This document shows, piece after piece, positions 1 through 64,000 of a stretch of DNA of 64,000 nucleotides (position 1 is its first letter; the number at the start of each line of letters is the position of its first letter). The notes under the pieces are model-generated. The model saw only the letters and a program-made list of their open reading frames with translations, had not been told where the DNA came from and did not search any database. The position numbers and the translations under genes were made by a program. Location: assembly GCA_963848295.1 (NCBI GenBank), contig CAWKDB010000010.1, positions 2,912,001 through 2,976,000 on the forward strand. The letters are read 5' to 3'. The DNA comes from an uncultured delta proteobacterium. Lineage in GTDB: Bacteria; Myxococcota_A; Polyangia; Haliangiales; Haliangiaceae.

Positions 1-1578
1 ACCGAGACTGGCGATCGCTCCGAGGTCGAATGGCTCGCCGAGTCCGCGCCGCTCTGGGCCGAGGTCACGACGACGCCGGATGCTCGGATCGGCCCGCGCT
101 GTCCGTACTTCGAGCGCTGCTTCGTGACCCAGGCGCGCCGGCTCGCCGAGCAGGCGCAGCTGATCCTCGTCAACCATCACCTCTACTTCGCCGATCGCGC
201 ACTGCGCGCTTCTCATCCGGGGGCTCGGGTGTTGCCGGATCACGACGCGGTGATCTTCGACGAAGCGCATCAGCTCGAAGACGTCGCGACCGAGCACTTC
301 GGTGCGCGGATCTCGACGCAACAACTCGGCTTGCTCGTCCGCGATGCGCACGTCGCGCTCGCACGCATGCCGCTGTGGACCGGCCGCGCGTCCGACGACA
401 CGATCCACGCGGTCGAACGCGCGGGCATCCAGTTGTTCGCCGCGGTCCGCGGTCCCCTCGCGACGGCCGGCGAAGCTCGCGTGCCGTTGCCCGAAGGGCT
501 GTTCGATGATCCCGCACGTCAGACCGCGTGGTTCAAGCTCGACACCGCCCTCGAAGATCTCGCGCGCACCGCCGAGGCCGAAGCCGAGCCGCCGCCGGAT
601 GAGCAGACGGACGCGGATTCGTCCGCGCGTGGCAGCCTCGCCGGCCTCGCGCGCCGCGCACGCCAACTGCGCGATGCACTCGCCACGATCGCGGAGCAAC
701 GCGACCAACGCCACGTCTACTGGGGCGAGTCGCGGCCGAGCTCGATCGCGCTCACCGCATCGCCGATCGACGTCGCGGATCTGGTTCGCAGGCACATCGT
801 CACCGCCGGCCCGACCCCGGTGTTCACGTCGGCGACGCTCGCCGCCGCCGGCGACTTCAGCTACACGCGCTCGCGCCTCGGCCTCGCGAATCCCGAGGAG
901 GTCGACGAGCTGCTCGTGCCGTCGCCGTTCGATTACTCGCGCCAAGCGCTGCTCTACGTGCCGCGCGACCTGCCGACGCCGACCCGCGATGGCTGGACCG
1001 CCGCAGCCGCCGAGCGCACCGAGGAGCTCCTCGCGCTGACCGGCGGCCGCGCGTTCTTGCTGTTCACGTCGCATCGCACGCTGCGCGACGCCGCGGCACG
1101 CCTCGCGAAGGTGCCGTATCCGAAGCTCGTGCAGGGCGACGCCCCGCGCGCCACGCTCGTCGATCGATTTCGCGCGACGCCCGGTGCGATCTTGCTCGGC
1201 ACCAGCTCGTTCTGGGAAGGCGTCGACGTCCCCGGCGAGGCGCTCAGCCTCGTCGTCATCGACAAGCTGCCGTTCCAGGCGCACACCGATCCGCTCGTCG
1301 CGGCGCGGATGACTGCCGCCGGCAAAGCCGGTCGCGATCCGTTCGAGACGATCCAGCTCCCCGCCGCCGCGCTCGCGCTCAAGCAGGGCTTCGGCCGCTT
1401 GATCCGCCGCCGCGATGACCGCGGCATCGTCGCGATCCTCGACAGCCGCGTCGTCACGAAGACCTATGGCCGGGTGTTTCTCGACACGCTGCCCGCCGGC
1501 TTGCCGCGCACCTCGGCGTTCGAGCAGGTGCGGCGGTGGTGGGCTACCGCTTCGCGGCCCGACACGCTTCCGCTTTGA
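1..1578 (+). CDS. DinG/YoaA family ATP-dependent DNA helicase (5' truncated by window edge)
   Basis: Frame open from base 1; DEAH motif (IFDEAHQLED), TSATL, FWEGVDVPG, QGFGRLIR; Cys residues (CPYFERC) consistent with an Fe-S domain. Confidence 0.9.
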   Translation, partial: TETGDRSEVEWLAESAPLWAEVTTTPDARIGPRCPYFERCFVTQARRLAEQAQLILVNHHLYFADRALRASHPGARVLPDHDAVIFDEAHQLEDVATEHFGARISTQQLGLLVRDAHVALARMPLWTGRASDDTIHAVERAGIQLFAAVRGPLATAGEARVPLPEGLFDDPARQTAWFKLDTALEDLARTAEAEAEPPPDEQTDADSSARGSLAGLARRARQLRDALATIAEQRDQRHVYWGESRPSSIALTASPIDVADLVRRHIVTAGPTPVFTSATLAAAGDFSYTRSRLGLANPEEVDELLVPSPFDYSRQALLYVPRDLPTPTRDGWTAAAAERTEELLALTGGRAFLLFTSHRTLRDAAARLAKVPYPKLVQGDAPRATLVDRFRATPGAILLGTSSFWEGVDVPGEALSLVVIDKLPFQAHTDPLVAARMTAAGKAGRDPFETIQLPAAALALKQGFGRLIRRRDDRGIVAILDSRVVTKTYGRVFLDTLPAGLPRTSAFEQVRRWWATASRPDTLPL

Positions 1579-2728
1579 ACCGCGTGACGAGCGCGCCATC
1601 GCCGTCGGGACTCGCCGCGAGCTTGGCCCACAACAGGATCAACATTTCCGGACGAACGCCCGGATCGTCGAATGCCGCGAGATCCCCGATCGCTTGTGCG
1701 AGCTCTCCGCGGTGCATCGTCACGAAGATCTTGTCCTTCGTCGCAGCCGCGGCACCGGCCTTCGCGAACATCGCATCCGCTTCGTCGGGGCGGTTCCCGA
1801 TCTCTGCCTGGACCGCGAGCGTCGAGAGCGTTGCATCATCGGTCTTCGACAGCGACGCGACGATCTTCGCGCGCAGAGCCGCCGCCGCATCGTGATCGCC
1901 ATGTGCGTCGAGTACGGCACCGAGCGCGAGCCGATCGTCGAGGCCGCTGATGTCGGCCGCACTTGCCGGCGCTTCGGTCGGCAGCGTGTCGACGAGCTCG
2001 CTCGTCTCGCGCAACAACGCGTCGAGCTCGCTCGCGTGCGCTTCAACGGCGGCGTTGATCACGAGCTCGAGGACGTACGCGCGCCACTCCGGCTTGGGTT
2101 CCGCCGCGGCGATCGCGCGCGCCTCCGCGACTTTGCCGAGCCACACGAGCGCCTCGGCGCGCTGGGCGTGCACCGGCGGCCCATCGAAGCTGGGTGTCAG
2201 CTTCGTCGCTTCGGCGTAGGCATGCTCGGCGGCCGGCCGATTGCCGGCTCGCGCCGCACCTTCAGCGACGAGCAGCAGGCCCATCACGTCCCCGGCGACG
2301 AGGCTCTCGGCGCGCGCGGGGTCGCCGGTCCACGCGACGATCATGGCCTCGACCGGTGCGGTCGCGACGCCGTCGTGCGGCGGCGGCTCGGCCTTCGCGT
2401 GTGCGAGCGCACGCTCGTTGATCGATCGCGCCGCCGTCGAATCGCCGAGTCTGGCGAGCCAGAACGCGACCGCGGCTAGATCATCGGCTTCGTGCAACGC
2501 GGCGCCCAGGCGCTCGAGCGCGGTGACCGCGACGGTCGGTGGCGCGTTCTCGAACAGCGATTGGCAGAGAAGCGATGCGATGTGAAAGTGCACGGCTTCG
2601 TACACCCCATCGACCGCGTGCACCGCACAATCGAGCGTGGCGTCGAGCTCGCGCGGATCGACCGGCACCGCCGGCGTGTGCTTGCACGCGGCCAAGACGA
2701 TCAGCGCCGCCGCAGCGCGCCGGGTCAC
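1544..2728 (-). CDS. Hypothetical lipoprotein, helical/TPR-like
   Basis: GTG start overlaps folK stop; signal peptide with lipobox LAAC; Ala-rich helical body. Confidence 0.65.
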   Translation of the reverse strand: MTRRAAAALIVLAACKHTPAVPVDPRELDATLDCAVHAVDGVYEAVHFHIASLLCQSLFENAPPTVAVTALERLGAALHEADDLAAVAFWLARLGDSTAARSINERALAHAKAEPPPHDGVATAPVEAMIVAWTGDPARAESLVAGDVMGLLLVAEGAARAGNRPAAEHAYAEATKLTPSFDGPPVHAQRAEALVWLGKVAEARAIAAAEPKPEWRAYVLELVINAAVEAHASELDALLRETSELVDTLPTEAPASAADISGLDDRLALGAVLDAHGDHDAAAALRAKIVASLSKTDDATLSTLAVQAEIGNRPDEADAMFAKAGAAAATKDKIFVTMHRGELAQAIGDLAAFDDPGVRPEMLILLWAKLAASPDGDGALVTRFKAEACRAAKR

Positions 2729-3231
2729 CACGTCTCCGCGATCTCCTCGATCGTTTGCTCGCGCAGCGCGCGGTCGAGCACCGCAGCGGTCTGATCCGTG
2801 CCAGGGATCGCGACGTCGCCGAGCAACGCGATCAACGGGCGCAGCGCGAACCGACGTCCTGCGAGTCGCGGATGCGGCACGTCGAGCTCGGGCGTGCGTA
2901 TCACACGTTCGCCCCACACCAGGATGTCGAGATCGATCGAGCGCGGTCCCCAGCGCGTTTCGTTCGACCGCTGCCGCCCGAGCAAGCGCTCGATCTCGAG
3001 TAGCGTCGCGATCAGCTCGCCCGGCGTCGCGTCGCTCACCCTGACCAAGGCTGCCGAATTCAAGAACGCGGCCTGCGCCGGCCCGATCGCCGCGGTGCGA
3101 TACAGCGGCGCGGACTTCACCGCCCCGAGCTGCGCCAACGCTTCGCGCGCGCGGCCGAACCGCGCGACGATCGCCCCGTCGGCGCCGATGTTGCCGCCGA
3201 TCCCGACGACGAGCGCGTCGGGTGCGATCAT
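2725..3231 (-). CDS. folK: 2-amino-4-hydroxy-6-hydroxymethyldihydropteridine diphosphokinase
   Basis: GIGGNIG, FLNSAA, RWGPRSIDLDIL, LDVPHPRL motifs; ATGA overlap with upstream gene. Confidence 0.92.
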   Translation of the reverse strand: MIAPDALVVGIGGNIGADGAIVARFGRAREALAQLGAVKSAPLYRTAAIGPAQAAFLNSAALVRVSDATPGELIATLLEIERLLGRQRSNETRWGPRSIDLDILVWGERVIRTPELDVPHPRLAGRRFALRPLIALLGDVAIPGTDQTAAVLDRALREQTIEEIAETW

Positions 3232-3884
3232 TCGCGCGCGACGACCGGGTTGCGCAACACGCCGATGCCTTCGATCTCGATCTCGACGACATCGCCCGGC
3301 GACAGGTTGCCCACCCCGGCCGGCGTCCCGGTCGTGATCACGTCGCCGGGCTCGAGCGTCATGTATTGGCTGCAGAACGCGATCAACGTCGCGACATCGA
3401 AGATCAGGTCCGAGGTCGACGAGTCTTGCCGGATGGCTCCGTTGACCCGCGTCTTGATCGCGAGCGCACGCGGGTCCAAGCCCGCGACGATCTTCGGCCC
3501 GAGCGGGCAGAACGTATCGAACCCCTTCGCGCGCGCCCATTGGCCGTCTTTCTTCTGTAGATCTCGCACGCTGACATCGTTGCAGCACGTGAAGCCGAGC
3601 ACGACGTCGAGCGCCCGCTCGCGAGTCACGCGCCGTGCCCGTTGGCCGATCACGACCGCGAGCTCGCCTTCGAAGTCGACGCGGTCGTAGCCCGCGGGGC
3701 GTTCGATCACAGCGCCCGACGGCAGCAGCGCCGAGCGCGGCTTCAAAAACATCAGCGGCTCGTCGGGGATGCTCTTGCCCATCTCGACCGCGTGCGCGCG
3801 ATAATTCTGGCCAATGCCGATGATCTTGCTCGGAACCAGGTCGAACGCTTCGCTCCGGCCGGCGCGGACTACGTCGATAAGCAT
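3228..3884 (-). CDS. Fumarylacetoacetate hydrolase family protein
   Basis: KIIGIGQNYRAH, DFEGEL, NDVSVRD, KGFDTFCPLGP, LEPGDVITTGTPAG. Confidence 0.92.
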   Translation of the reverse strand: MLIDVVRAGRSEAFDLVPSKIIGIGQNYRAHAVEMGKSIPDEPLMFLKPRSALLPSGAVIERPAGYDRVDFEGELAVVIGQRARRVTRERALDVVLGFTCCNDVSVRDLQKKDGQWARAKGFDTFCPLGPKIVAGLDPRALAIKTRVNGAIRQDSSTSDLIFDVATLIAFCSQYMTLEPGDVITTGTPAGVGNLSPGDVVEIEIEGIGVLRNPVVARE

Positions 3885-3956
3885 GAGGGGAAAGGTAGGA
3901 CACCGTCGCCCCCGTGTCATTGATCCCTTGCGTTGTGCCCCGTACAATTTACGTCG

Positions 3957-6221
3957 ATGGGCCGGGCTCCCAATCCTGGTGGGCCGCAACGCGTGTCTGC
4001 GCACGTAGTCGCGAAGCCCAAGGCATTTTCGGAGAACGACGAAGAAGAGCGGACGACGCTGGAATCGTCGTGGGAAGAAGAGCCGAGCACCACCGTCGAA
4101 GAGGGCGATGCAGCGGACCGGATCCGCGAGCTCAGCGGTGGGCCACCGAAGCGACCGAACGGTTTCGGAGCGAGCTTCACGTCGACGACCGGTAGCCGGC
4201 TCGAGGAGCCCACCGTCGACGATCAGCACATGCCGCAGGGCCTGCTGCTCTCGCTCCCGGTCTCCCGACTCGTCGTCATCGGCGGCAACGATACCGGCCA
4301 AGAGCTCGAGGTCAAACCCGGCAAGAGCTACACGATCGGTCGCGCGATCGGCAACGACATCGTGCTCACCGACATAGCGGTGTCGCGCCAGCACTTCGAC
4401 CTGCGCAACGCCGACGGTTCCTGGGTGCTCGTCGACCGCGGCTCCGGTAACGGCACGGTGGTCAACGGCAACATCGAAGACAACCCGTTCATGCTCGCGA
4501 ACGGTGACGTCATCGAGATCGGCAACACGCAGTTCCGCTTCGACCTGCCGAACGGCGCGCCGCGCGCGAACGAGACGATGGATGTCAGCGTCATCGAAGA
4601 GGTCGTGGAGTCCGACATCGATGCCGAGGAGATGTCGACCGTGGTCGGCAAGCCGTTGCGCAGCGATCAGGTCGAGAAGACCGAGATCGACGCGCAGCCG
4701 TACACCGGCGCGCGGCCGTATTCAGGCGCGCCCGCCTCCCTCCCGGCGCCGCTGCCAGCACCGTTATCGCGACCGCCGGATCGCGCACGCGGACCGAGCA
4801 GCGGCCCACTCGCGCCGCTGTCCGGGATGCCGAGCTCGGGCTCGTCGATGCCGACGTCACCGATCGCAGTGCAGGCTCCACTGCCGGCCCCGGGTCGCGG
4901 ACCCGCGATCGGTTCGCAGGCGCCGACGATGCTCGCCCAACCCGCGCTCGCTCGTCCGGGGATGGCCGCGACGACCTTGCCCGGCCAAGGCATGATGTCA
5001 CCGTCGGCGCCGCAACAGGTTTCGCCGGCTGCGCTGTACGGCTATCCGAACGGCTCCGATCTTCCGCCGCAGAACGTGGCGCGCAACGCCCAGATGCTCG
5101 TGATCTCGCAGCAGGGCCGGCGCAACGACGCGTCGACTCAACACGTCGCGCCGATCTCGTATGGGATGCGACCCTCGGGCCAGCGCGCCGCGTTCGCACC
5201 GGCGAAGCTGTCGCAGCGCGCGCGGCTGATCGTCGCCGGGATCGGGCTCACGCTGTTCGCGATGGTCATCACGGTCGCGGTGATTCGCTCGGGTGGCAAC
5301 GCGAGCACCGTTGCCGCGGGCTCGAGCGAAGCGCCGCCGCCGGCAGCGCCGCCCCCGAGCGCCCCGCCGGTCGTCGCGCCGAACCCGCCCGCGGTCGATC
5401 CGCCCAAGCCGCCGTCGGTAGCGGTGATCACCCCGCCTGCGGTCGATCCGCCCAAGCCCGCCGCCGTCGCTCCACCCACGACCGCGCCACAAAAGGTCGT
5501 GGTCGTCGATCCGCCCAAGCCCGTCGTCATTCCCCCGAAGCCCGCGGTCGATCCGCACAAGCCCGCGCCGGTCGAAAACAAGCGCGTCGCCCGCCAGAAC
5601 CAGCCGACGCCGAAGCGCCAACCGGAGCCCAGGTCCGAGCCGAAGCGCGTCGCCGCGGTCGATATCTCCTCCTACAAGGCCAAAGCCGACGAGCTTTATC
5701 ACGCGAAGCGTTTCAACGACGCCGCACAAGCTGCACGGTCGGGAATCAGGGTCGCATCCGACGACGACGCGCACGCGCTCAAGTCGATCGCCGCGCTCTA
5801 CGAGCAACTAGGCCGTTGGTACAGCACCGGCATGGCTGCGAGCACGAGACCTACCGACGCGTTCGCGGCGCTACGCAAGGCCGAGAACCTCGATCGCTCG
5901 GCCGGTGGCGCGCTTACCGATGACATCCACGCGAGGCTGTCGAGCGTCTCGCCGAAAGCTGCGGTCGCGTTCTATGTCGTGAAGGACTACGAAAATGCCT
6001 ACACCGCCGTGCGCACGTCGGAGAGCCTCGGCGCCGCGAACGGCACGGTGAAGACGGTGCGCGAGAAGCTCGAGATCTTGGCCGGCACGCTCTACGGCGA
6101 GGCGGCCAAGTCGATCGACTCGTCGCCGGATCAGGCGAAGGACAAGCTGCGCCGGATCCAGAAGATGGTGGACGCGAAGAACCAGTGGTACGTCAAGGCG
6201 CAAAAGCTGCTCGGCGGCTGA
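3957..6221 (+). CDS. FHA-domain, Pro-rich single-pass membrane protein with C-terminal helical domain
   Basis: FHA motifs IGR, VSRQH, GSGNGT; TM helix LIVAGIGLTLFAMVITVAVI; Pro-rich linkers. Confidence 0.85.
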   Translation: MGRAPNPGGPQRVSAHVVAKPKAFSENDEEERTTLESSWEEEPSTTVEEGDAADRIRELSGGPPKRPNGFGASFTSTTGSRLEEPTVDDQHMPQGLLLSLPVSRLVVIGGNDTGQELEVKPGKSYTIGRAIGNDIVLTDIAVSRQHFDLRNADGSWVLVDRGSGNGTVVNGNIEDNPFMLANGDVIEIGNTQFRFDLPNGAPRANETMDVSVIEEVVESDIDAEEMSTVVGKPLRSDQVEKTEIDAQPYTGARPYSGAPASLPAPLPAPLSRPPDRARGPSSGPLAPLSGMPSSGSSMPTSPIAVQAPLPAPGRGPAIGSQAPTMLAQPALARPGMAATTLPGQGMMSPSAPQQVSPAALYGYPNGSDLPPQNVARNAQMLVISQQGRRNDASTQHVAPISYGMRPSGQRAAFAPAKLSQRARLIVAGIGLTLFAMVITVAVIRSGGNASTVAAGSSEAPPPAAPPPSAPPVVAPNPPAVDPPKPPSVAVITPPAVDPPKPAAVAPPTTAPQKVVVVDPPKPVVIPPKPAVDPHKPAPVENKRVARQNQPTPKRQPEPRSEPKRVAAVDISSYKAKADELYHAKRFNDAAQAARSGIRVASDDDAHALKSIAALYEQLGRWYSTGMAASTRPTDAFAALRKAENLDRSAGGALTDDIHARLSSVSPKAAVAFYVVKDYENAYTAVRTSESLGAANGTVKTVREKLEILAGTLYGEAAKSIDSSPDQAKDKLRRIQKMVDAKNQWYVKAQKLLGG

Positions 6222-6222
6222 C

Positions 6223-6594
6223 CTATTCGAGGAGCCGGCCGATCACCTTCTCGAGCTTCTCGAATTCGAACGGCTTGTCGATGTGAGCATCGGCGCCGTA
6301 GATCGGGGACGTGATCTCGTTCACGTGCTCGCCGATCGCGGTGACCATCACGATCTTGATCGCCGACGTGGCCGGATCTTGCTTGAGGGCGCGCGCGACT
6401 TCCCAGCCGGATTTGCCGGGCATCATCACGTCGAGCAGCATGATGTCGGGCTTGCCCTTCTTCGCTTGCGCGATCGCACTCGTGCCGTCGCTCGCGGTTG
6501 TCACTTTGTAGCCACGCTTGCCGAGCCGCGTGCTGAGCAAGGTCACGATCTCGGGATCGTCGTCCACCACCAGGATGCTCGCGGCCTTGGTCAT
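6223..6594 (-). CDS. Single-domain response regulator
   Basis: VVDDD, LLDVMMPGKSG, KPF receiver motifs. Confidence 0.92.
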   Translation of the reverse strand: MTKAASILVVDDDPEIVTLLSTRLGKRGYKVTTASDGTSAIAQAKKGKPDIMLLDVMMPGKSGWEVARALKQDPATSAIKIVMVTAIGEHVNEITSPIYGADAHIDKPFEFEKLEKVIGRLLE

Positions 6595-6649
6595 GGCGGG
6601 ACGCTACGGCCGCGGGCCTGACGCCGTCAAGCTGTGTTAGGACCCGCCG

Positions 6650-7609
6650 GTGGCTCGCCGCACGTGGCTCTGGCTCCTGATCGCGCTGGTCATCGGCGTC
6701 GCGGCGATATCCGCGATCGGCGACGTCCGGCAGATCGGAGAGAAGCTGGCCGGGTTTGGTTGGTGGGCCCTCGCCGCGACGCTCGGGCTCGCGCTCGTCA
6801 ACTACGCGCTGCGGTTCGTGCGCTGGCAGCTGTACTTGCGACGCCAAGCGGTCTCGGTACCAACGAGCTCGAGTGCGATCGTGTTCGGTGCCGGGCTATC
6901 TCTGTCGATCACGCCGGCCAAGCTCGGCGAGCTCGTGAAGAGCTACTTGCTGCGCGAGCTGCACGACGTGCCGGCGGTCCAGACCGCGCCGATCGTCGTC
7001 GCCGAACGGGTCAGCGATCTCGTCGCGCTGCTCGGGCTCGCCGTGATCGGCGTCGCCGCGTACGGCGTGCAAACGACGCTGGTCGCGGTCGCCGCCGGCG
7101 CGGTCGCGTTCGGGCTCGTGTTGCTCGCCTGGCCGCGGCCGACCCGCGCGCTGATCGATCTCGTGACCACGCCTGCGAAGCTGCGCCGACTGCGCGCACC
7201 GTTGCAAGAGATGTACGGCGGGCTCGCGACCCTCTGCCGGCCCAAGACGCTGATCATCGCGACCGTGATCGCGATCCCCGCGTGGTCGTGCGAGTGCATC
7301 GGGTTCGCGCTGATCTGTGACGCGTTTCCCGGCGCGCACATCGCGCTCGGCCTCGCGATGGTGATCTACGCCGCGACGACGATCGCCGGCGCGCTGTCGT
7401 TCCTGCCGGGCGGTCTCGGCGTCACCGAGGGCGCGATGACGTTCGCGCTGGTCTCGGGCGCGGCGCACCTCGATGCCTCGACCGCACTCGCCGCGACGCT
7501 GTTGACCCGGCTCGCGACGCTGTGGTTCGCGGTCGTGCTCGGTATCGGCTTCCTGACGGTCGCTCGCCGCCGGATCGCGAGCCGCGCCAACCCGGCACGC
7601 GCGACCTGA
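6650..7609 (+). CDS. Lysylphosphatidylglycerol synthase TM / flippase-like membrane protein
   Basis: Multiple TM helices; TPAKLGE and LPGGLGVTE motifs. Confidence 0.85.
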   Translation: MARRTWLWLLIALVIGVAAISAIGDVRQIGEKLAGFGWWALAATLGLALVNYALRFVRWQLYLRRQAVSVPTSSSAIVFGAGLSLSITPAKLGELVKSYLLRELHDVPAVQTAPIVVAERVSDLVALLGLAVIGVAAYGVQTTLVAVAAGAVAFGLVLLAWPRPTRALIDLVTTPAKLRRLRAPLQEMYGGLATLCRPKTLIIATVIAIPAWSCECIGFALICDAFPGAHIALGLAMVIYAATTIAGALSFLPGGLGVTEGAMTFALVSGAAHLDASTALAATLLTRLATLWFAVVLGIGFLTVARRRIASRANPARAT

Positions 7610-7705
7610 CCTGCGCTGCCTTTTCCACACCGCCGGTGGTGCAATTCGCTCGACCGACACGAGCCCGCGATCGCACACGACCGTTGCAACGCGCCGCGCC
7701 GTGGC

Positions 7706-7768
7706 GGTGTTGATGTCGTCTGCCGGGGTGCTGATGTCGTCTGCCGGGGTGTTGATGTCGTCTGCCGG
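7706..7768. repeat. 21-bp tandem repeat x3 (GGTGYTGATGTCGTCTGCCGG)
   Basis: Read directly. Confidence 0.85.
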
Positions 7769-8014
7769 GTGTTCTTGCTCGCCGCGTTTGCCGCGGTCGG
7801 CGTGATCGTCGCGATGCGGCCGTTGCTCGTGACGCGCCTGCACCGCCGGCGCATCGCGCTCGTGCTGGCGCTCGTCGCAGTGGTGGTCGTGTGTTCGCTC
7901 GCCGGCCAGTACCTGTTCGATCAGGGAGGCCTCTGGGTCCGGACAGGCTTGCCGCGACCGCCGGCGGCGCATGCAACCGGGGCCGAGGCCAAGGGATCGC
8001 GGCGCGTTCCTTAG
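7769..8014 (+). CDS. Small hypothetical membrane protein
   Basis: Two hydrophobic segments; start uncertain (immediately after the 21-bp repeat). Confidence 0.4.
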   Translation: MFLLAAFAAVGVIVAMRPLLVTRLHRRRIALVLALVAVVVVCSLAGQYLFDQGGLWVRTGLPRPPAAHATGAEAKGSRRVP

Positions 8015-8080
8015 ATCGCGCGCGTCACTCCAGGGGTGGGCGCGGACGGGCCAACGACCACCGGGTGCTATAACCCCGAC

Positions 8081-8971
8081 ATGTCCTCGGTAGGTGTCGA
8101 CTTCGATTTCGCGCGATGGATCGCGGCGCGGCGCGGCTCGATGGAGCAACAAGCACGCGACGGCGCCGCGTACGCGTTCAGCGGCGAACGGCGGTTTCGG
8201 CGCACGCTGATGATCGCGCGGCCGGTGACGATCGCACTCGAAGCGACGACCCGGCTGTGGCGCGACGTCGCGCGCACCGAGCTGCTCGGCACCGCGGTCA
8301 AGGTCACCGACCAGCAATATCCGCGCGTGTTCGAGGCCGCGAAGATCGCCGGTGCCGCGCTGCGCGTACGGGTGCCGCCGGTGTTCGCGGCGCCGACGTC
8401 TTCGATCAAGGTCAAGGTGCTCGGCACGGAGGACGCGCCACACCTGATCGTCAACCTCGAGCTCGCCGAAACGCTCGACGACACCGAGCTGGTCGCCGCG
8501 ATCGCGCACGAGCTGGCGCACATCCAGAACGGTCACATCTTGTACGCGACGGCGCTCCACTACCTGACCAGCTCCGCCGTGTTCTTCGTGCGCTGGATCG
8601 TCCAGCCCGCGATCATGACGCTGCAAGCCTGGTCCCGCCGCGCTGAAGTCACCTGCGATCGCGCCGCGCTGCTCGCGGTGCGCGATCTCGACAAGACGCT
8701 CGCGGCGCTGGTCAAGCTCGAGCTGGGGCTCGACAAGTCCGGCGCGTTCAACGTCGAAGAGTATCTGCGCGCGCTGCCCGACGTGAAGAAGGGCCTCGGC
8801 CGCTACGCCGAGCTGTTCCGCTCGAATCCGTACGTGCCGAAACGCGTCCAGGCCCTGCGGCTGTTCGCCGGCTCCGGCCTCTACGCGGTCGTCAGCGGCG
8901 CCGATCCGACGGGCAAGCCGAGCCTGCCCGATGTCGATAAGCAGGTGTCCGACCTCATCTCGGTGTTTTAG
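8081..8971 (+). CDS. M48 family zinc metallopeptidase
   Basis: AHELAH zincin motif and downstream RRAEVTCDR third-ligand motif. Confidence 0.88.
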   Translation: MSSVGVDFDFARWIAARRGSMEQQARDGAAYAFSGERRFRRTLMIARPVTIALEATTRLWRDVARTELLGTAVKVTDQQYPRVFEAAKIAGAALRVRVPPVFAAPTSSIKVKVLGTEDAPHLIVNLELAETLDDTELVAAIAHELAHIQNGHILYATALHYLTSSAVFFVRWIVQPAIMTLQAWSRRAEVTCDRAALLAVRDLDKTLAALVKLELGLDKSGAFNVEEYLRALPDVKKGLGRYAELFRSNPYVPKRVQALRLFAGSGLYAVVSGADPTGKPSLPDVDKQVSDLISVF

Positions 8972-8979
8972 GAACCGCC

Positions 8980-10752
<1,773 letters not shown>

Positions 10753-10840
10753 GGGACGGTGTTCACCTTGTCAACTTGCGCTCCGGCGGAGGCTGAATAA
10801 TCTCAGCGCCTTAGTTGGGGACGGTGTTCACTTTGTCAAC
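10753..10840 (+). repeat. Paired 24-bp direct-repeat element, variant copies (10753-10775, 10817-10840)
   Basis: GGGACGGTGTTCAC(C/T)TTGTCAAC twice, period 65 bp, starts right after the TGA at 10752. Confidence 0.85.
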
Positions 10841-10881
10841 CAGCCGGCCAAGTGCCAGAGCTAGTCGCTGTAGGCTGACTC

Positions 10882-13743
10882 ATGTCCCTGTGGTCGCGGC
10901 TCGAGCGCAGGCTCGGCGATCTCGCCGGCGAGCTCGTGCTCGACGACTATCGCGACCAGCTCAACCAAGCGCGCGGGCTGATCGCGAAGGGCGACGTCAG
11001 GACCGCGATCGACGTGCTCGAAGCGCTGCTCGCGGTCAAGCCCGACCACGGCCAGGCGCTGATCGTGCTCGGTGAGGCCCGGCTCGCCCAGCGCGAGCCC
11101 GCCGCCGCACGCGACGCATTCGAGCGTGCACTCGCGATCCGCGGCGGTGACCCCGCAGCGCTCGTCGGCCTCGGGCTCGCGCTGATCGAGCTCGCGAGCT
11201 TCGAAGTCGCGATCAGCACTCTCGGCCGCGCGGTCGGCGAAGCAGCGGGTGATCGGTCGATCCTCGCGGAGGCCTATCGCGGCTTGGGCGTCGCCTGGCG
11301 CCGCCGCGGCGATCTCGACAAGGCGATTCGCGAGCTGCGCAAGGCAGTCACCGAAGATGGCGACGACCTCGATGCGCGCGCCGCACTCGGCGAAGCGCTC
11401 GTCGCCGATGGTGGCCCCTACGACGAAGCGCTGCGTCACCTCGAGCGCGCCGCGAAAGGCGATCGAGCACTCGCGCTCTACGGTCTCGGCCGGCTCGCGC
11501 TGATCGAAGGCGCACCCGCGACTGCCGCCGACCGGCTCGCGAATGCGCGCGCGTTTGCGGATGCTGACCCGACACCGCTCGGCGCGCTCGTGCGCTCGGA
11601 GATCTCGCTCGCGCAGGGCGACGCGGCCCTCGCCGACGGCGACGCGATCCACGCGCATGCGTTCTATCTCGAGGCGCTGCAAGCCGATCCTCGACGCGCC
11701 GAGGTTCACGCACGAATCGCGCGAGCGCATCGAGTGGTCGGTAGCCTCGACGCCGCGCTCACGAGCTACGATCGCGCCCTAGCCCTCGGCGGTGACGTCG
11801 CGGTGTTGCGCGATGCGGTCGACACGGCGCTCGCCGCCGGCGATGCCACGCGCGAGCTCGCATGGGGCAACGATCTGCTCGGCAAAGACCCCGAGGACTT
11901 GCGCGCGATCGTGGCGCGCGGAGCGGCGATGGCTCGCGAGCAGCCGAGCGCGGCGCGGGCGTTGCTCGAGCTAGCCTCCGCTCGCGACGACGTCGATGCG
12001 CATGTCGAGCTCGCCAAGCTCGCGCTCGCGCCCGGACCCGCTCACGATCCGAGGCTAGCCGCCGAGCACGCGAAAGCCGCGCTCCGAGTCGCACCCCACG
12101 ATCAGCGCGCGCGGCGCGTGCTCACCGACGCGCGGGCCGCCGAGCTGCCGCCGCCGTCGGGCTCGGACATCGCCGAGCTCGCGCAGTTTCTCGAGCGCGC
12201 CGTCGCCACCCGGCGCGAGCTCGGTCACTTCGTCGGCGAGGTCGCGCGTGCCGCGGCGAATCTCGATCAACCTTTGCTCGTGACCGTGATGGGCGAGTTC
12301 TCGAGCGGCAAGTCGTCGTTCGTCAATGCGTTCATCGGCGCGGACGTAGCGCCGACGGGAATCACCCCGACGACCGCGACGATCAACGTCGTGCGCTACG
12401 GCCACGAGCGCGGCGGCCGCATCCTCGGCGCCAGCGGTGGCACTGCGGTCGAGCTCGGCTGGGACGCCTTGATGGCGCACCTTCGCGCGCTGACACCGGA
12501 GGCCGCGCGCGCGATCGATCGGGTCGAGATCCTCGTGCCGCTGGCCCAGCTCGAGAAGATAAACATCGTCGATACGCCGGGCCTCAACTCGATCCTGCCC
12601 GAGCACCAAGCGACCGCTCGCGCGTTCATCGCACGCGCCGATGCAGTCGTGTGGGTGTTCACCGCGTCGCAAGGCGGCAAGGCGAGCGAGCAGAAAGCCC
12701 TGCGCTCCATCCGCGACGAGGGCAAGCGCGTGCTCGGCGTGCTGAACAAGGCCGACCAACTGTCCGACAGCGAGCGCGCGGAGGTCGTCGAGTTCATCAC
12801 GGCGACCCTGGGCGAGCTCGTCGAGGTCGTCGTTCCATTCTCGGCGCGCAAGGCGCTCGCGAGCAAGCGCGGAGAACCCGGCGCGACCGACGACGGCAAC
12901 TGGAGCGCGCTCCAGTCGGCGCTCGAAGAGCGCTTCTTCACGCAGGCCCGTCAGCTCAAGCGCGATGCGTGTGCGCGCGTGTTGCGCGGGGTCGTCAGCC
13001 AGGCGCGAACGGTGCTCGATGCCGATCGCACGCGAACCTCCGCCGCGAGCGATGCCGCGCGCGCCGGGCGCGATGAGCTCCTCGCCTCGGCGCGCAAGCT
13101 CGACCTCGAGCTCGTGCTCGGGGAACGTAAAGCGCTGTCGGACCATGCGAGCACCCTTTACCGCCGCGCCGCGCGCGAAGTGATCGACCTCGTGCGACCG
13201 CGTCGCCTGCCGTTCTCGTCACATACTGCCACCGCCGCCGATCGCGATTACGTGATCGCGTTGCTCGCGTCGGGTTACGAGTCGGCAATCGAAGCGGCGC
13301 GTGCGCGGGTCGCGAAAGAGCTCGCAGCTCGGGCTCGCGTGCTGCAGCCTGCGGCCCGCGCGATCGCGCAGGCGTCGGGGCGTGACGTTGTCGGCGACCT
13401 CCAGCGCGTCGCCGCGGACCAGATCGGCCTGGCGCTGTCTCGCGTGTTCGATCGCGCGCGGGCCTACGTGCGCGGCTACCTCGAGGGCGGTTACGTCGAG
13501 GCGTTCTTTCGCAATGACGTGCCGCGGCTCGAGCTCGCCGAAGATGCGGTCTATCACGCGCTCGTCCGCGGGGCCCCCGATCTCGATCGCGAGCTTTCCG
13601 AGCCACTGATCCGCGCCGCGACCGACGCGCTCACCGCGATCGCCGAACGGCTCGATCATTGGGGCGCGGTGATCGACGTTCAGGCTTTTGATCTCGACGC
13701 GGGGATAGGTCGAGCTCTCGAGATCGTCAGCTCTCGGTTATGA
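10882..13743 (+). CDS. TPR-repeat / dynamin-like GTPase fusion (DLP2)
   Basis: About 450 aa of TPR-like repeats, then GEFSSGKS, PTT, DTPG, NKAD. Confidence 0.88.
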   Translation: MSLWSRLERRLGDLAGELVLDDYRDQLNQARGLIAKGDVRTAIDVLEALLAVKPDHGQALIVLGEARLAQREPAAARDAFERALAIRGGDPAALVGLGLALIELASFEVAISTLGRAVGEAAGDRSILAEAYRGLGVAWRRRGDLDKAIRELRKAVTEDGDDLDARAALGEALVADGGPYDEALRHLERAAKGDRALALYGLGRLALIEGAPATAADRLANARAFADADPTPLGALVRSEISLAQGDAALADGDAIHAHAFYLEALQADPRRAEVHARIARAHRVVGSLDAALTSYDRALALGGDVAVLRDAVDTALAAGDATRELAWGNDLLGKDPEDLRAIVARGAAMAREQPSAARALLELASARDDVDAHVELAKLALAPGPAHDPRLAAEHAKAALRVAPHDQRARRVLTDARAAELPPPSGSDIAELAQFLERAVATRRELGHFVGEVARAAANLDQPLLVTVMGEFSSGKSSFVNAFIGADVAPTGITPTTATINVVRYGHERGGRILGASGGTAVELGWDALMAHLRALTPEAARAIDRVEILVPLAQLEKINIVDTPGLNSILPEHQATARAFIARADAVVWVFTASQGGKASEQKALRSIRDEGKRVLGVLNKADQLSDSERAEVVEFITATLGELVEVVVPFSARKALASKRGEPGATDDGNWSALQSALEERFFTQARQLKRDACARVLRGVVSQARTVLDADRTRTSAASDAARAGRDELLASARKLDLELVLGERKALSDHASTLYRRAAREVIDLVRPRRLPFSSHTATAADRDYVIALLASGYESAIEAARARVAKELAARARVLQPAARAIAQASGRDVVGDLQRVAADQIGLALSRVFDRARAYVRGYLEGGYVEAFFRNDVPRLELAEDAVYHALVRGAPDLDRELSEPLIRAATDALTAIAERLDHWGAVIDVQAFDLDAGIGRALEIVSSRL

Positions 13744-13753
13744 TGCGCCGATC

Positions 13754-14464
13754 ATGCCCCGCACCGGCAAGCGTTCGCCCACGCGGTTCCCGAATCGACT
13801 GACGCTCGGCATCGACGAAGCCGGGCGTGGCCCGACGATCGGCCCGATGGTAATGGCCGCGGTCGCGCTCGATTCGAAGCACGCTGCGGCGCTGACCCGC
13901 AAAGGCCTACGCGACTCGAAGTCATATGGCGCCGGCGACGACGCGCATGCGATCCGCAGCGAGCTCGCGCTCGAGATCCGCTCGAGGGCGACATTCGTGA
14001 TGGCGGTCGAGATCGAGCATCACGAGATCGATCAGCGCGTCTGCCGCGGTGAGCTCAATGTCCTCGAGCGCGAGCATGCGACGGTCCTCATCGAGAACGC
14101 GCCGACCTGTGACAAGATCATCGCCGACGGCAAGCGCATGTTCGCGGCGCTCGCGCTGCGCTTCGAGCAGTTCGTGTCGGTCGACCACGCCGAGGACGCG
14201 CACGCCGCGGTTGCGGCGGCTTCGGTGATCGCGAAGGTCATCCGCGACGATCGGTTCAACGCGATCCGCCGCCGCTACGAGCCCGAGCTCGGCCCGATCT
14301 CCGGCGGCGGCTACTCGAACGCCGCGACGAGCCGCTGGCTACGCGCCTACGTCGAGCGCCACGGCTGCTTGCCAGATGAAGCTCGTAAGAGTTGGCCGTA
14401 CCCGCACCTCGCCGATCTGCTCGGCCACGTCCGCCCGCTCGAGCCGCAGCTCACGCTCATCTGA
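13754..14464 (+). CDS. rnhB: Ribonuclease HII
   Basis: GIDEAGRGP, LRDSK, VAAASVIAKVIRD. Confidence 0.9.
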   Translation: MPRTGKRSPTRFPNRLTLGIDEAGRGPTIGPMVMAAVALDSKHAAALTRKGLRDSKSYGAGDDAHAIRSELALEIRSRATFVMAVEIEHHEIDQRVCRGELNVLEREHATVLIENAPTCDKIIADGKRMFAALALRFEQFVSVDHAEDAHAAVAAASVIAKVIRDDRFNAIRRRYEPELGPISGGGYSNAATSRWLRAYVERHGCLPDEARKSWPYPHLADLLGHVRPLEPQLTLI

Positions 14465-14470
14465 TCGGCA

Positions 14471-14524
14471 GAGCTCGATGGGTCGCACGAGCTCGACGGC
14501 TCGCACGAGCTCGACGGCTCGCAC
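14471..14524. repeat. 18-bp tandem repeat x3 (GAGCTCGAYGGSTCGCAC)
   Basis: Read directly, intergenic. Confidence 0.85.
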
Positions 14525-14534
14525 GGCACCCTAA

Positions 14535-14631
14535 GTTGACAAAAGAGACAGCGTCCCCAAGAAAGCGGCTCGAAATCATCGGGTTAGACGCCGGGCTCTC
14601 CCGCGCAAGTTGACAAAAGAGACAGCGTCCC
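14535..14631 (-). repeat. Paired 24-bp direct-repeat element (14535-14558, 14609-14631)
   Basis: GTTGACAAAAGAGACAGCGTCCC(C) twice on + strand, period 74 bp; abuts anti-sigma stop codon. Confidence 0.95.
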
Positions 14632-15509
14632 TATTTCGTCGCGCACTTGGCGATGGCTGGGTCGGCGGCGAGCTGTCTCGACTGGGGACCGCCGACTCGC
14701 GCGCTGATCGCGTTCGCCTCGGCGCAATCGCCCCGCGCTGCAGCGGCTCGCGCCCGGGCGACGAGATCGTCGGGAGCTAGCGTCCGGTCGCGCGCGACTG
14801 GGCTCTTTGTCGCGTCTTTCGGCGCGGGCAGCCGGGGAGATTGCTGTTCGCTGTCATCCAGACCAGCCGCGTCGGTCGCGGGACTCTCGGTGTCAGGTGC
14901 GAGCTGCGGCGTCGACCGTGGCCGCGGTGCGTACGCCGGCTTCTTCGGCGGCGTGCTGTGGTGTTCCGTGGGGGCGAGTTGCGGCGTCGATGGCGAGCCC
15001 ACACTCCCAGTCCCGTCGGCAGGTGACGTTACCGGTGCGGTCTCGGTCTCGTGTTGGGCCTCCCCGCCAGTTACCGCTTTGTCGCTCTGCCTTTGCGATG
15101 TCGCGGCGCCGTTGCCACCCGGCGCAGAAGACACGCCCGATGGCGTGGCGGTCGATCGATCGATTTCGCCCGACGGCGCAGCAGCCGGAGTTTCCTTCGT
15201 TCCGCTGGTCGGTGCGCTCGGAACGATCATCGGGCCCGACGGAGCGATGCCATCGCCGCGACGGCCGATCGCGAGCGCACCGCCGATCACGACGAGCAAG
15301 GTCGCGAAAGCGAGGACGGGCGGCTTGCGCAGTTGCGCGAACAGCCGCCGCCACCACGGGGGGGGCGCTACGGCTTCGGCCCTCGCCCTTGCGGCCGCAA
15401 TCAGCTCGGCGATCCCCGCACTCGGTGGATCCTCGTCTGGCAGCGACAGCCAAACCGAGCGCAGCGCGCGAAGCTGCGCGTCTTCGGGCTCGGTGTCGTC
15501 GTCGTTCAC
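14631..15509 (-). CDS. Putative anti-sigma factor (single TM, low-complexity periplasmic part)
   Basis: Overlaps ECF sigma stop; N-terminal helix, PWWRR then TM. Confidence 0.7.
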   Translation of the reverse strand: MNDDDTEPEDAQLRALRSVWLSLPDEDPPSAGIAELIAAARARAEAVAPPPWWRRLFAQLRKPPVLAFATLLVVIGGALAIGRRGDGIAPSGPMIVPSAPTSGTKETPAAAPSGEIDRSTATPSGVSSAPGGNGAATSQRQSDKAVTGGEAQHETETAPVTSPADGTGSVGSPSTPQLAPTEHHSTPPKKPAYAPRPRSTPQLAPDTESPATDAAGLDDSEQQSPRLPAPKDATKSPVARDRTLAPDDLVARARAAAARGDCAEANAISARVGGPQSRQLAADPAIAKCATK

Positions 15510-16108
15510 GGCGCAGCCTTGGCCAGATCCTTATATTCGTCGAGCTCCAGCCGCAGCTTCTCGAGCGCGTAACGCATGCGGCTCTTCACCGTGTTCTCAG
15601 GCACGCCGACGACATCTGCGATCTGCTTGAACGGCAGGTCGAGAAACTCGCGCATCAAGAAGACCTCGCGCTGATCTTCGGACAACGTCGCGATCGCACG
15701 CTGCATCGTCTCGTGCAGCTGCTTGTTGACGCTCTTGCGATCGCTGGCCATTTCATTCGACGGGAGGACATCAAGCAGAGTGCCGCTCTCTTCGCTCGCG
15801 TCCATCGGGGCATCGAGCGACGCGTGCTTTCTATGTTTGCGTCTCCTCGTCTGGTCAACGCACAGGTTGCGCGCAATGGTGTAAAGCCACGTCGTGAACT
15901 TGGCCTGGCGCTTGTAAGCCTCCGCGCCTTTGATGACGCGCATGAAAGCTTCTTGCAGCAGATCTTCGGACGTCTCGCGATCGCCGACGAACCGCAAGAT
16001 GAAGTTGAACACCGGCTTGCGATGCCGAGACAGCAGTACCTCGAAGGCGCGAACCTCGCCCTTCTGGTACATGACCATGAGGTCTTCGTCGGCTGTGTCG
16101 TTGAACAT
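15506..16108 (-). CDS. ECF RNA polymerase sigma factor
   Basis: EDLLQEAF, FTTWLYTIARNLC, IADVVGVPENTVKSR. Confidence 0.93.
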   Translation of the reverse strand: MFNDTADEDLMVMYQKGEVRAFEVLLSRHRKPVFNFILRFVGDRETSEDLLQEAFMRVIKGAEAYKRQAKFTTWLYTIARNLCVDQTRRRKHRKHASLDAPMDASEESGTLLDVLPSNEMASDRKSVNKQLHETMQRAIATLSEDQREVFLMREFLDLPFKQIADVVGVPENTVKSRMRYALEKLRLELDEYKDLAKAAP

Positions 16109-16167
16109 TACGGTGTTACGGCCCGGGCGACACTAACACGAAGGTAAACGTCCAAAGGCTAGACCGC

Positions 16168-16995
16168 TTACGGGGTCTGACACGTTGGACAGTAATACGT
16201 TGCCCTTCCTTGGACGACCGACCGGCGGATCTTCGTCGAACAGCGCACACAGGGCTCGCCGTTGCGGCCGTACACCCTGAGATAGTCCGCGTTCGACCCC
16301 TCGGCCCCCGCGGCATCGACGAAATCGCGCAGGCTGGTCCCGTGATTCTCGAGAGAATCCGCGAGCACCGTGCGAATCGCGTCGGCGAGCCGTGCCGCGC
16401 TGATTTCGGTCAAGCGGTGGGCGCGCGTCGTCGGGCGTAGGCGCGCGAGCCATAGAGCCTCCGACGCGTAGATGTTGCCGACACCGGCGAGCACGCGCTG
16501 GTCGAGCACGAACGCCTTGAGGGTCGCCTGCTTCTTGCGCGAGCGCGAGAACAGATGTGTTGCCGAGATCCCGTCGACGAGTGGATCCGGGCCGAGTGCA
16601 GCTAGCGCTTCGTGGTCGCGCTCGCGCACTCTCTCGACGACATCGATTCGGCCGAATCGACGCGCATCGACAAATCGTAGCTCGCGTTCATCAGCAAGGC
16701 CGAGCACGACGTGGGTGTGCTTCGCTCGCGGCGTCTGGTTACGAGCGATCAACAGCCGCCCGGTCATACCTAGATGGACGAGCAACAAACGGTTCGAGTC
16801 GCAGTCGACGAGCAAATACTTGCCGACTCGGCGCAACCCGGTGATTCGCGAGCCGACCAGCATCTGCAACGCCTTGCGCGGCGGCTTGCGCCGCATGTGG
16901 AGGCCCTTGCCGCTGTCCCAGACGCTCGTGATCGTCACGCCGACCACAGGCGCTAGCGTGCGACGAACGGTCTCGACCTCGGGCAGCTCGGGCAC
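16168..16995 (-). CDS. mutM: Formamidopyrimidine-DNA glycosylase
   Basis: N-terminal PELPEVE, HLGMTG, GVGNIYASE, C-terminal zinc finger. Confidence 0.96.
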   Translation of the reverse strand: MPELPEVETVRRTLAPVVGVTITSVWDSGKGLHMRRKPPRKALQMLVGSRITGLRRVGKYLLVDCDSNRLLLVHLGMTGRLLIARNQTPRAKHTHVVLGLADERELRFVDARRFGRIDVVERVRERDHEALAALGPDPLVDGISATHLFSRSRKKQATLKAFVLDQRVLAGVGNIYASEALWLARLRPTTRAHRLTEISAARLADAIRTVLADSLENHGTSLRDFVDAAGAEGSNADYLRVYGRNGEPCVRCSTKIRRSVVQGRATYYCPTCQTP

Positions 16996-17053
16996 GCGTC
17001 GTTGTTAGCACGCGTGAATCCTCGGGGCGGGAGCACGCCCAGGCCGCTTGGAA

Positions 17054-17151
17054 GGTGACGCTGTCTCTATTGTCAACTTGCGGGTCAGCGGGCTCGCGGT
17101 AACCCGGGGCAATCACGCGGGTTCGCTGGGGACGGTGTCTCTTTTGTCAAC
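17054..17151 (+). repeat. Paired 24-bp direct-repeat element (17054-17077, 17128-17151)
   Basis: Period 74 bp; second copy lies inside the rsmA 3' end. Confidence 0.95.
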
Positions 17152-18021
17152 TAACGCCGCTGCAAGGGCCGCGAACTCCGGGATGTCCAGAGTCTCGCCG
17201 CGGCGCATACCATCGATCGACGTGGCTGACAGCGCTGCGTCGACATCGACGTCGGGCCACCTAGCGCGCAGCGCATTGCGCAGGGTCTTTCGGCGTTGGC
17301 CGAAAGCGGCGTGAACGACGGCGGAGTAGTGCTCGTGGTCGGCGATCGACGCGCGCGGCTCGCGCAACGGGACCATCTTGATCACGGTCGAATCGATCTT
17401 CGGCGGCGGTAGGAACGAAGCCGAGCCCACCTTGATCACGGTCGTGATGTCCGCGTACGTGCGGAGCAAGACACCGATCGCGCCGTACTCCTTCGTGCCC
17501 GGCTTCGCGACGATTCGATCGGCCATTTCTTTTTGGATCATCATCACCGCGACCCGGACGATGTCGCGCGCCTCGATCACCTTGAACAGCACTTGCGACG
17601 CGATGTGATACGGCAGGTTCCCGCACACTGCGATCGATTGGCCGCTCCACTTCGCGACCATCCGCAGGTCGTAGCGCAGCGCATCGACTTGTTCGATGTC
17701 GAGGTTGTCGACGGTGCCGAGCTCCGCGCGGAGCACGCGGATCATGTCGGGGTCGGAATCGAGCGCGATGACTTTTCCCGCGGTGACGCGCTCGACGAGC
17801 CGCGCGGTCAACGTGCCGAGACCGGCGCCGATCTCGACGATCCAATCGTCGTCAGTCGCGACGACCGCGTCGGCGATCGCACGGAGCGCACGCTCGGACA
17901 GCAAGAAGTTCTGGCCGAACTGCTTTTTGGCCCGCAGGCCATAGCGCTCGAGCAACACGCGCGCGTCGGGGAACGGCCCGAGCGCCTGGGCGAGACTCGT
18001 GATCCGATCGTCGCCGCTCAT
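17113..18021 (-). CDS. rsmA: 16S rRNA m6,2A dimethyltransferase
   Basis: KKQFGQNFL, EIGAGLG, GNLPYHI, MIQKEMADR, FGQRRKTLRN; start uncertain. Confidence 0.95.
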   Translation of the reverse strand: MSGDDRITSLAQALGPFPDARVLLERYGLRAKKQFGQNFLLSERALRAIADAVVATDDDWIVEIGAGLGTLTARLVERVTAGKVIALDSDPDMIRVLRAELGTVDNLDIEQVDALRYDLRMVAKWSGQSIAVCGNLPYHIASQVLFKVIEARDIVRVAVMMIQKEMADRIVAKPGTKEYGAIGVLLRTYADITTVIKVGSASFLPPPKIDSTVIKMVPLREPRASIADHEHYSAVVHAAFGQRRKTLRNALRARWPDVDVDAALSATSIDGMRRGETLDIPEFAALAAALVDKRDTVPSEPA

Positions 18022-18069
18022 CGGGGCACCTGGCGACGGAACACTCGAGCCAACATCCATGGCCCCCGA

Positions 18070-18202
18070 GTTGACCAAAGAACCTTCGGTCCCAGAGGAC
18101 CCCAAGTTGACAAAAGAGACAGCGTCCCCAGCGAAGCCGCGTGATTGCGCCGAGTTAGCGGGAGCCCCGCCGGGCGCAAGTTGACAATAGAGACAGCGTC
18201 CC
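18070..18202 (-). repeat. Paired 24-bp direct-repeat element (18106-18129, 18180-18202) plus degenerate copy 18070-18093
   Basis: Period 74 bp; abuts tsaD stop codon. Confidence 0.95.
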
Positions 18203-19222
18203 TCATCGGGGGAGCGGCGCCGTCGGCGTCGCTTCGAGGGTCAGGTCGGCTCTTTCGCCACGGCGCAGCCGGTGGTAGCCGGCCGCCGCGATCATCGCGG
18301 CGTTGTCGGTGCATCGCTGTGGCGGCGGAATGTAGACGCGAAAATCACCTTCGGCACCCGCCGCGCGCAAAGCTGCCCTCAACCCCGAGTTTGCCGCGAC
18401 GCCACCACAGACTTGCACGTGCGCGAGCCCCAGCCGCCGCGCCGCGCGCCGCGTCTTGCGCACGAGCACCTCGACGATCGCGGCTTGATAGCTCGCGCAC
18501 AGGTCCGCGAGCGGCTGGCCGTCGGGCACGCCGTTGGCGCGTACCCGATGGAGCAGCGCAGTCTTGAGCCCGCTGAACGAAAAGTCGTCGCCGTGCTCGC
18601 TCGCGGTCATCGACCTCGGGAATTCGATCGCGCGCGGATCGCCGGCCTGCGCGATCCGATCGAGCACCGCGCCGCCGGGATAGCCGAGGCCGAGCAGCTT
18701 CGCGCCTTTGTCGAACGCCTCACCTGCCGCGTCGTCGCGAGTGGCGCCGAGCTCGAATACGCGACCGTGATCCTCCACGCGAACGAGCGAGGTGTGACCG
18801 CCCGAAACGATCAACGCGAGATGCGGCATCGGTGGAGGAGCGGGTTCGAGATAGATCGCCGAGAGGTGGCCCTCGAGATGATGGACGCCGACGAGCGGCT
18901 TCCCCGTCACCCAGGCGATCGCTTTCGCGGTCTGCATACCGACGAGCAGCGCGCCGATCAGCCCCGGTGCGTTCGTCACCGCGATGCCGTCGATATCGGC
19001 GAGCGAGTAGCCCGCGCGGTCGAGCGCGCTTTGCACGACCGGCACCACATTCTGGACATGCGCGCGCGACGCGAGCTCCGGCACGACGCCACCGTATTTC
19101 GCGTGTACGTCGTGCTGCGACGCGACGACATCCGAACGCACGACGCTTCCGTCGACGACGACCGCCGCAGCGGTCTCGTCGCACGAGCTCTCGATGCCGA
19201 GCACCGTGTTCACGGGCACCAC
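18203..19222 (-). CDS. tsaD: tRNA N6-threonylcarbamoyltransferase
   Basis: GIESSCDET, VPELASRAH, HHLEGH, SGGHT, TDNAAMIA. Confidence 0.97.
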   Translation of the reverse strand: MVPVNTVLGIESSCDETAAAVVVDGSVVRSDVVASQHDVHAKYGGVVPELASRAHVQNVVPVVQSALDRAGYSLADIDGIAVTNAPGLIGALLVGMQTAKAIAWVTGKPLVGVHHLEGHLSAIYLEPAPPPMPHLALIVSGGHTSLVRVEDHGRVFELGATRDDAAGEAFDKGAKLLGLGYPGGAVLDRIAQAGDPRAIEFPRSMTASEHGDDFSFSGLKTALLHRVRANGVPDGQPLADLCASYQAAIVEVLVRKTRRAARRLGLAHVQVCGGVAANSGLRAALRAAGAEGDFRVYIPPPQRCTDNAAMIAAAGYHRLRRGERADLTLEATPTAPLPR

Positions 19223-19228
19223 GCCCGG

Positions 19229-21751
19229 TTAGCGCGGATCATTGAGAAGCCGCCGAGCCATAGGCGCTTCCTTACCATTGGGATCGAGCTCGAGGTAGCG
19301 CTCGAACGCGGCGCGCGCTTCGTCGCGCCGCTGCGCCGACCACAACAACATGCCCTTCTGTGCGAGCGCTGGCGGGTAGTCATGCACCTGGACGAGCGCC
19401 TCGTCGATGGCGGCGAGGGCCTCGTCGGTCCGGCCGAGATGGTTGAGCGCGTCGGCGCGGATCAGGTACGTGCGCGCAGCTCTACGCAACTTCAACGATG
19501 AATCGACGAGCTGCAACGCTTTGGTGAAATCCCCTGCGGTCACCGCGTCGTGCGCTTGGTCCATGAGATCGCGCGCCTGCTTTGCGCGATCCGATGGAGG
19601 TTCCTCATTGTCCGTCACCGCCGCATCGCGCGGCGCGCCTACGACTCGCGGCGCGGCATCCACCGCGACTGCTGCCGCGGCATCGCGCGGTGCGAGCGCG
19701 TCGCGGTGCGCCGATGCGGCATCGCGCGGGATCAGCGCGGCGTCAGCCGGAGCTACCGTGCGAGCAGCATCGGCGTGCAGTCCCGCATCGATCGCAGGGC
19801 GCCGCGGTGGCAATGGCGACATCGCGTCGACAGCGAGAGCCGTCGCGCCGTCACCGGCGTCGGTGCCCATCGGTGCGAGCACCGGCTCGTGCGGTCGATT
19901 CGGGCGAGCCCATCGCAACACGATCGCGGCGCCCGCGAGCAGCGCCGCGAGCACGAGCAGGACGCTCGCTCCCGTGCCGGGCGCCCAGCTCGGCCGCACG
20001 CGCGTCGCGCCACCAGCCTGCGAGACTCGCCGCGGCGGCAGCGGGGTAGCCATCGGCACCGAGGACGGCTCGAGCGCGCTCGCCGCACCGGCCGGCGCAG
20101 CTGCGACGATCGGGACTTCGCGCGTGTTCTTGCGCGGCATGATCGTCACGAGCTCGCGCGCCGTTGACGCTCGTGACTGCGCGAACGGCGTCGGGATCAA
20201 CTCGCCGGAGGCCTCGGCCCGATCGCGGCCGAGCGATCCGATCATGCGAAGCCCCGAATCCTCGCGTCGGTCGGTTCGGCGCGAGCGTGACGGGTCGGTG
20301 GGCGGGTCGTGGTCGAAGCCAGACTCGCCATTCGCATGCTCGTCGTGCGGGAGCTCGGGCTCTTCCGCGAACGGCTGCGACGGAACGCCGGACGAGTCGT
20401 CATCGACGTCGGCCTCGGGCGCGGCGGCCGTCATGACTTGCGCGCGATGGGGCGGCTCAGGGTCGAACAGCCCGGGCTCGATCGCCTGCGCGGCCGCGAC
20501 CGCCTCGTCGATCAATCGCAAGCTCGATGGCCGGTAGCCACCCATCAACGGGCCCGGCTCGGGCTCGATATATGGCTCGGCGTCGATCTCATCGGGCTCC
20601 GGTTCCGGCGCGGGCGCTTGGAGCGGCGGCGGCTCGAGTGGCGCGTGCGGCTGGCCAGAATCGCGGCGCGCGCGATATTCGAGCTGCTCGTGCGCGGTCG
20701 GGCCCGAAGCGACCTCCTCCATCGGTGTTCGGGGAGCCGGAGAATCCTCGAGCATCACGAGCGGCATGGGCTTGCCGGTGATCCGCTTCGGCGGCTGATC
20801 GGGATCGAGATCGACCAGCAACCCTTCGAAGTACAACTTCGAGATCGCTTGCAGGCATTCGAGATCGCCGAAGTCGGAGGCGTCGATGACCTCGAGTAGC
20901 GTGTGTTTGCCGTCGAGCAGCCGCAAGATCCGGTTGTTATCGTCGGGAACTTCGCCGAGCCGCGTCGACAGCTCGTCGAGATCAACTTCGAAACGATGGC
21001 CGAGTGGAGGCAACTGTTCGAGCAGGCGCGACCATTCGTCGAGTCGCCGCATGCCTTCCATCAGGAGGCCTTGCGAGCTCGTCATGATCGCCTCGCGCCG
21101 GCGTACGGTTCGGAACATCACCTCGAACTCGCCGTCGCCCCACGTGAGCAGGCGGTACACAGCGTCCTCGGCTTGCAGGGGGCCGGCTTCGGCGTCGATC
21201 ACTTTACCGTCGCGGAAGTAGATCGCCGCTTGTCGGCCACGCTCGCCGACGAACTGGATCACGCCGGACTTTCGACTGACTTCGATCGTCTGGATCACGT
21301 CGACGACCGGCATGTCCGCGACGCGACCGGCGAACCGCATCCCATCGCGCCGCTCCTCGAACTTCGCTCGCTGCCTTTTCTGGAGCAGGATGTTGATCCG
21401 CGTGACGATCTCTTTGATGTAGATCGGCTTGGTCAGGTAGTCGTCGACGCCGAGCTCGAGCCCGCGAATCTTGTGCTCGATCGCGGTCTCGGCGGTGAGG
21501 AACACGAATGGGATCTCCGCCCAGTCAGTGCTCTGCCGAACTCGGCGACGTAGCTCGAACCCGTCGAGCTCGGGCGCCGGGAACGTCGTCTCCGAAATGA
21601 TCAGGTCGGGGGTGTGGAGCTCGAGCGTCTCGAGCGCCTCTTTGACCGAGGGCGCAGGCGTGACGGTGAAGCCGGCTTTGCGCAGCGACACTTCGAGCAC
21701 TCGCAAGCTGCGAGTGTCCCCGTCGACAAGGAGCAGGCTTTGCTTCGTCAC
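19229..21751 (-). CDS. Receiver + DUF4388-like + TM + TPR multidomain regulator
   Basis: N-terminal receiver (GVDDYLTKP), DUF4388-like VIQTIEVSRKSG...IYFRDGKVIDA, TM helix, C-terminal TPR. Confidence 0.82.
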   Translation of the reverse strand: MTKQSLLLVDGDTRSLRVLEVSLRKAGFTVTPAPSVKEALETLELHTPDLIISETTFPAPELDGFELRRRVRQSTDWAEIPFVFLTAETAIEHKIRGLELGVDDYLTKPIYIKEIVTRINILLQKRQRAKFEERRDGMRFAGRVADMPVVDVIQTIEVSRKSGVIQFVGERGRQAAIYFRDGKVIDAEAGPLQAEDAVYRLLTWGDGEFEVMFRTVRRREAIMTSSQGLLMEGMRRLDEWSRLLEQLPPLGHRFEVDLDELSTRLGEVPDDNNRILRLLDGKHTLLEVIDASDFGDLECLQAISKLYFEGLLVDLDPDQPPKRITGKPMPLVMLEDSPAPRTPMEEVASGPTAHEQLEYRARRDSGQPHAPLEPPPLQAPAPEPEPDEIDAEPYIEPEPGPLMGGYRPSSLRLIDEAVAAAQAIEPGLFDPEPPHRAQVMTAAAPEADVDDDSSGVPSQPFAEEPELPHDEHANGESGFDHDPPTDPSRSRRTDRREDSGLRMIGSLGRDRAEASGELIPTPFAQSRASTARELVTIMPRKNTREVPIVAAAPAGAASALEPSSVPMATPLPPRRVSQAGGATRVRPSWAPGTGASVLLVLAALLAGAAIVLRWARPNRPHEPVLAPMGTDAGDGATALAVDAMSPLPPRRPAIDAGLHADAARTVAPADAALIPRDAASAHRDALAPRDAAAAVAVDAAPRVVGAPRDAAVTDNEEPPSDRAKQARDLMDQAHDAVTAGDFTKALQLVDSSLKLRRAARTYLIRADALNHLGRTDEALAAIDEALVQVHDYPPALAQKGMLLWSAQRRDEARAAFERYLELDPNGKEAPMARRLLNDPR

Positions 21752-21827
21752 GATCCCCGGGCGGGCAAATCGTATCGCGCTAACCAAACCGTCGCCAGCA
21801 ACGCGGCCGCCGGCGTACGCTAGATCG

Positions 21828-22970
21828 GTGAGGCTCGAGCTTCCGTACGGCCGAGCGCCCTACCCGGTCGACCTCGTGGCACCGGACCTCGAGATCGTGG
21901 GTGCGGCGCCACTGCCACCGGCCTCCGAGTCGATCGATCATGCAATCGCCCGTGCACTCGAGGCCCCGATCGGCTGCGGCTCGTTGCGTTCGCTGGTAGC
22001 ACGCCGCGGACGCGTGACGGTGATCGTGAGCGACACGACTCGCGACGAGCCGCGAGCTGCGATGCTGTCCGCGATCCGCGGCGAGTTACCCGACGCGCAG
22101 CTCACGATTGCGGTCGCCACCGGAACCCATGGGCCAGCCGCGATCGGGCCGCTCGGGATCGATGCGTTTCTCGCAGGGGCGCGCGTCGTCAACCACGACG
22201 GCCACCGCGACGAGGATCTGGTCCTGCTCGGGACCACGGAGCGCGGCACCCCCGTGCGACTTCATCGTTGCGTCATCGAGACCGACCTGGTCATCGCCAC
22301 CGGCTGCATCCGACCGCATTACTTCGCCGGATTCGCCGCGGGCGGCAAAGCGATCTTCCCGGGTCTCGGCGCCGCGAGCGATATCCGACGCAACCATCAG
22401 CTGAAGATCCAGCCGGGCGCACGAGCTGGGGACATCGATGCGAATCCGTGTCGAGCAGATCTCGACGAGGCAGTGAGCTTCGTCGAAACGCCCACGTTCT
22501 TGCTCGACGTTGTTGCAGCTCCGGATGGGCCTCGAGCGGCAGTCGCCGGGGAGCTCGGGGCCGCGTTTCGTGCAGGCGTCGAGCTCTGTCGGCCTTGGTT
22601 CACGGTGCGAGCACGTCGAGCGCCGCTGGTCATCGCCTCCGATGCGCTGCCGGTGGCTGCGACCCTCTATCAAGCCGCCAAGATTTTTGCCGCGGCGCTA
22701 CCGTTGGTCGAAGAAGGCGGCAAGCTGATCGTCGTGGCTGAGTGTTGTGACGGAATCGGACCACTTGATGTGGTGAACGAAGCGATCTTTCGGATCGGCG
22801 TCTTGCCGCGCGTCCCGGCCGGCGCAGCGATCGCGTTGGTCAGCGGTCTGGCGGCCGACGTCATCGCGCGTACCCTCGTAGAGTTTGCACCGAACGTATC
22901 TGTCGGAGGTGCCGCGAGGGTCGTGGTGGTTCCGCGTGCGAGTCAGCTGATCTGTGAACCGACGTCATGA
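21828..22970 (+). CDS. Lactate racemase (LarA) N-terminal domain protein
   Basis: SDTTR, ATGTH, NHD, PHYFAGFAAGGKAIFPG, LYQAAK. Confidence 0.82.
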   Translation: MRLELPYGRAPYPVDLVAPDLEIVGAAPLPPASESIDHAIARALEAPIGCGSLRSLVARRGRVTVIVSDTTRDEPRAAMLSAIRGELPDAQLTIAVATGTHGPAAIGPLGIDAFLAGARVVNHDGHRDEDLVLLGTTERGTPVRLHRCVIETDLVIATGCIRPHYFAGFAAGGKAIFPGLGAASDIRRNHQLKIQPGARAGDIDANPCRADLDEAVSFVETPTFLLDVVAAPDGPRAAVAGELGAAFRAGVELCRPWFTVRARRAPLVIASDALPVAATLYQAAKIFAAALPLVEEGGKLIVVAECCDGIGPLDVVNEAIFRIGVLPRVPAGAAIALVSGLAADVIARTLVEFAPNVSVGGAARVVVVPRASQLICEPTS

Positions 22971-23530
22971 TCGAGTCGGCCCTCACCCGCCTCGGTATTG
23001 ACCGTGAATATGTAAGTAAAATCAGTGATTTCATCGATACACTCGAGCGATGGAATCGCAGTATCAACCTGACCGCTGCGAAGTCTCGCGCTGACATCAT
23101 CGATCACGTTGTGGACTGCCTGAGCGTCGTCCCGCATCTCGCCAGCCGAATGCGCGTTCTCGATGTCGGTTCCGGTGGTGGATTGCCAGCCGTGATCGCG
23201 GCGATCTGTTTGCCCGGGTCGACCATCACCGCTCTCGAACCCACTCACAAGAAGCACGCTTTCCTTCGCGCGTGTGCGCGTGAGCTGAACCTGCCGAATC
23301 TGATACCGCTGGCCGAACGCCTGGCCGATCACCGCGTCGCCGACTACGACGCCGCGACTTCGCGCGCGACGTTTGATCTGGCCGACTGGCTCGCGCTCGG
23401 CAGAAGCCGCGTGCGTGCCGGCGGCATCGTGATCGGGTTCGAGGCGACACCGCGTTCGGATCTCCCGACTGGCACGACTCGTCATCCGTATGCCCACGGC
23501 GATCGCACGCGCGCGCTCGTGATCCTGTAG
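22967..23530 (+). CDS. rsmG: 16S rRNA m7G527 methyltransferase
   Basis: WNRSINLTA, HVVDCL, LDVGSGGGLP, KKHAFL, TSRA. Confidence 0.93.
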   Translation: MIESALTRLGIDREYVSKISDFIDTLERWNRSINLTAAKSRADIIDHVVDCLSVVPHLASRMRVLDVGSGGGLPAVIAAICLPGSTITALEPTHKKHAFLRACARELNLPNLIPLAERLADHRVADYDAATSRATFDLADWLALGRSRVRAGGIVIGFEATPRSDLPTGTTRHPYAHGDRTRALVIL

Positions 23531-23584
23531 GCGCCAGTCCTCATGGTTATCTCGAGCGCGCACGCGCGTTACCGGGCAGCTCCG

Positions 23585-23600
23585 CGTTCCACGTGGAACA
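23585..23600. promoter_or_regulatory. parS centromere site
   Basis: CGTTCCACGTGGAACA matches the parS palindrome; origin-proximal. Confidence 0.9.
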
Positions 23601-23756
23601 CATCGAGCACCGCGCATGCTCTGCGCTCGACCCGCCGAGCGGACAACCAATCGCATCGAACGTCACACGTCCACCGTTCGATCGCAGCCCGGTCCATCGA
23701 ACCCGGAACCTCGGTCGTTCACGACACCTGGCTCCACCCATGGGCGGCGGCAGCGT

Positions 23757-24220
23757 CCATCCACGCGCTTTGCGCCAGCCGCTCCGACCCACGGGGGGCG
23801 ACGCGATCGTCCATCCACGCGCTTTGCGCCAGCCGCTCCGACGGGGGGCGACGCGATCGTCCATCCACGCGCTTTGCGCCAGCCGCTCCGACGGGGGGCG
23901 ACGCGATCGTCCATCCACGCGCTTTGCGCCAGCCGCTCCGACGGGGGGCGACGCGATCGTTCACTCACGCGCTTTGCGCCAGCCGGTCCGACCCACGGGG
24001 TCGACGCGATCGTTCACCCACGCGCTTTGCGCCAGCCGCTCCGACCCACGGGGGGGCGGCGCGATCCACCCGCGCGCTTTGCGCCAGCACGCGCCGACCC
24101 ACGGGGGTCGGCGCGATCCATCCGCGCGCTTGCGCCAGCACGCTCTGACCAACGAGGCAGCGAGATCGTCTACCTACGCGCTTCGCGCACGCACGGCTCC
24201 GACCGGGGTCGGCGGGATCC
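23757..24220. repeat. ~50-bp tandem repeat, about 8-9 copies, degenerating rightwards
   Basis: Unit CCATCCACGCGCTTTGCGCCAGCCGCTCCGACGGGGGGCGACGCGATCGT; exact copies at 23811, 23861, 23911. Confidence 0.93.
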
Positions 24221-24342
24221 ATGCGGTTCACGGCGCCTGCCCGGACCCACGGAGGGCTCGTCGGGATCCGCCCGCTTCACGACCCCGCGCGACTCACGGG
24301 GCACCACCCGCCAGAGGGCGCAATCGGGCTCTGCACCACGGT

Positions 24343-24358
24343 CGTTTCACGTGGAACG
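24343..24358. promoter_or_regulatory. parS centromere site overlapping the bioD stop
   Basis: CGTTTCACGTGGAACG. Confidence 0.88.
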
Positions 24359-24997
24359 TATCGCAGCGAGCACCGTATCCAACGCCGAGGGTTCGTCGCG
24401 GTAGATAGCGACCGTTCCGGACCATGCCGCTCGGATTTGGTCGGCGTTGCTCCGCGCAAATACGTCGTCCTCGCCGGCTCGGCGAGACAGCACGAGCGCC
24501 GAGACCGTGAGCCCATCCCGCTCGATCGCCTCGACGGTGAGCAAGCTGTGATTGATCGTTCCGAGCCCTGCTCGAGCCACGACCACGACCGGAAGAGCCA
24601 AGGCACGAGCAAGTCCCGACATATCAAGAACCCGCGTGATCGGAACCCGCCAGCCACCTGCACCCTCCACCAGGCTAAGATCAGCCTGGCAGGCGCCCGA
24701 GGCGGCGAGATGCAGTACACGTTCGGGGCTGATCTCGGCCCCTTCCGCGGTGGCCGAGACGAGCGGAGCCGCGGCCAGCTCGAACGAGTACGCACCCGCC
24801 AGCTCCCCACGTTGCCAGCCACCAGCTGCTTGTGTGAGCGCCTGCTGGTCTTCTCCAAGCTCGCCGTGGCATCCGGTCTCGATCGGCTTGAACGCGAACA
24901 CGCGCTGCCCAAGCTCGCGCGCTCGCCGCGCCAATGCACTCGTGACGAACGTCTTGCCGACGCCGGTATCGGTTCCGGTAACGAAGGCGCCGATCAT
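24347..24997 (-). CDS. bioD: Dethiobiotin synthase
   Basis: FVTGTDTGVGKT, KPIETG, VEGAGG, LGTINH. Confidence 0.95.
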   Translation of the reverse strand: MIGAFVTGTDTGVGKTFVTSALARRARELGQRVFAFKPIETGCHGELGEDQQALTQAAGGWQRGELAGAYSFELAAAPLVSATAEGAEISPERVLHLAASGACQADLSLVEGAGGWRVPITRVLDMSGLARALALPVVVVARAGLGTINHSLLTVEAIERDGLTVSALVLSRRAGEDDVFARSNADQIRAAWSGTVAIYRDEPSALDTVLAAIRST

Positions 24998-26257
24998 GTG
25001 GAGATCGCGGCCGCCGTCGCGCGTTCGAGCAACTGGAGCTCGTCACTCGAAATCGATAGCGGCGGCATCCAGACGACGACGTCGCCCAGGTTGCGCAAGA
25101 GCACTCCGTGCGTGCGGACCCGTTCGCAAACCTCGACGCCCCGCGACCGGCCCTCGACCGGGTCGAGCTCGATCCCGGCCATCATTCCGCATTGGCGAAC
25201 CGACGCGACGCCAGCCATGCCGCCGATTCGGCTTAACGCCGCGGTGAGCTCGGGAGCGCGCGCCGATGCGTTGGCAAGCGTGGATTCGCGGAGCACGGCG
25301 AGTGACTCGAGTCCGACCGCACATGCGAGTGGGTTCGCGGTGAAGGTGTGGCCGTGAAAAAACTGCTTGAGCTCGTCACGTCGACCGAGAAACGCGCCGT
25401 AGACCTCCTCGGTCGCAAGTGTCGCGGCGAGCGGGAGGTAGCCCCCCGCGATTCCTTTGGCGAGGCACATAAAGTCGGGCGCAACACCCTCGGCTTCGCA
25501 CGCGAACAATGGCCCCGTGCGGCCAAACCCGGTCGCGACTTCGTCGACGATGAGGTGGACGCTGTATTGCTTGCACAACGCAGCCGCCGCACTCAGAAAG
25601 CCGGGCGGATGCACGAGCATTCCAGCGGCACCTTGAACCCGAGGTTCCACGATGAACGCTGCGATTCTCGTAGGCGCGGAGCTCGAGCTCATTCTCGAGC
25701 CGGCCGAGAGCGCGCATGCCGTCGGTACCCGCGGGGGTCGGAATCGCGATGCTGCGCACGAGCAGCGGACCGAAGATGCGGTGGAACAGGTCGATGCCGC
25801 CGACCCCGACTGCACCGAGGGTGTCGCCGTGGTACGCGTCGCCGAGACGAAGGAACCGCTGCTTGCTTGGCCGCCCGACCAGCTGCCAATACTGGAACGA
25901 TTGCTTCAGCGCGATCTCGACCGCGGTCGAGCCGGAGTCCGAGTAGAACACCCTCGTCAGGCAGGCCGGCGCCACTTCGACTAGCGCCGCTGCGAGCCGA
26001 ATCCCAGGCTCGTGGGTGAGTCCGAGGAACGTCGAGTGCGCGAGCTTGTGGGCCTGGATCTCAAGTGCGCGATTGAGCCGCGGATGGTTGTGGCCGTGAA
26101 CATTGCACCACAGCGACGCGACTCCGTCGAGGTAGCGATTGCCTTCCACATCGAATAAGAAGCTGCCATCGCCGCGGTCGATGACGAGTGGATCCCATTC
26201 GGCCATCTGCGTGAATGGATGCCAGACCGCGCGCTTATCTAGCTCGCAGAGGTCCAT
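24994..26257 (-). pseudogene. bioA: Adenosylmethionine-8-amino-7-oxononanoate aminotransferase, one frameshift near 25666 (possibly sequencing error)
   Basis: N-half [26 protein letters not shown]-half in another frame [30 protein letters not shown]. Confidence 0.88.
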
Positions 26258-26259
26258 GG

Positions 26260-27417
26260 CTAGGCTCGATGACGCATCGCGTCATCCAGCAGGGAGGCGC
26301 CGGCCTCGACGTGCTCGGCACTATGTCCGGCGGTGAGGCTCAGCCGCAATCGAGACGTCCGCTCGGGCACGGTCGGTGGTCGGATCGCTGGAACGAATGC
26401 CCCTCTCGCCAACAGGCGCCCGCTGAGCTCGAGCGCACTGCGATCGTCACCAACGGGGACCGGGACGATCGCACTATCGGCGGCGCCGCCGGCGCAGGGC
26501 GCAAGCTCGCGCAACCGACGAGCAGAGCGGGCCAACGTCGCCCGGCGCTGGTCACCCTCCGAGCTGCGCGCGATTTCGATCGCCGCGACCGTGGCCGCCT
26601 GGACGAGCGCCGGGGCAGCCGTGGAGAACACTAAGGGCCGAGCGCGATTCCACAGCAGCTCCGCGACCGCCGCGCTGGTCGCGACAAACGCGCCGAACGT
26701 GCCGAGCGCCTTGCCGAACGTGCCGACCAGGACATCGGGCACGACGCCGACCGACGCCGCGATGCCCCTTCCTTCGGGCCCGCGGGCGCCCATCGCGTGG
26801 GCTTCGTCGAGGATCAACGCGGCGTCGTAGCGCCGGCACAGCTCGGATAGCGCGACGACGTCAGCGAGATCTCCATCCATCGAGAACAGCGACTCGGATA
26901 CGACGACCCGGCGTCGACCCCGGCGCGACTCCAGGGCGCGCTCGAGCGCAGCGAGGTCGCGGTGCGGGAACACTTCGACCGCCGCGCGCGACAACCTGCA
27001 GCCGTCGACGATGCTCGCGTGGTTGAGCTCGTCGGAGAACACGACGTCACCCGCACCGAGCAGCGCGGTGAGCACGCCGAGGTTCGCCGCGTAACCGGTC
27101 GCGAAGACGCGTACGCCGCCGACGCGCAGCCAATCCACGACCGCGCGCTCGAGAGCAACGTGTGCTCGCTGGTTGCCGACCAGCAGTCGAGAGGCTCCCG
27201 CCCCAACGCCGACGCGGTCGAGATGGTCCGCCGCGGCGCGCGCGAGGCGAAGATCACCGGCGAGGCCTAGGTAGTCGTTAGAGCCAAAGTTGACGACGCT
27301 CTGTCCGTCGAGCTCGATCAATGCGCCTTGCCGGCCATCGACCACGCGCGCTGTGCGCAGTCGATTCGCAACTCCCAACCGCGCGAGCTCGGCGCGGGCG
27401 TCATCATCGAGGGACAT
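26260..27417 (-). CDS. bioF: 8-amino-7-oxononanoate synthase
   Basis: [41 protein letters not shown]. Confidence 0.95.
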
Positions 27418-27486
27418 CGGCGCGGACTATAGACGCTCGAGCTTGCCGATCAATCGGGATGAGACTCAGCCCGCCACGCCGACGCT

Positions 27487-27631
27487 ATTGACCATGGAGA
27501 CAGCGCCGGCAGCTCCACGCCACGCGCGACCCAAGTTGACAATAGAGACAGCGTCCCCAGCGAACCCGCGCGATTACCGTGATTTGCGGCGCGCTACACG
27601 CAGCCCAAGTTGACAATAGAGACAGCGTCAC
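27487..27631 (-). repeat. Paired 24-bp direct-repeat element (27535-27558, 27609-27631) plus degenerate copy near 27487-27507
   Basis: Period 74 bp; abuts mnmE stop codon. Confidence 0.95.
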
Positions 27632-28936
27632 TACTTGCCGATGCAGAAGCGGGCGAAGACTTCATCGAGGACTCGGTCGCCGACCTCGATGCCTCGGAGC
27701 TGGGCTAGCGCGGCGACGGCGGCACGGAGCTCGAGCGCGAGGATCTCGGGCGGCGCGCGCACGGAGGCCGCGGCGAAGGCGTCTCGTGCGGCGAGGGCGG
27801 CGGCGTGCTGGCGCTCGGTCGTGACGAACACGTCTTCGTTGCCTTCGCGATCGCCGATGCCGGCGACGTCGAGCACGCGCGCGATCAGCTCGTCGAGGCC
27901 AAAACGGGTCACCGCCGAGGTGGCGAGAGCACCGGCGGTCGCGCCTCCGAGGTCGGCCTTGTTGCGCACGACGATCGCGCGGCGACCGAACCTCGAACCG
28001 TCATCCCACGACGACGCGCCATCGTTGACGACGACGACGACATCGGCCGTCGCGACCCGTGCTCGCCGAGCGCGATGCCACGCGCTTCGACGGGGTCGTG
28101 AGTGTCGCGCGAGCCGGCCGTGTCGATCACCGTGACGGCGATGCCGTGCCAAGCTGTCTGGACTTCGACGTAGTCACGCGTCGTACCGGGCTCGGCGGCG
28201 ACGAGCGCTCGCTCGCTGCCGATCAGCGCGTTGAGCAGCGACGACTTGCCGACGTTGACCGGCCCGACGAGCGCGACCGCGAGGCCTTGCCCGATCGCAC
28301 GCGACCGACGAAAGCCGTCTGCGAGCGCCGCGCAGCGGTCGCGCAATGCGGCGATCTCGGTTGCGATCCAACTGCTCGCTCGGTGGTTGGAGATCGTCCT
28401 CCGGAAAATCGATGCGGCCCTCGACCTCGGCGAGCACCACGAGCGCTCGCCGCTCGAGCTCGATGACCGCGTCGCCGAGGCGGCCTTCGAGGTTGCGCTT
28501 GCGCGAGTCGCCAGGCCCGCTCGCTGCCGGCGGCGATCACGCCGAGCAGGGCTTCGGCGCGGACCAGGTCGAGCTTGCCGCCGAGCACCGCGCGACGCGT
28601 GAACTCACCGGGCTCGGCGAGCCGAGCTCCGCGCTCGACCACCGCCGCGAGCAGTCGCCCGAGGTTGTGCGAGCCGCCGTGGCCGTGGAGCTCGGCGACG
28701 TCCTCGCCGGTGAACGACGCCGGCGCCCGCATCGCGAACGCGAGCACCTGATCGATGCGCTCGCCCGCGGCATCTTTCGCCCAACCTAGGCGAACGCTGC
28801 GATCGAGCGACGCCTCGGCAACCCCGAGCGCGTCGGCCGCGATCGCGATCGCACGCGGACCGCTGAGCCGGACGATGCCGACTCCACCCGCGCCCGCCGC
28901 GGTCGCGATCGCCGCGATCGTGTCCGTCTCGCTCAC
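27631..28936 (-). pseudogene. mnmE: tRNA modification GTPase MnmE with three frameshifts (~28496, ~28370, ~28060; possibly sequencing errors)
   Basis: [58 protein letters not shown] spread over four ORF segments. Confidence 0.9.
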
Positions 28937-29451
28937 TCGGCAGCAGGGGCCGCGGCGGCTTCGCCCGGCACCACGAGGATGTGGCGATCTTCGCCTTCTC
29001 CTTCGCTGCGGCTCGACAGGCCGGGGATCTCCGCGATCGCCATGTGAACGATCCGGCGATCGTGCGGCGACATCGGCTGGAGCTCGACGATCTGCTTGGT
29101 CTGCAGCGCCTTCTCGCCCATCCGCTGCGCGAGTGTGCGCAGCCGCTCGACCTGTTTGTCGCGAAATCCGCCGGCGTCGACGATCAACGGCTTGGTCCGC
29201 TCCGTGCTGCGGTCCTTGTACACGGCCTTGTTGACCATGTGCTGCAAGGCGTCGATCACGACGCCATGCCGGCCGATCACGACCTCGGTATCCGCGGTCT
29301 GGATCTCGAGCACGGTCTTGTCGGTCTCTTCTTTGATGTCGATGTCTGCCGAGATTCCCATGCGCTCGAGAGCTCCGAGCAGGAAATCACTCGCCTTCTC
29401 GGCGAGGTCTTCACGTTCAGCAGTAGCAGGCTGAGTCACGGCTTGTTCCAT
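28933..29451 (-). CDS. jag: Jag/KhpB RNA-binding protein (KH + R3H)
   Basis: IGRHG..IDALQ KH, RRIVH R3H, SEGEGEDR; synteny. Confidence 0.92.
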
Positions 29452-29454
29452 AAA

Positions 29455-31449
29455 CTATCTCCGGCGCTTCTTGCGCCTGCGCGAGCGAGGTTGCTCGCTC
29501 GTCGTTCCGGCTTCGGCCGGCGCGGCGAGGGTCTCGCTGTCATCGCCGTCGCCGGCGTCGTCGCCTGCTTCAGCTTCCGTGGGTTCGCTCGGGACATCGA
29601 GCACGAGCTTCGGCTTGGCGTTCTTACCGGTCGTCGACTTGCCGTTGCCGTTCGAGGCGGACTTCTTGCCGGCCTTCGCGATTTCCTTCACTTCGACATC
29701 GATCACCGGCTTCGCCGCCGCGGCGGCCTTGTTCTTCTTGATCATCGCGGCGATCGCGAGACTCTTCTTGTCGAACTTGTTCATGTAGACCGAGTGCACG
29801 GCGGTCAGCAGCGTGTTCGTCATCCAGTACAGCGACAGGCCGGCCGGGAACATGAACGACATCGTGCCGAACATGATCGGCATGCCGTACTTCATGATGT
29901 TCTGCTGCATCTTCTGCGAAGGATCGTCGTTCATCGGCTGCAAGCGCGCCTGGACGAACATCGTCACGACCAGCGCGACCGGCAGCACGTAGTACGGATC
30001 GCGCGCCGTCAGATCATCGATCCAGCCGCTGATGAACGGCCGGCGATAGAGCTCGCCCGCGGCCTGGAGCGTCCGATACAGCGCGATCCAGATCGGCATC
30101 TGCGCGAACATCGGCAGACAGCCGAGCACCGGGTTGACCTCGTGCTGCTTGTACAGCGCCATGGTCTCGACCTGGAGGCGCTGCTTGTCGCCCTTGTACT
30201 TCTCGTTGAGCGCCTTCATCTGCGGGCCGAGCGCGGCCATCGCCTTCATCGAGCGCATCGACTTGGTCGTCCAGTACAGCGTCGCGGCCTTGACCGTGAT
30301 CGTCAGCATGATGATCGCGACACCCCAGTTGCCGACGACGCTGAAGAACTGCTGGAGCAGCCACAGCAGCGGCTTGCCGATGAAGCCGAACCAGCCGAGG
30401 TCGATCGTGGTGTTGAAGTCGGTCTCGAACCCCGCGACCTGATCGACGTGGGCCAGCAGGTCGACGTTCTTGGGCCCGAGATAGCCAACGACTTCGTGAC
30501 TGATCGAGGGCGAGCCCTTGTCGAAGTTCTTCTGCGGATAGAGCAGATCGGTCTGCATCAGGCCGGTGGGATCGGCGCGCGTGTGCTTGTCGACCGGCTC
30601 GCCCGGGTCGGGCTTCGGCGCGAACGCGACGAGCAAGAACGGATGCTCGAAGCCGGTCCACCGAATGTTGCGTTCGTAGCGCGCGCCTTCGCGGAGATCT
30701 TTGTAACCGGTCGAGACCTCGGAGCCGTCGCGATACGTCGACGACTCCCAGACTCGCGCTGCCACCCGGCCCGAGCCGCTGTCGATCGTCTTCGGATCTT
30801 GGAAGCCGAAGCTCGTGATCTGCAGCGTCTCGTGCGCTTCCTTGTCGCCGTCGACCTTGACCTTGACCTTGACCGTCATCTTGACGAGGTAGGCTTCGGG
30901 ATCGAGCGTGAACGTCTTCTCGACGTCGAGCTCGGGCGTCGAGATCTTGTAGATGACCGTATGGTCGTCGACTTTCGTGCCGCTCCATTCGCTGCGCGCC
31001 GGGAGCACGTACGTCGACGGGGTGTACGTGCGATCGAAGTTGACCGCGAACGCCCCGGTGCCGGGTTGGGTCGGCAGAAGCTCGCCCTTGCCGGGCAGCG
31101 ACGCATCGCTCTGGTAGCGCTCGTCGGTCAGGTGCCACTTCGCGAGCACGCCGCCGTAGCTCGAGAACGTCGCGACGACGTTGGGATACTTCAGCGTGAT
31201 GAGCTGTTCCTCGCCGAGCTTCACATCGGACGGCGCCGTAGGCACGAGTGGCGCGTTCGACGGCGTCGGAGCCGCGTTCGTGCCGGGGTTGGTGGTCGTC
31301 CCCGCGCCGGATCCGTTCGCGACCGCCGCCGAGCCCGAGCCCTGCGCTGGAGCGGGTGGCGGCGCCTTCTGGAAAAACTTCGACCAGGCGAGCATGACGA
31401 GAAAAGCCAGCCCGACGGCGAGTAGCAACCGCTTGCCTTGGTCCTGCAT
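29455..31449 (-). CDS. yidC: Membrane protein insertase YidC
   Basis: [34 protein letters not shown]. Confidence 0.96.
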
Positions 31450-31788
31450 TCAGTGCTGCTCCTGCACGTGGTCGCGACATCGATGGCCCGCACCCGCGCC
31501 CGGCCGGCGGTGCCGCCGGACAACCGCACGACGCGGCACGGGATCGTGCCCGCCCCGCGCAAACGGGTTGCAGCGCAAGATCCGCCAGCTCGCGAGCGCG
31601 ATGCCGACGATGATGCCGCGCTCGCGCACTGCGGTGACCGCGTACTCCGAGCACGTCGGCACGTAGCGGCACGTCGGCGCGCGCTTCATCGGCGACAACA
31701 CTCGACGGTAGAAGCGAATCGGCAGCAATACGAGCCAGACCAGCGCTTGGTGAAAGCGCCGCGCGATCGGCTCTAGCGTGCGGGTCAT
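31450..31788 (-). CDS. yidD: Membrane protein insertion efficiency factor
   Basis: CRYVPTCSEYA, RILRCNPF..GG.DPVP. Confidence 0.93.
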   Translation of the reverse strand: MTRTLEPIARRFHQALVWLVLLPIRFYRRVLSPMKRAPTCRYVPTCSEYAVTAVRERGIIVGIALASWRILRCNPFARGGHDPVPRRAVVRRHRRPGAGAGHRCRDHVQEQH

Positions 31789-32141
31789 GCGATCTGTTTG
31801 AGGAAGCGGTCGAGGTCAGGCGCGAAATCGTCGGGGTGAACCTGCCTTGCCGCCGAGGTCTTGGCAACAAGCACGATGTCCCACCCGTCGGGGACCCAGC
31901 CATGCTGGCGAATCCACTCGCGTACGAGGCGCCTGATCCGGTTGCGAGTTACCGCGTTCCCTACTTTCTTGGTCACCGTGATTCCGAGCCTTCCGATCAG
32001 CTCGGGATCACTTCGGTTTCGTGCGAGCGCGAGCAGGTGACGACCGTGGATCTTGGTCCCTGAAGCTTGGACCTCGAGGAACTCGGCTCGGCGGCGCAGG
32101 CGCATCTCTTTCGAGATGGAGAGGCCACGCCGCGTCGTCAC
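31785..32141 (-). CDS. rnpA: Ribonuclease P protein component
   Basis: RLGITVTKKVGNAVTRNRIRR. Confidence 0.95.
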   Translation of the reverse strand: MTTRRGLSISKEMRLRRRAEFLEVQASGTKIHGRHLLALARNRSDPELIGRLGITVTKKVGNAVTRNRIRRLVREWIRQHGWVPDGWDIVLVAKTSAARQVHPDDFAPDLDRFLKQIA

Positions 32142-32147
32142 GTCGCG

Positions 32148-32297
32148 TTACTTCTTGGCGATCGTCACCGAGATGCGCTTGCGCCCCTTGGCGCGACGAC
32201 GACGAAGCACTTCGCGACCTCCGCGAGTCTTCTTACGGGCGCGAAAGCCGTGGGTGCGTTTGCGGCTCTTATTGTGGGGCTGATAGGTGCGCTTCAC
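32148..32297 (-). CDS. rpmH: 50S ribosomal protein L34 (not in the supplied ORF track)
   Basis: Manual translation [49 protein letters not shown]. Confidence 0.97.
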
Positions 32298-32503
32298 GGC
32301 TACTCTCCGACGTTTGCGGAGGGCGATCGATACTCAACCCGACTCGGGGTGTCAAGCCGATGCGTGTGCGTCCAGCGGATCTGCGCGGCGCGATTTCGCT
32401 CCCGTCACACCGCTGTTTCTCGACGCTGCCGGGAGTTCAATTGTTCGTCTTTTGCGCTTGCGCTTTTCGATCGCCATCTGTTACCAACGGCGAGTTTTCC
32501 GCT

Positions 32504-32560
32504 TGTGGACAAGTCCTAACGACTGGCCATGGGAGGAGCTCCAGAAGGAGTTGTGAATAA
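32504..32560. promoter_or_regulatory. DnaA boxes upstream of dnaA
   Basis: TGTGGACAA 32504-32512 and TGTGAATAA 32552-32560 (reverse complement TTATTCACA). Confidence 0.75.
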
Positions 32561-32641
32561 CTTCTGGATTGCTTGTCTTTTGTCTGTGACCAATGAAGCC
32601 CAACTCGATGCATTCGCAGGACATTGTTCCTGGAGCGTGGA

Positions 32642-34072
<1,431 letters not shown>

Positions 34073-34335
34073 ATGCGATGTGGATGACCCTGAGGGAAGA
34101 GCTGTGGACCAGCCGTGGGCCGTCGGAGCTCCCTCGGTTGTCCACACCTACAGAGCATGTCATCCATGACCAGGCAGAACGTCAGACCGTCGTGGTGCTA
34201 TCGCGGAAATCTCAGGAAGAACGCTTCGCTCCCGCGATGTACACATGTTCACAACCATCTACTAGATCTGATTCTAAGAAGATTTTATCTCTTAAAGAAC
34301 AGATAGAGCGAAGAGCAAAGACGAGATAGGCGAGG
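34073..34335. other. Probable oriC: DnaA-box cluster and AT-rich unwinding element
   Basis: Box-like 9-mers at 34079, 34103, 34138, 34237, 34245, then AT-rich tract ~34254-34310 between dnaA and dnaN. Confidence 0.8.
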
Positions 34336-34341
34336 GTGACC

Positions 34342-35439
<1,098 letters not shown>

Positions 35440-35442
35440 CGC

Positions 35443-36540
35443 CTGCACGTCTCGCTGCTGTCCGTCTCCGGGGTGCGCAACCTCGCGCCCGTGCAGCTCG
35501 TGCCGCGCGCGCGGTTCAACGTGTTCGTCGGCGACAACGGCCAGGGCAAGACGAACTTGCTCGAGGCGCTCTACGTGGTCGCCGCGCTGCGCTCGTTTCG
35601 AACCGCGAAGCTCGCGGACCTCATCGCGTTTGGACAGCCCAAGGCCAGCATTGCCGCGAGGGTCGAGCGCGGAGGTATGACGCGCCTCTACGAGGTCGAC
35701 CTCGAGCCCGGCGGTCGCAGGGTCCGGCTCGACGACAAGGCGGTCAGGCCGCTCGCGCGTTACTTCGGCGGGTTCAACGTCGTCGTGTTCACCCCGGAGG
35801 ATCTCGCGTTGCCGAGAGGCGCACCCGGTGACCGCCGCAAGTTTCTCGACCGCGCGGTGTTCAACGTCCAGCCGGAGTTTCTCGCAACCGCGCTCGACTA
35901 TGACAAGGCGCTCAAGCAACGCAACGCGCTGCTCAAGATGGCCGGGCAGGGCGCGCTGACTCCGGCGCGGCTCGACGAGCTGCTCGCAGGCTACGATCCC
36001 CAGCTCGCCCGGCTCGGCGTCGCGGTCGCGCAAGCGCGGGCCGAAGTCATCGCCCGGCTCGTGCCCGACCTCGCAGCCTCGTTCGCGGCGATCACCCGCA
36101 GCGGGCTGGTCGCCAACGCGCGCTATGTCTCGGAGGTCGCGGGAGCGACTCCGGACCAGGTCGAGCAAATGCTGCGCGACGGCAGAGCGCGAGATGTCGC
36201 CCGCCAGGCGACGTCCACAGGCCCGCACCGCGATGATGTCTTGCTGGAGCTCGACGGGCGCGAAGCCGGGAGTTTTGCGTCTCAGGGCCAGCTGCGCGCG
36301 ATCATGCTCGCTTGGAAGACCGCCGAGCTCGTCATGCTGGCCCGGGCCCACGGCGATCCGCCGATCCTGCTACTCGACGACGTGTCGAGCGAGCTCGATC
36401 CGAGCCGCAACGCGTACCTGTTCGAGCACGTCGCTTCGCACGCGGGTCAGTGCTTCATCACGACGACCCACGCCGACCATGTTCTGGTCTCCGAAGACCG
36501 GGCCAACTACCGGATCGAAAGCGGCAAGATTTCCTCGTAA
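35443..36540 (+). CDS. recF: DNA replication/repair protein RecF (start CTG 35443 or GTG 35473)
   Basis: GDNGQGKTNLLEA, GPHRDD, SQGQ, LLLDDVSSELD. Confidence 0.95.
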   Translation: MHVSLLSVSGVRNLAPVQLVPRARFNVFVGDNGQGKTNLLEALYVVAALRSFRTAKLADLIAFGQPKASIAARVERGGMTRLYEVDLEPGGRRVRLDDKAVRPLARYFGGFNVVVFTPEDLALPRGAPGDRRKFLDRAVFNVQPEFLATALDYDKALKQRNALLKMAGQGALTPARLDELLAGYDPQLARLGVAVAQARAEVIARLVPDLAASFAAITRSGLVANARYVSEVAGATPDQVEQMLRDGRARDVARQATSTGPHRDDVLLELDGREAGSFASQGQLRAIMLAWKTAELVMLARAHGDPPILLLDDVSSELDPSRNAYLFEHVASHAGQCFITTTHADHVLVSEDRANYRIESGKISS

Positions 36541-36583
36541 AATCCGGCACATGATCCTTCTTGCAGGGTGAGGTTCGTGGTAA

Positions 36584-39043
<2,460 letters not shown>

Positions 39044-39046
39044 CGT

Positions 39047-39219
39047 GGTGACGCTGTCTCTATTGTCAACTTGGGTGCCGAGCGCGCCTCTGTAACTGTC
39101 GACAATCGCTTTGGGTTCTCTGGGGACGCTGTCTCTATTGTCAACTTGTAGGGTTCTTTGGGCGGTTCTTGGGGTTCTTGGGGACGCGGGTTCTTGGGGA
39201 CGCTGTCTCTATTGTCAAC
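39047..39219 (+). repeat. Triple 24-bp direct-repeat element (39047-39070, 39122-39145, 39196-39219)
   Basis: Periods 75 and 74 bp; begins 3 nt after the gyrB stop. Confidence 0.95.
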
Positions 39220-39309
39220 TTGTAGGCGTTCGGGACCCGGAATGCAGGCGGCCGGCCCGGCCGATGGGCTGGCGGAACGATGACCTGCGGTCGAGGGGCT
39301 CGGCTTCGA

Positions 39310-40035
39310 TCAGCTCGCCTTCGTGCCGATCGCGACAAAGGTCGCCATGAACGGGCCACCGAACCACAACCGCGGGCCGAGACCACGAGTCACGACGCTA
39401 GCGCCGAGGCGCGTTAGCTCGGCGGCGTACTGCCTCACGAACTTGACGTCGGCGATCACGAATCGGCCGGCCGGCCTCAAGACACGGATGATCTCGGCGA
39501 GAACTTTCGCGCGCTCGTCGACCGCCGCGATGTTGTGAATCGCGAGGCTCGAGACCACGATGTCGACGCTAGCGTCGGGCAGGGTGAGCGAGCGCATGTC
39601 GCAGCTCACGAGCTGGACGCGTTCGCTCACGCCTTCGAGCTCCGCGTTGCGGCGCGTCACCGCCTCCGCGTTGCCCGACTGATCGTGCTTCGACCAGATG
39701 TCGATGCCTACCGCCTTCCCGCGCGGCACGCGTTCGGCCGCCGCGAGCAACACGGCGCCGCGACCGCAGCCGACATCGAGCACGGTCTCGTCGCCAGCGA
39801 GTGCGAGCTCGTCGAGTAGCCTCGCCCACACGACGTGCTTGCCGACTCGCGTCGAGTAGAAGAACGAGCCGCCGCACACCACGCCGATCGCGAGGCCGTA
39901 GACTCCGATCCACCGCAGGGTGTCGTCGGCCATCGAGATCCCGAAGCCGAAGGCCGCCGCACCCGCAGCGAACGCGAGCGCGAACCCGACGAGCACGTAC
40001 GGGGCGTCGTAGCCGTAGTCGCCCTTCCTCGTCAT
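39310..40035 (-). CDS. Membrane-anchored class I SAM methyltransferase
   Basis: Two N-terminal TMs; VLDVGCGRG, SSLAIHN. Confidence 0.88.
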   Translation of the reverse strand: MTRKGDYGYDAPYVLVGFALAFAAGAAAFGFGISMADDTLRWIGVYGLAIGVVCGGSFFYSTRVGKHVVWARLLDELALAGDETVLDVGCGRGAVLLAAAERVPRGKAVGIDIWSKHDQSGNAEAVTRRNAELEGVSERVQLVSCDMRSLTLPDASVDIVVSSLAIHNIAAVDERAKVLAEIIRVLRPAGRFVIADVKFVRQYAAELTRLGASVVTRGLGPRLWFGGPFMATFVAIGTKAS

Positions 40036-40679
40036 AGCGCTCGATGTTGCCGTTCCTGTAACAGCGGCGCGACATGCTCGCTGTCGTTGAGTCGAACGAC
40101 CTGCAGATCAGAAAGCTCGCTTCCTGACAGCACGTTGAGCGTCGCCGGCGCTTGGCGAAACGTCCACACGCGCTCGAGCGGCAATCCGAGCAATTCGCAG
40201 AGCAGCACGCGATTGACCGCATCGTGCGCCGCGATCAGCGCCGTGTCGTCACCATGCAACCGCTCGCATGCGGCGGCGAGCACCGGCCACGCCCTCGCCC
40301 GCACCGCCCCGAGCGACTCGCCTCCGGGCCCAGCCGCGAAGTCTGCCGAAGGCGCGGTTCGCCACGTCTTGTACATCGCGGCATCGGCGGTCTCGACATC
40401 GCTCGCGAGCTTGCCCTCCCACGCCCCGTGACTGATCTCGACGAGCCGGTCGTCGAGCTCGAGCTCGAGCCCGCGTCCGGCCAGCACCGCCTCGGCGGTC
40501 TTGCGCGCCCGCGACAGCGGCGAGGCGATCGCGATGGCGATCGGGATGTTGGCCAGCCGCGTCGCGAGCGCGCGAGCCTGCGCCTCACCGTCGACCGACA
40601 ACGGAACATCGGTTCGGCCTTGATATCGGCCCTCCCGATTCCATGCGGTCTCGCCGTGGCGGACCAGCAGCACGTTCAT
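40032..40679 (-). CDS. Histidine phosphatase family protein
   Basis: LVRHGET, SPLSRA, EISHGAWEG. Confidence 0.92.
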   Translation of the reverse strand: MNVLLVRHGETAWNREGRYQGRTDVPLSVDGEAQARALATRLANIPIAIAIASPLSRARKTAEAVLAGRGLELELDDRLVEISHGAWEGKLASDVETADAAMYKTWRTAPSADFAAGPGGESLGAVRARAWPVLAAACERLHGDDTALIAAHDAVNRVLLCELLGLPLERVWTFRQAPATLNVLSGSELSDLQVVRLNDSEHVAPLLQERQHRAL

Positions 40680-40719
40680 GCGGTTACTGTAACGCGGCGA
40701 CTTGTGGTAACGCACGTCA

Positions 40720-41718
40720 ATGACCCACCGCAGTCGGATCCTGGGCATCGGTATGAGTGTCCCTTCGCGGATCGTCACGAATGACGACCTCGCGCAGAAG
40801 ATGGAGACGTCGAACGAGTGGATCGTCGAGCGCACCGGGATCGAGCAGCGTCACTGGGTCGAGCCGGGCGAGGGCGGCGCGGAGCTCGGCGCGAAAGCGG
40901 CGACCGAAGCGATCGAGCGCTCCGGCCTCGCCGCGAAAGATATCGACCTCATCATCTACGCGACGCTGTCCCCCGACTGCAATTTCCCCGGCACCGGCGT
41001 GTTCATGCAGCGTCTGCTCGGCATGCGCGGGGTTCCGTGTCTCGATATTCGCCAGCAGTGCACCGGCTTCATTTACGGACTATCGATCGCGGACGCCTAC
41101 GTGCGCACCGGGCTGTACAAGAACGTCTTGCTCGTCGGGTCGGAAGTTCATTCCACCGGGCTCGATGTCTCGACCGCTGGTCGCGATGTCACGGTGATCT
41201 TCGGCGATGGCGCCGGCGCCGTCGTGGTCGGCCGCGCCACCGACGACGCCCACATGATCTTGTCGACCCATCTTCACGCGGACGGCACCGACGCCGAGAT
41301 CCTGTGGACCGAGTATCCGGCGAGCCGCCAGCACCCGCGGATCTCCGTCGAGGCGATGTCGGAGCGACGTCACTTCCCCTCGATGAAGGGCAAGAACGTG
41401 TTCAAGCACGCCGTTCGGCGCATGCCGGAAGCGATGATGGAGGGCATGGTCGCGAACGGGTTGACGCTCGAGAAGATCGACATGGTGATTCCGCACCAAG
41501 CGAATCTCCGGATCAATCAGATGGTGGCCCAGATGATAGGGCTGCCTCCCGAGAAGATGCACAACAACATCATGAAGTACGGCAACACCACGGCCGCCTC
41601 GATCCCGATCTGCATGCACGAGGCGATCGAGCTCGGCAAGATCAAGCCCGGGATGATGGTGTGCCTCGTCGCGTTCGGTGCGGGCCTCACGTGGGGCTCG
41701 GCGTTCCTGCGCTACTGA
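40720..41718 (+). CDS. fabH: 3-oxoacyl-ACP synthase III
   Basis: QQCTGF, FGDGAGA, PHQAN, GNTTAAS, FGAGLTWG. Confidence 0.93.
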   Translation: MTHRSRILGIGMSVPSRIVTNDDLAQKMETSNEWIVERTGIEQRHWVEPGEGGAELGAKAATEAIERSGLAAKDIDLIIYATLSPDCNFPGTGVFMQRLLGMRGVPCLDIRQQCTGFIYGLSIADAYVRTGLYKNVLLVGSEVHSTGLDVSTAGRDVTVIFGDGAGAVVVGRATDDAHMILSTHLHADGTDAEILWTEYPASRQHPRISVEAMSERRHFPSMKGKNVFKHAVRRMPEAMMEGMVANGLTLEKIDMVIPHQANLRINQMVAQMIGLPPEKMHNNIMKYGNTTAASIPICMHEAIELGKIKPGMMVCLVAFGAGLTWGSAFLRY

Positions 41719-41839
41719 CGGCAGGCCGAGTCGTCGGCGCGATCGCGCTGAACAACCGCTGTAGTGCCGCACACACCGCGTGGTCTCCGTGTGCCATCGC
41801 GTGTTGTGCTCGCGCCATTCGACTGCGGAGGATCGGGCT

Positions 41840-42091
41840 ATGTGCTTCGTTGCGGTCCTCGTAGGCCTCGCCGCTTGCTCCCGCATGCGGAACACCGAGA
41901 CGACACCGAGCGCTCGATTCCGGTCGACGCCGGCCCGAACACCGGACGAGCGATCGCGATCGCCGGGGATGCCAGCGGAACGGCGCTGGACGCCGACAGT
42001 CTACGCCTCGGCGTCCGAGGTGTTGCCGGTGCCGACCGCCGGCGACGATCATTGCGACGTCCGGCTGGACGCGACGGTGCTCCCGCCGTAG
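41840..42091 (+). CDS. Small hypothetical lipoprotein
   Basis: GGAGGA RBS, hydrophobic leader with LAAC. Confidence 0.4.
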   Translation: MCFVAVLVGLAACSRMRNTETTPSARFRSTPARTPDERSRSPGMPAERRWTPTVYASASEVLPVPTAGDDHCDVRLDATVLPP

Positions 42092-42097
42092 TGACGG

Positions 42098-42814
42098 TCA
42101 GCCGAGGTAGCGCGCCGGCATGCGCGTCTCTCGGACCTCGTCGGCGATGAGCTCGACGCGATACGCCGAGCCATCCGGCCGCGATGACACGACCGCGTGC
42201 AACGCATCGTCGACGAAATGCAGCGCTACGCCGTCATCCGCAGCGTAGCCAGCGGGGAAGCCGTTCGCCACGAGCGCCTGATAGGCTGGCCGGCGTTCCG
42301 ACTCGCTGTCGTAGTGCGGACACGCGCTGCCCGACAGCAGGCCGAGGCCGTCGCGCAGCTCGGCGAGCGGACCGAACGAATCGGTGACACTGCACTCGAA
42401 CCAGCAGATCATACCGGCGGACAACCCGGCGAGCACGGTGCCGCCCTGCCACGCGGCGCGCAGCGCGCGGTCGATCCCGTGTGCCCGCCAGAGCGCGAGC
42501 ATGTTGACGGTGTTGCCACCGCCGACATAGATCACGTCCATCGCGGCGAGAAACTTGGCGAGCTCGCCGTCCGATGACGGTTGCCGTGCGAGATCGCCGC
42601 CGACCGTCGCGTCGTAGGGCACGCAATCGCGCTCGCTGAACGTCCGGTAGAACCGCACGACGTACTCCGGTGAGTCGGCGCTCGCGGTCGGCAAGAAGCA
42701 AACGCGCGGCGTCGGCTCGCGCGCGGCCGCGAGCACGTAGTCGTCGATCGCGGGCGAGCTCTCCATCGAGAAGCCACCGCCGCCGAACGCGATGATCTGG
42801 CGCGGCACCGCCAT
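42098..42814 (-). CDS. Peptidase E (S51 family)
   Basis: FLPTAS, YVGGGNT, GLSAG, CPHY. Confidence 0.9.
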   Translation of the reverse strand: MAVPRQIIAFGGGGFSMESSPAIDDYVLAAAREPTPRVCFLPTASADSPEYVVRFYRTFSERDCVPYDATVGGDLARQPSSDGELAKFLAAMDVIYVGGGNTVNMLALWRAHGIDRALRAAWQGGTVLAGLSAGMICWFECSVTDSFGPLAELRDGLGLLSGSACPHYDSESERRPAYQALVANGFPAGYAADDGVALHFVDDALHAVVSSRPDGSAYRVELIADEVRETRMPARYLG

Positions 42815-42820
42815 CGCGGG

Positions 42821-43336
42821 TCAGGCCGCAGCGGGCGCGAAGATCGTATCGATCTCGCCGGCGATCTTGTCTTCGCCGACCTGCTTCGCGATCGCGAGCT
42901 CTTTGGTCAGCAACGTCCGCGCGGTGTCGAGCATCTTGCGCTCGCCGAACGATAGATCCTTGCTCAACCGCAGCACGCAGAGGTCGCGCATTACTTCGGC
43001 GATCTCGAACACCGAGCCGGTCTTGATCTTCTCCATGTACTCGCGATGGCGGCGATTCCACGTCTGCGTGTCGCGCGGGATGTCGCGCGACTTGAGGATC
43101 GAGTACACGTCTTTGACTTGCTTCGCCGTGATCAGATCGCGAAGGCCGACCGTACCGGCGTTCGTGGTCGGCACCATGATCTTGAGACCGGTGTCTAGGA
43201 TCTTGAGGATGTAGACCGGGGTCTTGCTCCCGCCAATATCGCGCTGCTCGAGCGCAACCACTTCGGCGACGCCATGCACCGGATATACGGCCTTGTCCCC
43301 GACCGAAAACTGTTGCTTCAGGTGCGTAAGCGACAA
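42821..43336 (-). CDS. cdnL: CarD/CdnL family RNA polymerase-binding regulator
   Basis: GDKAVYPVHGV, WNRRHREYMEKIKTGS, LSFGERKMLD. Confidence 0.92.
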   Translation of the reverse strand: MSLTHLKQQFSVGDKAVYPVHGVAEVVALEQRDIGGSKTPVYILKILDTGLKIMVPTTNAGTVGLRDLITAKQVKDVYSILKSRDIPRDTQTWNRRHREYMEKIKTGSVFEIAEVMRDLCVLRLSKDLSFGERKMLDTARTLLTKELAIAKQVGEDKIAGEIDTIFAPAAA

Positions 43337-43449
43337 ATCGAATCCCCTCGTCGAGTGTAGCAGCGGTGGGGCGATCTGTCAAAGACGGCCACGATCTAAC
43401 ACCATGAGATTGCTAATAAAAACAGTGCACGAGCCCGCTGCGAGAGCCT

Positions 43450-44985
43450 TCAATGACGCGTCGCGTATTCGACGATCGTCGCGACGGCAAAGCCGGTCCC
43501 GCCCTTCGGCGCGGAGGGACGCGAGGTCGACGTCGACGCCGGTCCCGCGATGTCGACATGCAGCCACGGCGTATCTTTGGCGAACGTCTTGAGGAACAAG
43601 CCGGCGGTGATCGCGCCGCCGAACCGATCGCCGGTGTTGCGCATGTCCGCGATCGGGCTCTTCAGCTGCTCGCGCAGGCGCGCGCTCAACGGCAGCCGCC
43701 ACATGTCCTCACCGGTGCGATCCGCGACCGACATCCAGTTGCGAGCCAGGCCCTCGTGATCGCTCATGACGCCAGCGGTGTACGGGCCGAGTGCGACCAT
43801 GCACGCGCCGGTCAGCGTGGCGAAGTCGAACATCTCGTCCGGCTTGATCTTCGTGCGGACGTAGGTGATCGCATCGCCGAGCGTGAGCCGGCCTTCCGCG
43901 TCGGTGTTGTTGATCTCCACGGTCGTCCCATCCATCGAGATCAACACGTCGCCGAGCTTGTACGCGCGCCCTGACACGAGGTTCTCGCACGCTGCGGTCA
44001 CCGCGTGGACTTCATGCTCGGAGCCGAGCGTCGCGATCGCGTCCATCGCGGAGATCACCGCGGCGGCTCCCGACATATCGACCTTCATGTCCTCCATCGA
44101 CTGCGACGGCTTGAGCGAGTAGCCACCGGAGTCGAACGTCACGCCCTTGCCGATGAAGCAGATCCGTTTCTTGGGTTTCTTCGTCGGTTTGTACGTGAGG
44201 TGGATGAACTTCGACTCCTGATCGGAGCCCTGGCCGACCGCGAGGAACATGCCCATTCCGAGCTCAGCACATTGCTTCGCACTCAATACGGTCACCGCGA
44301 GCGCACCCTTGTGCTTCTTCGCAATCGCCTGCGCATCGGCCGCGAGCGCGGTCGGCGTGATCACCGCGGCGGGCTCGTTGATCAAGTCGCGCGCGTGGTT
44401 CACCGCTCGCGCGATCACCTGGCCGCGCTCAATCGCCGCGGTGAAAGCCTTCGCCTGGGTGGCGGTCGGCTTCTTGCCCCGCGCGTCGGTGAGGATGCCG
44501 AAGCTCTTGAGCGTCGCCGGCTTCTTCGCGTCATCGCCGGTGAGGTAGCGCGCGAACTTGTAGCCGCCTTCGACGACACCCTCGGCCGTCATCTGGACGA
44601 GCAGCGCCTCGCGGTTCGCGCCAAACGCAGGCAGGACGAACGCGAGCGATGTGGCGCCGACCTTGTTCGCGAGCTGCAAGACGGTCGCGGCGACGTCGCG
44701 GATGTGGGGATTGGTGAACTCGGACTTCGCCCCGCCACCGATCACGACGACGCGCTTGGCCGGCAGCCTGCCGGCGGTGAACAGCGTGATCGTCTGCGAG
44801 CTCTTGCCTTCGAACGACTCGGACGCCGCGATCTCGGCGAGCGAGCCACCAAGCGCCTTGTCGACCACTTTGAAGACAGGGTCTTTGGCGGGGGCGCCGA
44901 ATGTGACGAGCGCCAACATATCGACCTTACAATCCAGCACCGAACCCGCGAGATGGACGATCTGAAGGCCGCTATTGTCGTTCAT
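43450..44985 (-). CDS. pepA: Leucyl aminopeptidase (M17)
   Basis: GKGVTFDSGG, MKVDMSG, NTDAEGRL, HVDIAG. Confidence 0.95.
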   Translation of the reverse strand: MNDNSGLQIVHLAGSVLDCKVDMLALVTFGAPAKDPVFKVVDKALGGSLAEIAASESFEGKSSQTITLFTAGRLPAKRVVVIGGGAKSEFTNPHIRDVAATVLQLANKVGATSLAFVLPAFGANREALLVQMTAEGVVEGGYKFARYLTGDDAKKPATLKSFGILTDARGKKPTATQAKAFTAAIERGQVIARAVNHARDLINEPAAVITPTALAADAQAIAKKHKGALAVTVLSAKQCAELGMGMFLAVGQGSDQESKFIHLTYKPTKKPKKRICFIGKGVTFDSGGYSLKPSQSMEDMKVDMSGAAAVISAMDAIATLGSEHEVHAVTAACENLVSGRAYKLGDVLISMDGTTVEINNTDAEGRLTLGDAITYVRTKIKPDEMFDFATLTGACMVALGPYTAGVMSDHEGLARNWMSVADRTGEDMWRLPLSARLREQLKSPIADMRNTGDRFGGAITAGLFLKTFAKDTPWLHVDIAGPASTSTSRPSAPKGGTGFAVATIVEYATRH

Positions 44986-45064
44986 AAATCTCCGTAACTC
45001 CTAGAAAAGCGCGGCGAGTTATACGGGACTCCATGTGCGATGTAAAGGAATCAGACTGCCTACA

Positions 45065-45094
45065 TTGACAGTTCGATTGGTGGATCCGTAGAGT
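45065..45094 (+). promoter_or_regulatory. Putative sigma70 promoter for the 65-aa gene
   Basis: TTGACA-N18-TAGAGT, then AGGGGAG RBS. Confidence 0.55.
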
Positions 45095-45125
45095 CGTAAC
45101 AGACCAGAACTCTAGGGGAGTTTTA

Positions 45126-45323
45126 ATGCGAACCAAGGGAACTGCGCGCCCTGCGGCGCGTAAGGGAAGTGGTAGTCGGACCAAGAAGACGGTGGCCGTG
45201 CCTTCCATGCGGAAGTCCGAGCCGATCATCCAGATGGTCGAGCGAAAGTCCTCGCGCAACATCTTGGACTTGCCCAAGAAGACAGGCGAGCTGCCAATTC
45301 CGCTCGCGACGTTCGTCTTCTAG
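45126..45323 (+). CDS. Small basic hypothetical protein (65 aa)
   Basis: Good RBS and promoter; fills the gap between pepA and the next gene. Confidence 0.65.
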   Translation: MRTKGTARPAARKGSGSRTKKTVAVPSMRKSEPIIQMVERKSSRNILDLPKKTGELPIPLATFVF

Positions 45324-45331
45324 ATTTATCC

Positions 45332-46111
45332 CTACGTCACTTCGGAATCGTCGCCTTCATCATCGACGGTCTCATCGGCGAGCAACTTCTTGAGGTTCCG
45401 TGCGTCGGCCCATCGGGCGGGCGATGCAAACGCGACCGTAACCGGAAGATCCTCGTAGTGCTGCAGCAGCGCTGCGAGGTCTTCTAGTTTTTCACTCCGG
45501 ATGGCGCCGGAGCGACCGAGTCCTTCGACGCGGAAGTACAGCGCAGGCGCCTCGAGATCGTAGTGAATCTCCGGGGGATCACCTGGATCGCGTACCAGCG
45601 GATCGAACGCGCATGCCACACCGAGCTCGGTCGCGAGCTTGACCGCACTGCGAGAATTCCACAGTCCCCCGGGCTGCCACACCCGTAGGCACCCGAGGGC
45701 TTCCGCAGTCGCAAGCTCGGAGAAGAACCAGCGCAACTGATCGCGATTGGCCGCGGACGGTGAATGATTCGCTGACGAGCGAAAGATCGCGCATGCGGCG
45801 CCGACCGCTGCAACCGCTGAGCGCAGCTCGACAAATGCACCTCGGGCGGGGGCGCTATCTACCATCTCGCCGACCGTCGCATCGTGTGGCCAAGGCCTCG
45901 TCGACGGCGGCGCTGTCCGTTGCGTCAGGACCCAAGGAGCCACGAGCCCGAGGGACCCCTTCGGCGCCGCCGCGCTCCACTTCGCGAGCGCGGACGGCTT
46001 GAGCGGCCCTGTAAACAGCGCGGACAGCTCGAGATACGATAGCTCGCGAAAGTAGCGCTCGCGGTCCATCCGCTCGGGTAGATCCGCGGTGCCGATAAGC
46101 ACGTTGCGCAC
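45332..46111 (-). CDS. DUF72-like protein
   Basis: IGT start, RYFRELSYLEL, W.PGGLW, DPL, YFRVEG; family assignment tentative. Confidence 0.65.
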   Translation of the reverse strand: MRNVLIGTADLPERMDRERYFRELSYLELSALFTGPLKPSALAKWSAAAPKGSLGLVAPWVLTQRTAPPSTRPWPHDATVGEMVDSAPARGAFVELRSAVAAVGAACAIFRSSANHSPSAANRDQLRWFFSELATAEALGCLRVWQPGGLWNSRSAVKLATELGVACAFDPLVRDPGDPPEIHYDLEAPALYFRVEGLGRSGAIRSEKLEDLAALLQHYEDLPVTVAFASPARWADARNLKKLLADETVDDEGDDSEVT

Positions 46112-46117
46112 ACATTC

Positions 46118-46264
46118 GGGGACGGAGTACCTCTTGTCAAGCCGTGGGACCTTCGCGCCTGAGCTGGGGACGCTGTCTCTTCTGTCAACTTGCCAAGAAA
46201 ACGGAAACGTCGATCTCAGCAAGATCGCTGAGGTTGTCGTGGGGACGCTGTCTCTTTTGTCAAC
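46118..46264 (+). repeat. Paired 24-bp direct-repeat element (46166-46189, 46241-46264) plus degenerate copy 46118-46141
   Basis: Period 75 bp; lies between divergent genes. Confidence 0.93.
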
Positions 46265-46275
46265 TTACGCGGTTG

Positions 46276-46605
46276 ATGGTCGCGTCGTCGGTCGCATCTG
46301 TCGCTGCGTGTGCGGATCATCCTGGCCCGGTGTTGTCATCGGTGTCGCCTGGCTCCGCGGCCGCAGGCGCAGTCGTCACGCTGATGGGCGAGCGGATGTG
46401 TGGACCCACCGGCGATTGCTCGACCGCGGGTGGCCAGATTCAGATCGGGCTCGCGCTGCCCGGGGTAGAAGCGCTGATCGAAATGTTCTCCGACACGTCC
46501 GCCCAGATCTCGATCCCCGCGCTCGCGCCAGCCGGTGATACGCAACTCGTATTGGTCGTCGATGACCAGTCGTCGAACGCGCTCGCATTCACGGTGCTGC
46601 CGTGA
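46276..46605 (+). CDS. IPT/TIG-like lipoprotein
   Basis: VAAC lipobox, PVLSSVSP..VTL.G, SNALAFTV; start uncertain. Confidence 0.65.
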   Translation: MVASSVASVAACADHPGPVLSSVSPGSAAAGAVVTLMGERMCGPTGDCSTAGGQIQIGLALPGVEALIEMFSDTSAQISIPALAPAGDTQLVLVVDDQSSNALAFTVLP

Positions 46606-47027
46606 GGCGCGCGTTCTCGGTGGCGGTGTACGCGCGGCGCGGCGGGCGCGTGCTGGTTATCGAGCACCGCCGGCTCGCGAAGTGGTTGCCGATCGGCGGC
46701 GAGATCGAACCCGGCGAGACTCCGCTCGAAGCGGCGCGGCGGGAGCTGTGTGAAGAGACCGGCCTGGTCGCCGAGTTTCGCTCGGTGGCGAACGCGCTCG
46801 ACGGGGTGCCACCTGGCCTGCTCGGCTACGAGGAGCACGAGGCCGGGAGCAAAGGCACGCACATGAACTTCGTGTTCGTCGCCTCCGTCCCAGCGGACGC
46901 CGAGGTGGTGCCCAATGACGAGTTCGGCGCCTGGCGCTGGGTCGATCGCGCGGAGCTCGAGCAGCTCTCGTCGCCGCTCAACGTACGCCAGTTCGGATTC
47001 GTCGCCCTCGACGCGATCCTCGAGTGA
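46602..47027 (+). CDS. NUDIX hydrolase
   Basis: Nudix box GGEIEPGETPLEAARRELCEETGL. Confidence 0.92.
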   Translation: MRRAFSVAVYARRGGRVLVIEHRRLAKWLPIGGEIEPGETPLEAARRELCEETGLVAEFRSVANALDGVPPGLLGYEEHEAGSKGTHMNFVFVASVPADAEVVPNDEFGAWRWVDRAELEQLSSPLNVRQFGFVALDAILE

Positions 47028-47031
47028 GCCC

Positions 47032-47640
47032 ATGCGGATCCGGCAGCATGTCAATCCCAAGCATCTGCACTTCGAGCGGTTTCGTGGCGATGTGCCCGTG
47101 CTGCCCGCGGATTGGCCGATCGAGGTCGAGATCGGCTGCGCCGAGGCGCAGTTCCTGTTCGAGCGTGCCGCGGTACAGCCGCGCGCGAGCTACGTCGGCT
47201 TGGAGATTCGCGAGGATCTCGTCGCGTACGTCAACAATAAGGCCCGAGCCGCGCAACTGCCGGTGCACGCAGTGTTCTGCCAAGCGCAGCTGCACATGCC
47301 TCAGATCTTCGGTGGGCGTCAGGTCGACCGCGTGTTCATCAACTTCCCGGATCCATGGTTCAAGCGCCGGCACCACGACCGCCGGATGGTCGATCGTGCA
47401 CTCGTCGCGGCGGTCGGCAACGTCGCGCGCCGGGGCGCCGACATCTTCGTACAAAGCGACGTCTGGGACGTCGCGCTCGATTCGATGGACGCGTTCGAAC
47501 GCGACGACCGGTTCACGAACGTCGCGGGCGAATGGACATTCTGGCGCTCCGGCAATCCCTACGGCGTCCGGTCGTGGCGCGAGCAAAACGCCGAGGAGAC
47601 CGGGCTGACGATCTGGCGAATCATGTATCGCCGGCGCTGA
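47032..47640 (+). CDS. trmB: tRNA (guanine-N7)-methyltransferase
   Basis: RIRQHVNP, EIGC, GLEIR, NFPDPWFKRRH. Confidence 0.9.
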   Translation: MRIRQHVNPKHLHFERFRGDVPVLPADWPIEVEIGCAEAQFLFERAAVQPRASYVGLEIREDLVAYVNNKARAAQLPVHAVFCQAQLHMPQIFGGRQVDRVFINFPDPWFKRRHHDRRMVDRALVAAVGNVARRGADIFVQSDVWDVALDSMDAFERDDRFTNVAGEWTFWRSGNPYGVRSWREQNAEETGLTIWRIMYRRR

Positions 47641-47647
47641 CCGGCAA

Positions 47648-47744
47648 GTAGACAAAAGAGACAGCGTCCCCAGAGATCCTCAGAGATCTCGATGAGATCG
47701 GGCTAGCGCTTTTTCGGCAAGTGGACAAAAGAGACAGCGTCCCC
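47648..47744 (-). repeat. Paired 24-bp direct-repeat element (47648-47671, 47721-47744)
   Basis: GT(A/G)GACAAAAGAGACAGCGTCCCC twice, period 73 bp; overlaps the WYL gene 3' end. Confidence 0.93.
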
Positions 47745-48368
47745 AAGTGTCGCTTTCTGGATCTTGTCGAGTCGGAATTGACGGTCTTGGTTGGTTTCGA
47801 GGTCGATGACGTTGAGGAGCGTGACTTGGCGATCGAAGACGAGGTTGCGGATGCGGACGAGGCGCTGAGTCATTTGCCACGCCGACTTGGCATAGACGAT
47901 GCGCAGCGATCGGTTCTCGAACCAGGCGGTTTCGATCGCGTCGCGCACTTTGTCGGGGACCGGCAGCGCCGGCACGCCGACGACCTGGAGTTGACCGATC
48001 GCGTCGAGTAGCTCGCGTTGCGCCGAAGTCGATAGCGCGGCGCGGACTTTGTCGGCTGCGCGTTGCACCGCACTCGGAAACGGCACGAGGCGCTGATCGA
48101 GCGCCATCTTGGTCAGCGCGATCAGCAAGGCGGCTTCACGCGCGGTGAAGTTGATCGGCGGGAGCTGATAGCTCTTGTCGAGCGCGTAGCCGCCACCGCG
48201 CCCGCGATCGGCCTTGATCGGGACGCCGGCATCTTGGAGCGCTTCGAGATCGCGGTAGATGGTCCGCAGCGTCACACCGAAGCGCTCCGCGAGCTGTCCG
48301 GCGGTGACTCCGGTGCGGCGGGCTCGGAGTGCATCAGCCAGGGCGAACAGCCGGGACTTGCGTCGCAT
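47703..48368 (-). CDS. YafY-type HTH-WYL transcriptional regulator
   Basis: LAERFGVTLRTIYRDLEAL, GRGGGY, LPPINFT, RQFRLDKI. Confidence 0.9.
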   Translation of the reverse strand: MRRKSRLFALADALRARRTGVTAGQLAERFGVTLRTIYRDLEALQDAGVPIKADRGRGGGYALDKSYQLPPINFTAREAALLIALTKMALDQRLVPFPSAVQRAADKVRAALSTSAQRELLDAIGQLQVVGVPALPVPDKVRDAIETAWFENRSLRIVYAKSAWQMTQRLVRIRNLVFDRQVTLLNVIDLETNQDRQFRLDKIQKATLGDAVSFVHLPKKR

Positions 48369-48374
48369 GAAACC

Positions 48375-48390
48375 TGACAAAAGGCTGTCA
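48375..48390. promoter_or_regulatory. Inverted repeat, probable operator of the WYL regulator
   Basis: TGACA-N6-TGTCA in the divergent promoter region. Confidence 0.7.
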
Positions 48391-48428
48391 AAAGCGAGAT
48401 GCAAGGTCAAGTTCGAAAGGACAAACCA

Positions 48429-48803
48429 ATGCAATTCACCAAGCACTCGATCAACTGGTTCAGGATCCCGGTCCGCGATGTGACGAAGGCGTCGGCGTTC
48501 TACGCTGACGTGCTCGGTCGCCCACTCAGGCACGTCGACTTCGGTGGGCGTCCCCACGCGGTGTTCCAAGCTGTCGGCGAATCGGCGGTCACCGGCGCGC
48601 TCGGCGAAGAGCCCGAACACCGTGGCGGTCCTGGCGTGACGATCTTTCTCGATGTCGATGCGGTGAAGCCTGCGGTCGAGCGTGCGGTCAAGGCGGGCGG
48701 CAAAGTGATCCAGCCGGTCACGGACCTCGGACCGATTGGCACGTGTGCGCGCATCGAAGACCTCGATGGCAACGTGGTGGGCCTTCACACCGGGAGGGCG
48801 TGA
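48429..48803 (+). CDS. VOC/glyoxalase family protein
   Basis: WFRIPVRD..A..FYADVLG, DLDGNVVGL. Confidence 0.9.
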   Translation: MQFTKHSINWFRIPVRDVTKASAFYADVLGRPLRHVDFGGRPHAVFQAVGESAVTGALGEEPEHRGGPGVTIFLDVDAVKPAVERAVKAGGKVIQPVTDLGPIGTCARIEDLDGNVVGLHTGRA

Positions 48804-48807
48804 AACG

Positions 48808-49434
48808 ATGAAGCTCCATACCTCGCAGATGTCGGGTAGCGCGCGGCGCGCCGAGCTCGTCGCGGTGATCCTCGGCGTTCCGATCGAGCGCCGACAGGTC
48901 GATCTCTCCGTTGCCGAGCAACGCGCCGGGCTCGCCGCGATCAACCCTAACGCGAAGGTGCCGGTGCTCGAAGACGGCGACTTCCGGTTGTGGGAATCGC
49001 GCGCGATCATGCAGTACCTGTGCGCTCGGTCGACGGGCCAGACGCTGTACCCGAGCGAGCCACGCTCCCGCGCCGAGGTCGACCGCTGGCTGTTCTGGGA
49101 TGCGGCGCACCTGTCGCCGGCGGTCGGGCCGATCACGTTCGAGCGGATGTGGAAGAAGCTGATCGGCGGAGGAGAGCCAGACGCGGCGTTGATCGCGCGC
49201 TACGAGCGCTTCCTTCATCAGTTCGCCGCCGTGCTCGACGCCCAGGTAGCCGGCAAGACGTGGATCCTCGGCGAATCGCTCACGATCGCCGATCTGTCGA
49301 TCGCCGCGACGCTGATGTACGCGAAGCCGGCCGCGCTGCCGCTCGAGGGCTACCCGCATCTGCTCGCGTGGTTTGCGCGCGTGCAGGCGCAGGCGGCATG
49401 GCGCAGCACCGAACCGCCGGCGATGGGCTGGTGA
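48808..49434 (+). CDS. Glutathione S-transferase family protein
   Basis: INPNAKVPVLED, LWESRAIMQYL, TIADL. Confidence 0.92.
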   Translation: MKLHTSQMSGSARRAELVAVILGVPIERRQVDLSVAEQRAGLAAINPNAKVPVLEDGDFRLWESRAIMQYLCARSTGQTLYPSEPRSRAEVDRWLFWDAAHLSPAVGPITFERMWKKLIGGGEPDAALIARYERFLHQFAAVLDAQVAGKTWILGESLTIADLSIAATLMYAKPAALPLEGYPHLLAWFARVQAQAAWRSTEPPAMGW

Positions 49435-49535
49435 GCTGATGATGTCGGCCGTGTTGGTCATCGGTTGGTTGGCGGCAAACGCGGTCGCGTTGCGGCGGAG
49501 TCGGCTTCGCCAGGAACTGAGCTAGAGTGGCGGCG

Positions 49536-51668
49536 ATGGCCAAGGCGCGGAGCGGCAAGAAAACCGCGGGGTCGATCGTCGACACGATCGCGCCGGGGGC
49601 GATGGTCGACACGATCGCGCCGGGGCGAGGCGAGGATCCGCGCGCCGACGAGGGCCAGGTGATCGACACCGGGTTGTTCCGGCTCAGGGCCCCCTTCGCG
49701 CCGGCCGGCGACCAACCGCGCGCGATTCGCGAGCTGATCGAAGGGTTGCGCCGCGGCGACGAGGCGCAGGTCCTGCTCGGGATCACCGGCTCGGGCAAGA
49801 CGTTCACCGCGGCGAACGTGATCGCCGAGACCGGACGGCCGACGCTGATCATCGCGCACAACAAGGTCCTCGCGGCCCAGCTCTACGGCGAGCTCAAGGA
49901 GCTGTTTCCAGACGCCGCGGTGCACTACTTCGTCAGCTACTACGACTACTACCAACCCGAAGCGTACGTGCCGACGACCGACACGTTCATCGAGAAGGAC
50001 TCGATCGTCAACGAGGAGATCGATCGCATGCGACACGCCGCGACGTTCGCGCTGTTGTCGCGCCGCGACGTGATCATCGTGGCGTCGGTGTCGTGCATCT
50101 ATGGCATCGGCTCGCGCGACATCTATTCGTCGATGACGTGCGAGCTCGACACCGGCACCTCGATCGATCGCGATTCGGTCCTGCGCCGGCTCGTCGAGCT
50201 CCAGTACGAACGCAACGACGTCGATTTTCATCGCGGCACGTTCCGCGTGCGCGGCGACACGGTCGAGATCTTTCCCGCGTACGAAGCGGAGACCGCGATT
50301 CGGGTCGAGTGGTTCGGCGATCAGATCGAGGCGATGGCCGAGATCGATCCGTTGCGCGGCAAGATCAAGCGCGCGATCGATCGCACGGTCATCTTCCCGG
50401 CGTCGCACTACGCGACTCCGGCCGACACGATGCGCAAGGCATGCGAGACGATCCGCGCCGAGCTCAAGGTTCGCCTCGAAGAGCTGTCGCGTGATGGCAA
50501 ATTGCTCGAGCGCCAACGCCTCGAACAGCGCACGATGTACGACCTCGAGGCGATCGAGCAGATGGGGTTCTGCTCTGGCATCGAGAACTATTCGCGTCAC
50601 CTGACCGGGCGGGCGCCGGGGGAGCCGCCACCGACGCTGATGGATTACTTTCCCGATGATTACTTGCTGATCATCGATGAATCGCACCAGACCGTGCCGC
50701 AGATCGGCTCGATGTACAACGGCGACCGTTCGCGCAAGGAGACGCTCGTCGAGTACGGGTTCCGGCTGCCGAGCGCGCTCGACAATCGTCCGTTGCGATT
50801 CGACGAGTGGCGGCAACGCGCGAAGCAAACCGTCTACGTGTCGGCGACGCCCGCCGAGTGGGAGCTCGAGCAAGCGAAGGGCATCGTCGTCGAACAGATC
50901 ATTCGGCCGACCGGCCTGCTCGATCCCGAGGTCGAGATTCGCCCGGTCGCGCATCAAGTCGACGATCTGCTCGCCGAGATTCGCGACCGCACCGGGAGAG
51001 GCGACAAGGTCCTCGTCACCACGCTGACCAAGCGCATGGCCGAGGACCTGACCGAGTACTACCGAGAGATCGGGGTCAAGGTGCGCTATCTCCACTCCGA
51101 CGTCGACACGCTCGAACGGATCCAGATCATCCGCGACTTGCGGCGCGGCGAGTTCGACGTGCTCGTCGGGATCAACCTGTTGCGCGAAGGGCTCGATATC
51201 CCCGAGGTGTCGCTCGTCGGCATCCTCGACGCGGACAAAGAGGGGTTCTTGCGCTCGTCGCGCTCGTTGATCCAGACGATCGGCCGCGCGGCCCGCAACC
51301 TGAACGGCCGGGTGTTGCTCTACGCCGACAAGCGGACCGATTCGATCCAAGACGCGGTCGGCATCACCGAGCGGCGCCGCACGGTGCAGGCCGAGTTCAA
51401 CCGCGAGCACGGGATCACGCCGCGGTCGGCGAGCCGAAAGATCCTCGACATCCAACCGGCTGAGCCCATGCCGAAGAAAGGCCAGCGCGGCCCGCAGCTC
51501 GGCGGGCTCGATCTCAAGAGGATCGACGACCTCGATACGCTGCGCTCCGCGATCGACAAGCTGCGCGGCGAGATGCGCCAGGCTGCCGCCGATCTCGAGT
51601 TCGAACGAGCGGCGCAGCTCCGCGACAAGGCGCGAGAGCTCGAGCAACTCGAGCTGCAGATGCGGTGA
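49536..51668 (+). CDS. uvrB: Excinuclease ABC subunit B
   Basis: [30 protein letters not shown]-terminal UVR coil. Confidence 0.97.
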
Positions 51669-52333
51669 AGGCGCTGCGCGGTTTCTATGCGGTGCTCGAT
51701 CGCGACGACGAGGCGCTCGCGCTCGAGCTCGCGCGCCATGCTCGCGTGTTACAAGTTCGGTTGAAGCCGGCGACGGGCGATGACATCGCGCGCGTCGCCC
51801 GCATGGCGCGGCGGGTATGCACCGCGGCCGGCGCGCAATTGATCATCAATGATCGGATCGATATCGCGCTCGCGGTCGGAGCCGACGGCGTTCACCTCGG
51901 GCAGACCGACGTGCCGGTCGCCGACGCACGCACGCTCGTCGGCACCCGCCTGCGGATCGGCGTGTCGACTCACGATCTCGAGCAAGTCGCGCGCGCGGTC
52001 GCGGGCGGCGCGGACTATCTCGGCTATGGTCCGGTGTTCGCCACGGCGACCAAAGCGAACCCCGATCCGGTGCAGGGCCTCGCGAACCTGCGCGCCGCGG
52101 TGCAAGCGGCTGGCCGGGTGCCGGTCGTCGCGATCGGCGGCATCATGCCGCGCCACGCCCGCGCGGTCTACGCGACCGGTGTCGCGGCAATTTGCGCTAT
52201 CTCGAGCGTCAATCAGGCCAGGGACTTGGCCGCCGCGGCGCGGGCATTTCGCCGGCCGTACCCGTGGTTACGCCGCGCACGTTACGTCGCGACAACCTAT
52301 CTTCCAATATTGCGGTCCAAGTCACGGCTATAG
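51665..52333 (+). CDS. thiE: Thiamine phosphate synthase
   Basis: [31 protein letters not shown]. Confidence 0.93.
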
Positions 52334-52415
52334 GACGATACCCCGGCCTCGTAGACCCTGAATACGGGGCCTGCGTTTGCGTCAGTACCCAGCAGCGCTC
52401 CTCAAAGGAAGCATC

Positions 52416-52718
52416 ATGTCCAAGCTCGGAATCTTCGCTTCGCTCGCCGCTCTCGTTCTCTCGATCGGCTTCGCGACCCTGTCGTCGACCTCGGCGAACG
52501 CGGGGGGCCCCACGCCCTGCGTGCACAAAGAGTTCAAGACCGAGCTCGTCAAGGCGGCGTGCGCCAAGGGCGGCCAAGCCGAGGCGAAAATCCAGATGAA
52601 GACGTTCCAGAAGGAACACAAGCTCGAGAGCTGCAACTCTTGCCACAAGAAGCTGGCGCCGAACTACGAGCTCAAGGAGGACGCGTTCGAGAAGTTCACG
52701 AAGGCCGGCGGCAAGTGA
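52416..52718 (+). CDS. Small secreted protein with CXXCH (putative c-type cytochrome)
   Basis: RBS AAAGGAAG, signal peptide, CNSCH. Confidence 0.72.
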
Positions 52719-52738
52719 TCTCGCCGGCGAGCTAGAGC

Positions 52739-53431
52739 TCAGAGCTGGCGCAAGATGTCTTGGTGGACGCGCCAGCTCGCGCGCTCTACGCTGTCGGCTT
52801 CGCCGCCGCCGCCGAGCGCGAGCGCGGGTACGAAGCAAAAGCATTCGTCATCGGTGTAGTTGCCGATCCGCGCCTTCGCGTCGCGGTACAGCGATCGGCG
52901 CAAGAACGCTTCCTGCCAGTCGTGACGATCGATCGCGGCAAGGAACGCTGCCACCGAGTCGCCCAGCACGGCCATCTGCTTGTCGTGGATATCGATCATC
53001 GAGATATCGCATGCGGTGTCGGCACCCGGCAGCCCGGCTTGACGCGCCCGCTCTCGCAGGTCGCGAAACACGACGATGTCGCCGAACGCGGTCCGACCGA
53101 TCGAGCGCCGGCCGGTCGTCTGTCCCATCAGCCACCCCGCCATCTCGTCGTCGAGAGCGCCTGGCTTCGTGATCAACAACAAGCCATCGGCGTGGCGCCC
53201 CGGCGGCAAGGCCTTCGTCAGCTGCGCGAAATGCGGGTGCGCGCTCGCTCCACCGGGCTTCGCGGTCTTCGCGGCGCTCACCCGCTTGGTCTTGTGGGCG
53301 CTCTTCGCGGGCTTGGTCTTGTGGGCGCTCTTCGCGGGCTTGGTCTTGTGGGCGCTCTTCGCGCGCGAGGATTTCTTCGCGGCGGCAGGCCTGCTTGCCT
53401 TCTTCGGCTGCTTGCGCGGCTTGGTCGTCAC
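52739..53431 (-). CDS. Tdi1/DUF1851-like immunity-domain protein with Lys/Ala-rich N-terminal tail
   Basis: GRTAFGDIVVF and DECFCFVPALALGG motifs; KPAKSAHKT-type repeats; GTG overlaps upstream stop. Confidence 0.65.
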   Translation of the reverse strand: MTTKPRKQPKKASRPAAAKKSSRAKSAHKTKPAKSAHKTKPAKSAHKTKRVSAAKTAKPGGASAHPHFAQLTKALPPGRHADGLLLITKPGALDDEMAGWLMGQTTGRRSIGRTAFGDIVVFRDLRERARQAGLPGADTACDISMIDIHDKQMAVLGDSVAAFLAAIDRHDWQEAFLRRSLYRDAKARIGNYTDDECFCFVPALALGGGGEADSVERASWRVHQDILRQL

Positions 53432-54240
53432 GACGTGCAGGTCGCTTTGTTCTTCAGTTGTTTCCTGATCGTCCTGTCGAGCTCGGCGGCCTGCCTCAGC
53501 ACGTTCGACTTCGGATACTTCGTCTTGATCACGTCGAGGTACGTCCGCGCCTCGGTGCAGTTCTTCAGCTGCTGCGCCGCGAGCGCTGCGAAGTACAAGC
53601 CATCGTCGGCGAGCGAGCTGTCGGGATACTTCTCGACGAGCTGTTGGTACGCGCCGATCGCGTGGTCGTAGTCCTTCATGTTCGTGTAGCACTGGCCGCG
53701 GAAGTACTGCGCGTCGGCCGCCTTGGCGTGCGTCGGGAACGACTGGACGAGCCGCTTGAAGATGTCGAGCGCGTCGTTGTAGCGAGCGGCATCGAACGCG
53801 GTGCTGCCGAGCTTCCACAGATCATCGGGCGAGCTATTCGCGGTCGGCTTGCCGCTCTCGATCTGTGCGAGTCGGCCCTCGAGATCGGTGAGGCGCTGGT
53901 CGTTGTCCTTGCGATATCGGTCGAACCCGGTCTTCAGCTCGTTGACCGAGTTATTGATCGTCGCGACCAACCCGTTCGCGGTGCGGACGTCGGAGCGCAA
54001 GCCCTCGACATCGGCGCCGATGTCAGCGCTGTTGCGCTTGAGCACCTTCGTCGCGTTGTCGAGCACCGTTTGCAGCTGCGCGATCTGCGTGTCGAGCGTC
54101 TTCTCTTTTGCGTCGAGCCGACCTTGTAGCGTCGTGACGTCCTTGCGCAGCAACTCGCCTTCACTCTTCGTGGTGACCCAGAAGCAACCACCGAGAGAGC
54201 TCGCGACCGCCGCGGTGAATAACAGCTTGCTCAATGCCAT
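53428..54240 (-). CDS. cpoB: CpoB/YbgF-like lipoprotein (coiled coil + TPR)
   Basis: LGGC lipobox, coiled coil, TPR AQYFRG; directly downstream of Pal-like gene. Confidence 0.75.
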   Translation of the reverse strand: MALSKLLFTAAVASSLGGCFWVTTKSEGELLRKDVTTLQGRLDAKEKTLDTQIAQLQTVLDNATKVLKRNSADIGADVEGLRSDVRTANGLVATINNSVNELKTGFDRYRKDNDQRLTDLEGRLAQIESGKPTANSSPDDLWKLGSTAFDAARYNDALDIFKRLVQSFPTHAKAADAQYFRGQCYTNMKDYDHAIGAYQQLVEKYPDSSLADDGLYFAALAAQQLKNCTEARTYLDVIKTKYPKSNVLRQAAELDRTIRKQLKNKATCTS

Positions 54241-55004
54241 TGGAACTCCACGCGACGGTCTTTGTCGTCGCCAAGGCCGGTTGGCTCGGTCTCGCCCTTC
54301 GGTACGACTTGCATGCGCGCCGGATCGGTGCCAAGGCGAGCGAGGTAGTCCGCGACAGCTTGAGCGCGGCGCTCGGACAACGCGATGTTGTATTCCTCGG
54401 TGCCGGAGCTGTCGGTGTGGCCGACGAGCAACACGTTCTTGCCCTTCGCGGTCTCGATGCACTTCTCGTTGGAGTCGAGCCGCTCGCGCTCGCTCTCCTG
54501 GATGCTCGAGTTGTCGAACTGGAAGTACACCGTCTGCAGTGTACAGGTCGCGCCGACGTTCGTGCCGGTCGCGGCCTTCACGCAGTAGCCGCCGACGCAG
54601 TCTTCGTCGTCGGCGCACTCGTCATCCTTCGCGCACTTCTTGCCGTGCGTGCACGCACCCGCGTTGCACACGCCGCCGGGGCCGCACTCGGCGTTCGACG
54701 CACACGGCTTGCATGCGCCGGCCTCGCAGACCTGGCCGTTCGGACACTGGGTATCGTTGACGCATTCGGCTTTCGCGACGCACGCGTTCGCGCTGCAGCG
54801 CTGACCCTTCGCGCACTGCGAGTCGTCGTTGCAAGCGACGCAGTGGTTATCGGCGCAGACTTGACCGGCCTTGCAGTCCTTGTCGACCTTGCAGCCGGGG
54901 TTCTTGGGCTTGCTACCGCACGAGCCGACCAATGCGAACGCGAGCACGACCCCGATCGCGGCCATCGCGACCGCGGCAAACCGGGATCGTCCCGAATCTT
55001 CCAT
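54231..55004 (-). CDS. Pal/OmpA-family lipoprotein with Cys-rich repeats
   Basis: VGSC lipobox, repeated C..D.C..G..C units, VYFQFD, GHTDSSGTEEYNIALSERRA. Confidence 0.88.
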   Translation of the reverse strand: MEDSGRSRFAAVAMAAIGVVLAFALVGSCGSKPKNPGCKVDKDCKAGQVCADNHCVACNDDSQCAKGQRCSANACVAKAECVNDTQCPNGQVCEAGACKPCASNAECGPGGVCNAGACTHGKKCAKDDECADDEDCVGGYCVKAATGTNVGATCTLQTVYFQFDNSSIQESERERLDSNEKCIETAKGKNVLLVGHTDSSGTEEYNIALSERRAQAVADYLARLGTDPARMQVVPKGETEPTGLGDDKDRRVEFQWH

Positions 55005-55072
55005 GGCGTGAAACCTAAATGGACGCGGCACGTTAGTCAAATCAGCGGGTAGTGCTGCTACGCTTTGCCGCG

Positions 55073-56446
<1,374 letters not shown>

Positions 56447-56461
56447 ACGGGACGTCCCCAG

Positions 56462-58201
56462 TCAGTAAGCGCAGGCGCTGCCGCTGTCGGCGGTCGCGCA
56501 GGCGCCGCCCGCCGGGCACAGCGGAGGCGTGCCGTTCGGATCGCACGTCGCGAAGCAACGCTTCATGTTGTCGGTGCCTAGCGCGCAGGCAAGGCCGGTC
56601 GCGCACGCGGGCTGGCCGCCGCCACACGGAGCGCCGATCACCGAGGCCGCATCATCGTACGGCGGATAGATGATCCGCCCGTGCACCGCGAGCCCGACAC
56701 CATCAGGTGGCTGATGACTCGTGTCGTTCCACGCGACCGCGAACGAGTCGCCGAGCCCGGCGGCAGACGGTCGCGTGTGATCGCCGATCGGTGCACCGCT
56801 CGCGAGCGCCGGATTCGGAATCACGAACACGTCGCCGACGGGTGAACCGGTCGGTCGCATGAGCCGCCCCGAAACTTCACAATCGGTCGAGTCGCTGTTT
56901 TGACACACATGCCAGGTCACGAGCAGCGCACCATCGGCGCGCGCCGTCACCCCGAATGACTCGTCGCCGTTCGAGCTGTCGCCTTTGCTCTGGTCGGTGA
57001 CGAGCGAAGGGCCGCTCAGGATCTGCCCCGCCGCGTTGAGTAGGTACATCGCGATCGTTCCGGCCGAGCCATCGGTGAAGTCGATCGATGCGGTGCGCAC
57101 GAACAAGGCAAAGCCGTTCGCGACCGGCGCGAGGCGGACCGCGCCGAACTGAGTCGAGGCGTCGTGATCGAGTAACGTCGTGTCGACGCCGCTGAACACC
57201 GCGTTGAGGTTCGCCGCGCGGACGTGAACGTCGGCGCCATCAGCCGTCCCTATCGTCGTGTTGACGAGCCACGCGTACATCACGCTCGCTCCGCTCGCCG
57301 CGACGGTGGCCTGACCTCCGCCGAAGTCGCCCATCACGGTCGAGACCGTGCTCGCGGCTGCGAGCGGCGAGCAGTCGGGCTGCACGATTACGGTCCGGAT
57401 CACGTTGTCGCTCGTCTGCGTTCCGGTCCATGCGACCGCGAAGTTGCCGTTCGACATCGGCGCGATCGAGACGACATCGGTGAACACCGGATCGGTCGCG
57501 ATCGAGACCTCGTCGGCGATCGCGGCGCCGCTCTCGTCGATCGAGCGGCACGCGATGCCACTGAGCTCCGCGTCGTCGAGGTAGTCCCATACCGCCATCG
57601 TCGTCGAGCCATTCGCGGCAACGGCGACGGTCGCGGTCGATTGGGTCAGGTTCGAGTTGAGATCGAACTGGTCGGTTCCGGCCGCCGCGACGCTCGTCAG
57701 CGCCTGCCCGGTCGAATCGAACCGCCGGCCGAAGATGTTGCACTCGGTGCACTGATCGCGAAAACCCGCGGTCCACGTGCCGTCGGCGAGCGCGGCGAGT
57801 TGGAAGCCCGAGGCCTCGAAGTCGTCGGACAAGAACTGATCGCCGGCGTACTCGGTGTTGATCACGAAATCGACGCTATCGAGCAGGATCGCTGCGGTCT
57901 TCGAGCCGAACGTCGTCGCGACCGTGCCCGAGCCGACCGGCTGCATGTTCTCGTCGGTCGCGGTGACTTCGATACCGAGATCGCCGCTGCGTCCGGACGC
58001 CGACACGCTGAACGTCACGGGAAACCCATGGGTGCCGAGGTCGAGCGAATCCGAGCGTGTCGACGAGTCGTTCGTCAGCGTCACTTGCAGCGCGGTCGCG
58101 TCGTGCACTGCCGCCCGGGCGTCGACCGTGACGAGCACGTACGTGTCACTGCTGCAGGCAGCGATCACGGTCGTCGCGAGGAGTGCGAGCTGCCGGTTCA
58201 T
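56462..58201 (-). CDS. Large beta-rich lipoprotein with C-terminal Cys-rich module
   Basis: IAAC lipobox, repeated AVAW/LVTW beta units, Cys-rich tail. Confidence 0.75.
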   Translation of the reverse strand: MNRQLALLATTVIAACSSDTYVLVTVDARAAVHDATALQVTLTNDSSTRSDSLDLGTHGFPVTFSVSASGRSGDLGIEVTATDENMQPVGSGTVATTFGSKTAAILLDSVDFVINTEYAGDQFLSDDFEASGFQLAALADGTWTAGFRDQCTECNIFGRRFDSTGQALTSVAAAGTDQFDLNSNLTQSTATVAVAANGSTTMAVWDYLDDAELSGIACRSIDESGAAIADEVSIATDPVFTDVVSIAPMSNGNFAVAWTGTQTSDNVIRTVIVQPDCSPLAAASTVSTVMGDFGGGQATVAASGASVMYAWLVNTTIGTADGADVHVRAANLNAVFSGVDTTLLDHDASTQFGAVRLAPVANGFALFVRTASIDFTDGSAGTIAMYLLNAAGQILSGPSLVTDQSKGDSSNGDESFGVTARADGALLVTWHVCQNSDSTDCEVSGRLMRPTGSPVGDVFVIPNPALASGAPIGDHTRPSAAGLGDSFAVAWNDTSHQPPDGVGLAVHGRIIYPPYDDAASVIGAPCGGGQPACATGLACALGTDNMKRCFATCDPNGTPPLCPAGGACATADSGSACAY

Positions 58202-58746
58202 TTGAACGGGACATTGCCGAGGTCGGTAGCGGGCGGGCTCGACTTGCCAGCTTCGATGATCCCGATCGACGCGCCGGCCGCCACGACGCCGATCCCGGTC
58301 CAGAACCACCAACGCTTGTAGATCGGCGGGCTCGGCGCGGGTCCGATCTTCACCGGTGGAGGAGCGACGAATTTATTCGCGTCGGCCCGCTGCTTCTTTT
58401 GCTCGAGGTCGTCGATCAACTGCTGCACCGAGTCCTTGTTCGGCGCGTCGGGCTCGAGCTTGAGATACTTCTGAAAGCTGAAGATCGCCTGGTCGTAGTT
58501 GTTGAGGTTGCGATAGCACTGGCCGATGTTGAACAGGAAGTCGGGGATCGGCTTGGCGTCGAACGCCTTCTGGTATTCGTCGAGTGCCTCGTCGAACTTG
58601 CCGAGCGCGAACAACTTCTCGCCGCGCTCGAAGTAGCGGCGCGATGCGCGGGTCGCCGGATCATCGGCGCGGGCGACGCGGGGAACGACCGCGACCGCGA
58701 GGACCAGCACGATCGTGGCGGCGAGACGTGACAGCGGCGAAGTCAT
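58198..58746 (-). CDS. Exported TPR protein with C-terminal TM
   Basis: Signal peptide, TPR FNIGQCYR, YKRWWFW TM. Confidence 0.85.
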   Translation of the reverse strand: MTSPLSRLAATIVLVLAVAVVPRVARADDPATRASRRYFERGEKLFALGKFDEALDEYQKAFDAKPIPDFLFNIGQCYRNLNNYDQAIFSFQKYLKLEPDAPNKDSVQQLIDDLEQKKQRADANKFVAPPPVKIGPAPSPPIYKRWWFWTGIGVVAAGASIGIIEAGKSSPPATDLGNVPFK

Positions 58747-60587
58747 TGAGGGTGGCGATGAAACGGATCGAGCGTATCGGCCGGATCGATCTTATCTGAC
58801 GGCTTCGAGTCGGTCTTGTTATCGGCGGGCTTGTCGACCGGTTTGGCGCCGACCTTGTCGGTCTTGTCGGCGCCGGGCTTCTTGTCGTGCGCCTTCGCTA
58901 CCGGGTGGCTGACGCTCGGGTGCGACTTGGGGTGATCGTCCTCGGCGACCACGCGATCGAGCGTGACCGCGAACGCGTGCTTGTCCGCGGTGAGATCGAC
59001 CTCGACGGGCTTGTCGAGATAGCCGGCGCTGCGCACGACATAGGTCCGGCGATCGGTCGGACCTCCGTCCTTCAGGTCGACCTCGAACGAGCACGGCGTG
59101 TTGCACAGCTCCGCCGAGTGCCCGTCAGCGTAGACACCGCCGCTCGGCAACGAGTCGAACCGTAACGAGATCATCGTCGGTGGCGCAGGCGTCGGTGTCG
59201 GTATTGGCGTCGGCGTCGGCGTCGGAACCGGCGTCGGAACCGGCGCCGGCATCGGCGTCTGCGTCTCGGCCACCGGCGCTGCCACATGCGCCGACTCTCC
59301 TCGACTCGCGTACAGCACCGCTCCAGTCACCCCGAGCGCCACCGCGATCGCACCTCCCGCGAGCCAGATCCACACCGGGGTCGGTGGTGGCGGCGCCGGC
59401 GTCGCCTGGCTGACGTACATCGACTGGTACCCGGTCGACGGGTGGAGCGCGGAGGCATGCAAGCTCGACGGCAACATCGGGTGCTGGCCGGACAATGCGT
59501 AATTCGGCGGGCGGGTCTCGACCTGCGCGCCGAGCATGTTGAGCAAGCCGTCGCGCAGCTCGAGGATGTGGCCGAAGCGCTGGTCCGGGTCCTTCGCGAG
59601 GCAGCGCATGATCAGCGCCTCGAGCCTCGCATCGACGTGCTGGCCACCCTGGGTCTGGCGCGGAGGCACCGGATGCTCGGTGAGATGCTTGCGGACGTAC
59701 TCGCCGAACGAGCGACCCTTGAACATCGGCTGGCCGCAGAACAGCTCGTACATGATCGCGCCGATCGAATAGATGTCGGAGCGCTGATCGAGCGCCATGC
59801 CGCCGGCTTGCTCGGGAGACATGTACGCCGGCGTGCCGATCACCGAGCCCGCTGCGGTCTGAAACCCGACATCCTCGTCGTCACGATTCACGAGCTTCGC
59901 GACGCCGAAGTCGAGCAACTTGACGAGCTCCGCGCCATCGGAGGTCGGGACCACGATCACGTTGTCGGGCTTGAGATCGCGATGGATGACGCCGACCGCG
60001 TGCGCTGCCCCCAAGCCGTCGCAGATCTGGACGAGCACGGCGAGCGCGCGCGGGAGATCGATCCCGGTGCGCGCCCAGCGCCCGAGGCTCTGGCCCTGGA
60101 GCAGCTCCATGATGATGAACGTCGTGCCGTCGTCGAGCTCGATGAAGTCGGTGACGTCGACGATGTTGCGATGGCGAACGCGGTTGACCGTCTTCGCTTC
60201 TTGGAAGAACCGCAGCACGGCATCGCGCCGGCGCGCGTAGTCGGCGCGCAGCAGCTTGAGCGCGACCTCGCGGCCGAGCTTGATGTGCTCGGCGCGATAC
60301 ACATAGCCCATGCCGCCTTTGCCGAGCAGCTCGCCGAGCCGATAGCTGCCAAGCACGTTGCCGATCCGATCTTCGGGGGCGTCGGTCGAGGCGCGCGGTC
60401 TCGGCGGTGGCCGGGTCGGCGCACGCTCGACGATCGGGCGTTGCCGGCCGCTCGGCGACTCGACGCGAGTCGGTTCGTCGCCGGTGCCGACCGCGAGCGA
60501 CGGGTGCTCGTTCGGATCGTCGTCGAACGCGTCGGCCTCGAGGGACAGCGACTGCGTCGGATCGCGGTGGCTGTCGCGCGTCGTCAT
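58743..60587 (-). CDS. Membrane Ser/Thr protein kinase
   Basis: LGKGGMG, VALK, HRDLKPDN, DFG, GTPAYMSPEQ; TM; PEGA-like tail. Confidence 0.95.
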   Translation of the reverse strand: MTTRDSHRDPTQSLSLEADAFDDDPNEHPSLAVGTGDEPTRVESPSGRQRPIVERAPTRPPPRPRASTDAPEDRIGNVLGSYRLGELLGKGGMGYVYRAEHIKLGREVALKLLRADYARRRDAVLRFFQEAKTVNRVRHRNIVDVTDFIELDDGTTFIIMELLQGQSLGRWARTGIDLPRALAVLVQICDGLGAAHAVGVIHRDLKPDNVIVVPTSDGAELVKLLDFGVAKLVNRDDEDVGFQTAAGSVIGTPAYMSPEQAGGMALDQRSDIYSIGAIMYELFCGQPMFKGRSFGEYVRKHLTEHPVPPRQTQGGQHVDARLEALIMRCLAKDPDQRFGHILELRDGLLNMLGAQVETRPPNYALSGQHPMLPSSLHASALHPSTGYQSMYVSQATPAPPPPTPVWIWLAGGAIAVALGVTGAVLYASRGESAHVAAPVAETQTPMPAPVPTPVPTPTPTPIPTPTPAPPTMISLRFDSLPSGGVYADGHSAELCNTPCSFEVDLKDGGPTDRRTYVVRSAGYLDKPVEVDLTADKHAFAVTLDRVVAEDDHPKSHPSVSHPVAKAHDKKPGADKTDKVGAKPVDKPADNKTDSKPSDKIDPADTLDPFHRHPQ

Positions 60588-60664
60588 CCGCCCTGAAGCA
60601 GATTGTACGATCCATCTTCATCGCGCACAACCAATGATTCCGCGTGGTTGTGATCGGAGTCGCG

Positions 60665-61300
60665 CTAGGGTGGGGTGCATTCACCAAGCACGTCGAGCGC
60701 GTTGGTGATCGCGAGCTTCACTTGGTCGACGGTCTCGTGCTGGAGCCGTGCACGCAGCGGAGCGATGCCGTCGGTATCGCAGAGGTCGCGCAGCGCGTTC
60801 GCGGTGCTCGCGCGGATGTCCCGGCTCGGGTGATCGAGCAGCCCAGCCAACGCCGGCTCGTCGTCGGCGACTTGCAGCGGCCCGAGCGTCTCGATCGCGG
60901 CGCGCAGCAGCAGCAGATCGGACCCGCCGTTCGCCGGTAGGTCCTCGGCTCCGAGCGTCGTGATCAGCGTGGTCAACGCGACATGGCTCGGATCGGTGTC
61001 GGCGCACGGTGGCGGATCGTCGGGCAGCGGGCAGTATTGGCCGAGCGCGTGGATCGCGCGCAACCTCACGCCGACGTCGTTCGTCGTGTCGGCGCTGATC
61101 GTCGCGAGCGACTGCGCGGTCGTCGCCGCCGAGCCCATGAACGCGGCGTTGAGCTCGACCGTCGTCGGTGCGCTGTCGAGAGCACCGAGCGTATCGAGCA
61201 CGCCTTGCGGCAAAGGCGGGGTCTCGGTGCCGTGCGCGATCGCGACGAAGATCAGCGCTGCGCCGAGCGGCACGATCAGCGGCAGCTTGCGCGCGCTCAT
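60665..61300 (-). CDS. Exported HEAT-repeat protein
   Basis: Signal/TM; VRLRAIHALG, IRASTANAL repeats. Confidence 0.75.
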   Translation of the reverse strand: MSARKLPLIVPLGAALIFVAIAHGTETPPLPQGVLDTLGALDSAPTTVELNAAFMGSAATTAQSLATISADTTNDVGVRLRAIHALGQYCPLPDDPPPCADTDPSHVALTTLITTLGAEDLPANGGSDLLLLRAAIETLGPLQVADDEPALAGLLDHPSRDIRASTANALRDLCDTDGIAPLRARLQHETVDQVKLAITNALDVLGECTPP

Positions 61301-62853
61301 CGCAGCACCGCGCTGCGCCGGAGGATGTCGCCTTGCTCGGTGCTGATGTCGTCGCCGCCGAACTCCGAGAAGTACATGAGGTTCGCGCTCGACGTGTCGC
61401 TATCGTCGATCGGATCGGTGTGGACGAGATCGAGCTCGAGGTTGTCGTACAGCCCGAGGTAGCGCGCGGCTTCGTGCGCGACGAGCCGCGACAGCTGATC
61501 CCACGACCGGTAGCACAACGTATCGAGACCGATGACGATGCCCGATTGCGCCGTGCCCGGGAGCCCGCCAGGTCCGGGGTTCGGGCCGAACGCTTCGAGG
61601 CCGATCGGCGACAGTGTGCGGACAAAGAACACGTCGAGGCCGGTGGTGTGCGAGCCGAGCGCGAGCAGCTGGCCGGCGTTCGAGACGTCGAGCCCGTCGA
61701 GCTCGGGATGGTCGAGGATGTCGTCGTAGTCCACCGTGCCCAGGTTGAGCCCGACGTGCGCGAGCACGGTGCGCAGCGTCCCCAGGAAGTCGGTCTGGAA
61801 GAACGCGGCGGACTGCGCGAGCTGCGCGGTCAACGCGCCGCCGCCGAACTGAGCCGAGCACGGATGATCTTGGAAGTTGAGGAAGTGGAGATGCAGATCG
61901 AGCGTCGCACCGTGGTCGAGCTTGACGACCGCGGTCATCCGGGGCGTCTCGGTGCCGACGGTGGTCGGAAACGGCGCGCGCAACGACGACACGTGCAGCG
62001 CATAAGCACCCTCCAGCAACGGCTGGGACGGCGCCGACAACGGGTCGGTAGGGGCCGACGGCATCGCGAGCACCGACTGGCCGAAGCCGGGTTCGTGGCG
62101 GACGAGGTTCGAGTAGTAGTCGCCGTTCGGGTCGACGAGCACGACGCCTTGATTATCGCCGGTCAGCGTGTGGACCGGCGACACGACCTTCGTCGCGCCG
62201 ACTTGCTGCGCGGCATCGTCGATCTGGAACGTGACCGCGACGCTATACGCGGTGCTCGGGACCGGCAACAGCACGTCGGCTTCTGGGCCGTCGACCGGGA
62301 TCGCCCAGGTCAATGAGCCGGTGGCCGGGATGCAACCCCAGAACGGGTAGCCGATCGCTTCGACCCGCGGGATCACCGCGCAGGTCTGGCCGAGCGCGCA
62401 GTCGCGCGAGTTGTTCGACGGCGAGCACAGGTCGACACAATGGCCGAGCGCGCATGTGCCGTTGCGACATTCATCGTCGGTCGCGCAGGTCGAGCCATCT
62501 GCGGCGCCCGAGTTTTCGGCGACGCAGCTCGCGGTCAGCGTCTGCGGCATGTTGTCGTTGAGGTTTGTCGTGCCGTCGAGCTCGCACGACAAGCCGACCT
62601 CGCACTCGGGCTCGCCGCTGCACGAGGCGCCGAGTCCGGCGGCCGACTGAGTGCATGTCCCGTCGCCGGCGCAGGCGTAGCCATCGCCGCAGTCGGGGGA
62701 TCGCTGGCACCGCGCGACGCACACGTTGCCTTGGCACTGCAGCGAGCTCTCGCAATCGCCGTTGCCGCCGCACGAATCGCCGAGCCCCCCGGAGCCAGCC
62801 GGGCAGCCGGCCAGCGCGGCGACCATCAGCGCGAAGAGTGAGCGGTATCGCAT
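61297..62853 (-). CDS. Cys-rich lipoprotein with degenerate zincin-like domain
   Basis: LAGC lipobox, Cys repeats, AHEAARYLGLYD and NLMY Met-turn. Confidence 0.75.
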   Translation of the reverse strand: MRYRSLFALMVAALAGCPAGSGGLGDSCGGNGDCESSLQCQGNVCVARCQRSPDCGDGYACAGDGTCTQSAAGLGASCSGEPECEVGLSCELDGTTNLNDNMPQTLTASCVAENSGAADGSTCATDDECRNGTCALGHCVDLCSPSNNSRDCALGQTCAVIPRVEAIGYPFWGCIPATGSLTWAIPVDGPEADVLLPVPSTAYSVAVTFQIDDAAQQVGATKVVSPVHTLTGDNQGVVLVDPNGDYYSNLVRHEPGFGQSVLAMPSAPTDPLSAPSQPLLEGAYALHVSSLRAPFPTTVGTETPRMTAVVKLDHGATLDLHLHFLNFQDHPCSAQFGGGALTAQLAQSAAFFQTDFLGTLRTVLAHVGLNLGTVDYDDILDHPELDGLDVSNAGQLLALGSHTTGLDVFFVRTLSPIGLEAFGPNPGPGGLPGTAQSGIVIGLDTLCYRSWDQLSRLVAHEAARYLGLYDNLELDLVHTDPIDDSDTSSANLMYFSEFGGDDISTEQGDILRRSAVLR

Positions 62854-62926
62854 CGCGATGCGATTCCCGGCACAGACGCGCGAGGAGCCGCACACCGAGT
62901 ATATAATGTCGCCGCCTGGGGGAATC

Positions 62927-63772
62927 ATGCGTTTCGTCACGAGCTTGACCGTGTTGTTCATCGCCGGAACTGCCGTCGCGGGGCCCGCGCTCGACGATGA
63001 CAAGAACGCCACACCGACCCCGGCGCCCGCGCCGGCTGCGTCCGGCACGGACCCCACCGCCGCTGGAGGCGGAGCGGGCACCGCTGCACCGACGACCGAG
63101 GCGCCTAGCCCCTTGGCCGAGAAAGTCTCGTACGGCTTCGACATTCGACTGCGCAGCGAGTGGGTGCCGCAGGCGATCCTCGGCCTGTTCATGAAGTCGT
63201 CGCCGGGCGGTGCTCAGAGCGCAGCGATCGGCGCCGATTTTGTACGCCGGCGTGGCGACACCGAGCTCGCGTTCGGCATGGAGTACGAGCAGATCAACCC
63301 CAAGCAGGGCGTCTACGTTCAGAGCAACAGCAACGTCGCGGACGGCGACACCGTCGACTACATCCTGTCGCCCGAGAATGCCGGCAGCAACTTCGGCTGG
63401 GTCACGTTCGAGTTCACGTTCATCGGCCACAAGCCGTTCAACAAGTACGTCTCGTTCCGCTACGGCATCGGCGCTGGCCTTGGCGTCCTGACCGGAGGTC
63501 TCTATCGGATCGACACGCAGTGCGCGGCCGGCACGACCGACGCGACCGCGGCGACCGGCTGCGTTCCCCCGCCATACGGTCAAACCGGTACCGTCTCGCC
63601 CGACCACCCCGGCGATCCCGAGCCGGGCAAGTACGACCTGCCGCCGGTCTTCCCGGTCTTGAACGCCCTCGTCGGCTTCCAGTTCCACCCGGTCGAGCAC
63701 ATCGTCATCAACCTCGAAGGCGGCCTCCATACGTTACCCTTCGTCGGCCTCTCGGTCGGCGCGATGTGGTGA
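62927..63772 (+). CDS. Putative outer-membrane beta-barrel protein
   Basis: Signal peptide, alternating hydrophobic strands, C-terminal Trp. Confidence 0.7.
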   Translation: MRFVTSLTVLFIAGTAVAGPALDDDKNATPTPAPAPAASGTDPTAAGGGAGTAAPTTEAPSPLAEKVSYGFDIRLRSEWVPQAILGLFMKSSPGGAQSAAIGADFVRRRGDTELAFGMEYEQINPKQGVYVQSNSNVADGDTVDYILSPENAGSNFGWVTFEFTFIGHKPFNKYVSFRYGIGAGLGVLTGGLYRIDTQCAAGTTDATAATGCVPPPYGQTGTVSPDHPGDPEPGKYDLPPVFPVLNALVGFQFHPVEHIVINLEGGLHTLPFVGLSVGAMW

Positions 63773-63866
63773 CGCTGTCTCTATTGTCAACTTAGGTCGA
63801 ATCTCGCGTTCTGGAGATCGCGGTAATTACGAGCGTTTCGCCGGGGACGCTGTCTCTATTGTCACC
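63768..63866 (+). repeat. Paired 24-bp direct-repeat element (63768-63791, 63843-63866)
   Basis: Period 75 bp; fills the whole gap between two convergent stop codons. Confidence 0.95.
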
Positions 63867-64000
63867 TAACGCTTGCGCCGCAAGTCGCCGACGCGGAGCG
63901 TGAGCTTCTCGGCATCGAAGTACTCGGCGAGCGGGATCGTGAACTTCCGGCTCGCGCCGGTCAGCTCCTTCCACTGCTGAGCATCGATCGTGCCGTGCGC
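63866..64000 (-). CDS. selB: Selenocysteine-specific elongation factor, C-terminal winged helix (partial)
   Basis: Manual translation ...WKELTGASRKFTIPLAEYFDAEKLTLRVGDLRRKR*. Confidence 0.85.
   Translation of the reverse strand, partial: AHGTIDAQQWKELTGASRKFTIPLAEYFDAEKLTLRVGDLRRKR

Follow-up and report, generated by a model that had tools for sequence, protein, structure and literature searches.

The window, a 64,000-nucleotide stretch of DNA from an uncultured delta proteobacterium (contig CAWKDB010000010.1, positions 2,912,001 to 2,976,000), spans the replication origin and carries a short motif that recurs as direct pairs of nearly constant period. The question raised by this locus is what these pairs are and how they are kept alike. 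A first-pass annotation, made from the sequence alone, had regarded them as an undescribed non-autonomous element or as a chromosome-wide protein-binding or RNA-processing system. The dnaA-dnaN-recF-gyrB genes (32642..39043, + strand) are context and not part of the element.

Repeat doublets in the window

A pattern search of the window returned 17 matches at three or fewer mismatches, against none in 100 shuffles, showing that the annotated copies are real in position and strand; together with two copies of a second type they make up the 19 good copies that had been counted. The leftmost pair (10752..10840, + strand, period 65), filled at the same site in the sister species (genome G112), had been placed at 10753/10817 under the common consensus. 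The pair exists, but it starts at 10752, shows 6–7 differences from that consensus and belongs to a second family, type B (consensus GGGGACGGTGTTCACTTTGWCAAC), with a spacer of 41 bp and not about 50 bp. The pair opens on the final base of the upstream dynamin-like gene's TGA.

The remaining doublets are of type A. The head of the doublet at 14535..14632 (− strand, period 74; filled in G112) overlaps the TAG of an ORF at 14631–15509 (− strand). Two further doublets, at 17054..17151 (+ strand, period 74) and 18106..18203 (− strand, period 74; filled in G112), face each other across rsmA. The rsmA/ksgA frame runs through the inner copy of the former and has its stop codon in the spacer, and the head of the latter overlaps the tsaD stop. 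The doublet at 27535..27632 (− strand, period 74), whose site lies outside the G112 contigs compared, overlaps with its head a stop codon at 27631; a weak match at 27487 is probably due to chance. The doublet at 39047..39145 (+ strand, period 75) begins 3 nt past the gyrB stop, and the site is filled in G112, where it is likewise a doublet. It had been described as part of a triplet (39047/39122/39196). The third copy is present, but the segment that contains it (39146..39219, + strand), which is absent in G112, opens with a low-complexity stutter and a partial motif head in place of a normal spacer. At 46166..46264 (+ strand, period 75) and 47648..47744 (− strand, period 73) two doublets again face each other, and the degenerate copy at 46118..46141 (+ strand), with a GGAGTA core, belongs to another, minor family. 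The last doublet (63768..63866, + strand, period 75) contains in its outer copy the TGA that ends an ORF at 62927–63772. Finally, two fused motif heads form a scar between convergent stop codons at 56449..56459 (no strand assigned), where G112 has a three-copy, two-ended element. Fused-head scars were rejected as a family, the window case alone looking intergenic among the few pattern matches.

Genome-wide census of the repeats

When copies with four or fewer mismatches to either consensus were collected from the whole source genome (G000), 227 were obtained, 155 of type A and 72 of type B; of about 228 copies overall, fixed-period direct pairs took in 163. The period is 73–76 for type A and 64–65 for type B: among same-strand neighbours less than 130 bp apart, these spacings were found in 56/69 AA and 25/27 BB cases, and the minor family C gave 65–66 in 8/8. 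A position weight matrix scan of the reversed genome, used as a control, gave no match. Copies lie mostly in fixed-period pairs, and the case named as refuting in the first-pass annotation, mostly unpaired copies at random spacing, does not apply. They fall into 109 clusters, of which 70 are direct pairs, 22 contain copies that face inwards, 14 are singles and 3 are direct triplets; 79 clusters consist of two copies, and the largest has five. The earlier view that terminal inverted repeats are lacking is thus wrong at the scale of the genome, where 22/109 clusters are two-ended and doublets form the inverted ends of the transposase loci described below. The exact A/B pattern was present in only one of 60 relatives drawn, and the motif is near species-specific. 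For two minor motif families a cognate gene was not found in the 85%-complete assembly. Two contigs labelled X1, which may come from the source sample, match two doublets exactly.

Only 16/226 copies lie inside called genes; most are intergenic, at gene 3′ ends. This placement would suit an RNA element, that is, a terminator, a processing site or a CRISPR-like repeat-spacer unit, a reading that we consider very improbable. Rfam gave no match at its gathering thresholds, and folding revealed neither a stable structure (single-strand z-scores between −0.5 and +0.7) nor a hairpin (fold energies between −0.4 and −2.3 kcal/mol, with z near 0 for the doublet), which bears out the earlier statement that REP-type hairpins are missing and speaks against RNA processing. 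A stem closed by G-T wobble pairs was likewise not supported by folding. The separation from CRISPR also holds: there are no arrays, and the spacers are orthologous between species and positionally patterned, not acquired. Moreover, the repeats are tied to a gene of the DNA-cleaving HUH type.

Cognate transposase genes

Two HUH/Y1 transposase genes were identified outside the window, one for type A (G000:C10:2679446-2680393, − strand) and one for type B (C10:1101402-1102322, + strand), each framed on both sides by doublets of the matching motif type that point inwards. This supports the proposal of a non-autonomous element and answers the earlier suggestion that a HUH/RAYT gene be sought. A tblastn search of the genome detected only these two, which are 54% identical to each other. 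Their HUH motifs read NHIH/SHIH and their catalytic Y---NP motif YIHNNP; H59, H61, Y117, N121 and P122 were invariant in 67/67 homologs. Profile searches matched DnaA domain IV chains (E 4e-5) and TnpA-REP, PDB 4ER8 (E 3e-4), with matches below the respective cut-offs to NF047646 (E 5e-11 and 1e-10) and, for one gene, to PF08299 (Bac_DnaA_C-like; E 0.001). An AlphaFold model (pLDDT 94) had 4ER8 as its best Foldseek match (E 2e-6) and a helical C-terminal domain. The transposases carry a C-terminal DnaA-domain-IV-like helix-turn-helix, and we infer that they act on the repeats. Both genes were missed by a PF01797 search, whose nine matches in the genome represent another Y1 family with no A or B cluster within 11 kb. 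With two cognate pairs in one genome, binding, cleavage and cross-specificity are directly testable.

Relationship to known systems

By published description, the repeats and genes fit the TIRYT/TIRtron class (Di Nocera 2013, PMC3733652), which corresponds to TnpA-Y1 subclass 2.1 (Quentin 2018, PMC6006769) and to RAYT group 1 (Bertels 2017, PMC5581495). Subclass 2.1 is described as the largest RAYT-like group, present in 14.9% of strains, for which a REP-like substrate was not found and the TIRYT link was left open (PMC6006769). The kind of element is therefore already known, though little studied, and the word "undescribed" in the first-pass annotation holds only in part. The shared features are the HUH and Y---NP core, the C-terminal DnaA-like helix-turn-helix, gene-flanking inverted repeats of a kind other than hairpin REPs, a GGGG-W-S head, and repeat-specific genes whose repeat families are dispersed as singles, dimers and groups. 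The GGGGWSAS head is given for some terminal inverted repeats only (PMC3733652); here 7/8 positions fit (GGGGACGS), position 7 being G and not A, and some homolog loci carry exact GGGGACAG or GGGGTCAG. Unlike in the TIRtrons so described, a direct doublet of fixed period makes up each end here, solo doublets dominate, and about 228 copies contrast with "moderately abundant" families or, for group 1, with 12 flanking 16-mer copies on average. The available parts of the TIRtron, subclass 2.1 and group 1 descriptions make no mention of abutment on stop codons or of motif change in place. Likewise, in the literature searched, mostly outside subscription papers, we found neither direct doublets of fixed period alongside genes of this class, nor hairpin-free doublet ends with an IHF-like site in type B spacers, nor outer ends abutting stop codons, nor persistent sites with concerted change of the A motif.

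REP/REPIN/BIME systems (RAYT groups 2 and 3; E. coli TnpA-REP, PDB 4ER8) resemble ours in a single-copy, vertically kept Y1 enzyme, its gene flanked by the repeat, and in a species-specific population of intergenic repeats at gene 3′ ends. They differ in having palindromic hairpins with a 5′ GTAG/GTGG foot, GTAG being absent from our motif logos, and an inverted pair (here 70 direct against 9 inverted pairs among the clusters), and our enzyme has an additional DNA-binding domain. IS200/IS605 elements (TnpA-IS200) share the catalytic fold, but the present genes have Y---NP instead of Y---Q, and subterminal hairpins, tnpB and a multicopy gene are lacking. Like MITEs, 22/109 clusters are short, two-ended, non-coding elements; unlike MITEs, the enzyme is HUH and not DDE, most copies are one-ended, and no target-site duplication was seen at the few empty sites.

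Occurrence across the genus

An inverted GG[GT][AT]C-headed repeat flanked the gene on both sides in 28/29 analysable homolog loci of the genus, with doublets on both sides in 16/29. At least 10 dispersed doublets were present in 19/34 genomes with a close homolog versus 4/54 without (G010 and G075 left out; kin do not count as independent), leaving 15/34 gene-carrying genomes with fewer than 10 by the pattern used; many members of the genus have neither gene nor doublets. Protein similarity correlated with motif similarity (Mantel 0.43, 38 loci). The gene is single-copy, and one locus was retained in 13/30 loci examined; 13 genomes with a common tnp locus have different motifs, each alike at both ends. 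The argB/CoA-transferase locus common to relatives holds no element in G000, where the argB flank gave no match. The genus thus offers a set of subclass 2.1 substrates, with matched enzyme-motif pairs at many loci and a defined doublet geometry.

Orthologous sites in the sister species

We compared G000 with one sister species, G112, over 1.39 of its 7.5 Mb. Sites were kept in 28/37 cases, and 9/37 G112 sites were empty in G000. In size-selected G112 contigs only 1/12 G000 sites was empty, indicating that over the time in which most A motifs changed, new sites were few. Sixty further contigs (1.02 Mb, 0.73 Mb alignable), the remainder after motif-bearing contigs had been picked, added one cluster. 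At orthologous sites, position 13 of the A motif was T in 30/34 G000 copies and G in 33/34 G112 copies, and agreement between orthologs equalled chance at positions 3 (17/34, expected 17.8) and 16 (19/34, expected 18.1); identity at third codon positions, taken for comparison, was 0.78. Within a doublet, the two copies agreed above chance at positions 13 (51/57, expected 42) and 23 (42/57, expected 32). At one site, framed by the same outer flanks in both species, G112 holds type B and G000 a different type. Between the sister species, then, sites persist and the A motif shifts in concert, a pattern that speaks for conversion in place rather than for copies being born and lost. Type B appears to be inherited vertically (spacer identity 0.76 versus 0.54; position 16 agreeing in 11/12), so that rewriting is shown for type A only. 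These data are relevant to a long-standing question, namely how repeats dispersed in bacterial genomes remain homogeneous.

We consider it probable that the doublets are non-autonomous TIRtron ends, which the cognate enzyme maintains by nick-and-strand-transfer from one copy already present to another. With time the repeats seem to be overwritten where they stand, not merely copied to new sites. Ordinary copy-and-paste of a REPIN/MITE-like kind is unlikely by comparison; here the same enzyme would move a two-ended mini-element or a whole doublet, solo doublets would be decayed copies, and the apparent rewriting would reflect gene conversion by the host or elements inserting anew at old sites. 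It would account for the two-ended clusters, which are also common in the G072 listing, for the sites empty in G000, and for the 17054 doublet, whose spacer is 0.82 identical to that of the 18106 doublet and 0.46 to its own G112 ortholog; moreover, TnpA-REP is reported to recombine REP substrates in vitro (PMC3333891). Against it, only 2/1596 A-spacer pairs exceeded 0.8 identity, so that whole doublets have rarely been copied in recent times, and nearly all G000 sites were filled in the size-selected G112 contigs. A stretch of 24–29 bp is also short for RecA-type conversion. The rarity of whole-doublet copying weighs against the strand-transfer reading too, as do the lack of an overall fall of spacer similarity with distance (Mantel p 0.3) and the unclean junctions at the few empty sites. 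No spacer-removing joints occurred among the contig matches listed.

Proximity to the replication origin

The repeat is densest around the origin, with 24/52 A clusters within 250 kb of it (5.3 expected). Local hopping from the genes was rejected as the weaker association (11 A clusters within 250 kb of the gene, 24 of the origin). The enrichment, a DNA-binding domain resembling that of DnaA, the persistence of sites and the single-copy gene kept at the same locus in 13/30 cases would agree with chromosome-organising or regulatory binding sites of a domesticated protein, selected site by site, the motif following a changing specificity through independent point mutations. We regard this as quite improbable: it requires the identical substitution at more than 100 separate sites, orthologs are random with respect to each other at positions 3 and 16 even though either letter is tolerated there, the catalytic residues are invariant, and gene and doublets are both missing from many genus members. 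Nor was origin enrichment reproduced in the one G011 family mapped, which had 1 locus less than 250 kb from dnaA among 81 matches, the G011 dnaA lying 247 kb from the end of its contig.

Doublet architecture and proposed mechanism

Spacers carry shared positional features. Those of type B contain, at one fixed register, an IHF-like match of 6.4/9 to the consensus (checked against PMC2709558), and 0/200 shuffles attained the best-match score; the signal in A spacers is weak (5/200). An IHF site in the linker between two repeats is reported for BIME-1 (PMC3333891). Under the nick-and-strand-transfer reading, the enzyme would use its helix-turn-helix to bind both direct copies in double-stranded form, IHF or HU would probably bend the spacer, and one strand would be nicked at the G-rich head or close to it. 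Either the free 3′-OH or the tyrosine-linked end could then be transferred to another motif copy, with replication or repair by the host resolving the product. Most often an existing motif or doublet would be overwritten by another copy; partial duplications, site loss, new sites and head-adjacent deletions ending at the stop codon of the neighbouring gene would be rarer, and the transposase gene would remain single-copy and vertically inherited. A bolder version, tentative and on the whole doubtful, is that a domesticated HUH enzyme recognises the IHF-bent, double-stranded direct doublet in a relaxosome-like manner and mainly rewrites its own sites in place, letting 100–200 sites switch sequence together as specificity drifts, with outer ends trimming flanks to the next stop codon and sometimes remodelling protein C-termini. 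If true, this would be a site-rewriting system and not a transposon.

The misfit with periods of 60–62 in many relatives led us to reject helical phasing, suggested by A and B periods about one turn apart. Head stutters occurred at 15/227 copies, more often than at random positions (96/5000) but not clearly more often than in a downstream control (8/228); they extend over anything from 0 to 9 nt and thus point to no fixed cut site. Outer heads lay 5 nt or less from a stop codon in 44/61 cases, compared with 4% and 21% under two null models. Putative gene capture between inward-facing doublets, which enclose rsmA, amtB and other genes, can be explained by this stop-codon preference.

Doublet families and their cognate transposase genes

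The dispersed motif described in the first-pass annotation was confirmed in the window, with 17 matches as compared with 0 in 100 shuffles. The 10753/10817 pair was indeed a direct pair, but its first copy starts at 10752 and it belongs to a second family, type B, with a period of 65. The genome-wide PWM scan proposed as a check yielded 228 copies, and the reversed genome gave 0 matches; 163 copies belong to canonical direct doublets (57 of type A, 25 of type B). At four or fewer mismatches to the consensus, 227 copies (155 A, 72 B) formed 109 clusters; A–A neighbours were spaced 73–76 nt apart in 56 of 69 cases and B–B neighbours 64–65 nt apart in 25 of 27. Two minor families with different cores were also found (e.g. 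at C10:689031 and C10:2826317, C10 being contig CAWKDB010000010.1, on which the window occupies 2912001–2976000): a GGAGGA core forms doublets of 65–66, and a GGAGTA core occurs as singles and inverted pairs. No cognate gene for either was found in this assembly. One doublet is found twice, at C10:3595297 and at C7:5240 on a small contig, with flanks that are nearly identical; this may be a strain variant or an assembly duplicate.

A HUH/RAYT gene flanked by the motif had been suggested as a target, and two ORFs were found between close clusters, each with an inward-facing doublet on both sides: type A at C10:2679446–2680393 (minus strand) and type B at C10:1101402–1102322 (plus strand). The encoded proteins (316 and 307 aa) are 54% identical to each other, and tblastn detected only these two genes of their kind in the genome. 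They match NF047646 (REP-associated tyrosine transposase), Y1_Tnp and, in one of the two, Bac_DnaA_C, all below the curated cut-offs. The HuH histidines and Y---NP were invariant across 67 homologs. The N-terminal half of the profile matched TnpA-REP (4ER8), and its C-terminal third matched DnaA domain IV. An AlphaFold model (pLDDT 94) had 4ER8 as its top structural match, followed by IS200/IS605 transposases. Nine stronger PF01797 matches, some of them broken (e.g. C10:3445968, C10:3040575 and C2:1374309), form a second Y1_Tnp family that lacks the motif and were rejected as cognate genes. Upstream of one second-family gene lies a conserved non-coding stretch of about 110 bp, for which BLAST gave 12 matches in the genome; several are away from any gene of that family.

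TIRYT genes and TIRtrons were named in PMC3733652, which gives a GGGGWSAS motif and TIR families dispersed as singles, dimers and groups, and whose Figure 9 may show direct dimers. PMC6006769 defined subclass 2.1, with a DnaA-like HTH, and tentatively equated it with TIRYT; it found no REPs adjoining this subclass. In PMC5581495, the flanking 16-mer of RAYT group 1 has 12 copies on average, and bioRxiv 10.1101/2021.07.10.451892 states that RAYTs remain at one locus. Of the features of TIRYT/subclass 2.1 that we tested, the GGGGWSAS motif fits at 7 of 8 positions (GGGGACGS) and is exact at some homolog loci; the others were present here, and the system works like that of RAYT and REP. REP/REPIN and CRISPR identities were rejected for the doublets. 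The best reading takes the doublets as non-autonomous ends of a TIRtron, on which the cognate enzyme acts. Of the "undescribed non-autonomous element" proposed earlier, the non-autonomous part is supported and the form is new, but the kind was already known; the RNA-processing idea is without support, and this is not an RNA element. The repeat system is real as observed, explained in kind and new in form; literature searches on this gene class listed no paper on fixed-period direct doublets or on in-place rewriting.

Doublet anatomy and genomic position

Neither the motif nor the doublet folded as single-stranded DNA. Position 1 varied chiefly in outer copies, which places the outer boundary at the head, the G-rich start of the motif; a conserved CT lies just before the inner copy. 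Spacers are richer in AT than the genome (0.58 GC) and have positional features. B spacers matched the IHF consensus WATCAR-N4-TTR, which agrees with the form found in PMC2709558, at a single register that lies 3 nt ahead of the inner copy, where the match is 6.4 of 9; the best-match score was reached by 0 of 200 shuffles. A spacers matched weakly (5 of 200 shuffles reached the score). The genome encodes two IHF/HU-family proteins.

Genes were called with a home-made caller, and 16 of 226 copies fell inside them. Copies were within 5 nt of the stop codon in 44 of 61 cases where the head faced the gene end and in 12 of 53 where the tail did, against nulls for 0–5 nt of 4% when counted per base and 21% when counted per gap. 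Of the 29 outer A copies that have T at position 3, 9 provide the TGA stop from within the motif itself. The reading frames of rsmA/ksgA (window 17113–17151) and a WYL-domain gene (47703–47744) run through one motif copy and stop in the spacer, so that the element supplies their C-terminal residues. A type B doublet separates two tandem bacterial dynamin-like genes (window 8980–13743), the second with N-terminal TPRs.

The window carries dnaA-dnaN-recF-gyrB (32642–39043), the cumulative GC-skew minimum of C10 (44436) and one DnaA-box match (32552). A clusters were concentrated near the origin (24 of 52 lie within 250 kb, where 5.3 would be expected); the enrichment was not reproduced for one motif family in G011, another genome.

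Comparison with the sister species

The sister-species genome, G112, has both cognate genes (77% and 82% identical to those studied here). The comparison covered 1.39 of its 7.5 Mb. Flanks were available for 46 of its clusters, and 37 of these were placed in the genome studied here, at 28 filled and 9 empty sites. On size-selected long contigs, which may under-represent repeats, 10 sites were filled and 6 empty, and in the opposite direction 11 were filled and 1 empty. All five of the nine window loci covered were filled. Directly upstream of dnaA, G112 (fetched sequence L044:3749) has a short element with two ends, of a minor motif type, which is absent here (window ~32360–32380).

In 17 orthologous A doublets, position 13 was G in 33 of 34 sister-species copies and T in 30 of 34 copies here, in each case the letter at the ends of the species' own gene. 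Among copies near the origin, 2 of 66 retained the G letter, as compared with 22 of 90 elsewhere (by cluster, 2 of 30 versus 15 of 46, p 0.01). At positions 3 and 16, orthologous A copies agreed at chance level despite 78% identity at third codon positions (binomial p 9e-5 and 1e-3 at 0.8; 0.011 and 0.057 at 0.7). A spacers were 0.64 identical at orthologous sites versus 0.55 elsewhere. The spacer of the 17054 doublet resembled a doublet at 1 kb distance (0.82 identity) more than its own ortholog (0.46), and one site with the same flanks held type B in G112 and a minor type here. Six orthologous B doublets, with spacer identity of 0.76 and rare variants in common, look inherited, arguing against rewriting as a general rule, as do the near absence of near-identical paralogous spacers (2 of 1596) and overall spacer similarity that did not track distance. 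The distance from flanking anchor to head differed in 19 of 31 cases, and that from anchor to tail differed in 13 of 19; examples suggest trimming on the head side, which this count does not single out.

From the anatomy and the HUH chemistry of TnpA-REP (PMC8266576, PMC3333891), we infer that the HTH would recognise double-stranded motif DNA, IHF would bend it, and the enzyme would nick near the head and transfer the strand into existing motif copies. This single process would explain the persistent sites, concerted motif change, within-doublet agreement, partial duplications, stop-codon abutment and occasional site loss. Possible alternatives are simple copy-and-paste, combined with re-insertion or with conversion by the host, and selection acting on binding sites.

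Distribution in the genus and phylum

Of 90 genomes in the genus, 60 have homologs of the cognate proteins at E <= 0.001 and 35 at E <= 1e-50; named relatives carrying the protein were mostly Kofleriaceae and other Myxococcota. At least 10 matches to the generic doublet pattern were present in 19 of the 34 genomes that have a close homolog and in 4 of the 54 that lack one. The unpublished G010 and G075, on which no other result depends, would make these figures 19 of 35 and 4 of 55. The genomes are related rather than independent samples. Thirty genus loci were fetched, 29 with sufficient flank. By automatic search, 28 of the 29 are bordered on each side by an inverted repeat with a GG[GT][AT]C head, and 16 by a doublet on each side, with periods of 54–74 in 15 and 112–115 in one. 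Among 22 analysable loci of the wider phylum, about 15 had such inverted repeats and only 2 had doublets on both sides, indicating that the doublet arrangement is largely specific to this clade. Protein similarity correlated with motif similarity (Mantel 0.43), and the HTH gave no stronger correlation than the HUH domain. Within the genus, the motif varied between species beyond its first six to eight bases. Both neighbouring genes, argB-like and CoA-transferase-like as judged from short peptide patterns, were common to 13 of the 30 loci; these 13 bear differing motifs, and within one genome both ends agree.

Follow-up and report, generated by a model that had tools for sequence, protein, structure and literature searches.

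Paired direct repeats at a lineage-specific distance correspond to the doubled termini of a resident TIRYT-type HUH gene in an uncultured deltaproteobacterium

TIRtrons or TIRYTs (Di Nocera 2013, PMC3733652), which correspond to TnpA-REP subclass 2.1 (Quentin 2018, PMC6006769), are the closest described relatives of the system reported here. As presented in the available sections of these papers, their enzymes join an HUH-Tyr domain to a C-terminal DnaA-like helix-turn-helix (HTH), their genes are flanked by inverted repeats opening with a GGGG-W-S-A motif (PMC3733652), and their repeat families are dispersed and partly form dimers or clusters (PMC3733652), as is also the case here. The same sections rank subclass 2.1 second in size among the groups of these enzymes, with no REP-like partner found (PMC6006769), and describe head-to-tail REP dimers as absent or rare in most genomes; TIRYT binding and cleavage were left untested there (PMC3733652). 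Another likeness is to the REPINs of group 3 RAYTs (Bertels and Rainey 2011, PMC3116915), which are extragenic doublets with a set distance for each group (71 and 110 bp), a spacer more constant in length than in sequence, and a cognate transposase. REPINs, however, consist of inverted copies that form hairpins, while the units described below are direct repeats without consistent folding.

The window analysed is a stretch of 64,000 nucleotides from an uncultured deltaproteobacterium (genome G000, about 85% complete). A search of the window with a 27-nt reference (39196-39222; up to 8 mismatches allowed) exactly reproduced the periods listed in a first-pass annotation of this DNA: 74, 74, 74, 74, 75, 74, 75, 73, and 75 bp, plus 65 bp at 10753. 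The last locus had been listed together with the others, but it belongs to a separate family B with its own 65 bp period, the others being family A. The paired repeats are 26 bases long, direct (on the same strand), and located at host gene ends. In the whole genome, a profile scan found 159 copies at a score of at least 16, and the reversed genome gave no match scoring above 8. Is the distance fixed genome-wide? Among same-strand neighbours within 400 bp, each family has one peak: 56/71 neighbours of family A are 73-75 bp apart, 25/27 of family B are 64-65 bp apart, and 7/7 of family D are 65-66 bp apart. Inverted neighbours of family A lie at scattered distances, in contrast to the fixed-period pairs; since the latter are on the same strand, they are not inverted doublets of the REPIN type.

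The repeats are extragenic and multi-copy and have a cognate HUH gene, as is typical of REPs and REPINs. A REP-type palindrome with a GTAG-type tag was not found, nor was a consistent stem-loop; the repeat alone folds with -0.4 kcal/mol (z 0.05), and 7/9 units have a z between -1.4 and 0.4. Conserved direct repeats with variable spacers of constant length may recall scattered two-repeat CRISPR mini-arrays. This is barely conceivable: Cas1 was not found in G000 (85% complete), there is no Rfam match within the window, the spacers are inherited and have a common positional consensus, and the same repeats form the inverted ends of an HUH gene.

In the window, the family B unit (10752..10843, plus strand) has its outer repeat at 10752 and its inner one at 10817 (period 65), and it overlaps the stop codon of a dynamin-like ORF (8980-10752). 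It is common to G000 and the close relative G112, and the site is empty in G072. A family A unit lies at 14532..14632 (minus; outer 14606-14632, inner 14532-14558, period 74). The units at 17054..17154 (plus; repeats 17054/17128, period 74) and 18103..18203 (minus; outer 18177-18203 over the tsaD stop codon, inner 18103-18129, period 74) bracket the host gene rsmA/ksgA in the same manner as the transposase gene is bracketed; the rsmA/ksgA frame (17113..18105, minus) crosses the inner repeat 17128 and stops in the spacer. The outer repeat (27606-27632) of the unit at 27532..27632 (minus; period 74) covers the stop codon of an mnmE-like ORF. Units of families A and B are clustered around the dnaA-dnaN-recF-gyrB origin region (32624..39043, plus), where the unit at 39047..39148 (plus; period 75) starts 4 nt past the gyrB stop codon and is followed by a duplication-built spacer and a third copy (39196-39222), together spanning 39149..39222 (plus; period 74 from 39122). 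Downstream, a degenerate C-type repeat (46118..46144, plus) lies 48 bp ahead of the unit at 46166..46267 (plus; repeats 46166/46241, period 75), which faces the unit at 47645..47744 (minus; outer 47718-47744, inner 47645-47671, period 73) across the NUDIX and trmB genes. The ORF at 62726-63772 has its stop codon within the outer repeat of the unit at 63768..63869 (plus; repeats 63768/63843, period 75).

Convergent gene spaces are enriched in units (35/88 vs 308/3010). Family A has 35 units on the leading and 20 on the lagging strand, and family B has 13 and 12, respectively. Of 69 family A clusters, 43 are lone ends and 8 are two-plus-two forms, several of them around host genes; four-repeat forms are apparently common in the genomes G073 and G104. 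Contigs of sequencing run X1, possibly the source sample, cover the 10752 and 17054 pairs and show no difference. Four contig sets aligned to window positions 9500-29400 gave no informative joint at the units.

Searching G000 with Pfam Y1_Tnp yielded nine matches, which belong to another Y1 family and are not flanked by the repeats. Both cognate genes were missed by this search and were recovered by a motif and similarity search. The enzyme A gene (G000 C10:2679444-2680394), about 232 kb before the window, has inverted doubled ends of family A with periods of 73 and 74, and the enzyme B gene (G000 C10:1101402-1102325) has those of family B with periods of 65 and 65. For families C and D, no enzyme was found in G000 (85% complete). 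Enzymes A and B conserve the HUH (S/N-HIH), YIHNNP, and WTSHRAY motifs, and H59, H61, and Y117 are invariant across 18 alignment rows. The C-terminus of enzyme A has weak matches to Pfam Bac_DnaA_C (E 0.001) and to HTH models, below cut-off. The enzyme model has a mean pLDDT of 89; its best structural match is TnpA-REP 4er8 (E 5e-6), and its helical C-domain superimposes on the DNA-binding domain of Mycobacterium tuberculosis DnaA (3pvp) with an rmsd of 1.8 across 92 columns, though only at E 0.011. The genes carry terminal inverted repeats (TIRs) instead of hairpin REPs. Judged from sequence, the cognate enzymes are probably of the TIRYT or TnpA-REP subclass 2.1 type, with a match to NF047646 (E ~1e-10) that lies below its cut-off. 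The motif GGGGWSAS (GGGG[AT][CG]A[CG]), as given in the available text of the TIRYT papers, fits only partly: families A, B, and D read GGGGACG and agree at 6/8 positions, while related loci reading GGGGTCAG or GGGGACAG fit it fully. Unlike TIRYTs in that text, the ends in G000 are doubled repeats on the same strand with a lineage-fixed period.

Sites and periods are inherited between G000 and G112, whose four-fold sites are 73% identical; 53/73 pairs of G112 map onto occupied sites of G000. Most unit sites are older than the split of the two. At 19/24 common sites the period is the same to within 2 nt, while the adjoining non-coding stretch keeps its length to the same extent at only 4/24 of them. 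In 54 family A units, pairwise identity is 90% in the repeats and 38% in the spacers, as compared with 28-29% in the flanks and 28.5% in shuffled spacers; the spacers are far from being as conserved as the repeats. The annotation was thus right that the spacer drifts under a conserved period and that the distance is fixed beyond what simple recent copying would give. That one source unit of 100 bp was recently copied without any constraint on its length is very improbable. Although spacer identity reaches 74-78% in a few pairs and units lying no more than 5 kb apart resemble each other more (0.46 vs 0.37), the low average spacer identity, the age of most sites, and the length comparison with neighbouring non-coding DNA contradict it.

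The repeats themselves have changed at these inherited sites. Position 12 is G in 72/72 G112 copies compared, while the G000 counterparts have T in 59, A in 2, and G in 11 cases (61/72 differ). This concerted change suggests that the repeats may be rewritten in place. The bases 8 nt before the outer repeats are kept where the repeat changes, so the rewriting would not replace them. At orthologous RAYT loci, the repeats flanking a gene that keeps its place are also reported to change together (Nunvar 2010, PMC2817692); that change was described beside the gene, whereas it occurs at dozens of dispersed orthologous sites in G000. Single repeats have slightly more mismatches than paired ones (0.74 vs 0.36, p 0.023), and the old base is not significantly enriched in singles (5/19 vs 13/113, p 0.14). 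There is at most a weak indication that in-register pairs are refreshed.

Is the period a property of the host or of the enzyme? Among 140 distinct related loci, 36 are flanked by doubled ends whose two periods agree to within 1 nt; the other 104 lack a symmetric doubled end, many being truncated and many having a single TIR. In a quick tree of the related enzymes, the periods follow clades. Five other genomes have their own periods of 54-61 bp, with genome-wide counts of 53-55 in G011 (20/21), 56-57 in G067 (38/38), 60-61 in G073 (21/22), 61 in G104 (19/23), and 59-60 in G114 (13/18). A broad repeat pattern matched nothing in G011, G015, and G072. Every transposase lineage keeps a period of its own, the same at either end of its gene and across the genome. 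Since periods differ by genome and enzyme clade, the ruler follows the enzyme lineage, and family swaps at one site (L345, L382) bring the newcomer's period. A ruler-type mechanism, one of the proposals of the annotation, agrees with these lineage-specific periods. Its further suggestion that the units arose by duplication is not supported: concordance of outer and inner halves is limited to repeat positions 2-29, and tandem duplication of one period was rejected for lack of excess identity beyond the repeat.

Helical phasing, another of its proposals, is supported only inside family A, where the spacers have A/T spots at +47/48, +58/59, and +68/69 from the outer repeat, 10-11 bp apart and in phase with the repeats (column-permutation p 0.027). 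Across families, ten distinct periods (54, 56, 59, 60, 61, 62, 63, 65, 66, and 73.5) show no comb of integer turns (Rayleigh R 0.25, p ~0.5 at 10.0, 10.5, or 11 bp). A low p for all 36 loci holds alike at 10, 10.5, and 11 bp and reflects the 61 bp clade. The units might instead be ordinary non-autonomous ends, spread by the transposase, whose spacing, seven turns in family A, is selected by a host protein or function such as nucleoid protein or gyrase wrapping or termination. The phased A/T spots, the enrichment in convergent gene spaces and near the origin, and the long life of units at sites common with G112 would agree with such selection. It is nevertheless unlikely, since three periods (74, 65, and 65-66) exist together in one host, the periods track the enzyme tree without a 10.5 bp comb, a family-swapped site adopts the new period, and the units have no consistent hairpin.

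Local duplications start 7-9 bases ahead of a repeat and have variable ends; 10 starts were observed at -13 to -5 against 1.4 expected. Of 12 complete events in G000, 8 allow a start at -8 and 4 lack microhomology, and in three other species 6/9 start at -7 to -10 and 3 lack microhomology. The events have no common sequence at the predicted cut site, whose position is set by distance (about -8). They are common in family A of G000 and were found once among 147 G112 copies. The clearest one, before 39196, starts 8 nt ahead of the repeat and ends at +8; this third copy is missing from the corresponding G112 site. The low-complexity spacer in front of it does fit the 74 bp period, with the 50 bp that the annotation had stressed, but it consists of short duplications reaching into the 5′ end of the repeat. 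Elsewhere, spacers built from duplications range from 35 to 96 bp, so the 74 bp period may have arisen here by chance. In alignments of empty and filled sites, no target duplications were resolved, and the left junction lies anywhere between -7 and +1 in most cases, so that insertion at -8 is unsupported. An excision scar of fused 5′ ends was rejected (4 intergenic cases vs 1-15 for control words).

The duplication pattern is what a nick-extend-reseal reaction would leave. In the available part of the E. coli REP/BIME amplification model (Ton-Hoang 2012, PMC3333891), TnpA-REP nicks, the 3′-OH is extended, and attack on the Tyr-5′-phosphate yields a tandem unit, which fits the duplications in G000. 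E. coli TnpA-REP cuts between C and T near a hairpin (PMC8266576), whereas the site predicted here is set by distance. Alternatively, the transposase may only have inserted the units, with host gene conversion among short repeats keeping them uniform and slippage of a polymerase against a bound protein giving rise to the duplications. Local conversion predicts the common variants that partner repeats indeed have at positions 12, 19, and 22, and a roadblock could fix one duplication end. I consider this quite unlikely: a 26-bp repeat is short for conversion of the RecA type, slippage needs the microhomology that is missing in several of the events mentioned above, and the conserved length is left unexplained.

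With the repeats corresponding to the doubled ends of the resident TIRYT-type HUH gene, the reading I regard as probable is that the enzyme measures their lineage-set spacing and that they are rewritten in place. The enzyme likely binds both repeats at this spacing. Since the units form no consistent hairpin, the DnaA-like HTH would read the repeat as double-stranded DNA, and the A/T spots may be bend or contact points of a complex spanning both repeats. A nick predicted about 8 bases ahead of the repeat, on the GGGGAC strand, would free a 3′-OH; synthesis from it would run into the repeat, and the strand would then be rejoined to the 5′-phosphotyrosine end. Aborted rounds would leave duplications, while a template switch to the partner or another copy would rewrite the repeat and let the spacer drift. 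In-register pairs would thus be refreshed and spread, and mis-spaced pairs would decay.

TIRYTs are already known. The available text of the TIRYT papers (PMC3733652, PMC6006769) does not describe periods, phased spacers, in-place change, fixed-start duplications, or origin clustering, and the doubled, fixed-period anatomy was not found in the literature searched, where it is apparently undescribed. As a candidate substrate, this locus family offers pairs of direct repeats spaced by 74 or 65 bp, and it predicts where and on which strand enzymes of this little-studied group would cut. Since enzymes A and B differ in their rulers but belong to the same genome, they allow a swap test of how repeats spread and stay uniform. 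More tentatively, these TIRYTs could act as site-resident repeat editors. They would be HUH nickases that use a DnaA-like domain to read double-stranded DNA, measure a lineage-specific span of 54-75 bp, cut about 8 bases outside the repeat irrespective of sequence, rewrite repeats chromosome-wide, and take over the sites of rival families with the spacing reset, leaving an origin-centred array of bent DNA that the host may use. If true, this would be a distance-defined HUH nickase acting on double-stranded DNA, unlike the hairpin-guided IS200 and REP enzymes.

All ten periods (start-to-start distances between the outer and inner same-strand repeats of a unit) listed in the first-pass annotation were exact on re-measurement. 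The family A repeat is 26-27 bp long (consensus NGKGACGCTGTCTCTWTTGTCAMCTT), and a profile scan of the 7.8 Mb host genome, G000, found 159 repeat copies at a score of at least 16, with no match above 8 in the reversed-genome control. With three profiles, G000 was found to carry 157 copies of family A, 71 of family B (the type of the 10752 locus in the window) and 34 of two minor types, C and D. Among same-strand neighbours in G000 up to 400 bp apart, the period is 73-75 bp in 56 of 71 family A pairs (one being a duplicate on contig C7), 64-65 bp in 25 of 27 family B pairs, and 65-66 bp in all seven family D pairs. Across 54 family A units, pairwise identity is 90% in the repeats, 38% in the spacers (28.5% when shuffled) and at background in the flanks; family B units show 90-95% and 42% in repeats and spacers. 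The spacer sequence does drift at a held period, as had been proposed. There is also a 67-bp subclass of A pairs, at C10:1457954, 3095355 and 4568324 in G000 and at L341, L344 and L349 in the close relative G112; its outer repeat mostly ends in AACCA, and at two sites the species differ, one having 67 and one 75. The units at C7:5337 and C10:3595394 of G000 are near-identical together with their flanks, a possible assembly duplicate.

Two genes of one HUH family are present in G000. The enzyme A gene (C10:2679444-2680394; 316 aa) has two A repeats per end, inverted, with periods of 73 and 74, and the enzyme B gene (C10:1101402-1102325; 307 aa) has two B repeats per end, with periods of 65 and 65. 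Both enzymes carry the motifs HUH, YIHNNP and WTSHRAY and match NF047646 below its cut-off; for enzyme A there are also weak matches to an HTH of the DnaA type. The top structural match of a predicted structure from this family is E. coli TnpA-REP. The genes fit TIRYT and subclass 2.1 as described in PMC3733652 and PMC6006769, respectively. The closest named relatives are from Kofleriaceae, which makes a Kofleriaceae myxobacterium the likely host. At E <= 1e-15, 51 of the 91 genus genomes contain homologues (a tally including the unpublished G010, which enters no other result). No cognate enzyme was found for the 34 C and D copies of G000, of which D holds its 65-66 bp period. Nine further G000 loci, L001-L009, belong to a different multi-copy family of the Y1 type (H-x-H, YVLNN); the paired repeats are absent from their flanks, and an upstream segment is common to several of them.

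The spacers are not featureless. In family A, A/T is kept at +47/48, +58/59 and +68/69 from the outer repeat, alike in the 74 and 75 groups and at the same positions in G112; the power at 10-11.5 bp has a p of 0.027 by column permutation, with a best period of 11.5-12. Counted from the inner repeat, A/T is kept near -16 and -6/-5 in both A and B, and at -17 and -6 in the five D units. These spots suggest that the unit is bent, or contacted by protein along its length. No consistent folding of the units was found.

Units are missing from the related genome G072 at all five aligned window sites. G112, whose genes are 87-92% identical to those of G000, was compared at most of the 100 loci listed among 117 A matches, and at 18 B pairs; the search pattern for these admitted periods of 61-67, and all 18 have 65. 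Among the matches listed, 73 G112 pairs comprise 53 that map to occupied G000 sites, 19 that do not and one unresolved. Identity between orthologous spacers is 61% for A and 70% for B, against 73% at four-fold sites. Every one of the 72 G112 copies compared among those matches has G at repeat position 12; their G000 orthologues have T in 59 and A in two. Partner repeats share variants above chance inside the repeat only. Given the position-12 change, the repeat-confined variants and the orthologous spacers, the repeats appear to have been rewritten in place while the spacers were inherited. At two sites the family itself was swapped, A in one species and B in the other, each near its own period (74 versus 65 at L345; at L382, 65 versus 72, the latter with 1 nt deleted from the repeat). 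At 24 of the matches listed a neighbouring stretch could be measured: the period changes by at most 2 nt between the species in 19, the adjoining non-coding stretch in four. Persistence of the period is the weakest step of the proposed mechanism; there is slight support for enzyme-dependent refreshing, while host selection may keep the period instead. Three 18-bp copies lie at window 14471-14525, just past the 14532 unit on its inner-repeat side, a form that G112 does not have. At window 56449 there is a short palindrome like two fused repeat 5′ ends, of a type showing no genome-wide enrichment; the G112 site has three A repeats.

An unconstrained search of the G000 assembly found 26 tandem duplications near repeats, 10 of which start 13-5 nt before the repeat (other intergenic DNA predicts 1.4), and by my reading five more start there if counted from the next copy. 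Re-scoring gave 15 events at 13 copies, 14 of them in family A. Among 12 complete events, a start at -8 is possible in eight and microhomology is lacking in four; the ends vary from 0 to +49. At 16 loci of five other genomes, mostly chosen for off-period spacing, six of nine duplications start at -7 to -10 and three at -1 or 0. Duplications that share a start but differ in their end are the expected trace of a nick, extension of the 3′-OH, and resealing to the phosphotyrosine end; the predicted nick would lie about 8 nt before the repeat. PMC3333891 models such a route for BIMEs, and PMC8266576 covers the chemistry. Judged from its sequence, the window's low-complexity spacer is probably a product of such fixed-start duplication. 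Against the nick reading, however, a fixed-start duplication was found in just one of 147 G112 copies, and insertion junctions scatter.

Gene placement was counted with a home-made gene caller. Of 59 units that have a stop codon facing their outer side, 43 have it within -6 to +4 of the outer repeat; convergent genes flank 35 of 88 units, versus 308 of 3010 gaps. Units bracket some host genes (ksgA; NUDIX plus trmB) as they do the transposase gene. The window includes dnaA-dnaN-recF-gyrB and the C10 GC-skew minimum. With other contigs unplaced, the zone within 350 kb of this minimum has 30 of the 75 A loci (against 6.7 expected), 12 of the 34 B loci (3.1) and three of the 22 C/D loci (2.0); the enzyme A gene is inside this zone and the enzyme B gene 1.8 Mb away. 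A family B unit separates two adjoining dynamin-like GTPase genes at window 8980-13743, the second with TPR repeats, and about eight tandem copies of a 50-bp unit unrelated to the paired repeats lie at 23754-24204.

TIRtrons and their repeat families (PMC3733652), REPIN doublets at a fixed distance (PMC3116915), concerted change of the REPs next to orthologous RAYTs (PMC2817692), and the only modest flanking repeats of group 1 RAYTs (PMC5581495) are already published. The literature covered, which lacks most subscription papers and Di Nocera's Figure 9, a tally of dimeric TIRs, gave no description of doubled TIRs on one strand whose period is specific to the lineage. Is the period tied to the enzyme lineage? 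Among 140 distinct related loci (bit score of at least 110), inverted repeats occur at 98 by my own count, and doubled ends whose periods agree within 1 nt between the two ends of the gene at 36 (four via a relaxed search): 54 (2), 56 (2), 59 (2), 60-63 (23), 65-66 (5) and 73-74 (2). In a quick tree of 95 rows, one large clade takes most of the 59-63 values, 65-66 falls in a small clade, and A groups with B. Genome-wide, neighbours hold a period of 53-55 in 20 of 21 cases in G011, 56-57 in 38 of 38 in G067, 60-61 in 21 of 22 in G073, 61 in 19 of 23 in G104, and 59-60 in 13 of 18 in G114. At C3:3513302-3514407 of G011, a stretch of about 1 kb with one A-like repeat inside it is enclosed by four repeats from the 54-bp family. 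The earlier suggestion of about seven helical turns fits family A but gives no rule across families: tested at 10.0, 10.5 and 11 bp, the ten distinct periods form no comb (R 0.25). From these sequence comparisons, the ruler is most probably a property of the enzyme lineage.
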